DNA of 64,000 nucleotides from Moniliella sp. 'wahieum' (GCA_003971905.1 RSEE01000012.1:310001-374000); one strand, 5' to 3'. Counted from the stretch's first letter, positions 1 to 64,000 are shown. Program-made: numbers and translations. The notes: generated by a model not told the origin, from the sequence alone.

Positions 1-893
1 ATGATGCAAGAGGCCGCATGTGATGCAGTGATGGATGATCGATGAGCCGCCGGCCCAGCCACTGTTTCGTCTCGGTTGGTCTTGGGTGCGGCCTCCGCAG
101 GGAGAGGCAGTGTGGACTCATTGGTAAGCTCCGCTGCAATTTCGGTCGGCCTACGTGTTTGAGCTTAGCGGTTGCTGCATGCGAGGTTAGGTTACCGGTT
201 ACAAGGCTCTGACGTTTATCGATTATCGGTTAACGTTTGAGCCGCTCAGCTGCTGAGCCTTTGAGCGTTAAGTTTAACCGGCGGGTTCATATTTTTTCAG
301 CTGAAAAAAACGGACACAGGACGTCCTGCACTTACTTTGCGGTCCACATCCTCCCCGCCACCACCACACCGCCATCGCCACCGCCACCGCCATCAGATCA
401 TGTTATTCCTGTCCTACCCCATTGGAAGAAGTGAGACGTTGAGACCGACCCGGCCTGGAACAGCACCGCCGAGCTTTGCTTGCCTCGCTGCTCGCACGGA
501 GCAGCTGCACTCACAGAATTCATAGAATTCAATGCATTTTTCACCGAAGTTTGAGCACCGTGGAAAAAAACCCTTCGTGTCTCATTTATCTCATTGGAGA
601 GATAGATCCAGTTCATCGTTCACAGCTCGCTCACATGCCTCAACCACGCTCATTTGTATCCCTCTAATCGCGCTGCATTCAAGGCCCCCGACTTTCTGGC
701 GACTACAAGGAAAACTGTACTCCATCATCTGCATCATTGACATCAACATCATGATGGCAGCCACGAGGCAGGCGTCATGATGCATGAAACAAGGTATGCA
801 GAAAAAAACAGGCCGTGCATTTTTTTCGCAAAAAATGGTGGTACACCCGATAACCCCCACAACCCAGTTCTACAAGCAAAAGTGGCTAGTGGC

Positions 894-2227
894 TTAATAG
901 TCGTCACCCCGCGAAACGACCTCTTTGCCCGTTGGACGGAGCAGAATGGTGTGCTCAAACTGAGCCGTCATGGAGCCCGGAATGTCGGCAAGGGGGGGGT
1001 AGTCCTGCACGATCCCGTGCTCGACAAGGTGACGCAGGCCAAGCAAGTAGTTCTTCTCCCCTGTCCGCTCCAAGTAGCGGCGGCACCAAGGCAACGTGCC
1101 AAAGTTGTTGTCGATGGTACGAAGAAGGTTCTTGGCGCTTTGCAAGCGCAATGTCTTACCAACATTGGCGGGAAGATCGAACTTCTTGGCATAGTGGCTC
1201 GTCTCGCCTTGATGAATCACCAAACCCCGGCCGGTCGATCCAAATGTCTCAATAGCAAAGTACTCGCCTTCATCCATCTTGACATCATTGCCGGGCTGAG
1301 CAACAATCGGGACCGACTTGCCGCCGTGAATCTGGTAGGGACGAATATTGTGCCCCTGGAGGTTACGGATGCACTTGACTTGCTGCAGTTTGCCGTCTAC
1401 CTCGTACTCATACGACTCCATCACCTCCTGAATGGCAGCACCGATCTCACCCAGACGCGCATCAATGCCGGCCTCCTGGATACCTTTGTTGGTAGCTGCC
1501 CGCACAGCGTCCAGCAGCGGCTGGTGCGTGTCGTCAAAGGCCAGGGTGAATGCACTGTCCACGATACGGCCCTCGACTTGAACACCAAAGTCAATTTTGA
1601 TCACGTCCTTCTCACCAATCACATGCTTGTCGCCCGTGTTAGGAGAAAAGTGGGCGGCAATCTCGTTGAGATTCAACCCGGTGGGGAACCCAATTCCGGC
1701 CTCGAACCCATTCTCCTCCACCAGCGCCCGCGTTCCATCTTCAATCAAGTTGGCCGCATCAGTGAGGCTCATTCCAGGCTTAATAGTACGCTGAGCATAT
1801 TGGCGCACTTGGCGATGAACCTCGGCCGCACGACGGATCAAGTTGTAGTTGCCCTGCGGCTCCTCCTGAATCAAGCGTTCCCGCTCTTGCAGCTCCGCAA
1901 GCGGAACCCGAGCCCGGTTCTCATCCAAAAACTTGCTCTCGTCGTACGGCTGGATCTCTCCCACGGGGTACGAGTTCTTGGCAAACATCTTCGACACGGG
2001 CACAGTTGGGGCGAGGTCTGCTCCTTGACGAGCTTCTTGGCCTTCTTGCGCGCCGCCCCACTCTTGTTCTTCTTCTTCTTGTGTTCGCCCTCGTCATCGC
2101 GGGGCTCACCCTCATGCTCCTCCGAACCGATGTTCACATTCTTGATGCCGGCAGCAGCCTGGTCAACCTGGTCAACAGGCGCAGCTGCAGGCTCCGTAAG
2201 CGGGGCACTTGCGTCGGTGGTGGCCAT
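894..2227 (-). CDS. MAP2: Methionine aminopeptidase 2
   Basis: ORF 894-2003 has the MetAP2 metal-site motifs ([64 protein letters not shown]) and the C-terminus SRGDDY. The Lys-rich N-terminus MATTDASAP...KKKKNK starts at 2227 in another frame and joins via a 1-bp indel in the G run near 2008-2011. Confidence 0.96.
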
Positions 2228-2431
2228 TCTAGGAAGCTGCGCACACAATGGTGGGACTCCGTCAAGTGATCTTACCGCTGGCTTGGCAAGTGCTAATAAA
2301 TTTGAATTCCGCTCGCCTGTTCCGCCTGCAATTTAAAACGGACTCGTTGCTGGGCTGGATTGGCAGTGGCAAACAGCAAGCGGGTGACGGAGAACACGTT
2401 GGGTAGCACCCATCATCGCCTAACTTCTGCC

Positions 2432-3252
2432 ATGGCCGCCAAGGACAACGCCAACCCCATCATCCATGCTCTGACCAGCCAGAGCATCCGCGCAGGCGAC
2501 ATTGGGTCTGGTTACGGCGATGCGGATGAGTGGTGGCACGAGCCAACGGAAGGAGCCGATTCTCTGCTGGGAGAGCGGGATGGGTTTTCGTTGCTTAACA
2601 ACGCTTGGGCGCGCGCTGCCGGGGAATCGTCAGACATGACATCGGATTCGGGATCTGGATCTGGATCTGGATTAGTTCCAGGATCTTCGTTCTCGTCCAG
2701 CAGTTCCGCGACGCTTGATGAGATTGATCAACAGGAAGTGTTTGGTGTGTACTCCTCTTCCTCCCTAACAGAGGAACGAAATACTGATCCGCTCCCAGAT
2801 TTGGTCCGGTCCATCTCGGACCCTGAGCATCCCTTGACACTCGAACAGCTGGCTGTGGTCCAGCCGGATCACATTACACTCACCCAACCTTCTCCTGAGG
2901 ACGAGTTGCACCCTACCCCACGGTCTTGCTCGAGTTCACCCCCACCATCCCGCATTGCAGCATGTCAACGCTGATTGGCCTGTCGCTGGGGTGGCTGATG
3001 CGCAGTCTTCCCCCCAGTTACAAGATTGACATTCGCGTTCGGCCAGGCACGCATCAGAGTGAGCAATCCGTCAACAAGCAGCTCAACGATAAGGAGCGAG
3101 TCGCCGCTGCGTTGGAGAACCAGCACCTTCTCGAGGTCATTCTCCAGGCTCTGAGTACGGCACACAGGAGGGGTGCAGGTGGTGACCCCGCTACGGATGC
3201 GGCGATAGAGAAGGTGGATGCACTGGCGAAGGAACTTGGCATTCTTGTTTGA
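2432..3252 (+). CDS. CIA2: Cytosolic Fe-S assembly component Cia2/FAM96B (MIP18)
   Basis: [11 protein letters not shown] start; [29 protein letters not shown] across a probable in-frame intron 2745-2798; then [16 protein letters not shown] and [25 protein letters not shown], the FAM96 signatures. Indel near 2920. Confidence 0.93.
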
Positions 3253-4934
3253 TGCGCTGACGGGTGCCACCCGTTGTGCGCTATGGATGTTCTGGCACCA
3301 TCGTCGTCCTCTGGTTGGCAAGTGAGGGCGCCGTATAGACCGTGATATCTCCGAGACAGATGATGGAAACTGGAAAAGTGGGCTGGAAGTATGGCTGCAA
3401 TACTTTTACTGGCTTGCCCAGCATATGGCCAGCCATCTCCCTGTACGCGGAAAATGCATGCTGGGCCTCCATACCACATGCGGGCACAGGCATGGCATAA
3501 GATTCATGTTGCACCATGACGAGAGCTGCAGGCACCTTTTGAAGGCATTTCATCTGCCGCAGTTCACACTCACCAAACTAAGAGGTGCATATTGCCTCCG
3601 GAATGCTCGTATCGGAAACAATCGGAAACAAACATAGAGCGAGTGGACGCAGATGAATGTCGCGCAGGTGAGAAACATAACCAGCATCTGCGAAGAGCTT
3701 CTTCATCTAATTAGTTCATAGGTCACCCTTTCCAAATAAACATCCATCCTTTTGACCTTCTGGGTGGTATATGGCACCTGCCATTGCCACTGGGGATCGA
3801 TACTCCAGATGTTGCGTTGTGTGGTCCGTAATACTTCTTATTCTCACAGTCTGTCAGATCAAGGAATCGATTGGTCGCTGCGTTCTAGACATGTTCTAGA
3901 CATGTGGGTGAACTTCTCGGAGTGGCCGCCTTTCGGAAGAGCGTCCCTGTGGCCTTCTTTTCGTCCCCGAGTCTATTCTCAATGTGCAGTCCACCTTCCT
4001 TCAATAATCTATGAAACGCTTCTGAATCCATTACCTCGTACTTCCCGTAAGCTTTTGGCGCCACCCCCCTCCCCCTCTCCATGTTTTTCATCTTCATTGA
4101 GAACGGCAATGCCACTGAAGAATGCAGAGCGAGGCTACACTGTTCTTGGATTGGCCATGGGCGCAGGCCAGTGGATGTACCCCAATGCTGGCATCGGTAC
4201 ACGTTTTTGCGCTTGCAAAACGAGAGAAGAAGAAATCGGAGGCTAATCTGCAGTTACCATGGTGGTCAACAGGCTGACGGCACTTTTGGCATCAACAGCA
4301 GGCCTATGCGAAAGGCCTATGAGAGAGCCATGTATATTCATAGTAGTAAACGCTGAAAATGCACAGTTGTGTGTTTTCTACCACGCTGTCTCCATCGACG
4401 AGTGCGCCCCAATGCGGTAAGTCCGGTGAGTTCCTTTTGGGTATACTCCATGAATAGTTCATGCTGACCCCCTACTCTTACCCTTATCCACCCTCTACTG
4501 CTTGTGCTGCGTCATGAACTTGCTCCTAACCACTACTAAACAGTATATGAGGATGAATAAGGTGAAGCTTGAAGACGTGTACGACCAACATATATCGATG
4601 ATGCGCGCATGGCGCACACACATGAAGCCCGGCATGAAAAGCGCACCCAACGGACAATGTGCCCCCCGCCGGCCAGTGGCAGCCACGGCCTCCCACGACT
4701 CCATCCGCATTGGTTACGATCGAGCTGGATGTCGGATGGAGGTCGGGACGGCCATGCGACGTGGTCCAGAGATAGTGCTTCAAGGTAGCTGTTGTGCTCT
4801 TCCAGTTTGGCTCAAGCTTCATCGACTGGTCGGTGATGGCCACCGATCTGTACTCAGTATATGTATAAGTCGTCGGCATGGCCCTGGAAATACGTGAGGG
4901 CGCAGTGGTCCTGTGTGCCGCATTAACGTGTGGC

Positions 4935-4964
4935 TGATCGATAAACGTTAAACGTTAAACGTTA
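4935..4964. repeat. 7-bp periodic TNA array (TGA-TCGA-TAA-ACGT-TAA-ACGT-TAA-ACGT)
   Basis: TNA at 4935, 4942, 4949 and 4956. A second TAA-ACGT-TAA lies at 5214-5223. Confidence 0.85.
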
Positions 4965-5014
4965 CGAGGAGACCACCGGGCCTATACGGCCCGGTCAGCT
5001 GTGTCGCCACCTTA

Positions 5015-5071
5015 GCCACCGTTCCCCATCGCCACCGTTCTACCGGCCACCGTTCCACCGGCCACCGTCCC
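5015..5071 (+). repeat. ~15-bp tandem repeat GCCACCGTTCYACCG, about 4 copies
   Basis: Read directly from the sequence. Confidence 0.85.
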
Positions 5072-5342
5072 ACGCTGGAACCCTTCACGCTGCAAAGACG
5101 AGATAATATCACCGATACGCGCTGACATGGGTGGCTGGAAACGTGGCACGGGGCATGCTGTGTAAAAAGTGCACAGGGGCGTTTGGATGAACCTTAAATA
5201 CATGGAGAAACGTTAAACGTTAAAATCACAATTAACACAGTTTGGGGCCTGTGGCGCAGCAGCTCCTCGACTTGCTCCGTCCCACCACTACCTTTCCACG
5301 GCCCGCGCTTCTTGCCGATACTGCGTGGGTCCCATTCTCACC

Positions 5343-6983
5343 ATGTCATCGTCACTGTGGTATTACATTTGCCTTGGAGATACCTGCGGAGGATGCTGGG
5401 CGTATTGGCAACGTCGGATGGCGACTATGAGCAGGTGCTCCAGTCGCTGACGGAAAAGATCGAGCAGGTGAAGGGCCGCCTGGCCCAGGTCCGCCAGCGC
5501 GAACGTCGTGCCCGCGTCACCATCCTTTCTCCGCCATGTCGGCATGGCTCATGTATACGACTGTTGTCGCCGGTTAGGTCGTCTCGATACGGGCGACCTT
5601 GGCGAGGCTGCCTTGTGGCCTTTTTTCTCGTCCTTGGACAAGGGGTTGCGGTGGGAAACTCAGCCATACTGGCTCCCCACTTTGTTAGTGCCTCTGTGTT
5701 GCATGTTCACGGAGGCCTGTTCAGTGGTGGTACAGTCGTGTACATTCTGCGGAAGAGAAAACCTTGCTGCTTTAATCGAAAGCGAAGGGGCAAGATCGAC
5801 GAGATTAAGCGGGTGACCAAATTGACCACCTGCGTATGCTTTTGGACCGGTATGACGATACGCCCTCCTACGACCGGTCTCGGTCCCAAACCCAACTCGA
5901 ACCTTCCCGGAACGACCCGCCCCCTTGGACGCTCTGGATCTCCTTCGCAGCTCAATGCAACATGGGGGACAAAGAACATGCTTGCGGTGGGTGCTGCACC
6001 CACCTGGAAGAGCAATTCGCCGGCCCCTCCCTCTCTTTGGCGCCCTTTCAGCACCCGCACCTCATCAATGAGGCATTTCGCTCAGGGCGCTCCGTCTCGA
6101 TGCCACTGAGTACTAGCGGCCCGACCAGTGCCCCCGCGCTGCGACGGTTGCTCCTGAGCTGGATGGGGGCCAAGGTATGAAGGGCCGGTCAAGTCAGGAT
6201 ATGTTTCCAGCACCCCATATTCCTCAATCGCATCCACCCTCCCACACCAGCAGACCATGGGGCCTCCCCCCCTCCCCGGAAACACTCATGGACAAATTGG
6301 CCGATGCTATCTTAGGCCCCGATCCATTCCTGCGGACTTCCGGACCTGAGCAGCGTTATGCCCTGATCTGTCGGTCATGCTATCGGCACAATGGGCTGGT
6401 TTGGAGGAAGACTGGGATGAGATCCGTATGTATTCGTCACCCTTTCGTACCGCAACTGATTGATACCATGCAGAGTACATTTGCCCTCATTGTGGCACTC
6501 AAACACTAACCGTCCCTCGACAGTGCCTGTGACGTGGCCATCGATGCCCTTGACACACACGAAATCGCACCGGAAGCTGTCGCCTCTTCTACTGTCAAAT
6601 CAGTTCCAATGGGACAGACTGACAAGGACGAGGGAGGGGACGTTCCCAAACATAAATTGCCCGACTCCCCCACTAACCGTGTGCAAACCTCCAGCTCTGA
6701 CCAAGAATGTGCGGACGTCTCCAATACCGATCCTGACCCCTCCATTGTCCCGATTGGCACTTCGTCGTCCTTGAAGGAGCATTCATCTGAGATCCAGCGT
6801 CGCGCCTCGGCCTCTGTACCGAGGGAAGGAGAGGAGATGGAATCCCGCCCCCGGCCATCACCATCTGAGTATCATCAAGTCGAGGGTAGAACAAGAGTTT
6901 TCCCTTCTACCCCTTCTCCCGACCAACTTCCCATTCACGTTTCTGTCCGCATTTCAAGCTCGTGTTCGCTCCTTCATGTTTAG
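5343..6983 (+). CDS. LNP1: Lunapark (ER three-way junction protein, DUF2296 zinc ribbon)
   Basis: N-terminal coiled coil DYEQVLQSLTEKIEQVKGRLAQVRQRERR, two hydrophobic segments, KIDEIKRVT, and MDKLADAILG...RYALICRSCYRHNGLV followed by intron gtatgt 6426-6472 and a second CPHCG pair. Several frameshifts; both ends approximate. Confidence 0.85.
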
Positions 6984-7623
6984 CCAGTTTTACCTTTCAC
7001 TTACCTGCGACCACATACCCCCTGGAATCTGGCATGAGGTTAAAACTACTACCCCCCTCTTGCATTCATTATTTTCTGTTCACGTTGGGACCTGTGCCCG
7101 GCATATAAGTATTCTCTGCCAACGACTGCGAAGGGGGGAAAATTTTCCGGACCAATGTAGAGCTGGAAGCTCACACATATGGGCCGAGCTCGGCCGAGTT
7201 CACGTCTCGCTCTGTGTCGTATGGCACCCGCCCACAATAGCGATTGTTGACCACGATCGAAACAGCGCGGATCTGCAGACAAGTAGCGAGTGTCGAGAGG
7301 ATCGATGATGTAGGTCCGACCAGACTGATGAGGGGATCTCTCGAGCCGGCCTCTTTCCTTGTCCGAGTTGGACACAACTACGACACGGTCACGGCGTCAT
7401 GATACGCTTCCTTCATCCTACTATAACCCCTGCTGGCTCAGGGCCAGTGGGTTGAGCGCCTTAGGCTCAAATGATATGCTCATTGTACAACGTTTGCTAC
7501 CGCACCCATTACATGAGCGTTCGGTGGTCACAAGTCCTCGCTCATAACTCGCCAGTCACTGTTCTAGGATCTTCTTGAATGGGCTCAAGATCTCCGGGTA
7601 TGAATCCATTACCCCTCATAGCT

Positions 7624-8781
7624 TCACCACAGACCAGTATGCGAGTACAGCGTTCCTTGTTCGGCCACCATCCACTCGAGATCAATCTCAGTAAGGAAGG
7701 AACTCATCTGCCAACCCAGTGAAAAGAGGTGAGCTACAACATGCAACAATAATACAGTGCAGTAAGTAGAAATCACATACCACTTGCTGCCGGCGTTCAG
7801 CCTCCTTGCGAGCCGTTTGAGTCCAGAGATTGTCACCGCGAATATGACCAGCCTGATAAGACAGAGTGAGCACTAATGAAGTCGGCTGGAGCTCTGAGAG
7901 AGGGAACATACTTGGAATAAAAGTGAGCAATGGCCGAGGAGCTGTAGCCCTCGCTTTGTTCGAGCGGGGGTGCTGAAGTACTCTCGGCATTCCTGGGGGG
8001 AACATGCAATGGGTTGTTTTTGACGGCAGCAAACGCAGCACAACGCATGATACCTACATAGTAGTCTAGGTCAGCCCGGGGCCTGATGCTCAGGCCTGAA
8101 CGCCCCAATTCAGCGCACTGACAAAGCCAAGACAACGTACCAAACTGCCAATAGCGTCCAGTCGATCAGCATCGCTAACAAGATGGTACTCCACACAAGA
8201 CTGTTCCCACTCCCATGCAGCTTGGTCCATAGCCGACAAGGGCTCTCCGCGTTGCTCCGCCTGTTGCCGTGCTGCCCTCCGAGCTTGGTCTTTACTCCAA
8301 CTCACATTTTCCACGATTCGGCAATGGTCTTGATGCGGTCCGCGCCCAGCACCGCTTCATGGCTCTTCAAAAAAGGCCCAATCACCTTCTCGGCCGTGAT
8401 GGGTCCGGAGGTGGCAGCAGGAGGTAGGTACTTGCGGTCAACCATGTCGTGGAAGAGAGCGGCGAGCTCGACGACAAGCGGGTCGGTTTTCGCTTAAGAT
8501 CGGCATCCTGGGTTAGGGACAGGGCCATGAGACGAACGCGATGCACATGGTTAAATCGTGGGAAGGGTCATGGCTGCGGAATGCCGCTTGACCAGCTCCT
8601 GCCGCCTCGACTGCAATCGCCGGTCATCCTCGGCGAAGTCGGACGCGCTCGGGGATGAGGGTGCAGGTGCATCGACTGCCGCACTTTCTGCAGCAGCTAG
8701 CGCAGAGGGTGCCGTAGCAGAAGGATCGGCGGCAGTAGCAAGCGACAAGGACGCCATCGCAGCTGCGTTGGGGTCGGCCAT
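7624..8781 (-). CDS. HD-superfamily metal-dependent phosphohydrolase (YedJ/YpgQ-like)
   Basis: Across indels the minus strand reads SHDPSHD(F)NHVHRVRLMAL, VVELAALFHDMVDRKY, LVSDADRLDAIG, AIAHFYSK and ARKEAERRQQV|MSSFLTEIDLEW. At least two gtatgt-starting introns (5' ends near 7910 and 7780). Confidence 0.85.
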
Positions 8782-8950
8782 GGCGGTGGACGTGACGCGA
8801 GATGGCGGGCAGAGGGGGAAAACAGTGGGACCAAGGTTAGGTTAGCTACAACTTGGAATGAGTTAGAATGTGTGGTGCATTTAAACACGGGGCACAGAGG
8901 CAGTGTGGCAGTCGCAGGGCCTCGCGGCCCGCGCGACAGCTTCCACGTCT

Positions 8951-8994
8951 TCAACCTTCAACCTTCAACTTCAAGCTTCACGCTTTAAGTTTCA
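8951..8994. repeat. 7-bp periodic TNA array upstream of the HD gene
   Basis: TCA/TTA at 8951, 8958, 8965, 8971, 8978, 8985 and 8992. Confidence 0.85.
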
Positions 8995-9385
8995 ACCATA
9001 GCCCAGGCCGCAGAGGAGTCGGCACACTCGCCGGGCCGCTCGCTCCAACCTCTACGCCCACCACCCACCCTCCATTTCATCCTTCCATCATCTGATCATC
9101 TGATCATCTCATCATGGCCCACAACCACCCTACTGAACCAGCACTAACTTCTGACGGGCGGGGATACGGGGTTCGTGTCTTCCGCCGCCTCGCACTCTGC
9201 TGTGAGAATTGGCGCGTGCCACTCCCAGCGCGAAGACGTGTCAAAAATAAGTATATGCCGCATGGCTCCCCGCCTCCCACCTTCATTTTATACATGGAAA
9301 GTGTTCTTGTTTGATTGACAGTGGCAACAACTTCGAACGGCTCAAAGATGATAGCTTTAGTATGCAATAGCCAAGAATCAGTTGA

Positions 9386-10604
9386 CTACGCCGCGATGGG
9401 TGTGGACGACTTGTGAGACCAGATGTTGATTTCCTCATCACCACGAGAAACCTTGGTGCTCTCCGTGCGCCCATCGTTGCGATCTTGCGAGCCAGTTTGA
9501 CCAAACCGAGAGACCTGAGAGCCTGCCATTCACCTGCCGTAGGGGCCTTAGCCCCTTCCCAGAACCCGTGAGGGTAGTGACTTTGATAATGCTTTGGGCA
9601 ACAACCGAACCAGCCACAGGTTCCATTACCACGTCGTTCTCGGGAAGGAAAAGTAAAAAACGCCCAGGCGTTCGTACATGGCTTGGTCCGCAGGCGGGGC
9701 CACGACACGGTGGATCGTTTGCTTGAGGAAGCCACCACTTAGAAAATGCATCGTATCGCCCAGGTTGATCACCAGAGCATTGTCGATGTGCCGGGCCATA
9801 CGCCACTGATTGTCGGGCATCAACACCTCAAGGGAGGTGATAGGCTGGGAAAAAAGGATGGAGATGCTGTTAAAATCGGCATGACCCGCCAAACGAACGT
9901 TGTTCAGCGCCTGGTCATCCTCCTTGGGTGGGGCACGGTAAGAAGCGTAACGGAACAGTTCACTTCCCTTAGATGTCAATGCATCTTTGTGCAGGTTCCA
10001 GAGGGTGTCGACGGGCAGCTTTAGTGCTAAGGAGAGCAAGTTGAAAATCTTGCGTGCAATGACAGAGTGCACATAACGAGCAAAGCGGTCCATCTCGGGC
10101 CATAGCGATTGGAGTTCAGGTGGGAGAGTTCGACCCTGTTGTTCAAATGTGCGACTCACTAGATTCAATTGTCGGATCTGGTCTCCCACACCTGCAATCT
10201 TCCAATGACCAGGCCGCTTGTATCCTTCAAACGAACCTGTGCGGACGATATCGCCTGCGTATGCCTCCTGTTGGGCGTCCGACACGCCATGGAATGCAAA
10301 TTGGCCAATGGAGAACTGACGCTTGACGTCCTCGGGTGACAGGCCGTGGTTGGTAGCGTAGATAAATCCGTCGGTGTTGAATGCATGCCCAACTTGCTCA
10401 ACGAGCTGGGGAGGAATCTGGTCCAACTCATCCCCTTCGATTAGCGCCAAATCAGCCACAAAAAAATGAGCCCAATCAAAGTCTGGGAGGGAAGACACGG
10501 TTAGCAGGATACAACGAAGGTGCAAAGTGGAACCTACCCGTCTTGCCGGACGGCTTGGGAGGCACCCACTCCGGGATGTCGGGCTTGACAGTAGTAGGAG
10601 TCAT
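9386..10604 (-). CDS. 2-oxoglutarate/Fe(II)-dependent oxygenase (DIOX_N + 2OG-FeII_Oxy, IPNS/clavaminate synthase-like)
   Basis: AFNTDGFIYATNHGL, the HxD motif in LAGHADFNSISILFSQP, NALVINLGDTMHFLSGG, the distal His in TIHRVV, and ERLGVFYF. A short exon 1 (MTPTTVKPDIPEWVPPKP) precedes a gtaggt...cag intron. The 3' end is reconstructed across indels. Confidence 0.9.
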
Positions 10605-12820
10605 GGTTGTCCGATACGAAGCAGTGGTAGTCAGAAAGTAGATGAGGAACGTAGCTCCAGTCAGTATCTTTAGCACTTGCTCGCGGGCGCCGTGTCGAAG
10701 TCGGAAAACGTGCTTAGCGAAAGTTGCGCACCACAGCTGCTGGGTGGGGTCGGCTCTCTGGCTTCGGTTGCGGTTGCGCATGCGGATGCGGTTAATTCAC
10801 AGTTTTTGGGTTTGCACAGGTGCGGTACAGCCGGTGGGTGTGGTACACCGTTTCCCGAGAGCGCTGTGCTGTGCTGAGAGTGTCGGGCGCAATCAGTGCT
10901 ACAGACTAGTTGCGTGCCTCACAACAGCAGTTGCGAGATACGAAGAAGCTCTGGAGGCTTGGAGAGAATAGTGGCTACCTCCTCGGTTGAGGATGTGAGC
11001 GTTGATTACGTTGATTCAACTGAAGATGATTAGCTCCAACCTCTCTACAAGACAAGTTTTGATGCGTTGGGTGCATGGCCCTGCCTCGCAGGCGGTCTCA
11101 GGCCTGATGTGGTCTCATTCAGGCGCCCGAGAGCTTCAGCAGTCCGCAGCTTCCTACTTTAGACGTGATGACGTAGGTCACGGGCGATTCTGTATGGGTC
11201 ACCGGTCATGCGCCATGGATAGCTGTCATTAATCATTCAAGTGACGAGCACGTCGCCTGTGAGTGCTGCGAGGTGGTGGTGACGTGCGCACCTCCGCGCA
11301 CGCCATCGCCGCGCCTTAGAAATTCAAGTAGCTGGCTAACAAAGATTTCCACAAGGGAAAACCAGAAATTAATATCAGGTAATAGCGCCAGTGAGTCGGG
11401 CTAGGGTTTCCATCCACGCGCAGTACTCAGTCTGAGTTACTCAGTGCCGGTGGAACTCGTGATCCACATGATTTTCGATTTTTTATCGATTATCGATTAT
11501 CGACTTGTACGATCCGTGGGGGACTACTAGCACTCGCTCGTTGGCATTTGGCAGAGGGATGAAAACGGCACGTCTAAGACAAACGGGGCATTGGGGGGAC
11601 AAGCGAGGCAATTGAGAGAGAGGATTAGCCTAAGCCAAACTCACGAACGATGAGCTTATCTACGGGAGGCAGTTGTACGGCCCATAGAGACAGACGGTGT
11701 TACACCCGGGCAAAAAGTGGGCAACGGAGGGGGCGACCAATAAAAAGCGATCCAACCTATAGCACCTCTGTTGACCACGAAGTATACCCTTTTCTCACCT
11801 CGACTCTCTCCACCGGCTCGTCGCCATCAGCATTCCTAAGACTGTAGTCGGACCGTATACGATGGGGACCAGAAGATGAACGTAAAATGGATGTGAACAG
11901 CAGTTAATGCACTTATATACAACTGGGCAGGGGATCACCTCGGCAAACGTCGCACAAGAAAGAGACAGGGTAGAGGAAGTGGACAAGGCCGGAGAAATGA
12001 AGCGAAACTGAAAGGTGGGTGGCGGGAGGGTAAAGGGTTATAATGTGATGCAATGGGGGAAATAGACGTTTCCCCCTCGTGTTCAATAGCCGTAAGCCTC
12101 ATCGTTCCCATCATTCGATGCGATTGCTCTCACATCGGGGAACGGACGGGGCGGTGGGGGTCGGTGCAGTCGGAGGCCATGTGCAGGCTGCGGCACAGGG
12201 GGAGAGGACCATGCTCATTAATCGGCCCATCGCTCCCCCAACCGGACGCACGTTCGCCTTCTCGTGCGGCCGTCTGCATATCTGGCGGTTCGGGCCAACG
12301 TGTCACATCCACCCTCTTGACTTTGGAAGCGGGGGGGGTAACAAAAGCCGAGCGGGTAGGAGGCGCCGGAGCCGGACGCTGCTGATTGGGAGTAAAAATG
12401 TAGCACTGCGTGGGGCGCAGCGGCAAGTGTTCATGTGCCCGCTCAGGATCAGCCGAGTAGGGTGAGGTACTGTATGGAAGGGGGATAGGAGGTGGCGGTG
12501 CATGTGGAAGCTGCTGGGGGAAATGAACGACGAGGCGGTAAAGAAGCAGCAGGTGTGGTCACACCCATCATCCCATCGGATGGCCGGCTGCCGGTGTGAA
12601 TAGTAAGACGGACGAGCCCTGTGCCAGCATCTTGCTTCGCCCTTTCTGCTGCGGACGACAGGGGGCAGGAGAAGGGTCCAAGTCAAGGGCTGCCTCCGTT
12701 TCTGTGAGCTGAGGGGGGGGTGGCAAACTTCGGACTCGGTTTTCGGTTTCAGTCTCCGTCTCGGTCTCCGTCTCGGACTCACTAACGTTGAATGCAGGCC
12801 CATGGCCGATGCGAGCTACG

Positions 12821-14094
<1,274 letters not shown>

Positions 14095-14580
14095 TTCGGA
14101 CGTGGACGCCCCAGCGTGGCGTCCTTGCTTGAATGCCGGCGGAGGAAGGTAGGGAGGATGGTGGGGCAGGGGGCAGCAGGAGCGGGTGTAGCAAGCTGCG
14201 AACGTCGTGGTGGCGGGGTAGCCGGTGACCAATGCGCCGTATGTCACGTTCAGTTGGCCCCTGGCGATAGGCTGCAGCGCTAGCCGCTTGCCTGCCTTGG
14301 CTGCCTCGCGGCCCGCCTCTGCGGATCCAGTTGCGTTAGGTAAGCACCCACTACCGATGCAAAATATACTTGCAAGCTTTCCCACTCTATGTGTGCCCGT
14401 TTAATTGACGTTAGAACCAGTAGGACCTCTGGTACCATCGCAATGCCAGAATGCCTCTGGTCAATTATAGTAGCCCAACAACAAACATGAAACAGGAGAG
14501 CGGAGAACAAAAGTAAGAGGGTTCTGCTACCGATGGTAAGGGCGATCAAACGGCAAATGGGAAGCAGGACGAAATCTGAT

Positions 14581-16333
14581 CTAAAATGTTGGTATCCTCT
14601 TCAATTCCCGCATCCATTTGCAATGGCTGATGGGCGGGAGCTCTGGGTCGAGGGGGCTGGAAAAGGTACGGCGGGCGGCGGGGGGAAGCGGGAGAACTGT
14701 GCCATATAGCGAGGACGCTCGTTCCGGCTCCTTACGAATCGAACCCAAGATTTCCCCCACCGTGGGTTCGGCTGAGTGATCATGAACGGGGTACAACACC
14801 CTCAGTAGTAGTCAGGCGCTGTCTAGACTGGCCAGACCGATACGAGCCTTGTCGCCATGCCCTAGCCCCGAAGAACCCCACTGGCACCACCGACGAGGAC
14901 GAGATACGAGAGTGAAGCCGTACGGAAGGTGGCCGGGTCACGGGGAAGTACGTGATGGAGGAAAAGAAGAACGAGAGCCAGCTGGGAATGCGGAAATGGC
15001 ACGTTCGGGTCTGGAGCCGCCCCGAGCATGAGAATTGCTGGGCCGGGGAGGGCGGGAGGGTGCCCCAAAGGCGCTGGGAGCAGCCATAGTTCGTTAGTAT
15101 CTCTCTCTCAATACCCCATCAAAACCAACGCGGTGGTGGTAGTGGAGAGAACGACGCACCTCAAGGCAGTACGGACCTCCCGCATAGGGCTTCCCGGCCG
15201 TTTCCGTACTGTAACATCGTCTTCGATATTGGCCCTTGGGAAGCGTGAGGGTGCGCCTGAGAGCAGGTTGGGGCCCATGGATTGAGAACGGAATAGCTGC
15301 CGGTTGGGCGCATTGGGGTCTGGATCGGGGCCAATATTATCTGTTCCGGAAGGTCCGGGTGCTCCCTGCCCTGCATTTCTCTGGTGCCTCTGGAACGCGC
15401 CGGGGGAAGATGGGATGTACCAAGCAAGGTAAAGAGCTGCTGGCGCAGCTCAGCATTTTCCTCCTGTACCCGAACCAAGTCCTTGGCTGTCCGGCGTGCT
15501 TGTCGTAGCTCGCCCACCATGCCTTGAAAGACTTGATGTTGCATCTGGGCTTGTTTGCGGTAGTAAGAGAGCAAGTGCTGTGTGTTCTTATGCTGGTGTG
15601 CTAGAAGCGTAAGTGGAAGAACATCGACGACAGAGAGAGACACTAACTTGAAACTGGACAAACAGATTTATCAGTCCGCATGTAATCAGAAACCACAACA
15701 AAGAGAGGGGGACACACAGCATATGCTTGCGTGATCCTATGCAGCTCGGATGGGATCCAAGTTGTCAGGACAAGTCCAAGTGTTGCAGTCTGCCCAGCAG
15801 AGTAAGTTTCTGTTCTGACACATAAGCGCACGACAAGAGTGAACACACGTCGTCAAAGACTTCGTACGAGGTGTCTGGCGCTTGGCATGCGGGGCAGGGC
15901 GGAGAACCTGGTGCGAGGGAGAGTGTAGGAGTCAGTCGAGCGTACCAAACGATACGATACGGCGCACGGCACACCTTGCTGGGATTGCTGCACCAGAGTG
16001 CGTGCGCATGGCCCACAGACAAGGTGGGAGCACTTCTTGTGCGCAGAGGCGCATACAGTGTTATTAGTGCCAGGCTCTTGACTGAATACTAAAGGTGGAA
16101 GTTGCCAGCATGTGGGTGTTTTGCTGCGTGAGAGAGGGGGGAAACTGGAAACGTACAGTAGTAATCCAAAACTCGACATGGGCTGCGTCCTGGCCTCCAG
16201 CCTCGTCTTGGGTGTCTTGCCCTGTGGGGGAGAGGGCAGCAGTGGGGACATACGTGCGGAAGCAAACCCAGCAGTGGAGTGAGTCGTAGAACGGCACCGT
16301 CTCGCCGCTGGCAAGCGTCGAGCCACTGGGCAT
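14581..16333 (-). CDS. Zip3/RNF212-like N-terminal RING plus coiled-coil protein (putative meiotic E3 ligase)
   Basis: SLHCWVCFR...FWITT [intron] CSHLVCGPC...CPACQA RING pattern, then a coiled coil HLLSYYRKQAQMQHQVFQGMVGELRQARR...QEENAELRQQL and a Pro/Ser-rich tail. Several introns. The 3' end is uncertain. Confidence 0.6.
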
Positions 16334-16770
16334 GCCACTGGGTCGATGGGTCTGTGATGGGCGCATCACGCAGGACCATACAGAGCCCGGATGGAAGGAA
16401 GATGAAGGTAATACTTTTAGGACACAACCGGGCGGTGGGGATAGCAAGCCTGCAAGCCAGTTGATATTGGCAGCTGTGGTGGTGCAAATCAAAGCCACTG
16501 GCCACGACACTGTTAGGCCCAGCATAATACGTCGGGCTCATGACCTGGATCCTTTGAAGCCTGAACGTTGGCTGCCATACTAATGCATAATAGCTCAATT
16601 TGAACCGAACCAACATCGGCAAGCTTCACTCGCTCTCCGTCTCTATTTGGGCGCTGGCTATTGTGTCGGCACAGCCAGTGATGGTGCACTGAGGAGCAGA
16701 GGCCGAAAGGGACCGCCTCGCACACTATATGCACAACACGGGCGATGCGTGACGAATCTAATGACGGTTT

Positions 16771-16844
16771 TCAAGCATTACCGATCACCGATCATTAATC
16801 ATTCGAATGTCGATCAACGTTCAACGTTCAACTGAACGTTCAAC
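16771..16844. repeat. 7-bp periodic TNA arrays in a divergent intergenic region
   Basis: TNA at 16771, 16778, 16785, 16792 and 16799; at 16814, 16821 and 16828; and at 16833 and 16840. Confidence 0.85.
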
Positions 16845-17815
16845 AGGCTGAGCATTTGCTTCTGCCGCTGTGCTGGTGTCGTTCCAGAGCCCAGAGCCCA
16901 GGCCCGCGGAGCCGCACCAGGCCGCACCAGCCTGCACAGGATGTGGTTTGGGAGCAGGTGGGTGGTGGCAGGCGGTGGACCCGGCCCGACGACGGAGACG
17001 ACGTGGCGGCAGGATTTGCCATGTTTGCCTCTTGGCGGGACTGCACCTGGCTGACTGCGCACGATGCCTGGTGCATGATGCATGATGTCATGCCTGTGCA
17101 ACGTGCATGTGACCAGGGACTAGGGAGGCTAGGATGCAATGATGCATGGTGCCTGATGCATGATGCATGATGTGCATGATGATGCCAGGATGTGCAGAGG
17201 ATCGGCTGGACGGGCTGGGCAGTGCAGGACGCTGCGGGCGAGGCCCTGCAGGACGCTGCCCCTTGCCCCTGCTTGCTGCCTGCTACCCCGTGCTGCCCCG
17301 GCCATTCTTGCTACGCACTACCCCTGTGCCCAGACCGGTGACCCCCGCCGCTCGATCTGCGGTCTTACTACATGCCCTAGTATGCACTGGCGCAGTGCTC
17401 AGCCGCTCAAGCTTCAGCTGAAGCGCTCGCTCGCTCATTGAATCCATCACCCATCAGACATCGGTCACAATGCGCAGCACAGGAATCCGACACGTTGAAC
17501 ACCCCCAGCTTTGGCCGCCTTGGGCCTGCTTTGGCGCCCCTCTCCTAAGGCCAAGGGTCGCAGGAGCACTAGCCAAGCTAGTCACTAGTCAACCCAACCG
17601 TGTTAGTGACTGCCCTCATGCTGGACGCTTGGCCGCCCGTGGCCGGCGACCGGTGACCGCGCCCGCGGCCTGCTCTTTTCCCCCGGGAGCTTCAGTTCTT
17701 CAGCCCCAACGCCTTCGTAATTGCTCCCCACCGGCCCTAGTCCATCGTCCCCGTTTCGCGTCCACCATCCATCGCAGCACCACACCCTTTCTTGCGCCCC
17801 CGCACTCAAGCAAGT

Positions 17816-18718
17816 ATGGCCGACTCTGAGCCCCCTCATTATCACATCAACCAGCCCGCTGCCGAGCAGTCGCTGCCTCCAGCCTATCCCACTCCGCGCA
17901 CAGCGGGCGCCCTACCGCCTTCGACTCTGCGCAGTCAGTATGTCCACAGAGGGCGAGTACGACGAGCCCACCGATGAGACGGCTGCTGTCAATGCCCACC
18001 TGGAGAACTGGGCCGAGGCTGAGCACAAGCGCCGCAAATCCGTCCGCCAAGCCCGCCGCGCCGAGGCAATCGAGGAGGTTACCCATTTCGGACCCATGCG
18101 CCATATGTCCACTCGCCGTCGTGCTCAGGAATCCCAGGATGCTGAGCAACCAGCAGGTGATGATGCGACCACTACAACACCCACGATGGCCAAGCGGCTT
18201 CTCTTGCCCCGGCTCAAGATGTTGTTCCCCGTATACATCCCGGAGGGAGCGGTAGACCCGCCGCTTCGTCCTTAGCCCCTTCACAATTGAGTGGCCGCAC
18301 GGAGATTCTGTCGCCTCCTCCGAGCTCCACCGCTGGGAGTGTGCGAATGGGCGGTCACCGCGAGGTTGATATGATGCGGAAGGCACAACGCACCCGTCCT
18401 GGGTCCAATCTTGGGCCCAATGGCGGTGTTCCGGCCTCGACTGAGGACAATAAGCCCCGCCCAACGGGCAAACGCCCGATTGTCACTGCTGGCCCTGCGC
18501 CGGTACGGGCCATGTGGGCTAAAGAGGCAGCTATGGCACCTTCGAACGACTCGGAGCTCACCCCACTCGAGGAGGCGCACAAGGAAGAAATCAAGGAGGA
18601 GATTGCTAAGGAAGACAAACGCAAGAAGCGCGGCTTCTGGATCACCGACCTACTTTGCTGCAACTTCGGATCTGTCCCGGACGATGAGCAGGCAGCCAAG
18701 ACCAACCCGAACGAGTAG
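17816..18718 (+). CDS. Hypothetical protein with C-terminal W-x-x-D-L-L-C-C motif
   Basis: Consecutive GC3-rich ORF segments: MADSEPPHYH, then AHLENWAEAEHKRRKSVR, ending KKRGFWITDLLCCNFGSVPDDEQAAKTNPNE*. Frames joined by indels. Confidence 0.7.
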
Positions 18719-20409
18719 GGAGAGAGGAGCGGTTAACCTCACATGACGGACAGGGAGACATCCATGATACTCTTCCCCTTCGCTCTCATTACTGCAGACC
18801 TCTATGCGTCTTCTTTCTTCGGGTTCGCCATATCTCTGTTTTCAAGCTTGAGCTCTTTCACATCCTTCTCCTATCTTTTCACGCTTCCTCTGCTCCCCTC
18901 GCGCTCGGTCTTTAGTGGTACTACCCTTGTTCTGTCTTGGTCTCTCTTCCCAAGAACACTTTTTTTTCCCATTGGCACTTGCCAATGTCCACGTTCTCTG
19001 TGTGCCATGTCGAGTCTGTTCCGCCTCGTGTCTCCTGTTCTCTTTCATCTCCTTTGTACCTTTCGTTGTTTGCGTCATTCCAGCCACCACGGCACATGTA
19101 ACACCACAGACACCCTTAGCTCCTTCGGCACGTGGTCAAGTAGCGATGGGAATAGGAAGTGACTGAATCGACGCTCCAACGTGCTGAAAGTCATAGTACA
19201 GAGCGCCTACTAGTGTCTAACATGAGCTATGATGTACAGGGCAGGGCACGGGAGGATGAATGAATTGCATGACATGTGCACCAAGGTATTGCGCCCTCGC
19301 TCATCGACGCCAAGCTCAAAGGCTGGACAAGCTCGCGGACCGCACCCAAACCACCGGCGCTCGTCTCAAGACTCTTAGGTCTCTGGCCAGCATGACGACC
19401 AGCAACAGTCATGGATGAGCGCAGACGCCCGAAGGCGAAAGGCCGATCTGATGAAGCGGTGCTTTTTGGAAGGCCAGGTTCCGCGTCCTTTGGACGCTAA
19501 GCGTTAAGGGAAACAAAATCAGCCACGCCATCGAGGCCTTTTTATACCTGGGCGCTGAGGCTCAGCCAGCGATCACGGAGAATTTTGATTCCGCCCGTTC
19601 CTTTTTCAAGTGGAGGACTTGGTTCCGCCCGCGGCCAGATTTGATTATGGATCGCTTGCACCGATTCCGCCTGGTGGTTCCGGACGGGGGTTGCCGTGTG
19701 GTTAAACGTTAAACGTTAACCTGGGTCGCCGGGTGGTGTCTGGTGGTGTCGGGGAGGCAGATGACCTGTGTGCATGTGACCGGTGACGGTGTCAGAGGCC
19801 AGGTAATTTTATCGGCATCCGAAAGCGACGGAGCAGGCCGCAGCACTGGCGCAGCGTAACCCAGTGTATCACATGCACACAAGTGGCGCCCACCCGACGC
19901 CGAGGCGCACCCAGCCACCCCCTTTCTCGCTCGTATGCCCCCCTTGCGCCCCCCGAGCTAGTTGGTCCGCGAACCTTGAAGCTTGATGTGGCCGAGCGAG
20001 CGACTCCATTGCAAGTTTCAGAACACTCCCCCATCCTGTTTCCTACGCGATGCATGATGCACAGCACAAAGCACAGCACAGCACAGCACAGCACATTCGC
20101 CGCCGCCGCCCCGATCCGCCACCACCACCTTCTCTCCTCCTTCGTGGCCATGCCCGATGACGCCCTCGTCCCTGAGCATGCGCCGCACCCGCCTGACGCT
20201 GGCCCTGCCAGCCTTGGAGTGGCCACCTCCGCCTCCCCTCCTCCCTGGCCGGTGCGTCGGACAGGGCCATCACCCCCACCCCCCCTGCCACCCTGCTGTA
20301 CCCATCGCTTGAGTCTCTCTTTACGCTTCCTTTTGCCCTCCATCTATATCCTCCTCCCACGCTCTCCTATCGAGTAGACCGCCGTCCGCGCCGTGCTACT
20401 GCCCCCCGC

Positions 20410-23400
20410 ATGCCCTCGTCGGCCAGCGCCGCCGTTCAACCCCACCGCCGTTTACAATCATTCCGCCCCAAGGCCCGCCCCTCGCGCTCGCACGAGAACC
20501 AGGACCAGTATGGCAGCGTCTTCTCCTCTGGCTCTGAAGACGACGCAGCGGAAGACGACTCGTACCCAGCAACCCGCCCTCATCCTCGCGCCCCCTCTCA
20601 CTCGGCGCACCTCGGCCTCCGCTCGAGCGTCTCGTCCCCGTCTGGGCCGAACACCCACCCCATGGTGCCGATACAATCAGCCTCTTGCTTCAGCATACAG
20701 ACGCCTACTCGGCTATCTATGCATTGGCGCGAGCTATTCGCCTCTTAGACAGGGCATCGCGGTCTCATGGCGCATCGGCCACTGCTCCTCTCGATGCGAT
20801 GGACCCGGCTGATGGACCGTACCCCCATGACGCGTCTTTGCCACGCTACGAGCCTTTTTTGACTCGCGCTTTGCCCCTGATGGAACCCTCGTTGCCCTCT
20901 TTACCCGGGTGCCCAAGCTGCTGGTACAGAAGCCGGGAGCGGAGCTAGCGCCCTGGGATATGTCCCACGTCGACGCCGCCGTCCCACTGACATCGCAAAT
21001 GGGTCTTGGCACGCCTCCGTCCAGTTCTCAAGCCAATTGTGTCTATGTGACCGGGACAAATGGAGCGGGAGGCAGCAAGTTAATCAAGTTTCCCATCCGT
21101 CTCGACCTGCACAACGTAGGGTTGGCCCCCACTCCGACTGCGACACGTGCTGCTCGCCAACGCTCAGCCCTCGACGTTCGCTCGCCCCCGGGGCGGGTAG
21201 ATCGCGAAATGTATCGGGCGTGCGGCCGAATCCTCCCGCTGTTATGTCGGATGCAATCCCAGAGCATGCTGTATTGTCGCCGTCGCAGCTGGATCTGCGA
21301 TCCAATCAAGCGTCTTTGCCGCCCTTGGTCACCTCCGTTGCTCCCGTCACTGATTCTACCATCCTCACCTCGCCCACCGATATGAATGGGGCCTCCAATT
21401 CACTTCCCTGGGCCATGGATCCTTTGCAAGAAACTGGATTTCCTTATGGATCTAGGCCCCGTTCTAGTTCCCGAGAGGACGAGAACCACACCAGGCCAGT
21501 CCGCCGCCAATCGTCCTTTACAACTGTTATCAGTGGTGGCAGTGCTGGTCTTCCGCCCTCGGTCACGAGCCAACCCCCACCATCACCCCTTCTTACTGGC
21601 CCGCCTGCCGGGGCCAGCACCAAAGAGAAGGATCGTCGTCCCTCCTTCCTCCAGCGAGTGTTAGATATTGGATTTCGGAACAAGACGCGCAGTTCCAGCT
21701 TTGTAGCAGGCCACCCTCCTCCGCAAGAGCGACTCGGTGGTCGCCAGGGGTCCATTCCGGCATACGCTCCTGATGGTCACACCGGTGTCCGCCCCGAGTT
21801 TAGCATGGGCATCCCAGGGGAGAAGCCGAGTGCATCGAACGACTTTTCTATGTCGACGCATGAGCTGGGGCATCCCGATGCTTGGTCCGATGGGATGGCC
21901 GAGTCGGATGAGGTAGGGGCAAGTGTATTTTCCGATGCAACCGTTGGGGACGATGCACCTTTGCGGAGGGTGACAACCTTCTTTCTCTCCTTCGTCAGGC
22001 TGCCACCGCTGCCCATACCCTTTTGTCGCCCGCGACTCCTGGAATGTCGCCTGCATGCTCCCCACAGGACATACCAGAGGAAGAGGGTGGAACTGATGTG
22101 GCTCGGGAGTTGCTGGTCAAGTTGGCCGACGACAGGTGGCTTGAAGGTCCCCTGGACCCTAATCCGGTAATTGTGGCCGGAGCGTTGGGCTTGGCGCTAG
22201 GGTGGGAGGGGGTCATGGACCTTTGCTATGGCCCTGGCAGCCGAGCCGACTTTGTAGGTGACTTTGTTGCCCTGGGTCGGGCGGCAGCTATCCATCGAGC
22301 TGTGGAGGAAGACCAAGCGAAAATCGTTTCTTGGGCCAGCACGCTACCTCCGCCTCCTCGGCCCGAAGAGACGTATGCGCCTGCTCCGGATATTTTGCCC
22401 GACCCTATCCCCCTGGAGGATACCAAATGGGACACTATGTCTATTGACGACTGTACCGTGACCTTGACAGGCTCGATCCGGAAACGCGCATGTCATCTCG
22501 GAAGGGGAGTACTGGTTCGCACATGACGACGGGGGGCGATGACGAAGGTCCTCGAAGCTGGCTCAAAAAGATTCGGGAGAGGGTACACACACATGATGCA
22601 GGCGGAGACGAGACATCCAGTACCGCACCCCATCATGCTGGGACAGATGGTCATTCTGGACTGACGCGGGCCCTATTGGCTGCCCATGATGCTGCTCATG
22701 CTCAAGCCGAAGCAGTGGTCCAGGTACCGAACAGCCGACACGAACCTGGCAAGATTGGATGGGTCTCTTCCGATCTTTGGCTGGCTGGGTGTCGGAATAT
22801 GAACAGGTCCGGGTCCAAGCTGGCTTGGCGGTCGAGCTTCTTCCCAGCAAGGAGGACGTAACCCGAGCTCCGAGGCGCCGCTTTTGAACACACTCTCTGT
22901 CCCTACCTCGGTCGGGGGGGGGCGAGTCGCCTTGTATCCCTGTTCCCCCTGTTGTAGCCCCGGCCGAGTTGGAAACAAACTGCTACCTTCCCCTGAGCGT
23001 CCTTCAGGATCTCAATGATTCATCCAATGCCTTCCGGCGGCGGCCCGGGATGCCTGATGCTTCCATTTGGGGCCGGGGCCAGCTGACTGCCAAGCACATA
23101 TCCACTCCACTCAGTAAGCCACATCCTCCCAATTTTTTTTGACTCGTACCGCGAAATACTGACGCGGATGCTCGCAGGCCTGCTCACCCACAGTCTTGAG
23201 CACCAAACTATGCAACTCACCAGCAGCACGTGGACTGCCCGCTCGGGATGGGAGCTGGAATACCTGGACATGTTTGTCTTCCACAGCCCGGTTGTTGCCC
23301 ATCGTTTTCCCGCCCGCCCGCTGCTGCGGTTCAGGCCGGGCAGGCATTCTGCCCTCCCGATGCTGCCGCCGCCCCCGTCCGACCTCACACCCGTCCCTCC

Positions 23401-23879
23401 AAAGCCATGCAGAGCACGGATCATCTTACTGCGCCCAACCACCTTGCTGCCCCTCATTCTGGGGATCCGCCATCCCACATGGCGGATGGGGGCAGTGAGT
23501 CCGGGATTGCCGAGGCTCTCTCTTCCCTGGGCGGATCGGGGACACAGGATCCCCCGCTCCGACAAGTGGACTGGGGGGGGCTGGGGAGCAAGCTCGTCTG
23601 GATTCCCAGGCGGACTCGGCCACCGTGGTCAGCGCCCGTGCTAACCTATGTCCCATGCCAACGTCCGATGGCGCCTGGACCTCCCGTTCCTGGCGGGTCT
23701 GGCTGGCTGGAGTGCATGAGGGCCAGATCTTGGTGCCTGCGGTAGCTTGGCAAGCATGGTGGACCCTGATTGCCATTCTGAACGGAGCGGACCGATCCGG
23801 TCGTTCGTACGATTTGCAGGTCAAGTCGTTCGAGGAACCGTTTGCGGCCTTAACCGACCCCAAAAGTGTTTACATCTAG
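20410..23879 (+). CDS. Large hypothetical protein (Ser/Pro-rich with ordered segments)
   Basis: Chain of overlapping plus-strand ORFs. Ordered-looking segments are LEGPLDPNPVIVAGALGLALGWEGVMDLCYG, WELEYLDMFVFHSP and the terminal HEGQILVPAVAWQAWWTLIAILNGADRSGRSYDLQVKS. A CT-rich tract lies upstream of the ATG. Confidence 0.7.
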
Positions 23880-24829
23880 CATCCTACCCCCTCCCCCACA
23901 TTGTATCCTACCTCACCTTTCTCACTTGTCACTTCCTTTGCTCTCGGGTGTACGAACAGTGTCCATTGGTCACATCCTGCTGCGCACTCTGCGGTACATG
24001 TTGTTGGAACCAGCAGTTGCTAGCCGGGAACCGGTAAACTTCCCCTGCCGTTAATCATTGATGCAACCCCCCCCCTCACATACACGCCTTCCTCAGTATT
24101 CTTCTGCTACACTGATTTGGCAGGTCATCCATTGGACGTTCTGATTCCCCATCCACCCGCATCTGTGGGTTCCATGCATCGTGCCGTTTCCACTCATGTC
24201 CTCTGACGGTTTGTAGTCCCTACCAGTGCTCCCACCCGGTAAAATACCACATGCGCCGTGAACGTAACCAAGAAAACACCCTTTTATGCCCAGTCCCAAT
24301 TGACATGGATAACAGCATGAGTTGCTTATACAGCCTCTCCCCTTTTGTTGGGCGTCTTTGCATCCTATTGGTATTGCCCTGGAACGCCAATTTGACTCCA
24401 ATCCTCAATCCACTGTGGAGCTTATGCTGCGCCATTCTTCAATTCGGTCAGGGATCAACGGATCAAGGATGCTTTGACTCTCGCCAGTTCCCAGCCTCAG
24501 ATGCAACCTTGCGGATGGTTTCTCGTTATGTACGCGTCGGAGCCTCATCCAGTTGAGTTTAACTGAGTAGTGGCAGGGAGTATGTCCCAAATCAAGTGCG
24601 TTTGTGTGTTGCCTGGCTTCCGTCGCCTCCTCCCATCTCTCGGGCGTGGGGCATCGAGAGTTGTTGGAAGCGGGGAAGGGCAGGGGAACGCGTACGCTTG
24701 CTCGGTGGTGTGGCCAGCATGCCTGATGCATCATGCCTCAAGGTAAAAAAGGGGGGACCACTGGAATGAATGCTTCACTTCAATCTTCTAGGCTGCCAAC
24801 CCGGCGCTCAAGCTACCTCCAAAACCTAC

Positions 24830-26146
24830 CTAAGCACGCTGCAGATTGACAGAGTACAAGAGATGCCATAGCCCCCAAAGCGTAGCCCTAGGTGCCGGGG
24901 TATTTGTTGTCTCCTCCATACTCTCGTCAAACACATCTCCAACGTACTCGTCCCCATCTTGCTCCTCGCCCGTGTTAGGTGTGCCAAAGAGATCGTTGTC
25001 TCCCGTGTCCGCACCAGCTTCCGCACTCGCTTCCACACCGGCATCTTCCCCCGCACCCTCAGCCGCGCCCGCGCCCGCTCCCGCGTCGTCATCGGCATTC
25101 ACACCCTCATCTTCAACCCCTTCATCGCCTTGAACATCGGCATCTCCCTCCCCCCCCTCGGCAGCACCCACCTCCTCGTCCGCACCATACGTGACCCGCA
25201 TCTTCCAATCATACCTCTCACCCCATTGGTCTGGAGCCCGCTCGAGATGAGCCCACATACGTTGAGCAGTGCGGGCCACCGTATCGTGCTTTTCTGTTTC
25301 CCTCTTGACCAGAGAAAGTAGTCGCGCCTCAGTCCCGATCCCATAGGCAGCGTCCAGTGCGGCCAGCGTAGCCGGCCCCCTCGACGCCGTTTTGTCCGCT
25401 GCTGCACTCATGCTGCCCCCGCGACGCCCAGCTGAAGCCTCAGCAATGCGGTACAGTTCCCCGTCCGCGGCTTGGTCCCGAGCGAGCTCTTGCGCAGGCT
25501 CAAAACGCGTTCGCAACGCCCCGTGCAAGGTCAGCGTCTTCTCATCGTCCGGAATCGGCTGGACAGGGTGCACGCTTAACGCGGGCAAGGCATTGCTGGG
25601 GTCAGAGGCGTGCACCTTGGGGAGTGCATTGAGGGCAGGAACTTTGTGGATGCCCGTTTCCTGGCCATCAACAGCGATTTGCCCCGATTGGTACGTATCC
25701 GTGCCCACCAAGCTACCCAGAGGGAGGTCTTCATATAGGTTTTCATCTTTTGCCTCATTGGCCAATTCGTTAGCCAATGCTGTCTGCTGGCTGGCCACAA
25801 ACGAAGGAGAGGCCGAGGTGAGAGCAGCAGAGATGTGTGCAATTGGGCCAACAACGAGGCGTAGCGCGTGCTGAGCGTAGGCCTGCGTAGAGATAGGCCC
25901 CAGAAAAAGACAGATAGAATGAGCATGCAATCGAAAGCGCCGTGGCAAGGGTACGCACCAGTCTTCCAATGTCGGGTGACCAAAGAAGAGGCCCTGCAGC
26001 TCTTGAATCCCGCGCAACAGTCCCGCCAAACGGCGAGCAAGCGTCTGCAGCTGAGCCAGAGGAAGATGGTGGCGTGATTCGAGGGCCCCATCGCGCCTCT
26101 CCGCTGCTCCGGCCACTGCAGACGATGGTCGTGGCCTGCTCGCCAT
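24830..26146 (-). CDS. MED8: Probable Mediator subunit 8
   Basis: HLPLAQLQTLARRLAGLLRGIQELQ...LEDW followed by a gtgcgt intron, and LSVHPVQPIPDDEKTLTLHGALRTRFEP resembling the Med8 VxP..FP...LLRKKLEP motif. Acidic C-terminal tail. Confidence 0.55.
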   Translation of the reverse strand: MASRPRPSSAVAGAAERRDGALESRHHLPLAQLQTLARRLAGLLRGIQELQGLFFGHPTLEDWCVPLPRRFRLHAHSICLFLGPISTQAYAQHALRLVVGPIAHISAALTSASPSFVASQQTALANELANEAKDENLYEDLPLGSLVGTDTYQSGQIAVDGQETGIHKVPALNALPKVHASDPSNALPALSVHPVQPIPDDEKTLTLHGALRTRFEPAQELARDQAADGELYRIAEASAGRRGGSMSAAADKTASRGPATLAALDAAYGIGTEARLLSLVKRETEKHDTVARTAQRMWAHLERAPDQWGERYDWKMRVTYGADEEVGAAEGGEGDADVQGDEGVEDEGVNADDDAGAGAGAAEGAGEDAGVEASAEAGADTGDNDLFGTPNTGEEQDGDEYVGDVFDESMEETTNTPAPRATLWGLWHLLYSVNLQRA

Positions 26147-26539
26147 AGTGATTCCGAACCAAGTGGTGGTTGCGATGGTAAACGCAGCACTAAACGAGGG
26201 TCTGGCTGGCGGTGATCATCGACGTTGGCATTGGCGTTGCCGCACGCACATTGAAATCATCTGCCTGGACAAACTAAAGGGCCGAATCACGTTTCAAATG
26301 TTCAGTTGCATTGCGCACTTGAGTGTCTGGCTGTGTGTTATGCGGCTCACTCGGCAGGTTGATTACTGTTCCACTAGATGGGCTAGGTATAGACACCAAT
26401 GAGGGATGCGATCTTGCGCCTCGAGCGTCGCCTTCTTCAGTGCTAGAGGAATGGAAGGGGGGTATATAGGATTATATGAGTTCTAGCGGTCGCCATGGTG
26501 GGAAATTTGGAGAGAAGAAACAACGATCCCGTAACAAAT

Positions 26540-26899
26540 TCACTTTTGCTCTGTTTCTTCTCTTTTGCAGCCTTGTCAGCTGCAACGACCTGGTCTGCAA
26601 CCTTCTTCATAATCGTGAGGGCCCCCATCTCGTGCTCGCCCAGCTAAATCATACTCGACTTTTCCCATGATGGACGCAGTTTGCTTTTGCTTCGCCTTGG
26701 CCTCTGTGATCGCGTCTTTTTCCTTGGGCGCAATGAACTATAGCTATTAGAAGGCACTTCATAGTCAGAGAAAAAGGCAAGTATGATGGCGGGGCAGGGG
26801 GGCATATCTCCGCGTTTGGGACCTATTGACGAGGTGCTCCTAGTAGCCTTGTTTCTTGCTTTGGTGTGCTTTCTTGGGTGGCTTGAAGCCCTGCGCCAT
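26540..26899 (-). CDS. UPF0390/DUF2462 small basic protein (C19orf53-like)
   Basis: MAQGFKPPKKA...GPKRG, probable intron, then FIAPKEKDAITEAKAKQKQTASIMGKVEYDLAGRA...LTIMKK. The MAQG start and IAPK motif match DUF2462. End approximate. Confidence 0.6.
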
Positions 26900-27110
26900 A
26901 GTGCGTTAACGCATGCCGCCACCCTCCCCTGGCCAACTCTCATTTGAGCCGATGCTCCACCTCTTTGACTCTGCATGCTACAAGTCCGATTGTGTTCTAG
27001 CACTGATAACACATTTCATCACGAATCAACTCGGTCGCGTGGGGGTTCAAGATGGTATAAAAACATATAGACAACAAGGGATGCCGAATGAGACGGAGAT
27101 GGGGACGAGA

Positions 27111-27156
27111 ATGGGAATGGGGGTGGGAATGGGAGTGGGAATGGGAATGGGAATGG
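27111..27156 (+). repeat. (GGGAAT)n degenerate hexamer microsatellite
   Basis: atgggaatgggggtgggaatgggagtgggaatgggaatgggaatgg. Confidence 0.9.
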
Positions 27157-27336
27157 TGCGAAAAAACAGCGTGCGTGGCCAAAGACCCAATAAAAGTAGC
27201 CCAAGAGTTGAGGACGGCAGCCATTTATCAAAGAATCTTGGCCAGTTATCCCTCAAACCGGCAGAACCGACGCCAAGCGAACACTAACATCAAGTGTCAA
27301 TGGTAAGTTCGCATAGTGCCGTAAGAGATGAATAGG

Positions 27337-27851
27337 TTAAAGTGCTCTGGGCAATTCAACAATGCCTTGAAGGTGAGGGGGTGCAATGTCCAAAAACCAT
27401 TGGTCGTTAGGTGTGTCGCTAATCACCGCTTTGGCCACGCCTGTTGAGTCCATAGAGGCCAGTAAAAAGTAATCAGCAGCGAGGCGAACGCGTGCGGCCG
27501 GGTCGCTGACACTATCCAGTGCACAACGAGCAGGGTCGATGGGAGACAGTAGGGCCTCGGCCCTGGACAAGGATGCAAGGAGGTGCAGGACATCATCGTC
27601 GGCGGCACTAACGTCGGTAGCTGTAGGTGCTCGTACAGCTAAAGCGATCTCAAGCTCCGCAAGTGGATCCGCACGAGGACCAAGTATAGGCGGCGAGCAG
27701 CGCGAGCGGCGAGAGCAGAGCAGGAGGCACGATCGCCACCAGTAGGAACTGGCACCGCTTTAGCCGATGCTAGGTGGGGTGAAGATAGAGAAATGGAAGC
27801 CTCGAGAGTCGATTCAGGCACAGACAGGCTTCGGCGTGTTGCGACGGGCAT
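27337..27851 (-). CDS. Hypothetical protein
   Basis: MPVATRRSLSVPES joined by an indel to ...LAELEIALAVRA...AARVRLAADYFLLASMDSTGVAKAVISDTPNDQWFLDIAPPHL. No family recognised; it may extend further 3'. Confidence 0.45.
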
Positions 27852-28033
27852 AGTGGTAGCACAGCGTGACGTTGTAGTAGCAGTGGAGATAGTGGTGGAG
27901 GTGGCGATGGAGGTGGCGGAGGTGGTGTGGTTCAAGTTGAACGCGTGAGGTGAACCCTGACAGGCCGGTGACAGTGATGAGAAAGTTTGGCCGACCAAGG
28001 AAATTACAATATTTCATGTCCTCGTTGCAGGAG

Positions 28034-28611
28034 TGACTAGTGACTACTCGATGACGCATGGCCCTCACGCGTGACAGTTATTAGTCGCTGTGTCACATGT
28101 CAGGTGACACTAGTGACATGTGACATGTGACATGCGACAAAAACCTAGCGTTCCCGGTGACCGGTGGCCACCAGCGTGACACGTGAGAGCGTAGCACTGG
28201 CCTAACGCCTAACACCCCACTGGGCCAGTCATCTAGTCATGCATCATCGACCCTGCCTATTAAAAGGCTCCCTTCCTTGAAGCTTGAAGCTTGACTTGAG
28301 CCTGAGAAGTGTGCCAAGCGTAAATATAGGTGCGCATCCCCACCTCTACCCTGCGCTTTTCATTTCCACCTGACCTTCCTGAGCCCCATACCCCCTCATC
28401 CCCTTCATCAATCGCATGTGTGCTGCAAACGAAAGAAAGCCTGTCGCTTTTCTATACAGGGAGAATGAGCGGACGCACAATGCAGTAGGAACGTATACAC
28501 GACCACCCCCCCAAGGGTGGTTGCGGCCGGTTAGTCTCCACAGCTTCACTTCTCGAAGCGTTGGACGTGACGCGTGACGTGTGACGTGTGTGCGTGACGC
28601 ATGATGCATGA
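28034..28611. repeat. Cluster of 7-bp periodic TNA arrays (CTAG, CGCG, CATG, AGCT, TGCA spacers)
   Basis: TGA at 28034/28041; 28114/28121/28128; 28278/28285/28292; 28568/28575/28582; and 28595/28602/28609. Confidence 0.85.
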
Positions 28612-28841
28612 TGTGCATGATGCAGCCTCGCTGAGACCAGCACAGCGACAGTATGCAGGACCAGCAGCACGAGGCCCGCTTAGTACCGCTCTCTAACACC
28701 CCCGCATTCGGGCAGACATTCGCACACTGCACTGGCGCCGTCCCATTGGAGCGTCCGTTGAACGTGTCGAATACGTTCAACGTTTAGTCCTGACCCTTTT
28801 TCAGGCAAAGTAGGCATGGTAAAGGGTTTAAACGCCAAGAC

Positions 28842-30685
28842 CTAAGCCCAGAAGAAGCACCGTCCCGACCCATTTCCCGTTGCTACTCGCCCCGGGATCC
28901 GTGGGTGCATCACCGTCACTGCCGGAACAGCCGTGACGTGGTCTGGGTCGTAACACTCATGAAGGAGCGTACCCTCGGCCGAGTAGATCTCAGCCCGGTG
29001 ATTCATCCCGCCAATCTGTACCAGACATGCAGATGAGTATCTGGTGCCACATCAAGACCAGATGTAGAAGGGAAAAGCAAACATACTGAAAAATGGGCGG
29101 GCAGATCAGGATTCGCATGCCAGAGGGGACGCAAGGGGTTACCCATGCCCCGGTTCGGTTATTGTGAGCGAACCGGTACGGCTCTGTGAGTGGGTTGTCG
29201 TTTGCATCAACCGCCCTGGGCTTCTCATTCTTCTCCGACCATGTGGGCTTGGTATCCTGGACTGTGAGGGAGGCTGGCTTGTCAAAGCGCCACAGAGAGA
29301 TCCAATCGTCATACGACACACCAACCATCGATCGCCACGCGGCGAAAAGTCAACGCTGGTAAAGGCGTACTTGGTCTGGAACTGGCCCAGCTGAGCCTTT
29401 TCCTGCGCCTCCAGCCGCATCCGCCACCTCGCCAGTCACTTTGAATGGTGCCTTTGTTTCATCGAGCACGGCAAGCTTGCGTACATCAAAGAGTCGCACG
29501 TGCTGGTCCAACGAGGCTGTTGCCACCACAGCTGGATTCACAGGGTTGACGGTTAACGAGCCAATCTTTTTATCGGTTACCTGCCATCGACGTGCGCTGC
29601 CCGTGGCCTTTTGCTCGCGTAGGTCCAAATGAAGCAAGCCACCTTTGTGGTCCGGGAGCCACAGTTGCCGTTCGTCGGTGGCTGGATGCGGGGTAGAAGT
29701 AAAGGCACTGGCATGGGTAGAGGGGGCAAGAATGCTAAACATGCTGAAGCGAATGTCACCATTTGACTGCCAGACAGGGCGGCTGATCTGGTCAGCAAGC
29801 GAAAAAACACGAATGGACGAATCATAAGAAGAACTGAAGAGCGAATCGGGACTGGCAGGGTCAAACTTGAGGCAAGTTACACTGGCTTTGCCATGCCCGC
29901 CGGGTAAGGTGTAGGACATTCCCGTAGGCAAGGCATCCGGATCCGAATCGTGCTCTCCTTCCTCCTCGTTCTGCTCATCTCCGCGTATTGGCGTGGCTTG
30001 CGGCTGCCACACTCCAATCACTCCGTCCGTGTCGCCAATGAAAAGTAAGTTTTCGTCGCCGGGGTGGAACACCATGGAGTACACGCGCTTTGGCATCACC
30101 GCGCCCCCGGCCCGCAGTTCCATCTTGGCGAATATTGAGGACAATTCCTTCTCATCTGCCGACAGCGGAGCTCCTTTGACCTCGGCCGCCATGTCGTCGC
30201 CCAGGACCAAAGCAGCACGCTTCAAAGACGCCTGCAATGCCTCAAGCTGTGCCGAGCGCAGCTCGCCGCCGCCCAAGGCGGACAAGTCTAAGTTGCCCTC
30301 CGGTGCATCGCGTCGGTCATGGGTGGGGGCAGCTGGTTCAGGGGTAGGGGAGGAAGCGTGACGGGCGGGGTCAGCAGCGCTCATCCCGCGCAAGCGGGCG
30401 CTGGAGCGGGTGGGCAAAACGCGCTTGGCGGCTGGCTTCGATGCGCGCGGCGCCGCCTTGCGTTTGGCTCGAGCTTTGGGTGCAGCACCGGCAGTGACGA
30501 TAGGATTACTCGAGCCCATTTTGAGGGAAGAGTCGGTATCGAGCAAATGGAGCTCGCGCATGAGCTCCTGATTGCGGCGAATGTTCTCCTGCCGTTTGCG
30601 CTCACTCGAGACGCCTGGCTGTCAGCTCGGGGAGCCGGGGGCGGAGCGCGCACACAAAGAAGGCGACGCACTAGTCGGTATCCAT
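28842..30685 (-). CDS. CMR1: WD40 DNA damage-binding protein Cmr1/WDR76
   Basis: MDTD(Y)ERKRQENIRRNQELMREL across a short first intron, PTRSSARLRG, RVYSMVFHP, ATASLDQHVRLFDVRKL, HNNRTGAWVT and TAVPAVTVMHP...GNGSGRCFFWA*, all typical of Cmr1. Confidence 0.9.
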
Positions 30686-31318
30686 CGTGGGCGGAGGCAG
30701 CTGGAAGGGCTTTGCAACAGCAAGGCGGGAGCGGGTGGGTTGAGCAAGCTGGCTGAAGGAAACGCGAGCAGGAGATGCGATGCCAATTTCCAGCAGGACG
30801 CGACGAGCTGCCGGGGTATACTGACGAGGGAGGCTCTTAGCTAAGCAGCCCTGGGGGGCTTCCCGGTGTCTCCCATTTGACCTTTCAAATGGGCATTGGG
30901 TCCTGGGTGCCGGCCAGACTGAAAGTTGAAATGACGCATCCATCCAAAACCAGGTACTCAAACGCCGCCCCGGGCTTATTAATTGCACACACTCGGCCTG
31001 TGCCGGTGCGTCGGCCATCTGTGCTTTGCAAGCGCCGGGCCCAGCGCAGCACGGCGCCTGTCTCCCCCCGCGTCCCGGCCATGCACCTGCCGGTGCTGAG
31101 CTCAGCCGTCACCGGTTACCATGGTCACCGGCTCAGCGCTCACCGTGCCCAGTCAGGCTCACCTATCTGGCCAACGGCGCTCATCGGCCATTAATCATTG
31201 GCATCACCGGTGGCTGGGCAGCCAGCGCCAGAGCCAACCCACAGCCAACCCACAGCTTCCCCTCTTCTCGCCCACGCCGACGACCTCCCCCGCGCATCTC
31301 TGCGTCCAGCCTCCCTCC

Positions 31319-32839
31319 ATGTCGGCCCGCACGCTCCTCAGCCGCGCGCTCGCCCCCGCCGTGCTCAAGCCGGCTGTGCCGCGTGTCGCCGTCCCCATGG
31401 GCGCGCGCGCCCTCGCCACTCCTTCGGTCCGCACGCCCTTGACCCAGATCACCACCCTTCCCAGCGGCCTCACCGTCGCCACCGAGTCCAACCCCTCGGC
31501 CCAGACGGCTACCGTGGGTGCTTGGATCGACGCTGGCTCCCGGGCCGAGACAGATGCGACGAGCGGCACTGCCCACTTTTTGGAGCACATGGCCTTCAAG
31601 GGTGCGTAGTCGCTTCTGCCTTCTGCTTCGCCGCTCTCCGCTTCTTCCGTACCCGACTAACCTACGTACCTGTGTTTGCTCTTGTCAGGCACCAACAAGC
31701 GCTCTCAGCGTGACCTCGAGATTGAGGTGGAGAACCTGGGTGCCCATCTTAATGCTTACACATCGCGGGAGCAGACTGTCTACTACGCCAAGTCTTTCCG
31801 CAAGGATGTGGGCCAGGCGGTAGACATCATCTCGGACATTCTCCAAAACTCGAAACTGGATGTGGCGGCGATCGAGCGAGAACGTGATGTGATCTTGCGT
31901 GAGCAGGAAGAGGTCGACAAGCAGATTGAGGAAGTAGTGTTTGATCATCTGCATGCCGTTGCCTTCCAAAAGCAAGCCTTGGCCGCACCATTCTTGGGCC
32001 AGAGGAGAACATCCGCACCATCAGCCGCGACGACCTTTCGTCGTACATTAAGAAAAACTACACTGCGGACCGCACCGTGTTGGTCGGTACCGGCGGTGTA
32101 GACCACGACGAGCTGGTCAAGTTGGCGGAGAAGCACTTTTCGTCGTTGCCCAACTCGTCCACACCGCTCAAGCTTGGTACCTCGGCTTATCCGCCGACGA
32201 AGTTTGTCGGATCGGACGTGCGCATCCGTGACGATGCATTCCCCACGTGCAACTTTGCCATTGCGGTCGAAGGTGTGGGGTGGAAGAGCCCCGACTACTT
32301 CCCCATGTTGGTGCTGCAGTCCATTATGGGCAACTGGGACCGTTCGCTAGGTGCGTCACCGTTGCTGTCTAGCCGTCTGTCGCACATTGTATCGAGCAAC
32401 GGTTGGCCAACTCCTACATGCACTTCAGCACCTCCTACTCCGACACGGGCCTTTGGGGAGTCTATGTGGTGTCGGAAAATGTGGAATCTCTGGATGACAC
32501 GACACACTTTATCCTGAAGGAGTGGCAGCGCATGTCCATCGCCCCGACCGAGGTGGAGGTGGAGCGGGCCAAGGCGCAGCTCAAGGCGTCGCTTCTGCTC
32601 GGCCTCGATGGTTCGACGGCGATTGCCGAAGATATTGGTCGCCAACTGGTCACGTCTGGCAAACGGTACACGCCAGAAGAGATCCAGCTGCATATTGACG
32701 CGGTCACGCCAGCCGAGATCAAGCGGGTGGCCTCCACTTACCTGTGGGACCGCGACATTGCTGTTGCGGCATTTGGTCGCACCGAAGGTCTCTTCCCCTA
32801 CGACCGCTCCGTGCCGACATGAGCTCCATGTTGTACTAA
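31319..32839 (+). CDS. MAS1: Mitochondrial processing peptidase beta subunit (M16)
   Basis: Arg/Ala-rich presequence; HxxEH in [13 protein letters not shown]; intron ~31602-31689; [55 protein letters not shown]; ends MSSMLY*. Confidence 0.95.
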
Positions 32840-34646
32840 TGCCGGAGCGACTCTCGCCTGTTTCTTGGTCGGTTGAAAAAGCATCATCCTCAACACCCAA
32901 AGTAGTCACGATCATGGGCGTTGGGGGTGTAATAGCACACTGTAAATTTGGAGCCTGCGCGGCTTCAACCTCAAGGGAGACCTCAGGAAAAAAGAGGGAA
33001 TGATACCCCTACAAGAGGAAAGGGAGGGGAATATTTGTACCTAAGATACTAACTAAAGGGAGAGCTAGGTGAACTGCTTTGAGCAGGGGCAACTCTTTGA
33101 CACTGTCATCCTTAGTCGTCTGCTCGGAGGGATCTATTTTGGCTGTCACCTTGACCAGTGTTTATAACTTCAGAAGTGATAGTTGCGTCCACCCTGTCAC
33201 ACTCTAGTGGGGCTATAAGGCGTCGGAGGGAGACCATAATGGAGACCATGTCACGGGATGTAGCAATCGTTCAGAAGAGCAAGTAAAGTAGAGGATGTTG
33301 AGGCCTGAGCCACGGGCAGAGTGCTTTGACCAACGTCCCTTCGGTCCCTCCTCATGCCTAGGAGTTCCGTTGTTTTCTCTCTCTTGTCAAGTATGTGTGG
33401 AGGGGAGGGGCGGTTTCTTTTAATTTCATGCGTTCCAACAGATGAAAAGGTTAATGGCCACCATAAGCTTTTGTTCAGGACGTTTAAGCACATTGCCTGA
33501 TGTATATATTGCCTCTGAAGTCTGTCGAGTATATGTAGAATGTGCCTCCGCGAGCTTGCAACATGTCCTTGCATACATGCAGTGTAAGTACATATATAGG
33601 TGGGCGGAAAGTGTCATTCAGGCGAGGTTTCATAACTTAGTCCTTTAAACTTGTAGCACAAGGTCCCGGCAAGAGAGAAGAGAAGGCTGAGCAGCTGAAC
33701 GCTGTGACCCTATATACTGATGTGATGATAACAGCTGTTGATTATGAAGATATCCAGCATGGCGTATTACTGCTTCACGTACACATGCTGGTGTCGTACA
33801 ACTTTTAAGTTCGGGGATGGGACTGTGTGGGACGAGGAAGCAGCTCTTTTGTAGACCCAAGGCGGCGTCAAGCGCGTCAACGGTCACCGCCGCTTCGTCG
33901 CCGGCACCCTAGGCCCCGAAGCGTCTCAGGGGCTACAGATGGGTGGGGGCACAGTCGGGGCGCTGCGGGGCACACCAGAAGAGGGTCATCGGTCAACAGA
34001 AGTCAATATACAGTGATGAAGCTTCAAGCTTCGATGAAGAGGGGATATATATGCGCGGATGAGTACCTATGTTCTACTTACCAGTGCGGTCAAGCGCTGT
34101 GGCGATGCTACTAGGTTAGTACTGGCTATTAATACCATAATTATAGCTGGTTATATGAGTAGGTCTTACTATTATAGGCTTAAGCAATAAAAAAGTTATC
34201 CTTATATACATAGCCGCGTCACGCGGCGAACACGAGCAACAGACAGTGGCGCCGTGTGCGGTGTGTGCGGACTCCGTAAGGGGTCCTTCTGCCTTGTTAC
34301 TGTCATCAATCGCCGATATTGGCTCTCTGCTTTTGTATCCAATAGCATCACTGCAGTAACTAACAACTACGCAGGGGCCCCGATAGCAACTTGTTGTAGA
34401 CACCTTCCGCCATACGTACCTGGAAACCACACGCTAATCCCCAAGAATCCGGTTGTGCGCAACTCGTTTGCCGATAGCCCTCCCCCCACTTCAAGCTTGT
34501 TATACCTCTTATCATCGGCCTTGTGCACAGTCAGCGGTGTGTGTTTCCTCTTCCCTCCCACCATCCCCCCTTCCTCTCTCTTTTCCTCTCACTCCTTTCC
34601 CCACCTTCACCCCATCGCCACCCCATCCACTCCAAGCATTTTCATC

Positions 34647-36758
34647 ATGCCCGAGCTCTTATCTTCACCCCCGCTCCGACTGGGTCGTCGGCATCGCCAC
34701 CAGGCGGCGAACCAAGACCGCCTCTCTAACATACCCACCGTATGCCGGTGCGGGTAGTAGGGGCAGCAGCTGGGCACCATCTATCTCTAATAGCCCTCTC
34801 GTCCACCACCGCTTCCCATCAAGCCCAGGTGCCTACCATCAGCTACTTCGCCCAATCCCTTTTCTAGCCCACCAATGGTTGCGTTGGGACACAGTATACC
34901 TTCCGCCTCCCATAGTTCTACACCAACAGGCAAATGCAGCTAGCTCCAAAGCTCCAAGATGCCTACGCTTCTCTTGGATCCACCCCCGGCTCGTCGAGCG
35001 AGAGGAACATTATGCCGTCAACCCCCCTTTCCATGGGTCCCTGGCTTTGGCAGGAAGATGAGGCAGAACCGGACGACTACCTTCACGCCGAGACAGACGA
35101 TAACAAGTTCCATTGGAAGGGCATGGACTTTCGTGGATTTATCAATGTGGTGGCAGTTGTCACTCTCTTCTTCGGCGTCCTGATGCTCTTTGCTGGCTAC
35201 CCGATTCTTCGCACTTTCTAACCCCTATTCACAAAATGGTCAATCTCAACAATACAGGGCAAGTTCCACAGCTGCCTTACCTCCCTCAGTTGATTGACCC
35301 GGACACTCCCAAGTCGGCGTACTCCTGGACCTCTCCAGCCCCAGCGGCCGTAGCTGGTGCCGAATACGAGTTGGTATTTTCGGATGAGTTCGAGGCCGAA
35401 GGCAGGACGTTTTGGCCTGGAGATGACCCGTTTTGGGAAGCCTCCGATATTTGGTATGGTGCCACTGAAGATTATGAGTGGTACTCCCCGGAGGCAATCA
35501 ATACCACAGGTGGCGCATTGCAGATCACTTTGATCCAGAAGGACAATCACAACCTCAATTTTCAGTCGGGAATGCTACAAAGTTGGAACAAACTTTGCTT
35601 TCAAGGGCTACCTCGAGATGGCCGTCAAGCTCCCTGGCGTCCCGAGTCAGAGAGGGTACTGGCCTGGCCTGTGGACTATGGGAACTTGGCACGCCCAGGG
35701 TACCGTGGCACAACTGAAGGCACCTGGCCCTACTCGTATGATTAGTCCTTTCTCTTCCTCTTTTTCAAGATAGCAGCTAACATATCACTGATGTGTCGTT
35801 TTTACAGCTACCAAGCCTGTGATTGGGGTACCCTTCCCAACCAAACCAATCCAAAAGACGGCACCAGAGGCGACATAAACGCACATGGACAGTACTCTGC
35901 TGGTTACGATCATCGTCTGTCTTTCATGCCTGGACAAAAGCTAAGTTCTTGCACTTGTCCTGGGGAAGACCCTCCTGGGCCAACGCTAAACTGGGTCGAG
36001 GGGCGCCCGAGGTGGATGTGCTGGAAGCAAAATAGCGGGATGGAAGGGCAGGCAAGCCAAAGTCTTCAAATGTGTCCCTTTAGCCAAGACTACCTTCCCG
36101 TCTCCAATGATTCATACACTTGGTATGGCACGACGCATTGGAATTCATACAGAGGCGGTGTGTTTCAACAAGCCATGTCGGAGTCTCACCCATCCCGGAC
36201 AGTGCCTATCGCGATTCGCCCGGTTCGGAATACTACACATTTGGCGTGCAGATCGACCCCGACTTTGACGGTGATGGTTCCGCGGGACAGCTATCGTGGT
36301 ATTCTGGTGGCGATATCATGTGGACCGCAACAGCCGGTATGATCGGACCCCAGGCATCGGTCAACGTTTCTCAACGTTTGGTTTCGGTCGAACCCATGTC
36401 GATTGTGATGAACTTGGGTACGTCTTCGATTGGCTGCATCTCCTTTTTGTCTTTTCGGTGGGCCCAACATACTAACATTTGTCTTTGACTGGATGTCCCC
36501 CTGACTTTATTTCGTAGGCATCAGCTCAGGATTTTCCAGGTGTTCTGGGATGAGCTCGTATTCCCCGCTGTGTTTACCATTGACTATGTCCGCTTGTATC
36601 AACGGCCGGGCCAGACGCGCCTGTCGTGCGACCCTGTGGATTATCCGACGAAAGACTACATTGACCGGCATTACGAGGTTTACACTAACCCCAACTACAC
36701 GGTCTGGCCCCGCGACCAGTATCCTTGGCCCAAAAACAACCTCTTGGATGGTTGTTGA
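34647..36758 (+). CDS. KRE6: Kre6/Skn1 beta-1,6-glucan synthesis-associated GH16 protein
   Basis: EPDDYLH, a TM helix (RGFINV...LMLFAGYPI), LIDPDTP, YELVFSDEFEAEGRTFWPGDDPFWEA, SGMLQSWNKLCF, NLARPGYRGTTEGTWPYSYD, the GH16 ExDxxE motif GRGAPEVDVLEA, and IDYVRLYQ. Introns near 35740-35808 and 36418-36518. Confidence 0.93.
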
Positions 36759-39517
36759 CCGTATGGAAGGGTTCAATGATCGATTTCATATGTATATACG
36801 CCCCGGGGAGAGTCTCCTTCGTCCCAATCTCTCTCTATGTTTTCCTCGTCTATCTTTCATGCCCAACTTTCGCCTGCGACCACAGTTACCCCCTTACTCC
36901 CCCCCTTTTTTCCCCGCACGGCCATCTCAAGACTCATCCATCCTTCCTGATGCATTCAACTTTGGGAAAAGATGCATGATGATGAGAATCTTTTAAGACA
37001 ACATCTCTCGTCTCCTTGTTTTATCAACAGTTCTTTCTCTCTTGTTGTCTTTGGATTTTCTATCTATAGCTTTGTATTGACGGTGTATGTGATGCCTTCA
37101 GTGTCTCCCCTTTCCTCAATGATACATGATGGTCGATGTCTCGACTCTCCTTTTCTTTTATATACCCCCTTTTCCGTGTCGCACATGGCTTTGCTCCTTA
37201 CCTTTCCTCTCCCTCACGTGCCCCCCCCCCCCCCCCCCTTTATTGATGGTCCATCCTCTTTTCTCCGTTTCCCTTTTCCAAATTTCCTCCCCCCGATTTC
37301 TCAACCACCTCTTTCCCTGTTCCATTCTCTTTGATCATGAACCTCCTGGTCAACAGTTCTTACGCACATGTCTAGTGCATGCCACCGCAGAGTGGGTTGT
37401 GCCGCCGTTCTGTTCATATTCCTGAGGCAATACTCGTCTTGGGCACTCAGATTGAGATACGAGATGAAACTGATGAACTCTCAATGACCTCTGTTTAAAG
37501 TACGAAGAGTAATAATTTGTGTCAAGGTATACTATAGACTTAGTAGTCGATGTCGGAGAATCCACTGCGTCCGGCGGATACCACAGCTAACACAAAATAG
37601 AGAGGCATGTGGAACAATGGGGACTCAGACAACGGATACACATCACTAGTCACTCTAGTCACTACATCCCAACAGCACGTAAGCTTCCGCCCCATCTTGG
37701 ACGGGTTCCCACTATATCATACTGGCAGCCTCTGACAAAAACGATAGCGAAGAGAGAGTAAGCGCTTTTTCAATGCAGCTCCAGCCACGCCTGACATTGC
37801 ATGTATGTGACATGTGACGAGCCAGCTGTGGTGGCCAAAAGTGAAGAAGGAGCATCAGCTTGATGCACAACACCCATATATCAGCACTCGCGGTGATTAC
37901 CTGCATATAGATCATAACTCCTGATCCTGTGGTGAGTGGTGTTGTGAAGGCTTCAATTATTGCGGCTCGCGTCCCATCAGTTGATCTAGCCTCTCACGAT
38001 CACTGTTCAAACAAGCATTCCAGCAGACCGCCTCTACTGCCATCATAGCGGGGCAGTGTGCCCCCCCCCCCCCCCCCACCACCGCATAATATGCATGTTG
38101 CTGCTTTCAGCAGAGCACACCAACGAGATCTCTCTTTTCATATTTTTTTCCTCCTTCTTTGCCGCCCCCTGCCATCTTTTCTCGGCATGGCTTCCACGGA
38201 CTGATCCCGATACCGACCTGACCCATGACCAGTAATGTCCCCACAGTTGTGGATCGTATTTCATGGAGGCAGAACCTCTCAGGAAGAGTGGCGCACTTCG
38301 TCCCTTATAATCATTACTGATTTAGTCACAGTTGGGGACTCAGGCGAGGAGGATGACCTGATTTGAGACAAGGCCAGAGACCACTATAATGTAGCAATCG
38401 TTTCTATGGGAAAAGAAACATGATGATACGAAGCAAAGCCGAAGGACAAGGAAAGAACGAGGCGGGCAAGACCGATATACTGATTGGAAATGGAAGTGAC
38501 GATGAAGTTATAGCCGAACCAAGACAGAAATCACTGAATTCTCTTGCGGGCACCAGGGGTAGCATGGGAACGCCCCACATGCGTTGCTCACTGCCGTATG
38601 GATGGGCTCAACAACAGCCTCGATGAGTCTGAAATGCGTTGGCCACAAATATCCTTTTGCGGCCATGTAAAAGCTCAGGCAGAGGATGATATTACAGGCC
38701 ACTTGAGCTGTGATGAGACCTGGAGTCCTGATGGTCCTCGAGGGTGATGCAATCGCACTGGTGGTGGTGGTGGTCTAAGCCAACCAGCAACGCCTACAGA
38801 GGAACAACAAGCACGAGTCGCCACCAGGGGCTAAGCTGCGGAACAAGGAAAAACAAGAGAGAGAAAACAACGGAACTCCCACACAGGCTTGAGGAGGAAC
38901 TGAAGGGACATTGGCCAAAGCACGAGCCACCCGATGGCTCAACAAGCTGTACTCTGCGTCTGTTCGCCCCCGCCCATCTATATTTCGTGAAGCCGAGATA
39001 ACGATCGGCTACACACCAGTGCCCACTGCACTACCCCTTATTGTCAAGCTTTTCAAGGGGGGAATGAATTGATTAAACTTTTTCTTAAATCAAGATCGCT
39101 GCGTGTGGGCTGCAACTCTCACTCCTATAGCCGCCGTGTAACTTGTGATGCATGATGGAAGACCACATGACCCGGCCACTGCCTCGGCCCCATTCCTCAT
39201 TCTCTGTATACTGGGTATACTATAGCAGGAGCCACATGATGCATGAACAATAACAGCGAGGGATCAGGCCCAGGCCTCAGGGGGATCACTGATGCTCAGC
39301 CGGCATTAAACGTATTGCGCACAGCGTCTATTACAATCAACGTACCACATCCAAACTGTCCAACGTATTAATTCCTCTGTAACAAGTAATCCAACGTCCT
39401 TCCTCTGTCCTATCATGCATATCATGCCGCATATCGGGTCCGCCCCTGCGCAATTCTCTTGAGATCAATTTCCAACAGCCTCCCTCCCCCGCATATAGTA
39501 CGACGTCTGTACATCCA

Positions 39518-39524
39518 TATAAAA
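39518..39524 (+). promoter_or_regulatory. Putative TATA box
   Basis: TATAAAA followed by a CT-rich tract and caacaATG at 39585. Confidence 0.4.
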
Positions 39525-40020
39525 AAGGGCCTCGAGCGGGTTGAGTTAGGCATCTTCTCTCTCCGCCAGCTCTCAACCTCAACAATGTCTTCTCCTGGTG
39601 ACGTAGTGTAGGTGCCCGGAGATGTTTCGCTCTTCCGCCCTCGGCTGCATCTGTGAAAAGCGACCCGCTGACTCCATTTCCCTGTTTTTGGAGGTGGTGC
39701 AATCACTGTCGCGCTTGGACCGAGCCCCAAGGAAATGGTTGGTGTGAACATTGCACTTTGCCCCTTGGCTCGCAAGCGATGAATGGACACGTCTAAAAGC
39801 AGAGAGGCATTTTGCTCGATGCCGAATCTCCGCATGCATATCGTGTCGAAACATAGTTCTTGCCCCGCCGGAACTGCTTCATGGCCACGTTGATATCCAT
39901 CTCCCCTTCCGCACCTATCGGCTGCAGCATTAGTACCGGCACAAGGGGGTGTGGTGAGTCGGAGGATCGGCACCGAATCCAAACCTAGATACCCTTTTCA
40001 CCCATTCTGTTGACTCCCCT

Positions 40021-41129
40021 TCATTCCGCCCTCTGCAACACCTCTAGCAGTTCCTCATACCTCGTACGTGACTGGGCCAGGCACACCTCCACCACCTCTT
40101 CTGTAGCCAACAACACAAGGGAACGAGGATGGAGCGCTGCCGGGCTGGCTGGCACGGCAGTACCCGGCCTGGTGCAGGAGCAAGATCTGCGCTGGCCCAA
40201 CGCTCGTCTCGAGCGGCTTGGTCTGCGTCAAAGCCTGGTCGGGATCGGTGCTACTAGCCCAACGAACACCCATTTCCGTGTCCCCCGCCAAGCCCACTGT
40301 GATGCTGGAGGCAGAAGTAAAGCCTTCTTCAAACGCGCTGGGTCCGTAAGTAGATGCTCCCCTTCATACACACCAAACGTGAAGCACAGTGGCCAGCAGA
40401 GCAGCGGCAATGCCCATTTGTCTTCCTCATGCGGGCTGCACACCACGCGACCGGAGCGGTCGTCGTAGAGGGCTTTGGGCAAACGGGCTGCAGGTGGTTG
40501 TCAGCATATCACCAAAGAAACAATGACGGGCGAGAGGGGGGATAGTAAGGAGGGGCGACAACGTACTATTGCGTAGCGCACCCAACGCCGCTAATGCCGC
40601 GGCATTGGACACATTGCCATCATGACTCATGACGCTCACATCGAGATAGAGACACCAGGCTGCCACGTCCTGTGCAATGGCCAACGCGCGTGGGTCCAGT
40701 ACGGGTCGGCTGGGAGATGTGAAAAGAGAAGCCAGACGCTCTGCAATGGTTTGTGCCTCGTCTGACGGTGCGCCCGGGCGGGTGCGGGAAGAGCTCATAG
40801 GTGTGATCTCGATGTTGGGCACGAGCCACCCGGCGGTAGAGGAGCCGGCGGCGTGCAGCCCTCCTGGCGGTGCGACTTCGCCCTTAACGCTTGCCATGAC
40901 GGTTGTTGATCCCCAGCGCACCAGACAGCTGCCATGAGCCGAGGAGATTGCGCCTGGTACCACCGACACGTTGCGCCACGCAGTGAAGTCCCGAGCATCC
41001 TCCCCCGCCCGAGGCAAGGAAGCGCTCGAGGTAGGTCCGGGGGTGGAGGCGCTTGAATGCGGCGGCGCTTGTGCGCAGCTCCTCTTCCGACAGGTTTGCC
41101 GTGTCCTGGGTCGGGAGGGCAGCAGCCAT
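40021..41129 (-). CDS. RRP43: Exosome RNase PH-like subunit Rrp43
   Basis: AAFKRLHPRTYLERFLA, GSCLVRWGSTTVMASVKGEV, GWLVPNIEITPMSSSRTRPGAPSDEAQ, AWCLYLDVSVMSHDGNV and LLTDP; ends RYEELLEVLQRAE*. Confidence 0.85.
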
Positions 41130-41839
41130 GGCCAAAGACAGCTGGGCGATGGGGGTTGGTTGCGGCCAGCTGCGATTTCTGCCTGCTACATCTGCGCTGC
41201 CTGCACAAGCAAGGGCCAAGCAAAAAAAGGCCGCCCGTTCCGCCACTTCCAGCCTGGGCAGCCAGTTCCGCTGCCCGCATTTCTCACACAAAGCATCACG
41301 CATCGTGCAATGGGTGTCAGACGGGTGATTCACTGTAAGCCTTCAATTACGATCTCTCTCCCTGCCTACTCTCACATTCTCCTCGTTGCTCGGCACAGTG
41401 AGCGAAGGGGGGGACAGGTGCATACGCATTGGCATTTGCACATGTAAATGCTGTGGAAGATGTGGGGCGGCCGCCCTGCCCCCGTTGCTCGGGGGTTTTG
41501 GGATACAAGACAAGGGGGTGGGGGAAGGGACCGGGCAAGGGGGTGGGGGTGGGGGTGGAGGTGGAGGTGGGGAAGGTGAAGCGGATGGCGGGAGCACATG
41601 AAGGCATGGGTAACAGAGGGTAATATCAGCATGAGAGGAGTAAGGAGGCAACCATCGGATGCTGTCCCCATCTGCCAGCCATCCCAACAAGATCGATAGC
41701 CGTGGAACAAGGGGAGAGGGCGACTTGGCTGCAGCCCCGACCGACTAGCCTGGCCGGCTACCGCGCCCACGAGAGAGACGCAGGGGTCACAGGGGTCAGG
41801 GCGTAAAGGCTCAACTCGGTCACCATTACATCCACTGGC

Positions 41840-43301
41840 TTAGCGGGCCGCCGGCGCACCGCCGCGCCCGCCGCGGCGGCCACCCTGCGCGCCACCACGG
41901 GAGAAGCCGCTGCCACCACGGCCACCACGCATCGCCGGCGCGCTCGAGGTGTTCTTGGCCTGCACAAGCACTTGCTGGCTTTGCCCCGATCCCAGGTCGA
42001 CGGCCACACCCTGGTGCTGGTCCGAGTGAGCGATCGCCTTCCGTGCCTCCTCCGGCGAGGCGAAATCAACGTACGCCCGACCAGTGGGGAGCATGCTCAC
42101 GTCCAGCACGGTGCCAAAGGCAGACATGGCAGTCTTTAGCGCGCCCATCTTGACCTTGTCCACGTTGCGCACATGCACACTGGCTCCTGGCACACGGTTG
42201 GTAGGGGTGGGCTTGTTCGTCGCAGACTTGGAACCCGTAGGAGTAGCAGGGACTGAGGTAGGGGTAGCCGGCTTGGATGCCGGCTTGCTGCCAGCCTGGG
42301 GGGCCGCACGAGGAGCAGGTACCGTCTTGGTCGTGGCTGGTGGCCCTTGGTTGGTCCACTTGCCCGCGTTCGTCGCGGCCAGGTTGGCCCAGCTAGTGGG
42401 CTTGGCCGGCTTGGGCGCTTGCGCCGGAGCGGCAGCAGGGGCAGGAGCAGGGGCAGGGGCAGGGGCAGAGGTAGGAGCGGCAGGCTGGGAGGCAGGTTCG
42501 GCGGGCTTGTCCGCATCGGGGCTCGTCGAGGCGGCAGCGGGTGCATCATCCGGAATCTCCTCAATGCTTGCCGGCTCATCCTCTTCAATGGGCTCCGCAA
42601 CAGCAGGCTCTGCCTCGGCCGCCTCGGGAGAGACGTGGAAGCCGGCTCAGTCTGGCCCTCTGCTGCAGCGGCGGGCTCGGCGGTGGCTTCCTGAGCAGCC
42701 TCAAGAGCGGCTGGCTCGCTGGGAGCCGCGGGAAGGGCGTTGCTGGGCTGGCTCTGGAGGGCAGCAACAGCAGAGGTAATGTCCACGTCGTGAGCGACGA
42801 GGTGTCCGTCGTGCTCCGCTGTGCGACCTCGGTGTCGATGGCCTCGTCCACTTCCTCGGCGATCTCCTCCTGGTCGACATCGCTCTTGAGGTAGCGGAAC
42901 ATGTCGTTCAAGATCCAGTAACGGCCGCCCTCGTCAGCGAGGAAGAAGGTTTGACTAAAACGGCGCCAGGGCCCGTCATTGCTGCTCAGCTCGCCAAGGA
43001 CTTGAATGAGAATACCGTTGGCGGCCGAGAGCTGGCCATCGTAGTTGCTGACACAGACCTTGCAGTTGTCAAAGCCAGCACCGGCAATGGTCTGCTTGAT
43101 GGCGGCGGTGCCGACGACAGGGGCGTTGTCAGCGTCGCCCTCCTGGCCAAAGATAAGGGTGGAGCGGTCAAAGTAGAGGCGGTGGAGCTGGGAAGGGTCT
43201 TGGTGGAGGAGGGTGTAGTACTGGGTGATGAACTGGTTGGCGACGTCGGACGCGTCGGGGACAGCACGGGGCTTGTCGGTGGGGGCGACCTGGGAGCTCA
43301 T
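41840..43301 (-). CDS. G3BP/Nxt3/Bre5-like NTF2 + RRM + RGG protein
   Basis: NTF2 domain (VANQFITQYYTLLHQDPSQLHRLY...GILIQVLGELS...RRFSQTFFLA...YWILNDMFRY), Pro/Ala linker with SWANLAA, RRM (SVHVRNV...RAYVDFAS) and RGG tail. Confidence 0.92.
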
Positions 43302-43857
43302 GGTGGGAGAAGGGCGGAGAGGCGGGTGCGGAGAGATGGGAGAGGGAAGAGAGGGGGAGGGGGCGTGGGTGCGGGTGCGGGTGCGGCGGGGCGTAGGAAC
43401 GAAGAGTCGGGATGGGACGAAGTCCGAAGCCTGCAGTTTGCGGTCTGAGCCTGATTCATACGAGGGGCGGTGGCTATGCCAGTGCCATGCGCTGCTATGC
43501 CTGGCCACGCTGGGTGCCAGCGCTGGGCTGCCTGGGCCGGCTGGACGCATGTGACGCGTCGCCGCCGCCTGTTCTTCCGCTGACGTCAGCCTTCGACTTC
43601 TCGATTCTTCTGGCAGGGGGCGTAGGGTTGGTCGGTGCAAGCTGTCCTGCCCTGCCCGGCGATGCTGCTGGATTTGATTTGGCTGAATTTGAGGCGGCCG
43701 GTTGTTCGAGTTCGTCGGCCGTGAATTGGTCATCGATCATTGACCAGCGACATCATCGATCCGCGACGTCATCGACCATCGATCCCTGCTGGCACGTGAC
43801 ACTGTTGATGTGCTTTTTGCCCCGCTCACATGTCACAGGGACACGAGTGCTGCTGCC

Positions 43858-46800
43858 ATGATAAGATCACGACCACCACCATCACTGCCACCACCGCCAC
43901 CGCCATGGCCCACTACGACCAGCCCGGCCGACGCCCTCCTTCCGCCTGCCCCTCGCAGTGCCCCCCTCACTCCAGCGGCCACTGATGCGTCTCCGCACCC
44001 AGCCCTCGCCCGCCGCAACGCAAGCGCCACCACCTCCCCCCCCTTCCCACCTCCCCCTTGGCACATCTGGCCGAACGCACCCCTTGAATGCCAGGCTGTA
44101 CCAGCAGCGCACCCGCCCCATCTCTTGCCACAGACGCCTCGTCGCCCTCGCCCGCTGGCGCGCATCGCTACTGGAGCCAGCTCCACTACCACCCCGGGAA
44201 CCCGCAGCATCGTTTTCCCGTCCTTTCGTCGTCCCAATGCCATCCACTTGTCCCCCGGCGCGCTCAGTCGAACGGTAACATCCCATAATACACCCACTGC
44301 AGCTCCTACGTATAACGAAGACAATGGCTTCTACATCGTCGCCCTTTTTGAGGCCAATTCTATCCAACGCGACGTGGGCATCGCCGCCATGAATATGACC
44401 ACGGGTGCGTACTCCATACATGTATAGCTCCTGAGGGGCTTGATGCATTAGAGGCCAGACAAGTTGCTAACCTCCTCCACCTAAATAATGACTTGGCCAT
44501 TTCATGATATAGGAACGGTTGCCCTGACCCAGGTGAATGATACCACCACCTACCACAAGACGATTCAGTTCCTTCGCCTCCACCCGCCGTCAACAATTGT
44601 CATCCCCCAAGCTGGAGCACGGCCACCCCCGGAGCGGGTTCTAAGGCGAGATCCGCCACAACAGGTGCATTCATCCTCGCTTTTGGCTCAGTGTCTTCAG
44701 GAAACGTTCCGCCAACCCATCTATCCTATCCACCGCAAATTTTGGAGCGCTGAGAAAGGTCTGTCCCCTGACTCACTCCTTCCTCTGAATCTGCGTGATT
44801 GACTCTCTCTCCCCCCCTCACCCCCTTACAGGCCTCAAGTCACTCGAAAAAGTGTTACTCAACGAAGTGTCCATGACCGCTGAAGGGCAGGGCGCGTCAG
44901 CTCTGGAGCACGCCACTGAGATGTCCACCGCCTACGGCTCCAACTCACCTGCCGTCGTCCAAGCTGCCGTGGGATCCCGCACTTGTGTGCTGAGTGCCAT
45001 TGAGGGTCTCCTCGCATGGTTACAGCTTTACGAAGGACATCTCCTTCTTGATCAAACCATCCGTGTTCGATGGGTTCCCCTCGAAGGCACGGTGGCGATA
45101 GACTATGCGACTGCGACCAATTTGGAACTCGTATTTTCCCGATCCGGGGGGGGCAAAACACTTTGTGGGGCACCATGCTCGCAACTGCCACTGCTGCCCG
45201 TCGGGGCGGAACCAAGACAGGAAACTGGGCTACGAGTCGGTGGCTGGGTCTTGGGGGACCCCATGACGCGCCGTCTGTTACGGTCTAACGTGCTCCAACC
45301 ATTAACTGATACAGTTCTGTTAGAATCACGTTTGGTTGCGGTGGAGGAGCTGGTTAGGGATGACGAACGGCGAAGTGAACTTGACCAGGCCCTGATTCCT
45401 CTACGCACGGATGAGATGGATATTGACGCGCTAGCTCACCGCTTGGTAAGGGTCAACCGGGCGAGGTGACTCTGAGGGTTCCGGGTCTAGCACAACTAGC
45501 AATTGGGGGGCTGATTTCCTCCCGCTCCCTGATCCAGAATTGACAGACACACGCATCCAACTTATCCTAAAAGTCAAGGCTTGGCTCTCTTACCTCCGTC
45601 CTGTCGTTGGAGCTCTACAAGGAGTCCAGTGCCCCCTTCTTACCGTCATTGCGCAGGTATGCTTCTCTTCCGTGTTGTATGCTTGAAGTGGGAAGTGGGG
45701 GTCAGCCGTAGCTGACAGTTGATGACCCCCCGCGGTCAGTGTCTTCATCTCCCAGAATTAGCCGAATTGGCATCCGTCATCGACACAATCATCAATCCAG
45801 ATGTGATTCTCGGTCGGGGAGGCTGATTCGAGCCAATGCCCGTGTATCCGCTGTGATGCCCAATCAGAATCCTTTGTTGGATGTGGCGCGTGAGTCGTAC
45901 AAAGAGAACTTGAGGATATCTTTGCCTTGGCCCAGCAGTATTCCAGTATGTCCGCCTTCTACTCTTCTCTTTAAGAGACTTAAGACGGGGACGACTAGCA
46001 ATGCCAGATGAGTACGACATGCTCTTTAAAGCCAAGTACCGCAACACTGGGTTTATCCTCGAAGTTCGTACCGACGAAGCAGACGTATCCTTTTTCCCGC
46101 CTGACACGTTTGTCAATGTGCACAAGATGAAGAATGGAAAAGGATTTACCATGTCATCGTTGGATTTGGTCCGTGCCCTTGCCTATCCACCTTGCCTTGA
46201 ATACTCAAACTGACAGTTGCAGCACAGAAGAAGAGCAACCGTCGCATGATGGATATGTACACCCAAGTCATGACTCTGTCGGGCATCGTAGTAGAATCGT
46301 TGATTCTTGAGATTGTCGACCGGATCGCCAGTCTGTACAAGGTGAGCGCTCATTCTCTTTCCATATCTGGGGACACACTGAATCCTTGCCGATGTTCTTC
46401 CCCGACCATAGGCATCAGAAGCAGTGGGCATCCTTGACCTACTCCACTTGTTTGCCAGCACAGCCAGTGTGTTCAACTACGTCCGCCCCGAGTTTAGCAG
46501 CGTCACCGCGATTTTAGCCGGACGGCATCCTATGCTGGACCGTCGCACAGCCTCTCACGGGGGTGGTGCGGTACCCAATGACGTGTACATCACCCAGCCA
46601 GTCGATTCCAGATCATCGTCGGTCCCAACATGGCCGGCAAGTCTACCTATCTCCGATCGGTTGCTTTGCTCACTGTCATGGCCCTTGTGGGTTCCTAGTG
46701 GATTTTTGCTTCTCCTATCTTGGGGCACCCATGATCACAGTGGTAATTTGCTGACCCCACGTCTCGCCACTTCTATTGCATATGTCCCGCCGAATGTAAG

Positions 46801-47879
46801 CCATTTCTGCACACATACGCCACTCTGGCACTAGTGTTTCCTAACCTATATCTTCTCAGACATGGCCGGTGTCCGCCTGATGCAATACTGAGCTGCCTTC
46901 CTGCTCCGGACGATCTCGAATCGGGGGTGTCACACTTTGGGGCTGAGATGCGAGCGTGCGCTTCGGTGGTGGGGGGGGCGACTTCCAAGAGTCTATCCTC
47001 TTGGACGAGGTTGGTCGGGGAACTAGCCCCCCAGAAAGCATTTGGCATCGTCTATGCCCTTGCGGAACATTTGCTGGCTCACTTTCATCCCACCTGTCCA
47101 GCGGTCTTTCTTGCGACGCACGACACGCAGTTGGTCACCATTCTCGACGGATCGCCGAAGTGGTTATCCGCACCTTGCAGCTCGGGTGGAGACCAACCTC
47201 TCTGCATCTACCGTCAAAATGCATTTCCCTCATCGTGTGCAGCTTGGTGAACCGACGGAGTAAGTTCTCTCTCGTGCTGGCCAGTCGGCGGGCCGTTTGG
47301 TTCAAGTCTCTCGTACTGATGCTATACGCAGACAACGGACAGCGATCGACTTGGCGGCTCATGCAGGACTGCCACCAAGTGTCATTTCGCGGGCCCGGAC
47401 GCACGTGAGCACGTTGACTTTGCTCCAGGGCAAAGAACAGCGAAGCAGAGCAAGACCGGATCGATTCGCTCAAGCGCCGCAAAGCCGCCTTTCGCCTGTA
47501 TGCTACCCTGTCGCAGATGGTAGATGAGAGTGATTTGCCCGAGAGGATGTTTGGAGAGCAAGTGCTGGCCATCCAGCAGATTGCCCGCGAAACGTTTGGC
47601 TACATGGCGACAACCGACTTGAACCCCAGCGGTAACACCGGCATTGCATCGAATTCAATGGCACCTAACCGCCCGGGCTTTGGAAGTCCTCCCCCCCCTC
47701 ATCCTGCTCCCCTTTCGTCGGCCGGAACTGCTCACCAAGAAGAAGACAGAAAGGGCAGATCTCCCCTCTTCAACCACACGTTCTCGTTTGACTTGGCTGC
47801 AGGAGCTCGACTCGCTCTAAGACGAGAGCTTCTAAGTCACCCCCCCTTCACTAATATCCTTTCCCCTGTCACTTTGTAG
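43858..47879 (+). CDS. MSH4: Meiotic MutS homolog 4
   Basis: No mismatch-binding domain I. N-terminal VALFEA...[74 protein letters not shown]...ILAGRHPML, Walker [42 protein letters not shown] and [15 protein letters not shown]. Many introns and indels; the 3' end is approximate. Confidence 0.85.
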
Positions 47880-48232
47880 TACCCTGGCCTTTCAACCAAC
47901 AGTTCCTTCCAAAGATCACGCTAGAGTCTGATACGACTTCTGACCCGATTCCCTCGCCTTTGTATATCCGTCGTCCCAGGGGGACCAAGCTCCCGATCGA
48001 TAATCAGGAATTCGCTAAGAAGTCATGTCATTCTCCGTTTGACTAGGTGAGCTATGTCCAGGTACAAAGGACAAGAATCCGAGGTGGTATCGGTGTAAGC
48101 CCCCACGCCAGCATGGGTCGCAGGACAGTGTTACCAGCGTTCCTGCATGGATGCACGGGGACTAGCAGCGCAAGGAAAAGATAGGGGAGGAACACATAAA
48201 GTATCATGACCTTTGTGTGCTAGGCGCGGGAC

Positions 48233-49361
48233 TCAGTTGTCACGCCGATCGAAACGGCGGTTGATGCCACCCAACAGAGCCTTGACGATCAAGTCGTACG
48301 ACAATGCCATGCCACTGGCGGGAGTGGTATCGACAATGTCCCGCACCCCTTGGGAGGAGGAGACGGTGTCGTCCAGCTCTCGTAGAAATTCGGTCGCCTC
48401 GCGATCGTCGCCCACTTGGATAAAAGAGAAGCCAAGCTGAGAGAGCGGGAAATGGTTCTGGTCCAAACGCCGCGCAATCGACACAATCACATCCTCCACA
48501 TCGTCCGTCGCCGCGCCGTCGGTAAGAATGAGGTAGTTGCGCTTCCGCGGCTCTACAAACCCATCCGGAAGCGGCCGACCTGTCGCCTTGGCCTGCTTGG
48601 CAATCTCAATCGCATCCAGGTATTCCATCATCAGTTCTTCGATTTTGGCACCGGTGGGGGTAGCGCCGTCGGGCGTGACCGAGTCGAACAGCGCACGGAC
48701 CGCCTCCGGGTCGGTGCACGAAATCAGATTGCGCGGCGAGTTGAGGAAATGAACGTCCACCCCATCTGGGTCCTTGTCCTGACCAGCGCCACCATGCCGG
48801 CCAGCGCATCCCGTGCTTCCTCCCACCGCGTAGGGCCGCCGGCATCGGGCGCCAGCTGCATCGACCCGCTGTCGTCGACTACGAGCACCGTGTCAAATGT
48901 TTTGAGCAAGTCCAGAGGGTCCTCTGCGTAGCGTGCATTGGGGCCACTGGTGGCACGTAGGCTGTGGGTCCGCACGGTATCGGAAATGCCGCTCGTGCTG
49001 AATTGGGTGCGGGCTGGCAGGGCCGGGGCCGGTCCAGGGGCTGGAGCAGGGGCTCCAGCCGGATTGTACGCGCTGGGGCCGCGGCTGACGCGGGGGGCGG
49101 GTAGCCAGCGTTGGAAGCCGGGGGGTAGCCAGTGTTGGAGGCGGGCGCGGGGGCCGAGGCGGGATAGGCAGACGAGGGCGGATAGCCAGCTGCTGGATAG
49201 CCCGCCGACGGATAGCCAGCCGCCGGATAGCCTCCCGACGCGGTGGCTGGCGGAGGGCTGCTGGGCGGAAGATACCCACTGGCGGGGCGGGTGGGCCGGT
49301 GGGGGTCGACGGGGTGGTACGCAGGCGGAGGTGCGTCGGCGGGGGGCGCGTAGGAGGGCAT
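48233..49361 (-). CDS. Fungal von Willebrand factor A domain protein with Pro-rich N-terminus
   Basis: EDPLDLLKTFDTVLVVDDSGSM (DxSxS MIDAS), RWEEARDAL, DPDGVDVHFLN, TPDGATPTG, YLILTDGAATDD, FIQVGDD..ATEFLRELDD, RDIVDT, KALLGGINRRFD. Confidence 0.9.
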
Positions 49362-50481
49362 GGCCAGCAGACAGACAGACGGTGGGGCTGTGCGTTGCGG
49401 CAGCCGTCGGACCCAGAGCCGGACCCCAGAGCCTACTCCAGCTGGTGCTCACATCTCAACCTCAGGCCTCGCGCGTGCTGCCTGACGCGTGATGCCTGAC
49501 GTAAGCCCGCTGTTCCTAGCCCGGCTGCGCACTTGCGGCGTCCTCGCGTCACATGCATCACACATCACAGTCACACTCGACGCGCTGCGAGTCGCGCTGC
49601 CCCGCAAACACGGCCCCTGCGGTGATGTCACAGGCACAGCTTGCAGCACCTCGTTCACCAGGTTCACTAGTCACTAGTCACTCTGGTTTGAAGCGTTCAT
49701 ATTCATGTGCCCTGGCGGGATTGAAAAGGGCTAGGAGCGTCGCAGCATGGCGTCGCACTGGCATAGCCCCGGCAGCTAAATAGTCTCCTGGTCCAAAGCA
49801 TGTGGCACTAACGTTATCGACAGGTAATAGCCGACGGCGGTGTTCCGCGTCAACAACCACTTTGTTCGGGCGAAGGAAGAAAACTCAACCCCACACCAAA
49901 GCCCGATACAACTTCATTTTGTCCTTTGGGAACAAGGAAGTTGGCAAAACCTCTCGACGTACTCACCGTCCATTCCGAACTGAACCGGACTAAGCAGTTC
50001 ATCCGTCAAGGTGGTGCCCACGAAATCCGCTTCCCCATCAAACACAGTCAGGATTATTCCAACCCGCACACCGACTTTCGCCTGACGCTGCAGAGGTACC
50101 ACAACCCCAGTGGCCCGCATTACCCCACTGTGGGCGAACATCTGGGCTTCCCTCTCTCGGAGAGATCTCGGGATCTCTTGAAGGCTCCTACCGCCCATGG
50201 AGGCTGGTGCAGTGGCAACGTCGTGAGCTGGGTGGCAATGGAGTATACTGTGCGTTTCCAAGAACTAATTCCCTGATCTTTCAACATACGAATACGTTTG
50301 AACGTATATGAACGGTCCGAGATACGCAGCGTCTCGGGTTCTGTTCTTCTACTGGCTTTGTCGGTCCATCGAAGACAACCAGTTATACCAGGGGTTATTG
50401 TTGTTTTCCTTTCTTTTCTACCCATCTCCAAGTAAGGTATATACTGTGCGTGAATGTGAGGCTCACTGATCCGGATGTCCA

Positions 50482-50630
50482 TGGTATTCTGCGGTATTCT
50501 GTGCCCTCTCCGTGATATTCTGTGGTATGTCGTGGGATGTTGTGGTGAATCTGTGTCATTCTGTGGCTATCGGATTCTTACCTTTTTTTTCTGTGGCCTG
50601 TTGTGGTGTTCTGCGGTATCCCGCGGTATG
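50482..50630 (+). repeat. Degenerate ~10-bp minisatellite (GGTATTCTGY-like)
   Basis: ggtattctgcggtattctgtg...atattctgtggtatg...ttctgtggc...gttctgcggtatcccgcggtatg. Confidence 0.65.
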
Positions 50631-51250
50631 TTGCACGCTGACGTTTTTTGATGTTAAACGTGCTGAATCTGTTGCATCTATTACTCGAGCAAAATTTAGC
50701 TCGCCGTAATAAAGGACAGCCAGTCAGATTATGTTGTGACGTGTGGAAGGGATGATATATAGCTCGCTTGCCTAGCTGACGCCGTACCCGTACCCTCAGG
50801 CCTCACGTGCCACTCAGCGCCTCCGCCCGACGCGCGCGCAGCCCCCTTGTCCTTCGCCCCTCCTCTTCCTGCGCTAGTTGCCTGACTCGTTGCCACCGCC
50901 ACGCTCTACGCTCTATATAGTCGCAACCTTCTCGTTTCCGCTCATTGCTACCGTCGGCTAATTTAGCCCTCTAGCTTGAAGACTGCGCGTCAAATAGGGT
51001 GCTCTGCTTCCACGGCGCAACCATTAGGCATTAAGCGATGATCTCGATGGTCGGATGAGGCCTGAGGCCTCCTGAGGTGGTGGGTGGAGGGGGCGCAGCA
51101 ACTATATATTGAACCACTGCAACGTTGAAAGCATGGTTTCCGTGGGTAGGATTTTCACACGCCTCGTGCCGCTGTGGGGAGTCAACGTTCAATTGAACGT
51201 TCAACTTTGCCTCGCCACAGTGGCGTAGTAGCAAGCGGGCACACTGCGCA

Positions 51251-51316
51251 TTCGCAGTAGAGCAGATCAGCCGCCGTGCAGTCTTCGCAGTAGAGCAGAT
51301 CAGCCGCCGTGCAGTC
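51251..51316 (+). repeat. Exact 33-bp tandem duplication
   Basis: ttcgcagtagagcagatcagccgccgtgcagtc occurs twice in tandem. Confidence 0.95.
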
Positions 51317-51853
51317 GTCTTGCCAGTGCCCCTTCCGTGACGCGTTACGCGGCGCCGGTTACCGCTGCGCCGCCTATGTTGCCCACACAAGCTGTCTGTA
51401 ACCCACCGCGCCCACCATCGACCTTCCCGCGGCCGACACACACACGGCGAATGGCGTCCCCCGGTGGCGTGACTCTGGTCCATAGCGCACGGCAACACAC
51501 TGCCGCGCTCACGTATAGACCACCTGCCCCCCGTAGCTCCCCATCGCGGGCACGCTTTAGCCAGGGGCATGGGAAGCTAGCGGCCCCGCCCGGGTGAGGC
51601 CGGGCCGGCAACTTAGTCGAAGGAAGGGGGCGAGCGGCTGCCCCCTGCCTACCCTCGCGACCTGGGGCCCTTGATGCTATGGCGCGTACGCCTGCCCCAG
51701 CCTAATGTGGGACAGTGGGCAGGGTGGGCGGGGGGGGCACAGTGCCCTTCTCCTACAGCTCCGTTGGGCCTGGGGCTCATTAATATTCCGTCTCTAGAAA
51801 GCACTGCTGCTAACATCGAGATGCGCTGAGCCACCCGACTGATAACACGGCGG

Positions 51854-51860
51854 TATATAA
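51854..51860 (+). promoter_or_regulatory. Putative TATA box
   Basis: TATATAA about 108 bp upstream of the ATG at 51962, followed by a pyrimidine-rich tract. Confidence 0.45.
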
Positions 51861-51961
51861 CCCCCCGCTCTCTCTTCCTCTTTCCCGGTCCAGGCGTCAA
51901 GTGCTTAACCCCCTTGCCGTCGTCTCTGTTTTGTTGTCCCCTCTTTCCCTTGTTCCGCACT

Positions 51962-52192
51962 ATGCCCTACATCAACGTTACTGTCGCGGCGGCCCCGAAG
52001 GAGGTACGGGTGTGGGTGCCCTCGCAAGCGGCGGCTGAACATGCTTTGACCGTCACGCAGAGCGGAACCAAACGTCCCTCCATCTCTGCCCCGTCGCCTC
52101 TGGAATTGGGCGCGTCGGATGAAGAGGACAACTTCTTCTTTGACGATCGGTCGGCCTATAACCGCTTCCTTCTCAAGATTCGTTCGGATTGA
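51962..52192 (+). CDS. Putative small (76 aa) hypothetical protein
   Basis: Intact ORF MPYINVTVAAAPKEVRVWVPS...FFFDDRSAYNRFLLKIRSD*, preceded by TATATAA at 51854 and a CT-rich tract. Confidence 0.5.
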   Translation: MPYINVTVAAAPKEVRVWVPSQAAAEHALTVTQSGTKRPSISAPSPLELGASDEEDNFFFDDRSAYNRFLLKIRSD

Positions 52193-52714
52193 AGCACGGG
52201 TCGTATTGCTTGATGGCTAGTCGGCTGCTTGATCGCACTGATTGCACTGATGGCTTACATTTTGTTTTGCACACGGGCTCGTTTCCACACCCGCCCCCCT
52301 CCTGCTGCCGCCCATCTCAACCATGTCACTTCCTGCGTCTCGCTGATCTGGGTCGCTGGACCATATACGTTGTACAACATCTTGGTCCCCCGCCCGCCAT
52401 CCATATGTGAATTGCCTTCATTGTCCCTACTGCGTGTGGCCGGCTGGAAAGTGCTTCGCTACGTCTCCATATCACGTTCCCGTCTCCCACCCGCTGAAAT
52501 CCAATCTGATCATTGTTGTCCTCGGATTACCTGAGCCGGGTTGGATGGGACGTGGGCGGACTTAGTACGTGTACATGCAGCCGCAGGCGAAACGGATACG
52601 ATAATCAAGTAGAGCCTTTTCCTCTTCCACCCTTCCTGCAGGAACTCTACTCGGCTTACAGAGGGACGGGGGCTAGCACGGTACGACAGAACAAGAATGA
52701 AGAAGGAATGTAGG

Positions 52715-54503
52715 TCATGGGAGTAGCTGGGCAGGTCCAAGAGGCGCGCCGGGTTCAGAATGAGGGTATGGTGGACAAGTGCAGGCAAGAGGAGTAGCGG
52801 GACTGTGGACGAAAGGTAACATAGTGAAGAGAGAGGGAGGGTGTAGGGGGGGAACTGCTGATAAACCCGTATCGGAGCAAGAGCAAGAGCAGCGCAAGCG
52901 CAAGAGCAATAGCAAGAGCAAGCGCAAGAGGAAGAGTGAAACAAATGCTAAAGCATGGGAAGAGAAAACGAGGCGGGCACTAGGGGCGCAAGGAAAAAAT
53001 CAAGCACCCAAGGCGTGGACGGAGCGGGTGGCAGACGAGGGTTTGCGTCTCCGCGGGGGCAGGGCCGGGGTGAGGGCGCGGCCGCGTGCAGGTTGGGGCA
53101 GGCGGGTGGGCAAAAGGGAGTGGTGGCGCCGGCGCAAGGGGCGGGGCGGGGAAGGGGAGATACTGTGCGGCTCGAACTCGGCTCCGTCGAGGACCAGCGG
53201 GCGCGGATTGATGGCGGTAGGAGAGGAAAGGAGGAGGGAAGGTAGAGTAGGGCGAGGGATGGTACGAGGGTGGGAGATGGGGCGAGCAGCCGATTGGGCT
53301 GGGCTGGCTGCAGGATCGGACTCGGAAGGCCAGTTGGCCAGGGCGGCACGCAACACTTCGACCGAATGGTACGGCCGCAAATGCAACGGACGCAGGCAGT
53401 TGCTGTTGCGAAGCGCGACGGCCGCTTGCGGATTCAAAACGGGGTCCGCCGCTCGCGCCGACAAAAGAGCATGAAGACGTGCAGGAGCCAGGTCGGCGCC
53501 GATTGACGAGGCAAGCGAAGGGGGAGGATGGGTACCCTTGTCGACCGTACATGCCCATCTTGTTCATCCGACTCCACCGCCTCGGCTTCCTTACTGCCAC
53601 GAACCCCGTCCATCCATGGGTCGTCCGGGTCGTGCAGCACTACGCTTGCACGCCATAGGTTGTTTATGCTACTGCGGCGCGCTGAGGTCGGCCCAGAGGG
53701 CTGGGAGCAGGCAGGGGGCGTCGCTCCATCTGCAACTGGCCGTAGGACGCAGGCCGGGGTACCTTGCGACTCACTTTTCTCGTGGGGCCATCACGCTTTC
53801 TGATATCACGGGGGTCGGGGGGCATCCAGTATCTTCCTCATGGGTCGACCGACGCTTCCGCAACTCACGTCCCCGCATCTCCCCTGCCCCTGCTGCTGCT
53901 TCCGATTTGGATGCAACCTGGGGCCGCGCGCGCTGAGACATGAGGATCGCCGCTGCGCTTTGCGGCCGCTCGGGCGGGGGCGATGCAAGGCGTATAGCAT
54001 GATGGGAGTGCAACACTGCTTTTGGGCTGCCGTTTGTGGTCGTCCTTCCTCGGATGACGGGGGGAACTGCATCGATAGAGGAAGGGGGAGGGGGCTTTCG
54101 CCACCACCAGACCCAGCGGGGCTTATCTTCCTCGCTAGGCGGCGATGTCGGCGCGGCGGTGACCGTGGTGGGGGGGGGAGGGCGGCGGTTGGCAGCCGGC
54201 TGCGGCTGCGGCTGCGGCTGGCGTGGTTGGCGAGGAGTACATCGGAGCTCGCTGTCGGCGGGGGAGAAGGGGTAAGGATGCACGTTTCTTGTAGCCAGCT
54301 TCGGCGAGGAGATCGTGGAGGGAATCGAAGCCGTTGGTGGCGGTGGCGGTGGCGGTGGCGGGGGAGGTGAGGTCAGTGGAGGTGGAGGAGGTGGAGACGG
54401 AGGAGAAGGGGCGATGGCGAACGGCGGTGCGGTGGCGGAGCAGGTTCGACGGCCGTTGCGTGCTGCTGGTCGTCCTGGCCGGAGGGAGGGAAGGAGGGCA
54501 TTG
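52715..54503 (-). CDS. Hypothetical low-complexity protein
   Basis: Overlapping minus-strand Ser/Pro-rich ORFs with one ordered segment, NGFDSLHDLLAEAGYK(E)TCILTP, and later RWVWWW. Boundaries are uncertain because of indels. Confidence 0.5.
52875..52930 (+). repeat. (GAGCAA/GCGCAA)n hexamer microsatellite
   Basis: gagcaagagcaagagcagcgcaagcgcaagagcaatagcaagagcaagcgcaagag. Confidence 0.85.
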
Positions 54504-56488
54504 AATATGGAGTGCAGGGGACGCGCGGGATGACGGCGGATGAGCAGGGAGGGGCTGAGATGGTGGGGGTTGTAGTTGGGGAGCCGAAGTCAGCACACCC
54601 GGTGTCAGGATGCTAGGGCGCCGCTCGCAGCGCAAAAGGGGCGCCGGGAGGACCAGCTGAGGAAGAGGAGCGAGGAGGAATGTGGACGGGCGGGCGCTGA
54701 GCAAAGCAAAGGAGCAGCCAGCCAGAGGCGCAGGCGCGCGACACCCCGAGTACGCAGCCCGAAGTACCAAAAGTATTCCAGCAACACAAAGTGCTCACCG
54801 GGTGCCAGTGCGGCCAGCAGGCCACCGGTCACACGTCACACACATCCCATCCATGCCGCCGTCGCCCACATAGCAGCATGCGCCAGTTGTTGCAGCGCCG
54901 CACAGCGCCAGCGGCCGCCGGCCGCAGGGGGCAAGCCCAGCGTGCCACATGCCACGCTCTGTTCACGCGTCACGCGCACCGGGCGCGGGGGCAGTGCTGC
55001 CCCACCTAAGCCCGGCGAATAGTAAGCGCTAAGCGCTAAGCCTGGGCCCCCCTGGCGGAATCCGGTACCCGGTAACCCTGCGTCGGCGCAAGTGGCGCGA
55101 GAAACTGCCTGCCTGATCCAGCAGCCGCCACGCTGGCCGTCCGCAGCGGACAGCGTTGCGCCCAACCCTAGCCACCACCCAATGGGGTTCGTCCCAATTG
55201 TGCTGGGAATCTGTGAACTGGGGCTGGGCCCGGGGAACATGGGATGCCAATCGAAAACCCCGATGGCGGAGGCATACCGGGGCCAGGCTTACCAGTGGCC
55301 CACCACGCAACCGGCAGGGTCGCACTCTTGAGTTTGGGCATTGGCGGCACTTGCTCTCGTGCCGGCGTGGCAGTGTCAACGTATGTCGACGTTCCACGTG
55401 GCAACGCTGCCCAATCCCCTCGTTTACACGATGGCCGGTGGTGCTGGGTGACACCCTGGCCTGGGCTTGGCAGCCGATGCACCCGCTTACATAAACATGC
55501 CGGCCCACTCCCGAGGCTTTCCGCGTCACGCGCCGCTGCCGCCTTGGCGACTCGCCTTGCTCGTGTCGTAAGCATTTGCCCATGCTGTTTGGCATAGCTC
55601 CTCGGCGCATGGTGGCGCAGTGACGGACACACCTGCGAATGTGCTGGGGGAGCAACACCAGCCGACACCCCTTTCCGTACTTTGTCCCAGGTGGGCACCG
55701 CCGCACCCTCGTTCTCTTGGTGCCGTGGACGATGGGCGATGCTGTACTTCGTGGCCGTGCACCCAAACCAACTGACTTGAAGCTTGAAGGGAGTGAATCT
55801 AGAATCCATCATATCTATTCTCTCTACGACACGTATGCGTCCTTCAATGCACTCAGTGGCACTGTGTCGCATGGCACATGCCAATTCCTTAGTTGGTGCC
55901 CCACGGGCAGGTGGGCGCGATGGTGGTGGAGACTGGGATTTCAAGGCCGGAGCCTGGCTTAACGGCAGTCCCCTAAAAAGGCGTTCAACTTTTCAGAGTC
56001 TCTCATTATCAACAGCACAACTATGGACACACACATCCCCCAGCTGCGTCGCCATCGGCAGTACCCGTTCGCATCCATCCACCTGGAGCATGGCCCTCGT
56101 CCCATCAGCACCCCCCCCCCCCCCCGCCCTACCCCTCCACTCCCCTTGCCTTCTCCCTCAGGCTCTTGATCTGCTTCTTCTCGATCCGAGCATGAATTAT
56201 CTGGTGTGTAGTACTTAGACAGTAATGCAAGTAATGCTTGCGCCAGAATCTGAGGGCTGGCCGCTCATCGGGCTCACCAGCATCCGGGCAGTTCTGGTCT
56301 ACTCGAAAAACATGTATGTATCCACGCTGGGTTGCCCTACATTTCTACGCTTTCCTATGGACCCCCCTCCCAGTAGTATTGTGCTTGGTATGCATCGCTT
56401 GCCCCACGGTCACGCAGCCTGAAAAGAGCAGAGATGAGTCGGAGAGATTGGTCGTACATATGGAATAGAAGAGAGGGGAGTCAGACTT

Positions 56489-58084
56489 TCATCGGACTGA
56501 GATGGTTTTAAAGAGGTGGAAGCCATCTGCTGAGGTAGTCATGGGCATCCCGGGAATCTGCGTGTGCCAGTGCGCCTCCTTAGTCTCTGACGCACCATAG
56601 TGCGAGAACAGGAGTTGGTTGGGTACTTGCTGCCCGCCTTGGCCGACCAAGTCGGCAGTGTTGCTTTTCACGCCGGTCTCCTCATCGTCCGCTTCGACAC
56701 TCAGGTCCCATAGCGTCATCTGGTCGTCCCGCCCACTCGCTGCAAACACGCTTTCTTCCGTCGGATGCCACTCAACCGAATCAATGGGTGCCGTGTGCCA
56801 CTGGAACTCCGCGACCGGCGTCGGCCGTTTGCTCCCCTTTCCCCAGTTGCGCAAATCCCATACCTTGAGCATTCCATCATCTCCGCCGGACAGGATGAGG
56901 TAGTCGGTCGTCTTGTTCCACGAAATGACATTCACATCACTCTCGTGGGCACGGTCATTGGTCACAATGCTTTTGCGTGCCTGGGTGCGTACGTCCCAGA
57001 TCCGGATGGTCGAGTCAGCCAAGCAAGATGCAAAGATGGTCTGTTCCTTGGGCGACCATTGCAGGTCCTCAACGCTGCTTGTGTGCGACGCAAATGGGCG
57101 CTCGTTCGTTACCCACCCCGCCTCGCGCTGCACCGTCAAGTAAATTTTGGAGTGAACATCTCCACTCAGCAATCGTAATGGCAGCTTGCCCCCCTCGGCT
57201 GGCTGTGGTGCCCAGTCCAGGGCATATCCTTCGCCACGATGCTGCCGGACCGAACGCAAAGGGATGGCAACCTTCTTCTTGTCAAACTGGTATGGCTCCT
57301 GTAGACTCGTGAGCATCGGTGCCACATCGTGGATTTGGACGCGACCCATATCGTTCCACACTGCCACGGGGTACGATGTGTTGGCGGCTCGGTCCACGGG
57401 CACCGCCCGCACCCGATTCATCCCACCCTGGATCTGGAACGAGCGGTACTCAACCACTGCATCTTCGTCCAAACCGTCATCATCGTCGTCGTCGTCATCG
57501 TCATTCTCCGAGTCATCTGGAAAAAGTGAGGGTCAGAAACCGCAAACACAACCAATACCAAGGGGGAAAACAGGACGTACTGCCATCCTTGATGGTGCGA
57601 TGATATTGGACGCCTTCATGACCAACACTTCATTGTCCTCGGCACGCTCGGCCTGGGTGCCGCTAACCCAGTATGCCGTGTGAGGGAATCCGCCCCCCAC
57701 CGGCACACGCTCGTTTCCCAACTTGTCTTGCAAAATATCAAACGAAAGTGCTGGCCAGGTTACATTCAACCGTGCATGCAAATCTCGTACGCGCCTTGAT
57801 CCGGCTCAAGCTCGGCTTGGCCTGGCCATCTGGGTGAGCAGAAGGAATGTAGGCCTGTGTGGGAGCCTCCTCCTCTAATTCTCCTCATCGTCTGGTCGCT
57901 CCACGTCACCCTCAATTTCCATTTCCGCATCCGAGGCCACATTGTCTTCCTCAATGTTGTCGCCAAATGGATCTTCAAACTCGCCCATACCCTCATCATC
58001 GGGATTGGGTCCGGGAACAACTCCGGATGCCACACTTTTCGCCTCGGTTAGTACGCGTTCGGGAGAGGCTGCGCGCTTGGACAT
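56489..58084 (-). CDS. RRB1: Ribosome assembly WD40 protein Rrb1/GRWD1
   Basis: MSKRAAS...MGEFEDPFGD, LNVTWPALSFDIL, GTQAERAEDNEVLVMK, GGMNRVRA, EGYALDW, HTSSVEDLQWSP, HESDVNVISWN, TLWDLSVEADDEE and PNQLLFSH. Intron ~57520-57582. Confidence 0.95.
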
Positions 58085-59436
58085 GACTGAACGCGGCGCT
58101 GATGGTGGTGGTTGCAACGGGGGAAGACGCTGGCCGGATGAACTGCTGGCGGCGCAGCTACCCACACTTAGCACCTCCTTGAGCCTCCTTGGTCTGTGGG
58201 TACCAGTCACAGGAAAAAAATCATGATCGAAAGGGAAAAGGAAAAAAGAAAAAGAAAGCCCCACCAGCCTGACGGCCCGACTAGCCTGGCTTGGTTGTAG
58301 GCAGATGGAGCGTACTCTCCTGCCGCGGCGAGTGCAGGAGATGGAGGCGGGAGAAGGACATGACCTCGTTGGGTCTGCCCTCGAACGAAGCGCCGCTTCC
58401 CATCCACCAGGTGGTAGCCCACTCCCGGCTGCGCAACGCTGCGGCGGTGCCATGGAGCAAGAGCGGGAGCGAGGCATACCGATGCCACCGCTGACCAATG
58501 CGCCGGCGCTGCCTTCAGCTTCACGGCTTCAAGCGCATAAAGGCTTGTTGTGCATGCCCCATCATGCACATCATGCATCACATTACCGGCGGGGGTGTTA
58601 GCGGGACCATCCAGCTTGCGTTGCGGGGCGCACGTGAGTGCGCACGTTGACCTGGCAGTGTCGCAGATCGCCCGGAAATGCTTAGCTGCTGGGCAGCACA
58701 GGGTGAGCAATGCGGCGGCACGGAATATGGCACGATTCAACTGGATTCCAGGGGATGGTGCGGGCTGTGCGGAAGGCCGAGGACGCGATGCGCCCCGTGG
58801 TGATGCATGTGCATGATCATGCCATAGTAGGTGTTGTGCTTCAGTCAGGACACGTGGGCCCCGCACGCGGAGCAGAGCAAGCTAGCGTGCTCTGCTGAGC
58901 CTAGTGCTCAAGCTGAGCGGCTGAACGGACTGCGGAACGCGTGAAGCTTGAAGCCAGCCACTAGGCGGAAATGGGTGACTGAGATCTCAGGAGAGGGGGC
59001 AAAGCAGGGGCCACCCAAAGCGCACGCTCCCCCTGACCGCCTCCCGCCGGTACGCCCGCCCGAGTAGGTGCGCGCAGGCATGGGGTCAGTGGGGTAAGGG
59101 CGTTGGTCACGTGATACACGAGGATCTGTGAAAGGACGAGCGATGATCGATGATCGGCGACGCGTGACGACGCGTGTGATGAGGCATGACACTCCGATTA
59201 GAGGAGCAGATCTCAGGATCTCAGAGGCGGGCCGCGGAGGCTATCGGCTGCTGAGCTGTACCGTGTACGCTGATAGCGAGCGTGTTGTTTACCCCACGTG
59301 GTACGTATAGCCCGCCCGATAGGAGACACGCGTCGCTGCGCCCCAATCACCAGTCTCCTAACCCGCCGCCCGCCCGTCGACCATCCCCACCATCCCCACC
59401 CCTTCTCCGTTACCCGCGTTACCTCCCAATCCCACC

Positions 59437-60092
59437 ATGAAGCAGAGAATCGTTACGCGCCGCGCCCGCAAGCAGCAGCGCCGCGAACAACACCAGCCAC
59501 GCAGCAGTCCCCCCGCCAAGTCGCCCTGCTCTCTACACCGGCTGAGCAGCCTGCCGCGCCCCCGCCGCGCACACACTCTCCATCCAAGCACCGCCCCTGC
59601 CCCCCACCCCCTATCCCCGCCCTGATCGCCCCGACGCATGCAGAGGAAGCACCAGCGGAATCTGTGACAGCCAGCCGGCCGATTATACGATTGGCTCAAA
59701 GCCCGGAAACCAGTACCGCTCGCGTACTAGTTCAGCTGCGGCTTGGAGCGCTCGTCGACCTCGAAGCGGGCGAGTACGATTGGCTGGAGGATGGCACGCC
59801 GGAAGGGCCCTCTGCGTTCAATGGTACCGCGTCCTACGGCTCCTCGCTATCGAGCATGGTCACGGGATCCTTGGGCTGGTTCTTGCGCCATCCCGGGCCA
59901 GGGGGGCAAGATGCCTGCCCCTGCCCCTTGTCGCCCCCATGGCTGAGCTGGATGAGGTCGATTGGGAACATACCCCAAGTCAGCGTCCTCGTTCTCGAGA
60001 AGCACCATCCCGATGAGCGGACTTTGCGGAAATGGTATACGGCGCGTGAGGCCCCGCTTGCGGAAAGGGCAAGTGTCTTGCAAAGAGCGTGA
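59437..60092 (+). CDS. Hypothetical protein
   Basis: MKQRIVTRRARKQQRR joined by an indel to ...ARVLVQLRLGALVDLEAGEYDWLEDG...ILEKHHPDERTLRKWY-like segment. No family recognised. Confidence 0.45.
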
Positions 60093-61373
60093 AGCCATCA
60101 AGCTTCTGTATACGTGCTCATGTGCTGTGCACCCATGGTCCAAGCTATTTTTTCCTTTTTTTTTTCTGTCTCTAAGGCCTAAACCTGCCAAGTCTCCACC
60201 CAGTGCTTGCAGAGAAACTCGTCTCTCGATCTTCTGTGCCTCTCCGTTGCCCCGCCTCTGACTGCTTCAATTCACTATCGCTAACGGAAAAAATAACGTA
60301 CTTTCCCTTGCCTTTGCTGCCTCGTTTACTTTTCGAAACCAAATCCACTTGCCGGCTCGCGATTTACAATTACACACGATCTTACCAATGTATTACTCAA
60401 ATACCACGATTGACAAGGACCGAGAAAACGGCCATAGCGGAGCGAGTTTGTCCGCGACACTGTGTACCACCCTCTGGGGGCGCCATGGCGAATATGGTAG
60501 CGAACATTTCAGGGAAGGATATAGTCTGGGGGTTTGTTGTCCCTGCTCCATGGCCGATAAGGTTGATGAGCTGCGACACATCTATATATAGCGGCTAGTG
60601 TTGGATTCCGAACTTTATTCGGAGTAGTCCATGCTTTTCCAACGCAGTGGGAACAGAGCAGAATGCATTACACCATCACCGGGAGGTGTGGGGCGCACAA
60701 AACCGTGTTATACGCATACTGTGGGCCCCAAGGCCAAGCCGCCGATGCCACGTTGGGCCTGATGTTGGCACTTTCCCGCCCCTACCGTTCTTGGACAGTA
60801 ACGCTGGATCAGGCAGTTGAGCGGGCAGGGCTGGTACCACCCCCAGGCGAGGCGGCCATGATCTCAACAAGCTCTTGCTCTACTGCGGCCTAGACGGTGA
60901 CGAGCAGCTGGCAGCTGCCAACTCAGATAGCGGACGGATTTCATAGTCATGCATCATGCAGTGTGGGTTAAATTTAAGCGCTAAGCGACAAGCATTAATT
61001 AATCCCATCAAATCTCGAACACCTGTCGGGAGGATCTGAGATGGTTCCACTTTGATTTGGTCAGCAGCATCCAGTCTGCCCGGAGAGCAGCACTGCGCTG
61101 TGCACTGCTTGGTGCCGCATACGTAGGTACGCCCTGCCAGGCACCTCGCCCCCCACCACCGCCAGCACCAACGCCTCTGTCACCGCCGTCGCCTCTCCCC
61201 CCATCGACCATCCCGCCGTCCAGCCCCCCACAGCCTTCTTCTGCTCCAGGTGCGTCATGCCCCCCCCCGCTGCCGCACCCGGATCGAAGCACCAGCTGAC
61301 CTGTACCTCCTCCTTCCTGATCTCCTTCTGCAGCACTGTGTGTGACACGACCCACCCTACGCACCTGCGCATC

Positions 61374-62216
61374 ATGCAGACATCCTACCTCGACATCTGT
61401 GTCCGAGGGCTGCACGCCTCGGTGCCCCAAGCGGACGACGATGCGATTCAAGCGGTCGAAGCGCTAGCGCTACTCGCTGCCGAAACTGATGTATCTCCGC
61501 TTGAATCTGTCAACGAGGCCGAACAGGTCGCTCACTCTGTGCTGGCCAAGGCCCCGTCCCAAGTTCACCTTCATGTGTCTCGTCTTGGACCTACTGCGCT
61601 GCAGGTGGGAGTCATGAAGCAAGGATCTGGCGCCGAGCTCGCAACGATGATCATTACCTTGGGCGATGGCGCCCCCACCCACACCTACAATGACGATGGT
61701 CTCTGTATATCTACTTTGGAAGACGGCCCTTTGAAGAATCATTCTCGCGACGTGTCTCCCGGAACGCTGGAGCATCCGGATGACTTTGTCCTTCTTCCCA
61801 AGCCGTCCCTATCCCCTCGGTCCGACCCTGCCCTACTGGCTTCGGCTGCTTCGCATCCTACAATCCCGTCCGGTGCGCACACACATACTACCAAGAGGGC
61901 GTCACGGCATTCTGTCTCTCCCCAAAAGAGAAAGAGCCGAACTCCTTCTATGTCTGCAGCGCCAGTCATTGCAGCAGCTCCTGTCGAGTCACTAGCAACA
62001 GCCACCGGCGGGGCGCGCATGTACCCTCCTCCAGGTTCGGTGCGATCTTCGGAGATGCCCTCCTCGGATGGAGACACAACGGGGTCCCAGAGCCCTCGAC
62101 ACACCAGGTCCGTGTCCATTCAGTCTACCTCCCGTCTGTCCCAGGTTCTCAGCCGCGATACCTTGCAGTCCAAGACGTCGGGCGGGATTTTCAAGAGGAT
62201 TTTTGGGCGCCAGTAG
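61374..62216 (+). CDS. Hypothetical protein (~280 aa)
   Basis: Uninterrupted ORF from MQTSYLDICVRGLH to GGIFKRIFGRQ*, with a globular-looking N-terminal half and a Ser-rich tail. Confidence 0.65.
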   Translation: MQTSYLDICVRGLHASVPQADDDAIQAVEALALLAAETDVSPLESVNEAEQVAHSVLAKAPSQVHLHVSRLGPTALQVGVMKQGSGAELATMIITLGDGAPTHTYNDDGLCISTLEDGPLKNHSRDVSPGTLEHPDDFVLLPKPSLSPRSDPALLASAASHPTIPSGAHTHTTKRASRHSVSPQKRKSRTPSMSAAPVIAAAPVESLATATGGARMYPPPGSVRSSEMPSSDGDTTGSQSPRHTRSVSIQSTSRLSQVLSRDTLQSKTSGGIFKRIFGRQ

Positions 62217-62626
62217 CTGGCAGCGGTAATTGGCTCGAAACTTGGGCAAACAACCCTTCCTGACCAAGCAGGCGTTCAAATGGGCTGGCATTTGAATGCT
62301 TCATGCACCTAATCCGCGGGGCCCATTACGGAACTGTGCCCTTCTTGTTCCCATGTCCCGTCCTTTCTCCAATGGTTTCCCCAATCAGGCCATGACCTTT
62401 GATTTCCCAAGTCTGTTGGCTGGGTCCACATTGCTGACCTTGTTATTCCTCTCTCCTCCCTTTTTGTTCTTGTTCACCCCCGAGGAGCAATGAGGTCCTT
62501 TCTCCATTACCCCCATTTGTGGTTTTTTGTTTCAACTACCCTCCCTTTGTTATGCTGCAAGGCCCAATGTCGATACTTGCTCATCCTATACCTGCGAATT
62601 TTATGGGTGTGTGTATAGGAGAGCTA

Positions 62627-64000
62627 TTAACTTGAAGAGATGAGTCCACACAATCGAAATACTGTGGCACTTGTTCCATGCCACACGTCTTTTGCCTTCA
62701 TTTCAGGCTTCACCCAATAGTTCAAAGCCAAAGTGAGTGAAGCGGCTGGGACCGGACCTGCCCACATTTGTAGTGGAGGGTTTCGTCGGAGCGTCATCGG
62801 CAGGAACCCTTGACGCTTCTTCAGGCTCCGAGGACGAAGGAAGTGCCTCGGCGGCGAGCTCAATCAGTCGTACGGCAACCCGATCCGCGGCTTCACGGAT
62901 CCCGATCAAATTGTACGCACCAGGGCCCACCTGCAGCGCCGAGTACGCTCCCACGACAAAAAAGGGGATCTCGGAGGACCATTGTAGGTCTTCGTTGATG
63001 AGAGGAAGCCCACTCGGATCACTGGAATAGGGTGCTGGCGGAGTAGACGACGAGTAAAAGGCAAGGACGAGAAGCTGATGGCTTGGCCAGTGGAAGAGAT
63101 AACATAGTCAACTGTCATCTCTGTCTTCACCTTGACCGTTTGGCTCATTGTATCAGTGTCGGTGGAATCCATAGCAGGCACGCCTTGGTCGCCTTTGTCC
63201 ATTTCATCCTGGGCAGAAACCTCTTGAGGGTCTGGTTTGCCCCTTTTGTGTTGGGCACGATCGAAAGCAACCTGGCGCCTGTGCTGGCTGCACAGATGCA
63301 CATTCGCTTTCTTCTGGGATTCAATCCAATCAAACGACTCTAGTGTAGTGAAGAGATGGACTTGAAGACGTCCTGTCTTCTCCCAGTACGCCAGTACACG
63401 AGCATAGTTGGGAGTCACAGCGCCTCCATTGCGGGCTTCTTTGATCATCTCCCACCTCCCCGCCGCCGAGTCCTCTTGCCAGAATCGCATTTTGTGGAGA
63501 TTGGAGTATTTTCCAAGCCATTCGTGACCCACATCGATGGGCTTGGCTATGAAAGACAACAAGCGATGAGTCAGTAACAGTAGTATGCAAAATGGTAGGA
63601 AGAAGCAGAAGTACGCACATTTAAGAGGACCTCGCATAATCAAGTGAACCTGATCAAAGTAGTTGTGCCGTAGACAAAGATCGGTAATCTGGGCCGACGT
63701 AAGTCCACCCCCAATGATAAGAAGGACTGTCGGATCTTTCCTGAGCGGATCCTTCATGCGCTCTTTCACGTGAGGGGGAGGAAGGGCATAAAGGGGATTG
63801 GCTAAAGCCAGTGAGTGGCACCAGCCTGGTCCACTGGAAGGATTCTTGTCCAGTTGGGTTTGAGAAGTCATTGCCATAGCGCTTTCTTTGGTTGAGGTGG
63901 GTACAGTTGGCTGCTGTGCGGCTGAAGTTGCACATTCCATCCTCTGCCCCCCTTTAAAAGGGGAGAGGGCACGTTGGGCATCCCACCTGGACCCACTGCA
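62627..64000 (-). CDS. FAD/NAD(P)-binding oxidoreductase (lysine N6-monooxygenase-like fold), 5' end outside the window
   Basis: LLIIGGGLTSAQ dinucleotide-binding motif, WLGKYSNLHKMRFW, EARNGGAVTP, DYVISSTG, and GAYSALQVGPGAYNLIGIREAADRVA. Intron gtgcgt near 63550-63617. Confidence 0.8.

Follow-up and report, generated by a model that had tools for sequence, protein, structure and literature searches.

Phased T-N-A repeats in the non-coding DNA of a Ustilaginomycotina fungus may record transposon excision

The 64,000-nt window, by which we mean the whole stretch of DNA analyzed, is from a fungus of the Ustilaginomycotina, the group to which its best named MetAP2 matches belong (70–71% identity), and an earlier guess at an Ustilago-type lineage was thus roughly right. 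Its genes include lunapark-type, 2OG-Fe(II) oxygenase, NTF2/RRM and MutS-type genes, and between them lie short arrays in which T-N-A recurs every 7 bp (Table 1). The core motif, a T-x-A followed by a palindromic 4-mer and the same T-x-A, occupies 51 loci, 2 of which overlap predicted coding DNA, although predicted coding segments make up 19,587 of the 64,000 bases (30.6%). Among 19 clusters, 4 lie between divergent genes, about 8 lie upstream of one gene of a tandem pair and the remainder are ambiguous; the four callable convergent regions hold 0 of the 51 loci, but they do contain a pair of related 10-mers, at 8090 and 24724, whose x bases are complementary. The preliminary description had placed the arrays mainly upstream of genes and outside exons. 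The 5′ bias is supported short of rigorous proof, because the rough gene models were built from Pfam hits together with a coding score trained on the window itself. The locus at 43730–43739 falls in a divergent region common to the NTF2/RRM gene (−) and the MutS-type gene.

Table 1 Arrays and candidate scars in the window.
Position	Strand	Feature
29–49		TGA-TGGA-TGA-TCGA-TGA, three in-phase T-x-A; core 10-mer 36–45, 2-nt left extension
190–236		TTACCGGTTA at 192–201; then single-phase TTA-TCGA-TTA-TCGG-TTA-ACGT at 216–236
4935–4964		ATCGAT-A-(AACGTT-A)x3, heterogeneous in-phase array; exact period-7 run 4942–4964
5208–5224		AACGTT-A-AACGTT array directly upstream of lunapark-type gene (+)
8949–8995		Degenerate period-7 array: CTTCAAC x3 (T.A-centred, non-palindromic, p=0 type), then TCAAGCTTCA
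9087–9115		ATCATCTG x3.6, period 8; T.A-centred TCTGATC + 1 inverted-complement base (net +8 type)
11001–11016	−	AATCAAC-GT-AATCAAC, non-palindromic T.A-centred 7-mer; spacer = reverse complement of adjacent 2 nt (net +9 type)
11483–11503		(TTATCGA)x3 upstream of 2OG-Fe(II) oxygenase gene (−)
16780–16844		ACCGATC x2, TCATTAATCA, (TCAACGT)x2.7, then the 7-mer pair of the next row
16826–16844		GTTCAAC-TGAAC-GTTCAAC: two 7-mer copies, 5 inverted-complement bases between
17059–17196		ATGCAT-G arrays, divergent intergenic; 19-mer 17154–17172; CATGATG-TG-CATGATG 17166–17181
17578–17591		CTAGTCA x2, TCACTAGTCA inside
19701–19719		(GTTAAAC)x2.7, 19-mer
28032–28294		Densest cluster: AGTGACT x2, TCACATGTCA, ACTAGT-G-(ACATGT-G)x2, TCATGCATCA, (CTTGAAG)x2.7
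28566–28624		CGTGACG x2, GTGACGT x2.4, 12-mer TGATGCATGATG, CATGATG-TG-CATGATG at 28607–28622
37641–37663		TCACTAGTCACT + AGTGACT-AG-AGTGACT on minus strand at 37648–37663 (net +9 type)
39411–39426	+	TATCATG-CA-TATCATG, imperfect-palindrome 7-mer twice, 2-nt inverted-complement spacer
43730–43739		TCATCGATCA at start codon or 5′ end of NTF2/RRM gene (−)
49483–49501		TGA-CGCG-TGA-TGCC-TGA
49664–49682		(TCACTAG)x2.7, 19-mer
51056–51077		TGAGGCC x2.1; CCTGAGG-CCT-CCTGAGG at 51061–51077, 3 inverted-complement bases (net +10)
54963–55041		TCACGCG x2 (54963–54976); (TAAGCGC)x2.7 (55023–55041)
55776–55789		CTTGAAG x2
56221–56236	+	AGTAATG-CA-AGTAATG, non-palindromic T.A-centred 7-mer twice, 2-nt inverted-complement spacer
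58560–58580		21-mer TGATGCATGATGTGCATGATG, third copy, reverse complement; CATCATG-CA-CATCATG inside
58937–59156		ACGCGT-G-AAGCTT-G-AAGC (58937–58954), TGAGATCTCA (58980), CGATGAT x2.3 (59141–59156)
59408–59423	−	GGTAACG-CG-GGTAACG, imperfect-palindrome 7-mer twice, 2-nt inverted-complement spacer
60904–60987		CAGCTG-G-CAGCTG (not T.A type), TCATGCATCATGCA, TTA-AATT-TAA-GCGC-TAA-GCG

The period-7 pattern that the preliminary description had noticed is real and far above chance. Its examples at 29/36/43, 192/199, 216/223/230, 4935–4956, 11483/90/97, 17154/61/68, 17582/89, 19703/10/17, 28114/21/28, 28278/85/92, 28568/75, 43730/37, 49483/90/97, 49664/71/78, 51056/63, 55023/30/37, 58980/87 and 60968/75/82 were all read back where claimed. 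Triple T.A at period 7 occurred 32 times, compared with 3–12 times at periods 4–6 and 8–12 and with 6.7 ± 2.6 (maximum 13) in 100 dinucleotide shuffles of 300-bp blocks. Runs of 15 bp or more with exact period 7 numbered 22, against 0.9 in 30 shuffles, and such runs at periods 8, 9, 10, 11 and 12 numbered 1, 3, 1, 2 and 1.

The enrichment extends to the spacer. The core motif was found 60 times at its 51 loci, whereas 100 shuffles of the whole window gave 2.3 and never more than 8, and block shuffles 2.34 and never more than 7; its A.T, C.G and G.C versions were not enriched in the window (1 vs 2.1, 6 vs 6.2 and 5 vs 6.7, respectively), nor were palindromic spacers 2, 6 or 8 nt long across the whole 64 kb. 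Nearly any palindromic sequence is admitted, although the 13 of 16 tetramers first reported reduce to 11 in same-x loci, AATT (60968) and GATC (58980) occurring only where the x bases differ; AATT, ATAT, TATA, GATC and GTAC had 0 uses compared with 14 expected from availability. Imperfect copies form a graded series: the 12-mer is perfect at 41 loci where 0.47 were expected, departs once from the pattern at 38 (expectation 7.1) and twice at 117 (expectation 93). Perfect plus near-perfect loci amount to about 100 per 64 kb, or ~1.5 per kb.

Across 76 10-mers the two x bases were the same in 60, complementary in 11 and neither in 5, with x usage tracking its availability. Total periodic lengths peaked at 12 nt (16 loci) and 19 nt (6 loci), that is, at 5 + 7k, and the 2-nt extension was one-sided, with 12 loci of type (2,0), 9 of type (0,2) and 2 of type (2,2); the two orientations are about equal, and x has no polarity. 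The identical x, the palindromic spacer of any sequence and the 12- and 19-nt peaks therefore point to common descent by copying rather than to readout by a protein, and a general factor reading T/A every 7 bp, as earlier proposed, is a misfit on these same three features.

What is copied is a word of 7 bp, NN-T-N-A-NN, and two direct copies of it meet at a junction of 0–5 bases that are the inverted complement of the neighboring copy. Direct repeats of.T.A. 5-mers occurred 34, 9 and 19 times at periods 7, 8 and 9 (2.2–2.9 expected) and stayed at background in the window at periods 5, 6, 10 and 11 (3, 5, 2 and 0); a net insertion of +7 is commonest, with +8 and +9 fewer. When 5-nt words D were repeated around a 2-nt spacer (D5-N2-D5), the spacer exactly reverse-complemented the 2 nt before it in 65 of 95 occurrences when D was T.A.., compared with 41 of 549 for all other D. 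Pairs of T.A-centred 7-mers were separated by 0 nt at 20 positions, 1 nt at 2, 2 nt at 10, and 3 and 5 nt at 1 each, with none in the window at 4, 6 or 8 nt (by our own estimate, chance gives ~0.2 per spacer length). The spacer matched the reverse complement of the adjacent 7-mer end in 8 of 10 pairs at 2 nt and in the single pairs at 3 and 5 nt, and this holds also for 7-mers that are not perfect palindromes (AATCAAC, TATCATG, AGTAATG and GGTAACG). Model 14-mers, counted on both strands, numbered 40, 36, 65 and 65 for p = 0, 1, 2 and 3 and 4, 4, 1 and 0 for p = 4, 5, 6 and 7, where 20 shuffles gave at most 0.55 for each p. Tandem duplication affected 30 of 268 T.A-centred 7-bp odd palindromes and, in the window, none of those centred on A.T (0/199), C.G (0/312) or G.C (0/302).

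Duplication of a 7-bp word with inverted bases at the junction matches the known signature of target-site duplication plus hairpin-derived P nucleotides, and on balance the T-N-A pattern is probably a population of transposon excision footprints. From the sequence structure we infer the transposon itself, its hairpin chemistry, the order of events and a chromatin preference, as follows. A cut-and-paste DNA transposon or transposase-like nuclease would insert at NN-T-N-A-NN and duplicate those 7 bp; upon excision, both flanking ends would be sealed as hairpins, and a nick in each, ~2–3 nt from its tip, would turn the last bases of one 7-bp copy into a short inverted-complement tail (P nucleotides). 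Joining would follow, in many cases at the one T/A match that a symmetric T-N-A target would always supply. The commonest product would be abTxAn1n2 + n2′n1′ + TxAn1n2, which adds a net 7 bp and, read without the model, looks like T-x-A, a palindromic 4-mer and the same T-x-A. Each repeat visit to either T-x-A would extend the array by another 7 bp and could also add a different palindrome in phase, and the upstream placement could reflect insertion favoring open promoter DNA together with elimination from exons of +7 events that shift the frame. The 64-kb window yielded no transposon, no TIR pair flanked by a 7-bp duplication and no transposase domain, the single candidate matching the chance number by our own estimate; the agent is therefore one that we can only infer.

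Among known systems, hAT elements target nTnnnnAn rather than NNTNANN and canonically make 8-bp duplications, as opposed to 7 bp here, and duplications measure 5 bp for Transib/RAG and about 9 bp for Mutator-like elements. PIF/Harbinger (PHIS) elements have a T-N-A-type triplet central in a longer symmetric target, like the window sites. Canonical Harbinger, however, duplicates 3 bp (PMC12730594, available portion), whereas the presence of intact 7-mer pairs identifies a 7-bp duplication in the window. Footprints of hAT elements (Ac/Ds, Tam3) are alike in leaving two copies of the target-site duplication with a junction that is the inverted complement of the flank, in their few dominant types and in 1-nt microhomology joining; those of Ac/Ds in Candida carry P-nucleotide insertions, and the experimental set includes short deletions (PMC5873905, as available in part). 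The window scars differ in nearly lacking deletion types and in being a natural accumulation with a density of about 1.5 per kb, piled up into arrays, with no element seen in the window. Basidiomycete DNA transposons with 7-bp target-site duplications are described in the available part of PMC12730594, namely 'hAT7' of Pucciniales and Kyakuja of Agaricomycotina (Laccaria), the latter with CA..TG ends and no inverted repeats. There, hAT7 groups with Ac and Tam3, and hairpin-type excision would therefore be expected of it. Both are reported in that part from subphyla other than Ustilaginomycotina, its available text and supplement give no target consensus or footprints, and neither was detected in the window. 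Off-centre hairpin opening also yields short palindromic P additions in V(D)J coding joints, Transib-RAG and Mutator-like systems (PMC5499845, in part), V(D)J joining being programmed and immune-type, unlike the window scars.

We consider it unlikely, but the most serious of the alternatives, that the scars arose free of any mobile element, from recurrent breaks at T-N-A by a host nuclease or domesticated transposase followed by fold-back/template-switch or hairpin-opening repair at open promoters. This account, close to the second alternative of the preliminary description, agrees with the missing transposon, with the very uniform outcome and with a mild excess of non-T.A words in the D5-P2-D5 form (16 loci vs 7.2 ± 3.1), as a general repair signature might give. 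Yet a fixed 7-bp duplication, in some instances retaining two intact copies as well as inverted bases, is what staggered transposase cleavage leaves, fold-back synthesis alone predicts complementary x, the minority class (11/76), and microhomology should suit A.T, G.C and C.G equally, none of which is enriched. The earlier interpretations survive in part: the factor fits poorly, and scars with a partial inverted copy came close, the actual structure being more specific in its direct 7-bp duplication.

Still less probable is a functional promoter grammar, in which the arrays would be under selection because T-N-A spaced by 7 bp is bound by some protein or complex, or because each A-NNNN-T palindrome has its own dimeric factor. 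The loci are upstream and clustered, words recur among them, and some cores resemble known fungal sites such as ACGCGT (MCB) and GATAA. A T.A reader, however, needs neither identical x (60 same vs 11 complementary), nor a spacer that is self-complementary irrespective of sequence (11 tetramers), nor fixed-phase array ends; many factors sharing one odd geometry are implausible, and non-palindromic 7-mers with inverted-complement spacers follow no binding logic.

Heptanucleotide microsatellites grown by replication slippage, with palindromic units favored as slipped strands pair, seem a very doubtful origin. They share head-to-tail period-7 copies, Tandem Repeats Finder reports separate small arrays, some with 4–7 imperfect copies (8949–8995, 17133–17172, 28566–28604), and slippage must add to copy-number change once two copies exist. 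The modal element, however, is a phased 12-mer of 1.7 copies that 7-bp slippage cannot produce, the period-9, -10 and -12 variants have inverted-complement spacers, periods 8, 10 and 11 lack a comparable excess, and the effect is limited to T.A-centred words. An assembly or base-calling artefact has no finding in its favor and is scarcely credible for a pattern that is sequence-diverse, strand-symmetric and non-coding with decayed copies, and we know of no error mode that inserts templated 7-mers.

Several observations count against excision footprints as the preferred reading, among them the missing element, the 8-bp duplications and different target of hAT elements, the very high scar density (about 100 loci per 64 kb), the unusually uniform outcome, with deletion-type periods 5 and 6 at background, and the preference implied by the unused AATT, ATAT, TATA, GATC and GTAC spacers. 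A regulatory role of the scars could be secondary. The word TGATGCATGA or its complement occurs at 9 loci; in addition, three unlinked promoters share an identical 21-mer and two a near-identical 24-mer. Recurrence of the 21- and 24-mers exceeds what independent events would readily give and, as a further point against the preferred reading, hints at selection on some copies.

Writing T.A for T-any-A and x for its middle base, we read back the examples of the preliminary description and found the arrays where it had placed them. Its central observation, T-N-A repeated every 7 bp, is real. Three T.A in succession occurred 32 times at period 7 compared with 3-12 times at each of periods 4-6 and 8-12, and the same arrangement reached 6.7 +/- 2.6 in dinucleotide-preserving shuffles of 300-bp blocks. 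For exact period-7 arrays 15 bp or longer the count was 22 against 0.9 expected, with 1-3 at each of periods 8-12. The reported enrichment of palindromic spacers was also borne out: T.A followed by a palindromic tetramer and an identical T.A occurred 60 times, at 51 loci (referred to as same-x loci), compared with 2.3 in shuffles of the whole window and 2.34 in block shuffles. Within the window, the construct was not enriched when A.T, C.G or G.C took the place of T.A, nor were palindromic spacers of 2, 6 or 8 nt. An artefact is very unlikely. Same-x loci use 11 palindromic tetramers; together with AATT and GATC, which appear only where the x bases differ, these make up the 13 of 16 originally counted. 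AATT, ATAT, TATA, GATC and GTAC had zero use in same-x loci, where 14 cases were expected, and W-S-S-W spacers appeared at about twice their expected frequency.

The repeat unit has a defined anatomy. In 10-mers composed of T.A, a palindromic tetramer and T.A, the two x bases agreed in 60 of 76 cases, were complementary in 11 and neither in 5, and the choice of x tracks the abundance of TGA, TCA, TAA and TTA in non-coding DNA. Exact tandem duplication of 7-bp odd palindromes was found for 30 of 268 T.A-centred units versus 0/199, 0/312 and 0/302 for the other centres. With homopolymer runs dropped, exact period-7 runs of 14 bp or more numbered 41, of which 22 are of the T.A-centred palindromic kind. 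Total periodic length had its peaks at 12 nt, with 16 loci, and at 19 nt, with 6. Exactly 2 nt were added to the left of the 10-mer at 12 loci and to its right at 9, and only 2 loci were extended on both sides; the two orientations were about equally frequent, and x showed no polarity. Based on the length peaks and the one-sided 2-nt extension, the typical element is TxAn1n2-n2'n1'-TxAn1n2. Against expectations of 0.47, 7.1 and 93, the 12-mer loci that matched this form perfectly, with one violation and with two violations numbered 41, 38 and 117, respectively.

The junctions between copies carry bases of a particular origin. Direct repeats of a 5-base word across a 2-nt spacer (D5-N2-D5) numbered 95 for words of the form T.A..; the middle bases were the exact reverse complement of the preceding 2 nt in 65 of these, matched it at a single base in 15 and at neither in 15, part of the latter being other registers of AACGTT arrays. 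The corresponding figure for the remaining words was 41 of 549, and non-T.A words of the same D5-P2-D5 form were mildly enriched (16 vs 7.2 +/- 3.1). Whole T.A-centred 7-mers (abTxAn1n2) were repeated with spacers of 0, 1, 2, 3 and 5 nt at 20, 2, 10, 1 and 1 positions, respectively, and nowhere in the window with spacers of 4, 6 or 8 nt; we estimate the chance rate at about 0.2 per spacer length. Eight of the 10 spacers of 2 nt, and the single ones of 3 and 5 nt, were the reverse complement of the adjacent 7-mer end, and the bases flanking the duplicated 7-mer showed no repetition beyond 7 bp. Because such inverted junction bases also accompany imperfectly palindromic 7-mers (see table), they are not a by-product of a palindromic unit.

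We captured this structure in an explicit model with an unaltered copy 1, whose end, as its inverted complement, takes the place of the first p bases in copy 2. Counted on both strands, model 14-mers for p = 0 to 7 numbered 40, 36, 65, 65, 4, 4, 1 and 0, each at most 0.55 in shuffles. When junctions were sorted exclusively, 30 fitted only p = 2-3, 10 only p = 0 (a group that by our reading takes in other registers of AACGTT arrays) and 4 p = 4-5, these last being the complementary-x class; a further 30 were ambiguous because the unit is palindromic. Direct repeats of.T.A. 5-mers occurred 34, 9 and 19 times at periods 7, 8 and 9, compared with 2.2-2.9 expected, and lay at background level in the window at periods 5, 6, 10 and 11, with no enrichment of deletion-type junctions. 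A symmetric target preference, for G over C at position 2 and C over G at position 6, amounted to a trend only, in 35 loci.

Window positions of junctions, loci and other features
Feature	Position	Strand	Remark
AATCAAC-GT-AATCAAC	11001		imperfectly palindromic 7-mer, inverted-complement 2-nt spacer
TATCATG-CA-TATCATG	39411		imperfectly palindromic 7-mer, inverted-complement 2-nt spacer
AGTAATG-CA-AGTAATG	56221		imperfectly palindromic 7-mer, inverted-complement 2-nt spacer
GGTAACG-CG-GGTAACG	59408		imperfectly palindromic 7-mer, inverted-complement 2-nt spacer
In-phase arrays	4935; 28109; 58937		different palindromes, same x
Same-x clusters between divergent genes	16581-17592; 31133; 43730-43836; 58571-59154		
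Same-x loci overlapping coding segments	31133; 43730		each at very start of frame
Complementary-x 10-mers	8090; 24724		inside convergent regions
Identical 21-mer	17161; 28602; 58560		flanks without similarity
24-mer	16821-16844; 51182-51205		23/24 identical
Period-10 repeats	59158-59176; 36361-36379; 55374-55392		1.9 copies, containing ACGCGT or AACGTT
33-bp tandem duplication	51251-51316		2.0 copies, 100% identical
MetAP2 frame	894-2093	-	Pfam match
Antisense ATG frame	777-2336	+	519 codons
Similar ~90-bp stretches	33300-33390; 38850-38960	+; -	inverted orientation, 5.5 kb apart
C homopolymer runs	37221-37238; 38061-38077; 56111-56129		17-19 nt (TRF)
TGACTCA x2	40620-40633		within RNase PH gene region

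Judged by its sequence structure, the pattern matches excision footprints, in which a target-site duplication would remain together with P nucleotides (hairpin-derived bases) from off-centre opening of hairpin-sealed flanks. A target word of fixed length is directly duplicated, with 0-5 nt between 7-mers and enrichment only at periods 7-9, and the junction bases are inverted complements, both in D5-N2-D5 repeats and in the spacers of whole 7-mers. From here we infer hairpin chemistry, a mobile element and a chromatin preference. Period 7 would then be the duplication length, and T-N-A would mark the middle of the symmetric target to be expected of a dimeric transposase. Identical x would follow if both copies descended from a single base, and a palindromic spacer of any sequence if one half had been copied from the other. 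Values of p = 2 and p = 3 would be equivalent, as the P base in third place is complementary to A and so the very T that it replaces, and this equivalence would offer a ready one-base match for joining. The one-sided extension may reflect the outer two bases being kept beside the junction by only one copy, lengths of 5+7k may reflect repeat visits, and in-phase arrays with different palindromes and the same x could arise when the outermost T-x-A was visited and the event resolved from the opposite side. Products with p = 4-5 would make up the complementary-x minority, and a 5' bias would result from insertion into open DNA and purging of +7 frameshifts from exons.

Several known transposons share parts of this profile. 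hAT elements target nTnnnnAn and prefer nucleosome-free DNA, PIF-type elements use T-N-A targets, and 7-bp duplications are described for Galileo elements. The 7-bp unit found here differs from the canonical 8-bp duplication of hAT and from the 3-bp (or 0-2 bp) duplication of PIF/Harbinger, as the two bases on either side of T-N-A are also duplicated, and it agrees with the hAT7/Kyakuja elements of Basidiomycota; a paper in which the canonical lengths are 8 bp (hAT) and 3 bp (Harbinger) assigns Pucciniales hAT families with 7-bp duplications to hAT7, grouping with Ac and Tam3, and describes 7-bp duplications for Kyakuja elements of Laccaria (PMC12730594). For Ac/Ds footprints in Candida albicans, one study reports short deletions or P-nucleotide insertions, two dominant footprint types (35 and 18 of 128 clones), frequent use of microhomology and a hairpin-opening position that varies by host (PMC5873905), and Mutator-like elements are stated to transpose in the manner of hAT and Transib (PMC5499845). 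Excision footprints are textbook matter; those here stand apart by the 7-bp NNTNANN target, the almost loss-free junctions, the natural accumulation at about 1.5 per kb and the stacking. A literature search found no published description of the pattern.

The nearest alternative, which we consider possible, is break-and-repair at T-N-A independent of any transposon. The window contains no transposable element or transposase domain, and the search for terminal inverted-repeat pairs (with or without 7-bp flanking repeats) gave, by our estimate, nothing beyond chance; this, the high density and the unusually uniform products count against the excision reading. A paralogous promoter pair within the window is too diverged to be read as a before/after comparison. 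A primary regulatory grammar, raised in the preliminary description as a factor reading T/A at 7-bp spacing, fails specific tests: an array of transcription-factor sites, for instance of heat-shock-element-like type, would conserve the positions that are read, leave unread positions free and have no need of self-complementary spacers, whereas the unread x is mostly identical and the spacer is palindromic for 11 tetramers of no fixed sequence. Phased ends and inverted-complement spacers between non-palindromic 7-mers count against it as well, and all of these features also speak against plain slippage, which would proceed in whole-unit steps with free ends and on any unit, not with modes of 12 and 19 nt, a one-sided 2 nt and T.A-centred units only.

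Further duplication schemes were tried and rejected. A 5-bp duplication with 2 P nucleotides, Transib-like, fits the 12-mers but requires an asymmetric T.A position and leaves intact 7-mer pairs such as AATCAAC-GT-AATCAAC unexplained. A 7-bp duplication of perfect palindromes only is at odds with full 14-mers being in the minority and the one-sided 12-mer being the modal form. A 3-bp T-N-A duplication with 2 nt from each transposon end leaves the one-sided extension unexplained and would call for no fewer than 11 distinct element termini. Strand-switch or fold-back copying alone predicts complementary x, the minority class.

We next consider location, for which a position 5' of most genes had been claimed. 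Only 2 of the 51 same-x loci overlap predicted coding segments, which make up 30.6% of the window, and none lies in the four regions callable as convergent. The loci group into 19 clusters, of which four lie between divergent genes, about eight lie upstream of one gene in a tandem pair and the remainder have no assignment; some upstream regions carry no scar, as we call the same arrays under the excision reading. A 5' bias is thus likely but not proven, because the gene map rests on Pfam matches and a self-trained coding score. A codon-only coding score was weak and was replaced by a 3-periodic Markov score, and splice-signal density proved uninformative as a strand indicator. Scar density is about 1.5 per kb.

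Two long words recur. The 21-mer found at three promoters reads CATGATG + TG + CATGATG, two intact copies and two P bases, and the 24-mer found at two is built from AACGTT units; the 51182 copy of the latter contains an 18-bp perfect palindrome, AACGTTCAATTGAACGTT. This recurrence suggests that some copies are under selection, although the outcome may instead be strongly set by the local word. A dispersed mini-element was ruled out for the 21-mer, as its copies lack flanking similarity. The perfect 33-bp tandem duplication lies near a 7-bp scar cluster, and the short period-10 repeats may be further junction variants, a 7-mer plus 3 bases, that do not fit the exact model.

Read as scars, the stacked units form promoter arrays that mimic a regulatory code. 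Each scar would automatically yield an A-NNNN-T palindrome. We put forward, as a doubtful extension, that in this little-sampled Ustilaginomycotina lineage promoters have very frequently been visited by a transposon, or by a transposase since domesticated, whose target is the 7-bp NNTNANN, that its scars form a sizeable share of promoter sequence, their A-NNNN-T palindromes providing dimer-type sites of which some have since been fixed and reused, and that excision, not insertion, is a main source of new cis-regulatory DNA in this compact fungal genome. Such reuse may apply to the ATGCAT 21-mer found at three promoters and to the arrays of AACGTT and of ACGCGT. If the excision reading is correct, the window logs the long-term activity of a locally invisible mobile element, read from scars alone, such that its target NNTNANN and its duplication length of 7 bp would be recoverable, along with host hairpin opening 2-3 nt from the tip and almost no base loss. 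It would also mean that the look of a regulatory code can arise by a mutational mechanism, which calls for caution in motif discovery in fungal promoters, and if some scars were co-opted, they would offer a concrete, testable route for the birth of palindromic binding sites.

The 64-kb window has a G+C content of about 57% and numerous short open frames on both strands. Its fungal-type genes encode MetAP2/M24, lunapark, a 2OG-Fe(II) oxygenase, a protein kinase, two WD40 proteins, an M16 peptidase, SKN1/KRE6, RNase PH, an NTF2+RRM protein and a MutS homologue; a scan of the window found no Rfam families or tRNA genes. The best named matches of the MetAP2 frame, at 70-71% identity, come from Violaceomyces, Pseudozyma flocculosa, Malassezia, Thecaphora and Tilletiaria (Ustilaginomycotina), with two further protein matches at 94% (P0121) and 77%. 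On these protein matches the host is placed as a member of Ustilaginomycotina, and since the named ones reach only 70-71%, it has no close named relative. The long frame antisense to MetAP2 has no Pfam match, the only match being in the minus-strand frame, and long spurious frames thus run in the G+C-rich DNA of the window.

Among other features, the two similar stretches that flank the SKN1/KRE6 region share an identical 27-mer, GGAGTTCCGTTGTTTTCTCTCTCTTGT, and a CCAAT-like box, with TGAGGCCTGAG in one copy versus TGAGCC in the other. They resemble a duplicated promoter or leader region belonging to two convergent genes rather than transposon ends; a 7-nt difference at TGAGGCCTGAG is possible, the alignment there being ambiguous. 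Two of the three C runs, and likewise a site at 50801, either follow or resemble CCTCACGTGCC, an E-box-like word. Finally, just three non-T.A units that are perfect palindromes are duplicated at period 7, among them the tandem TGACTCA (TCATGACTCATGAC), an A.T-centred 7-bp palindrome that resembles an AP-1/Gcn4-type site.
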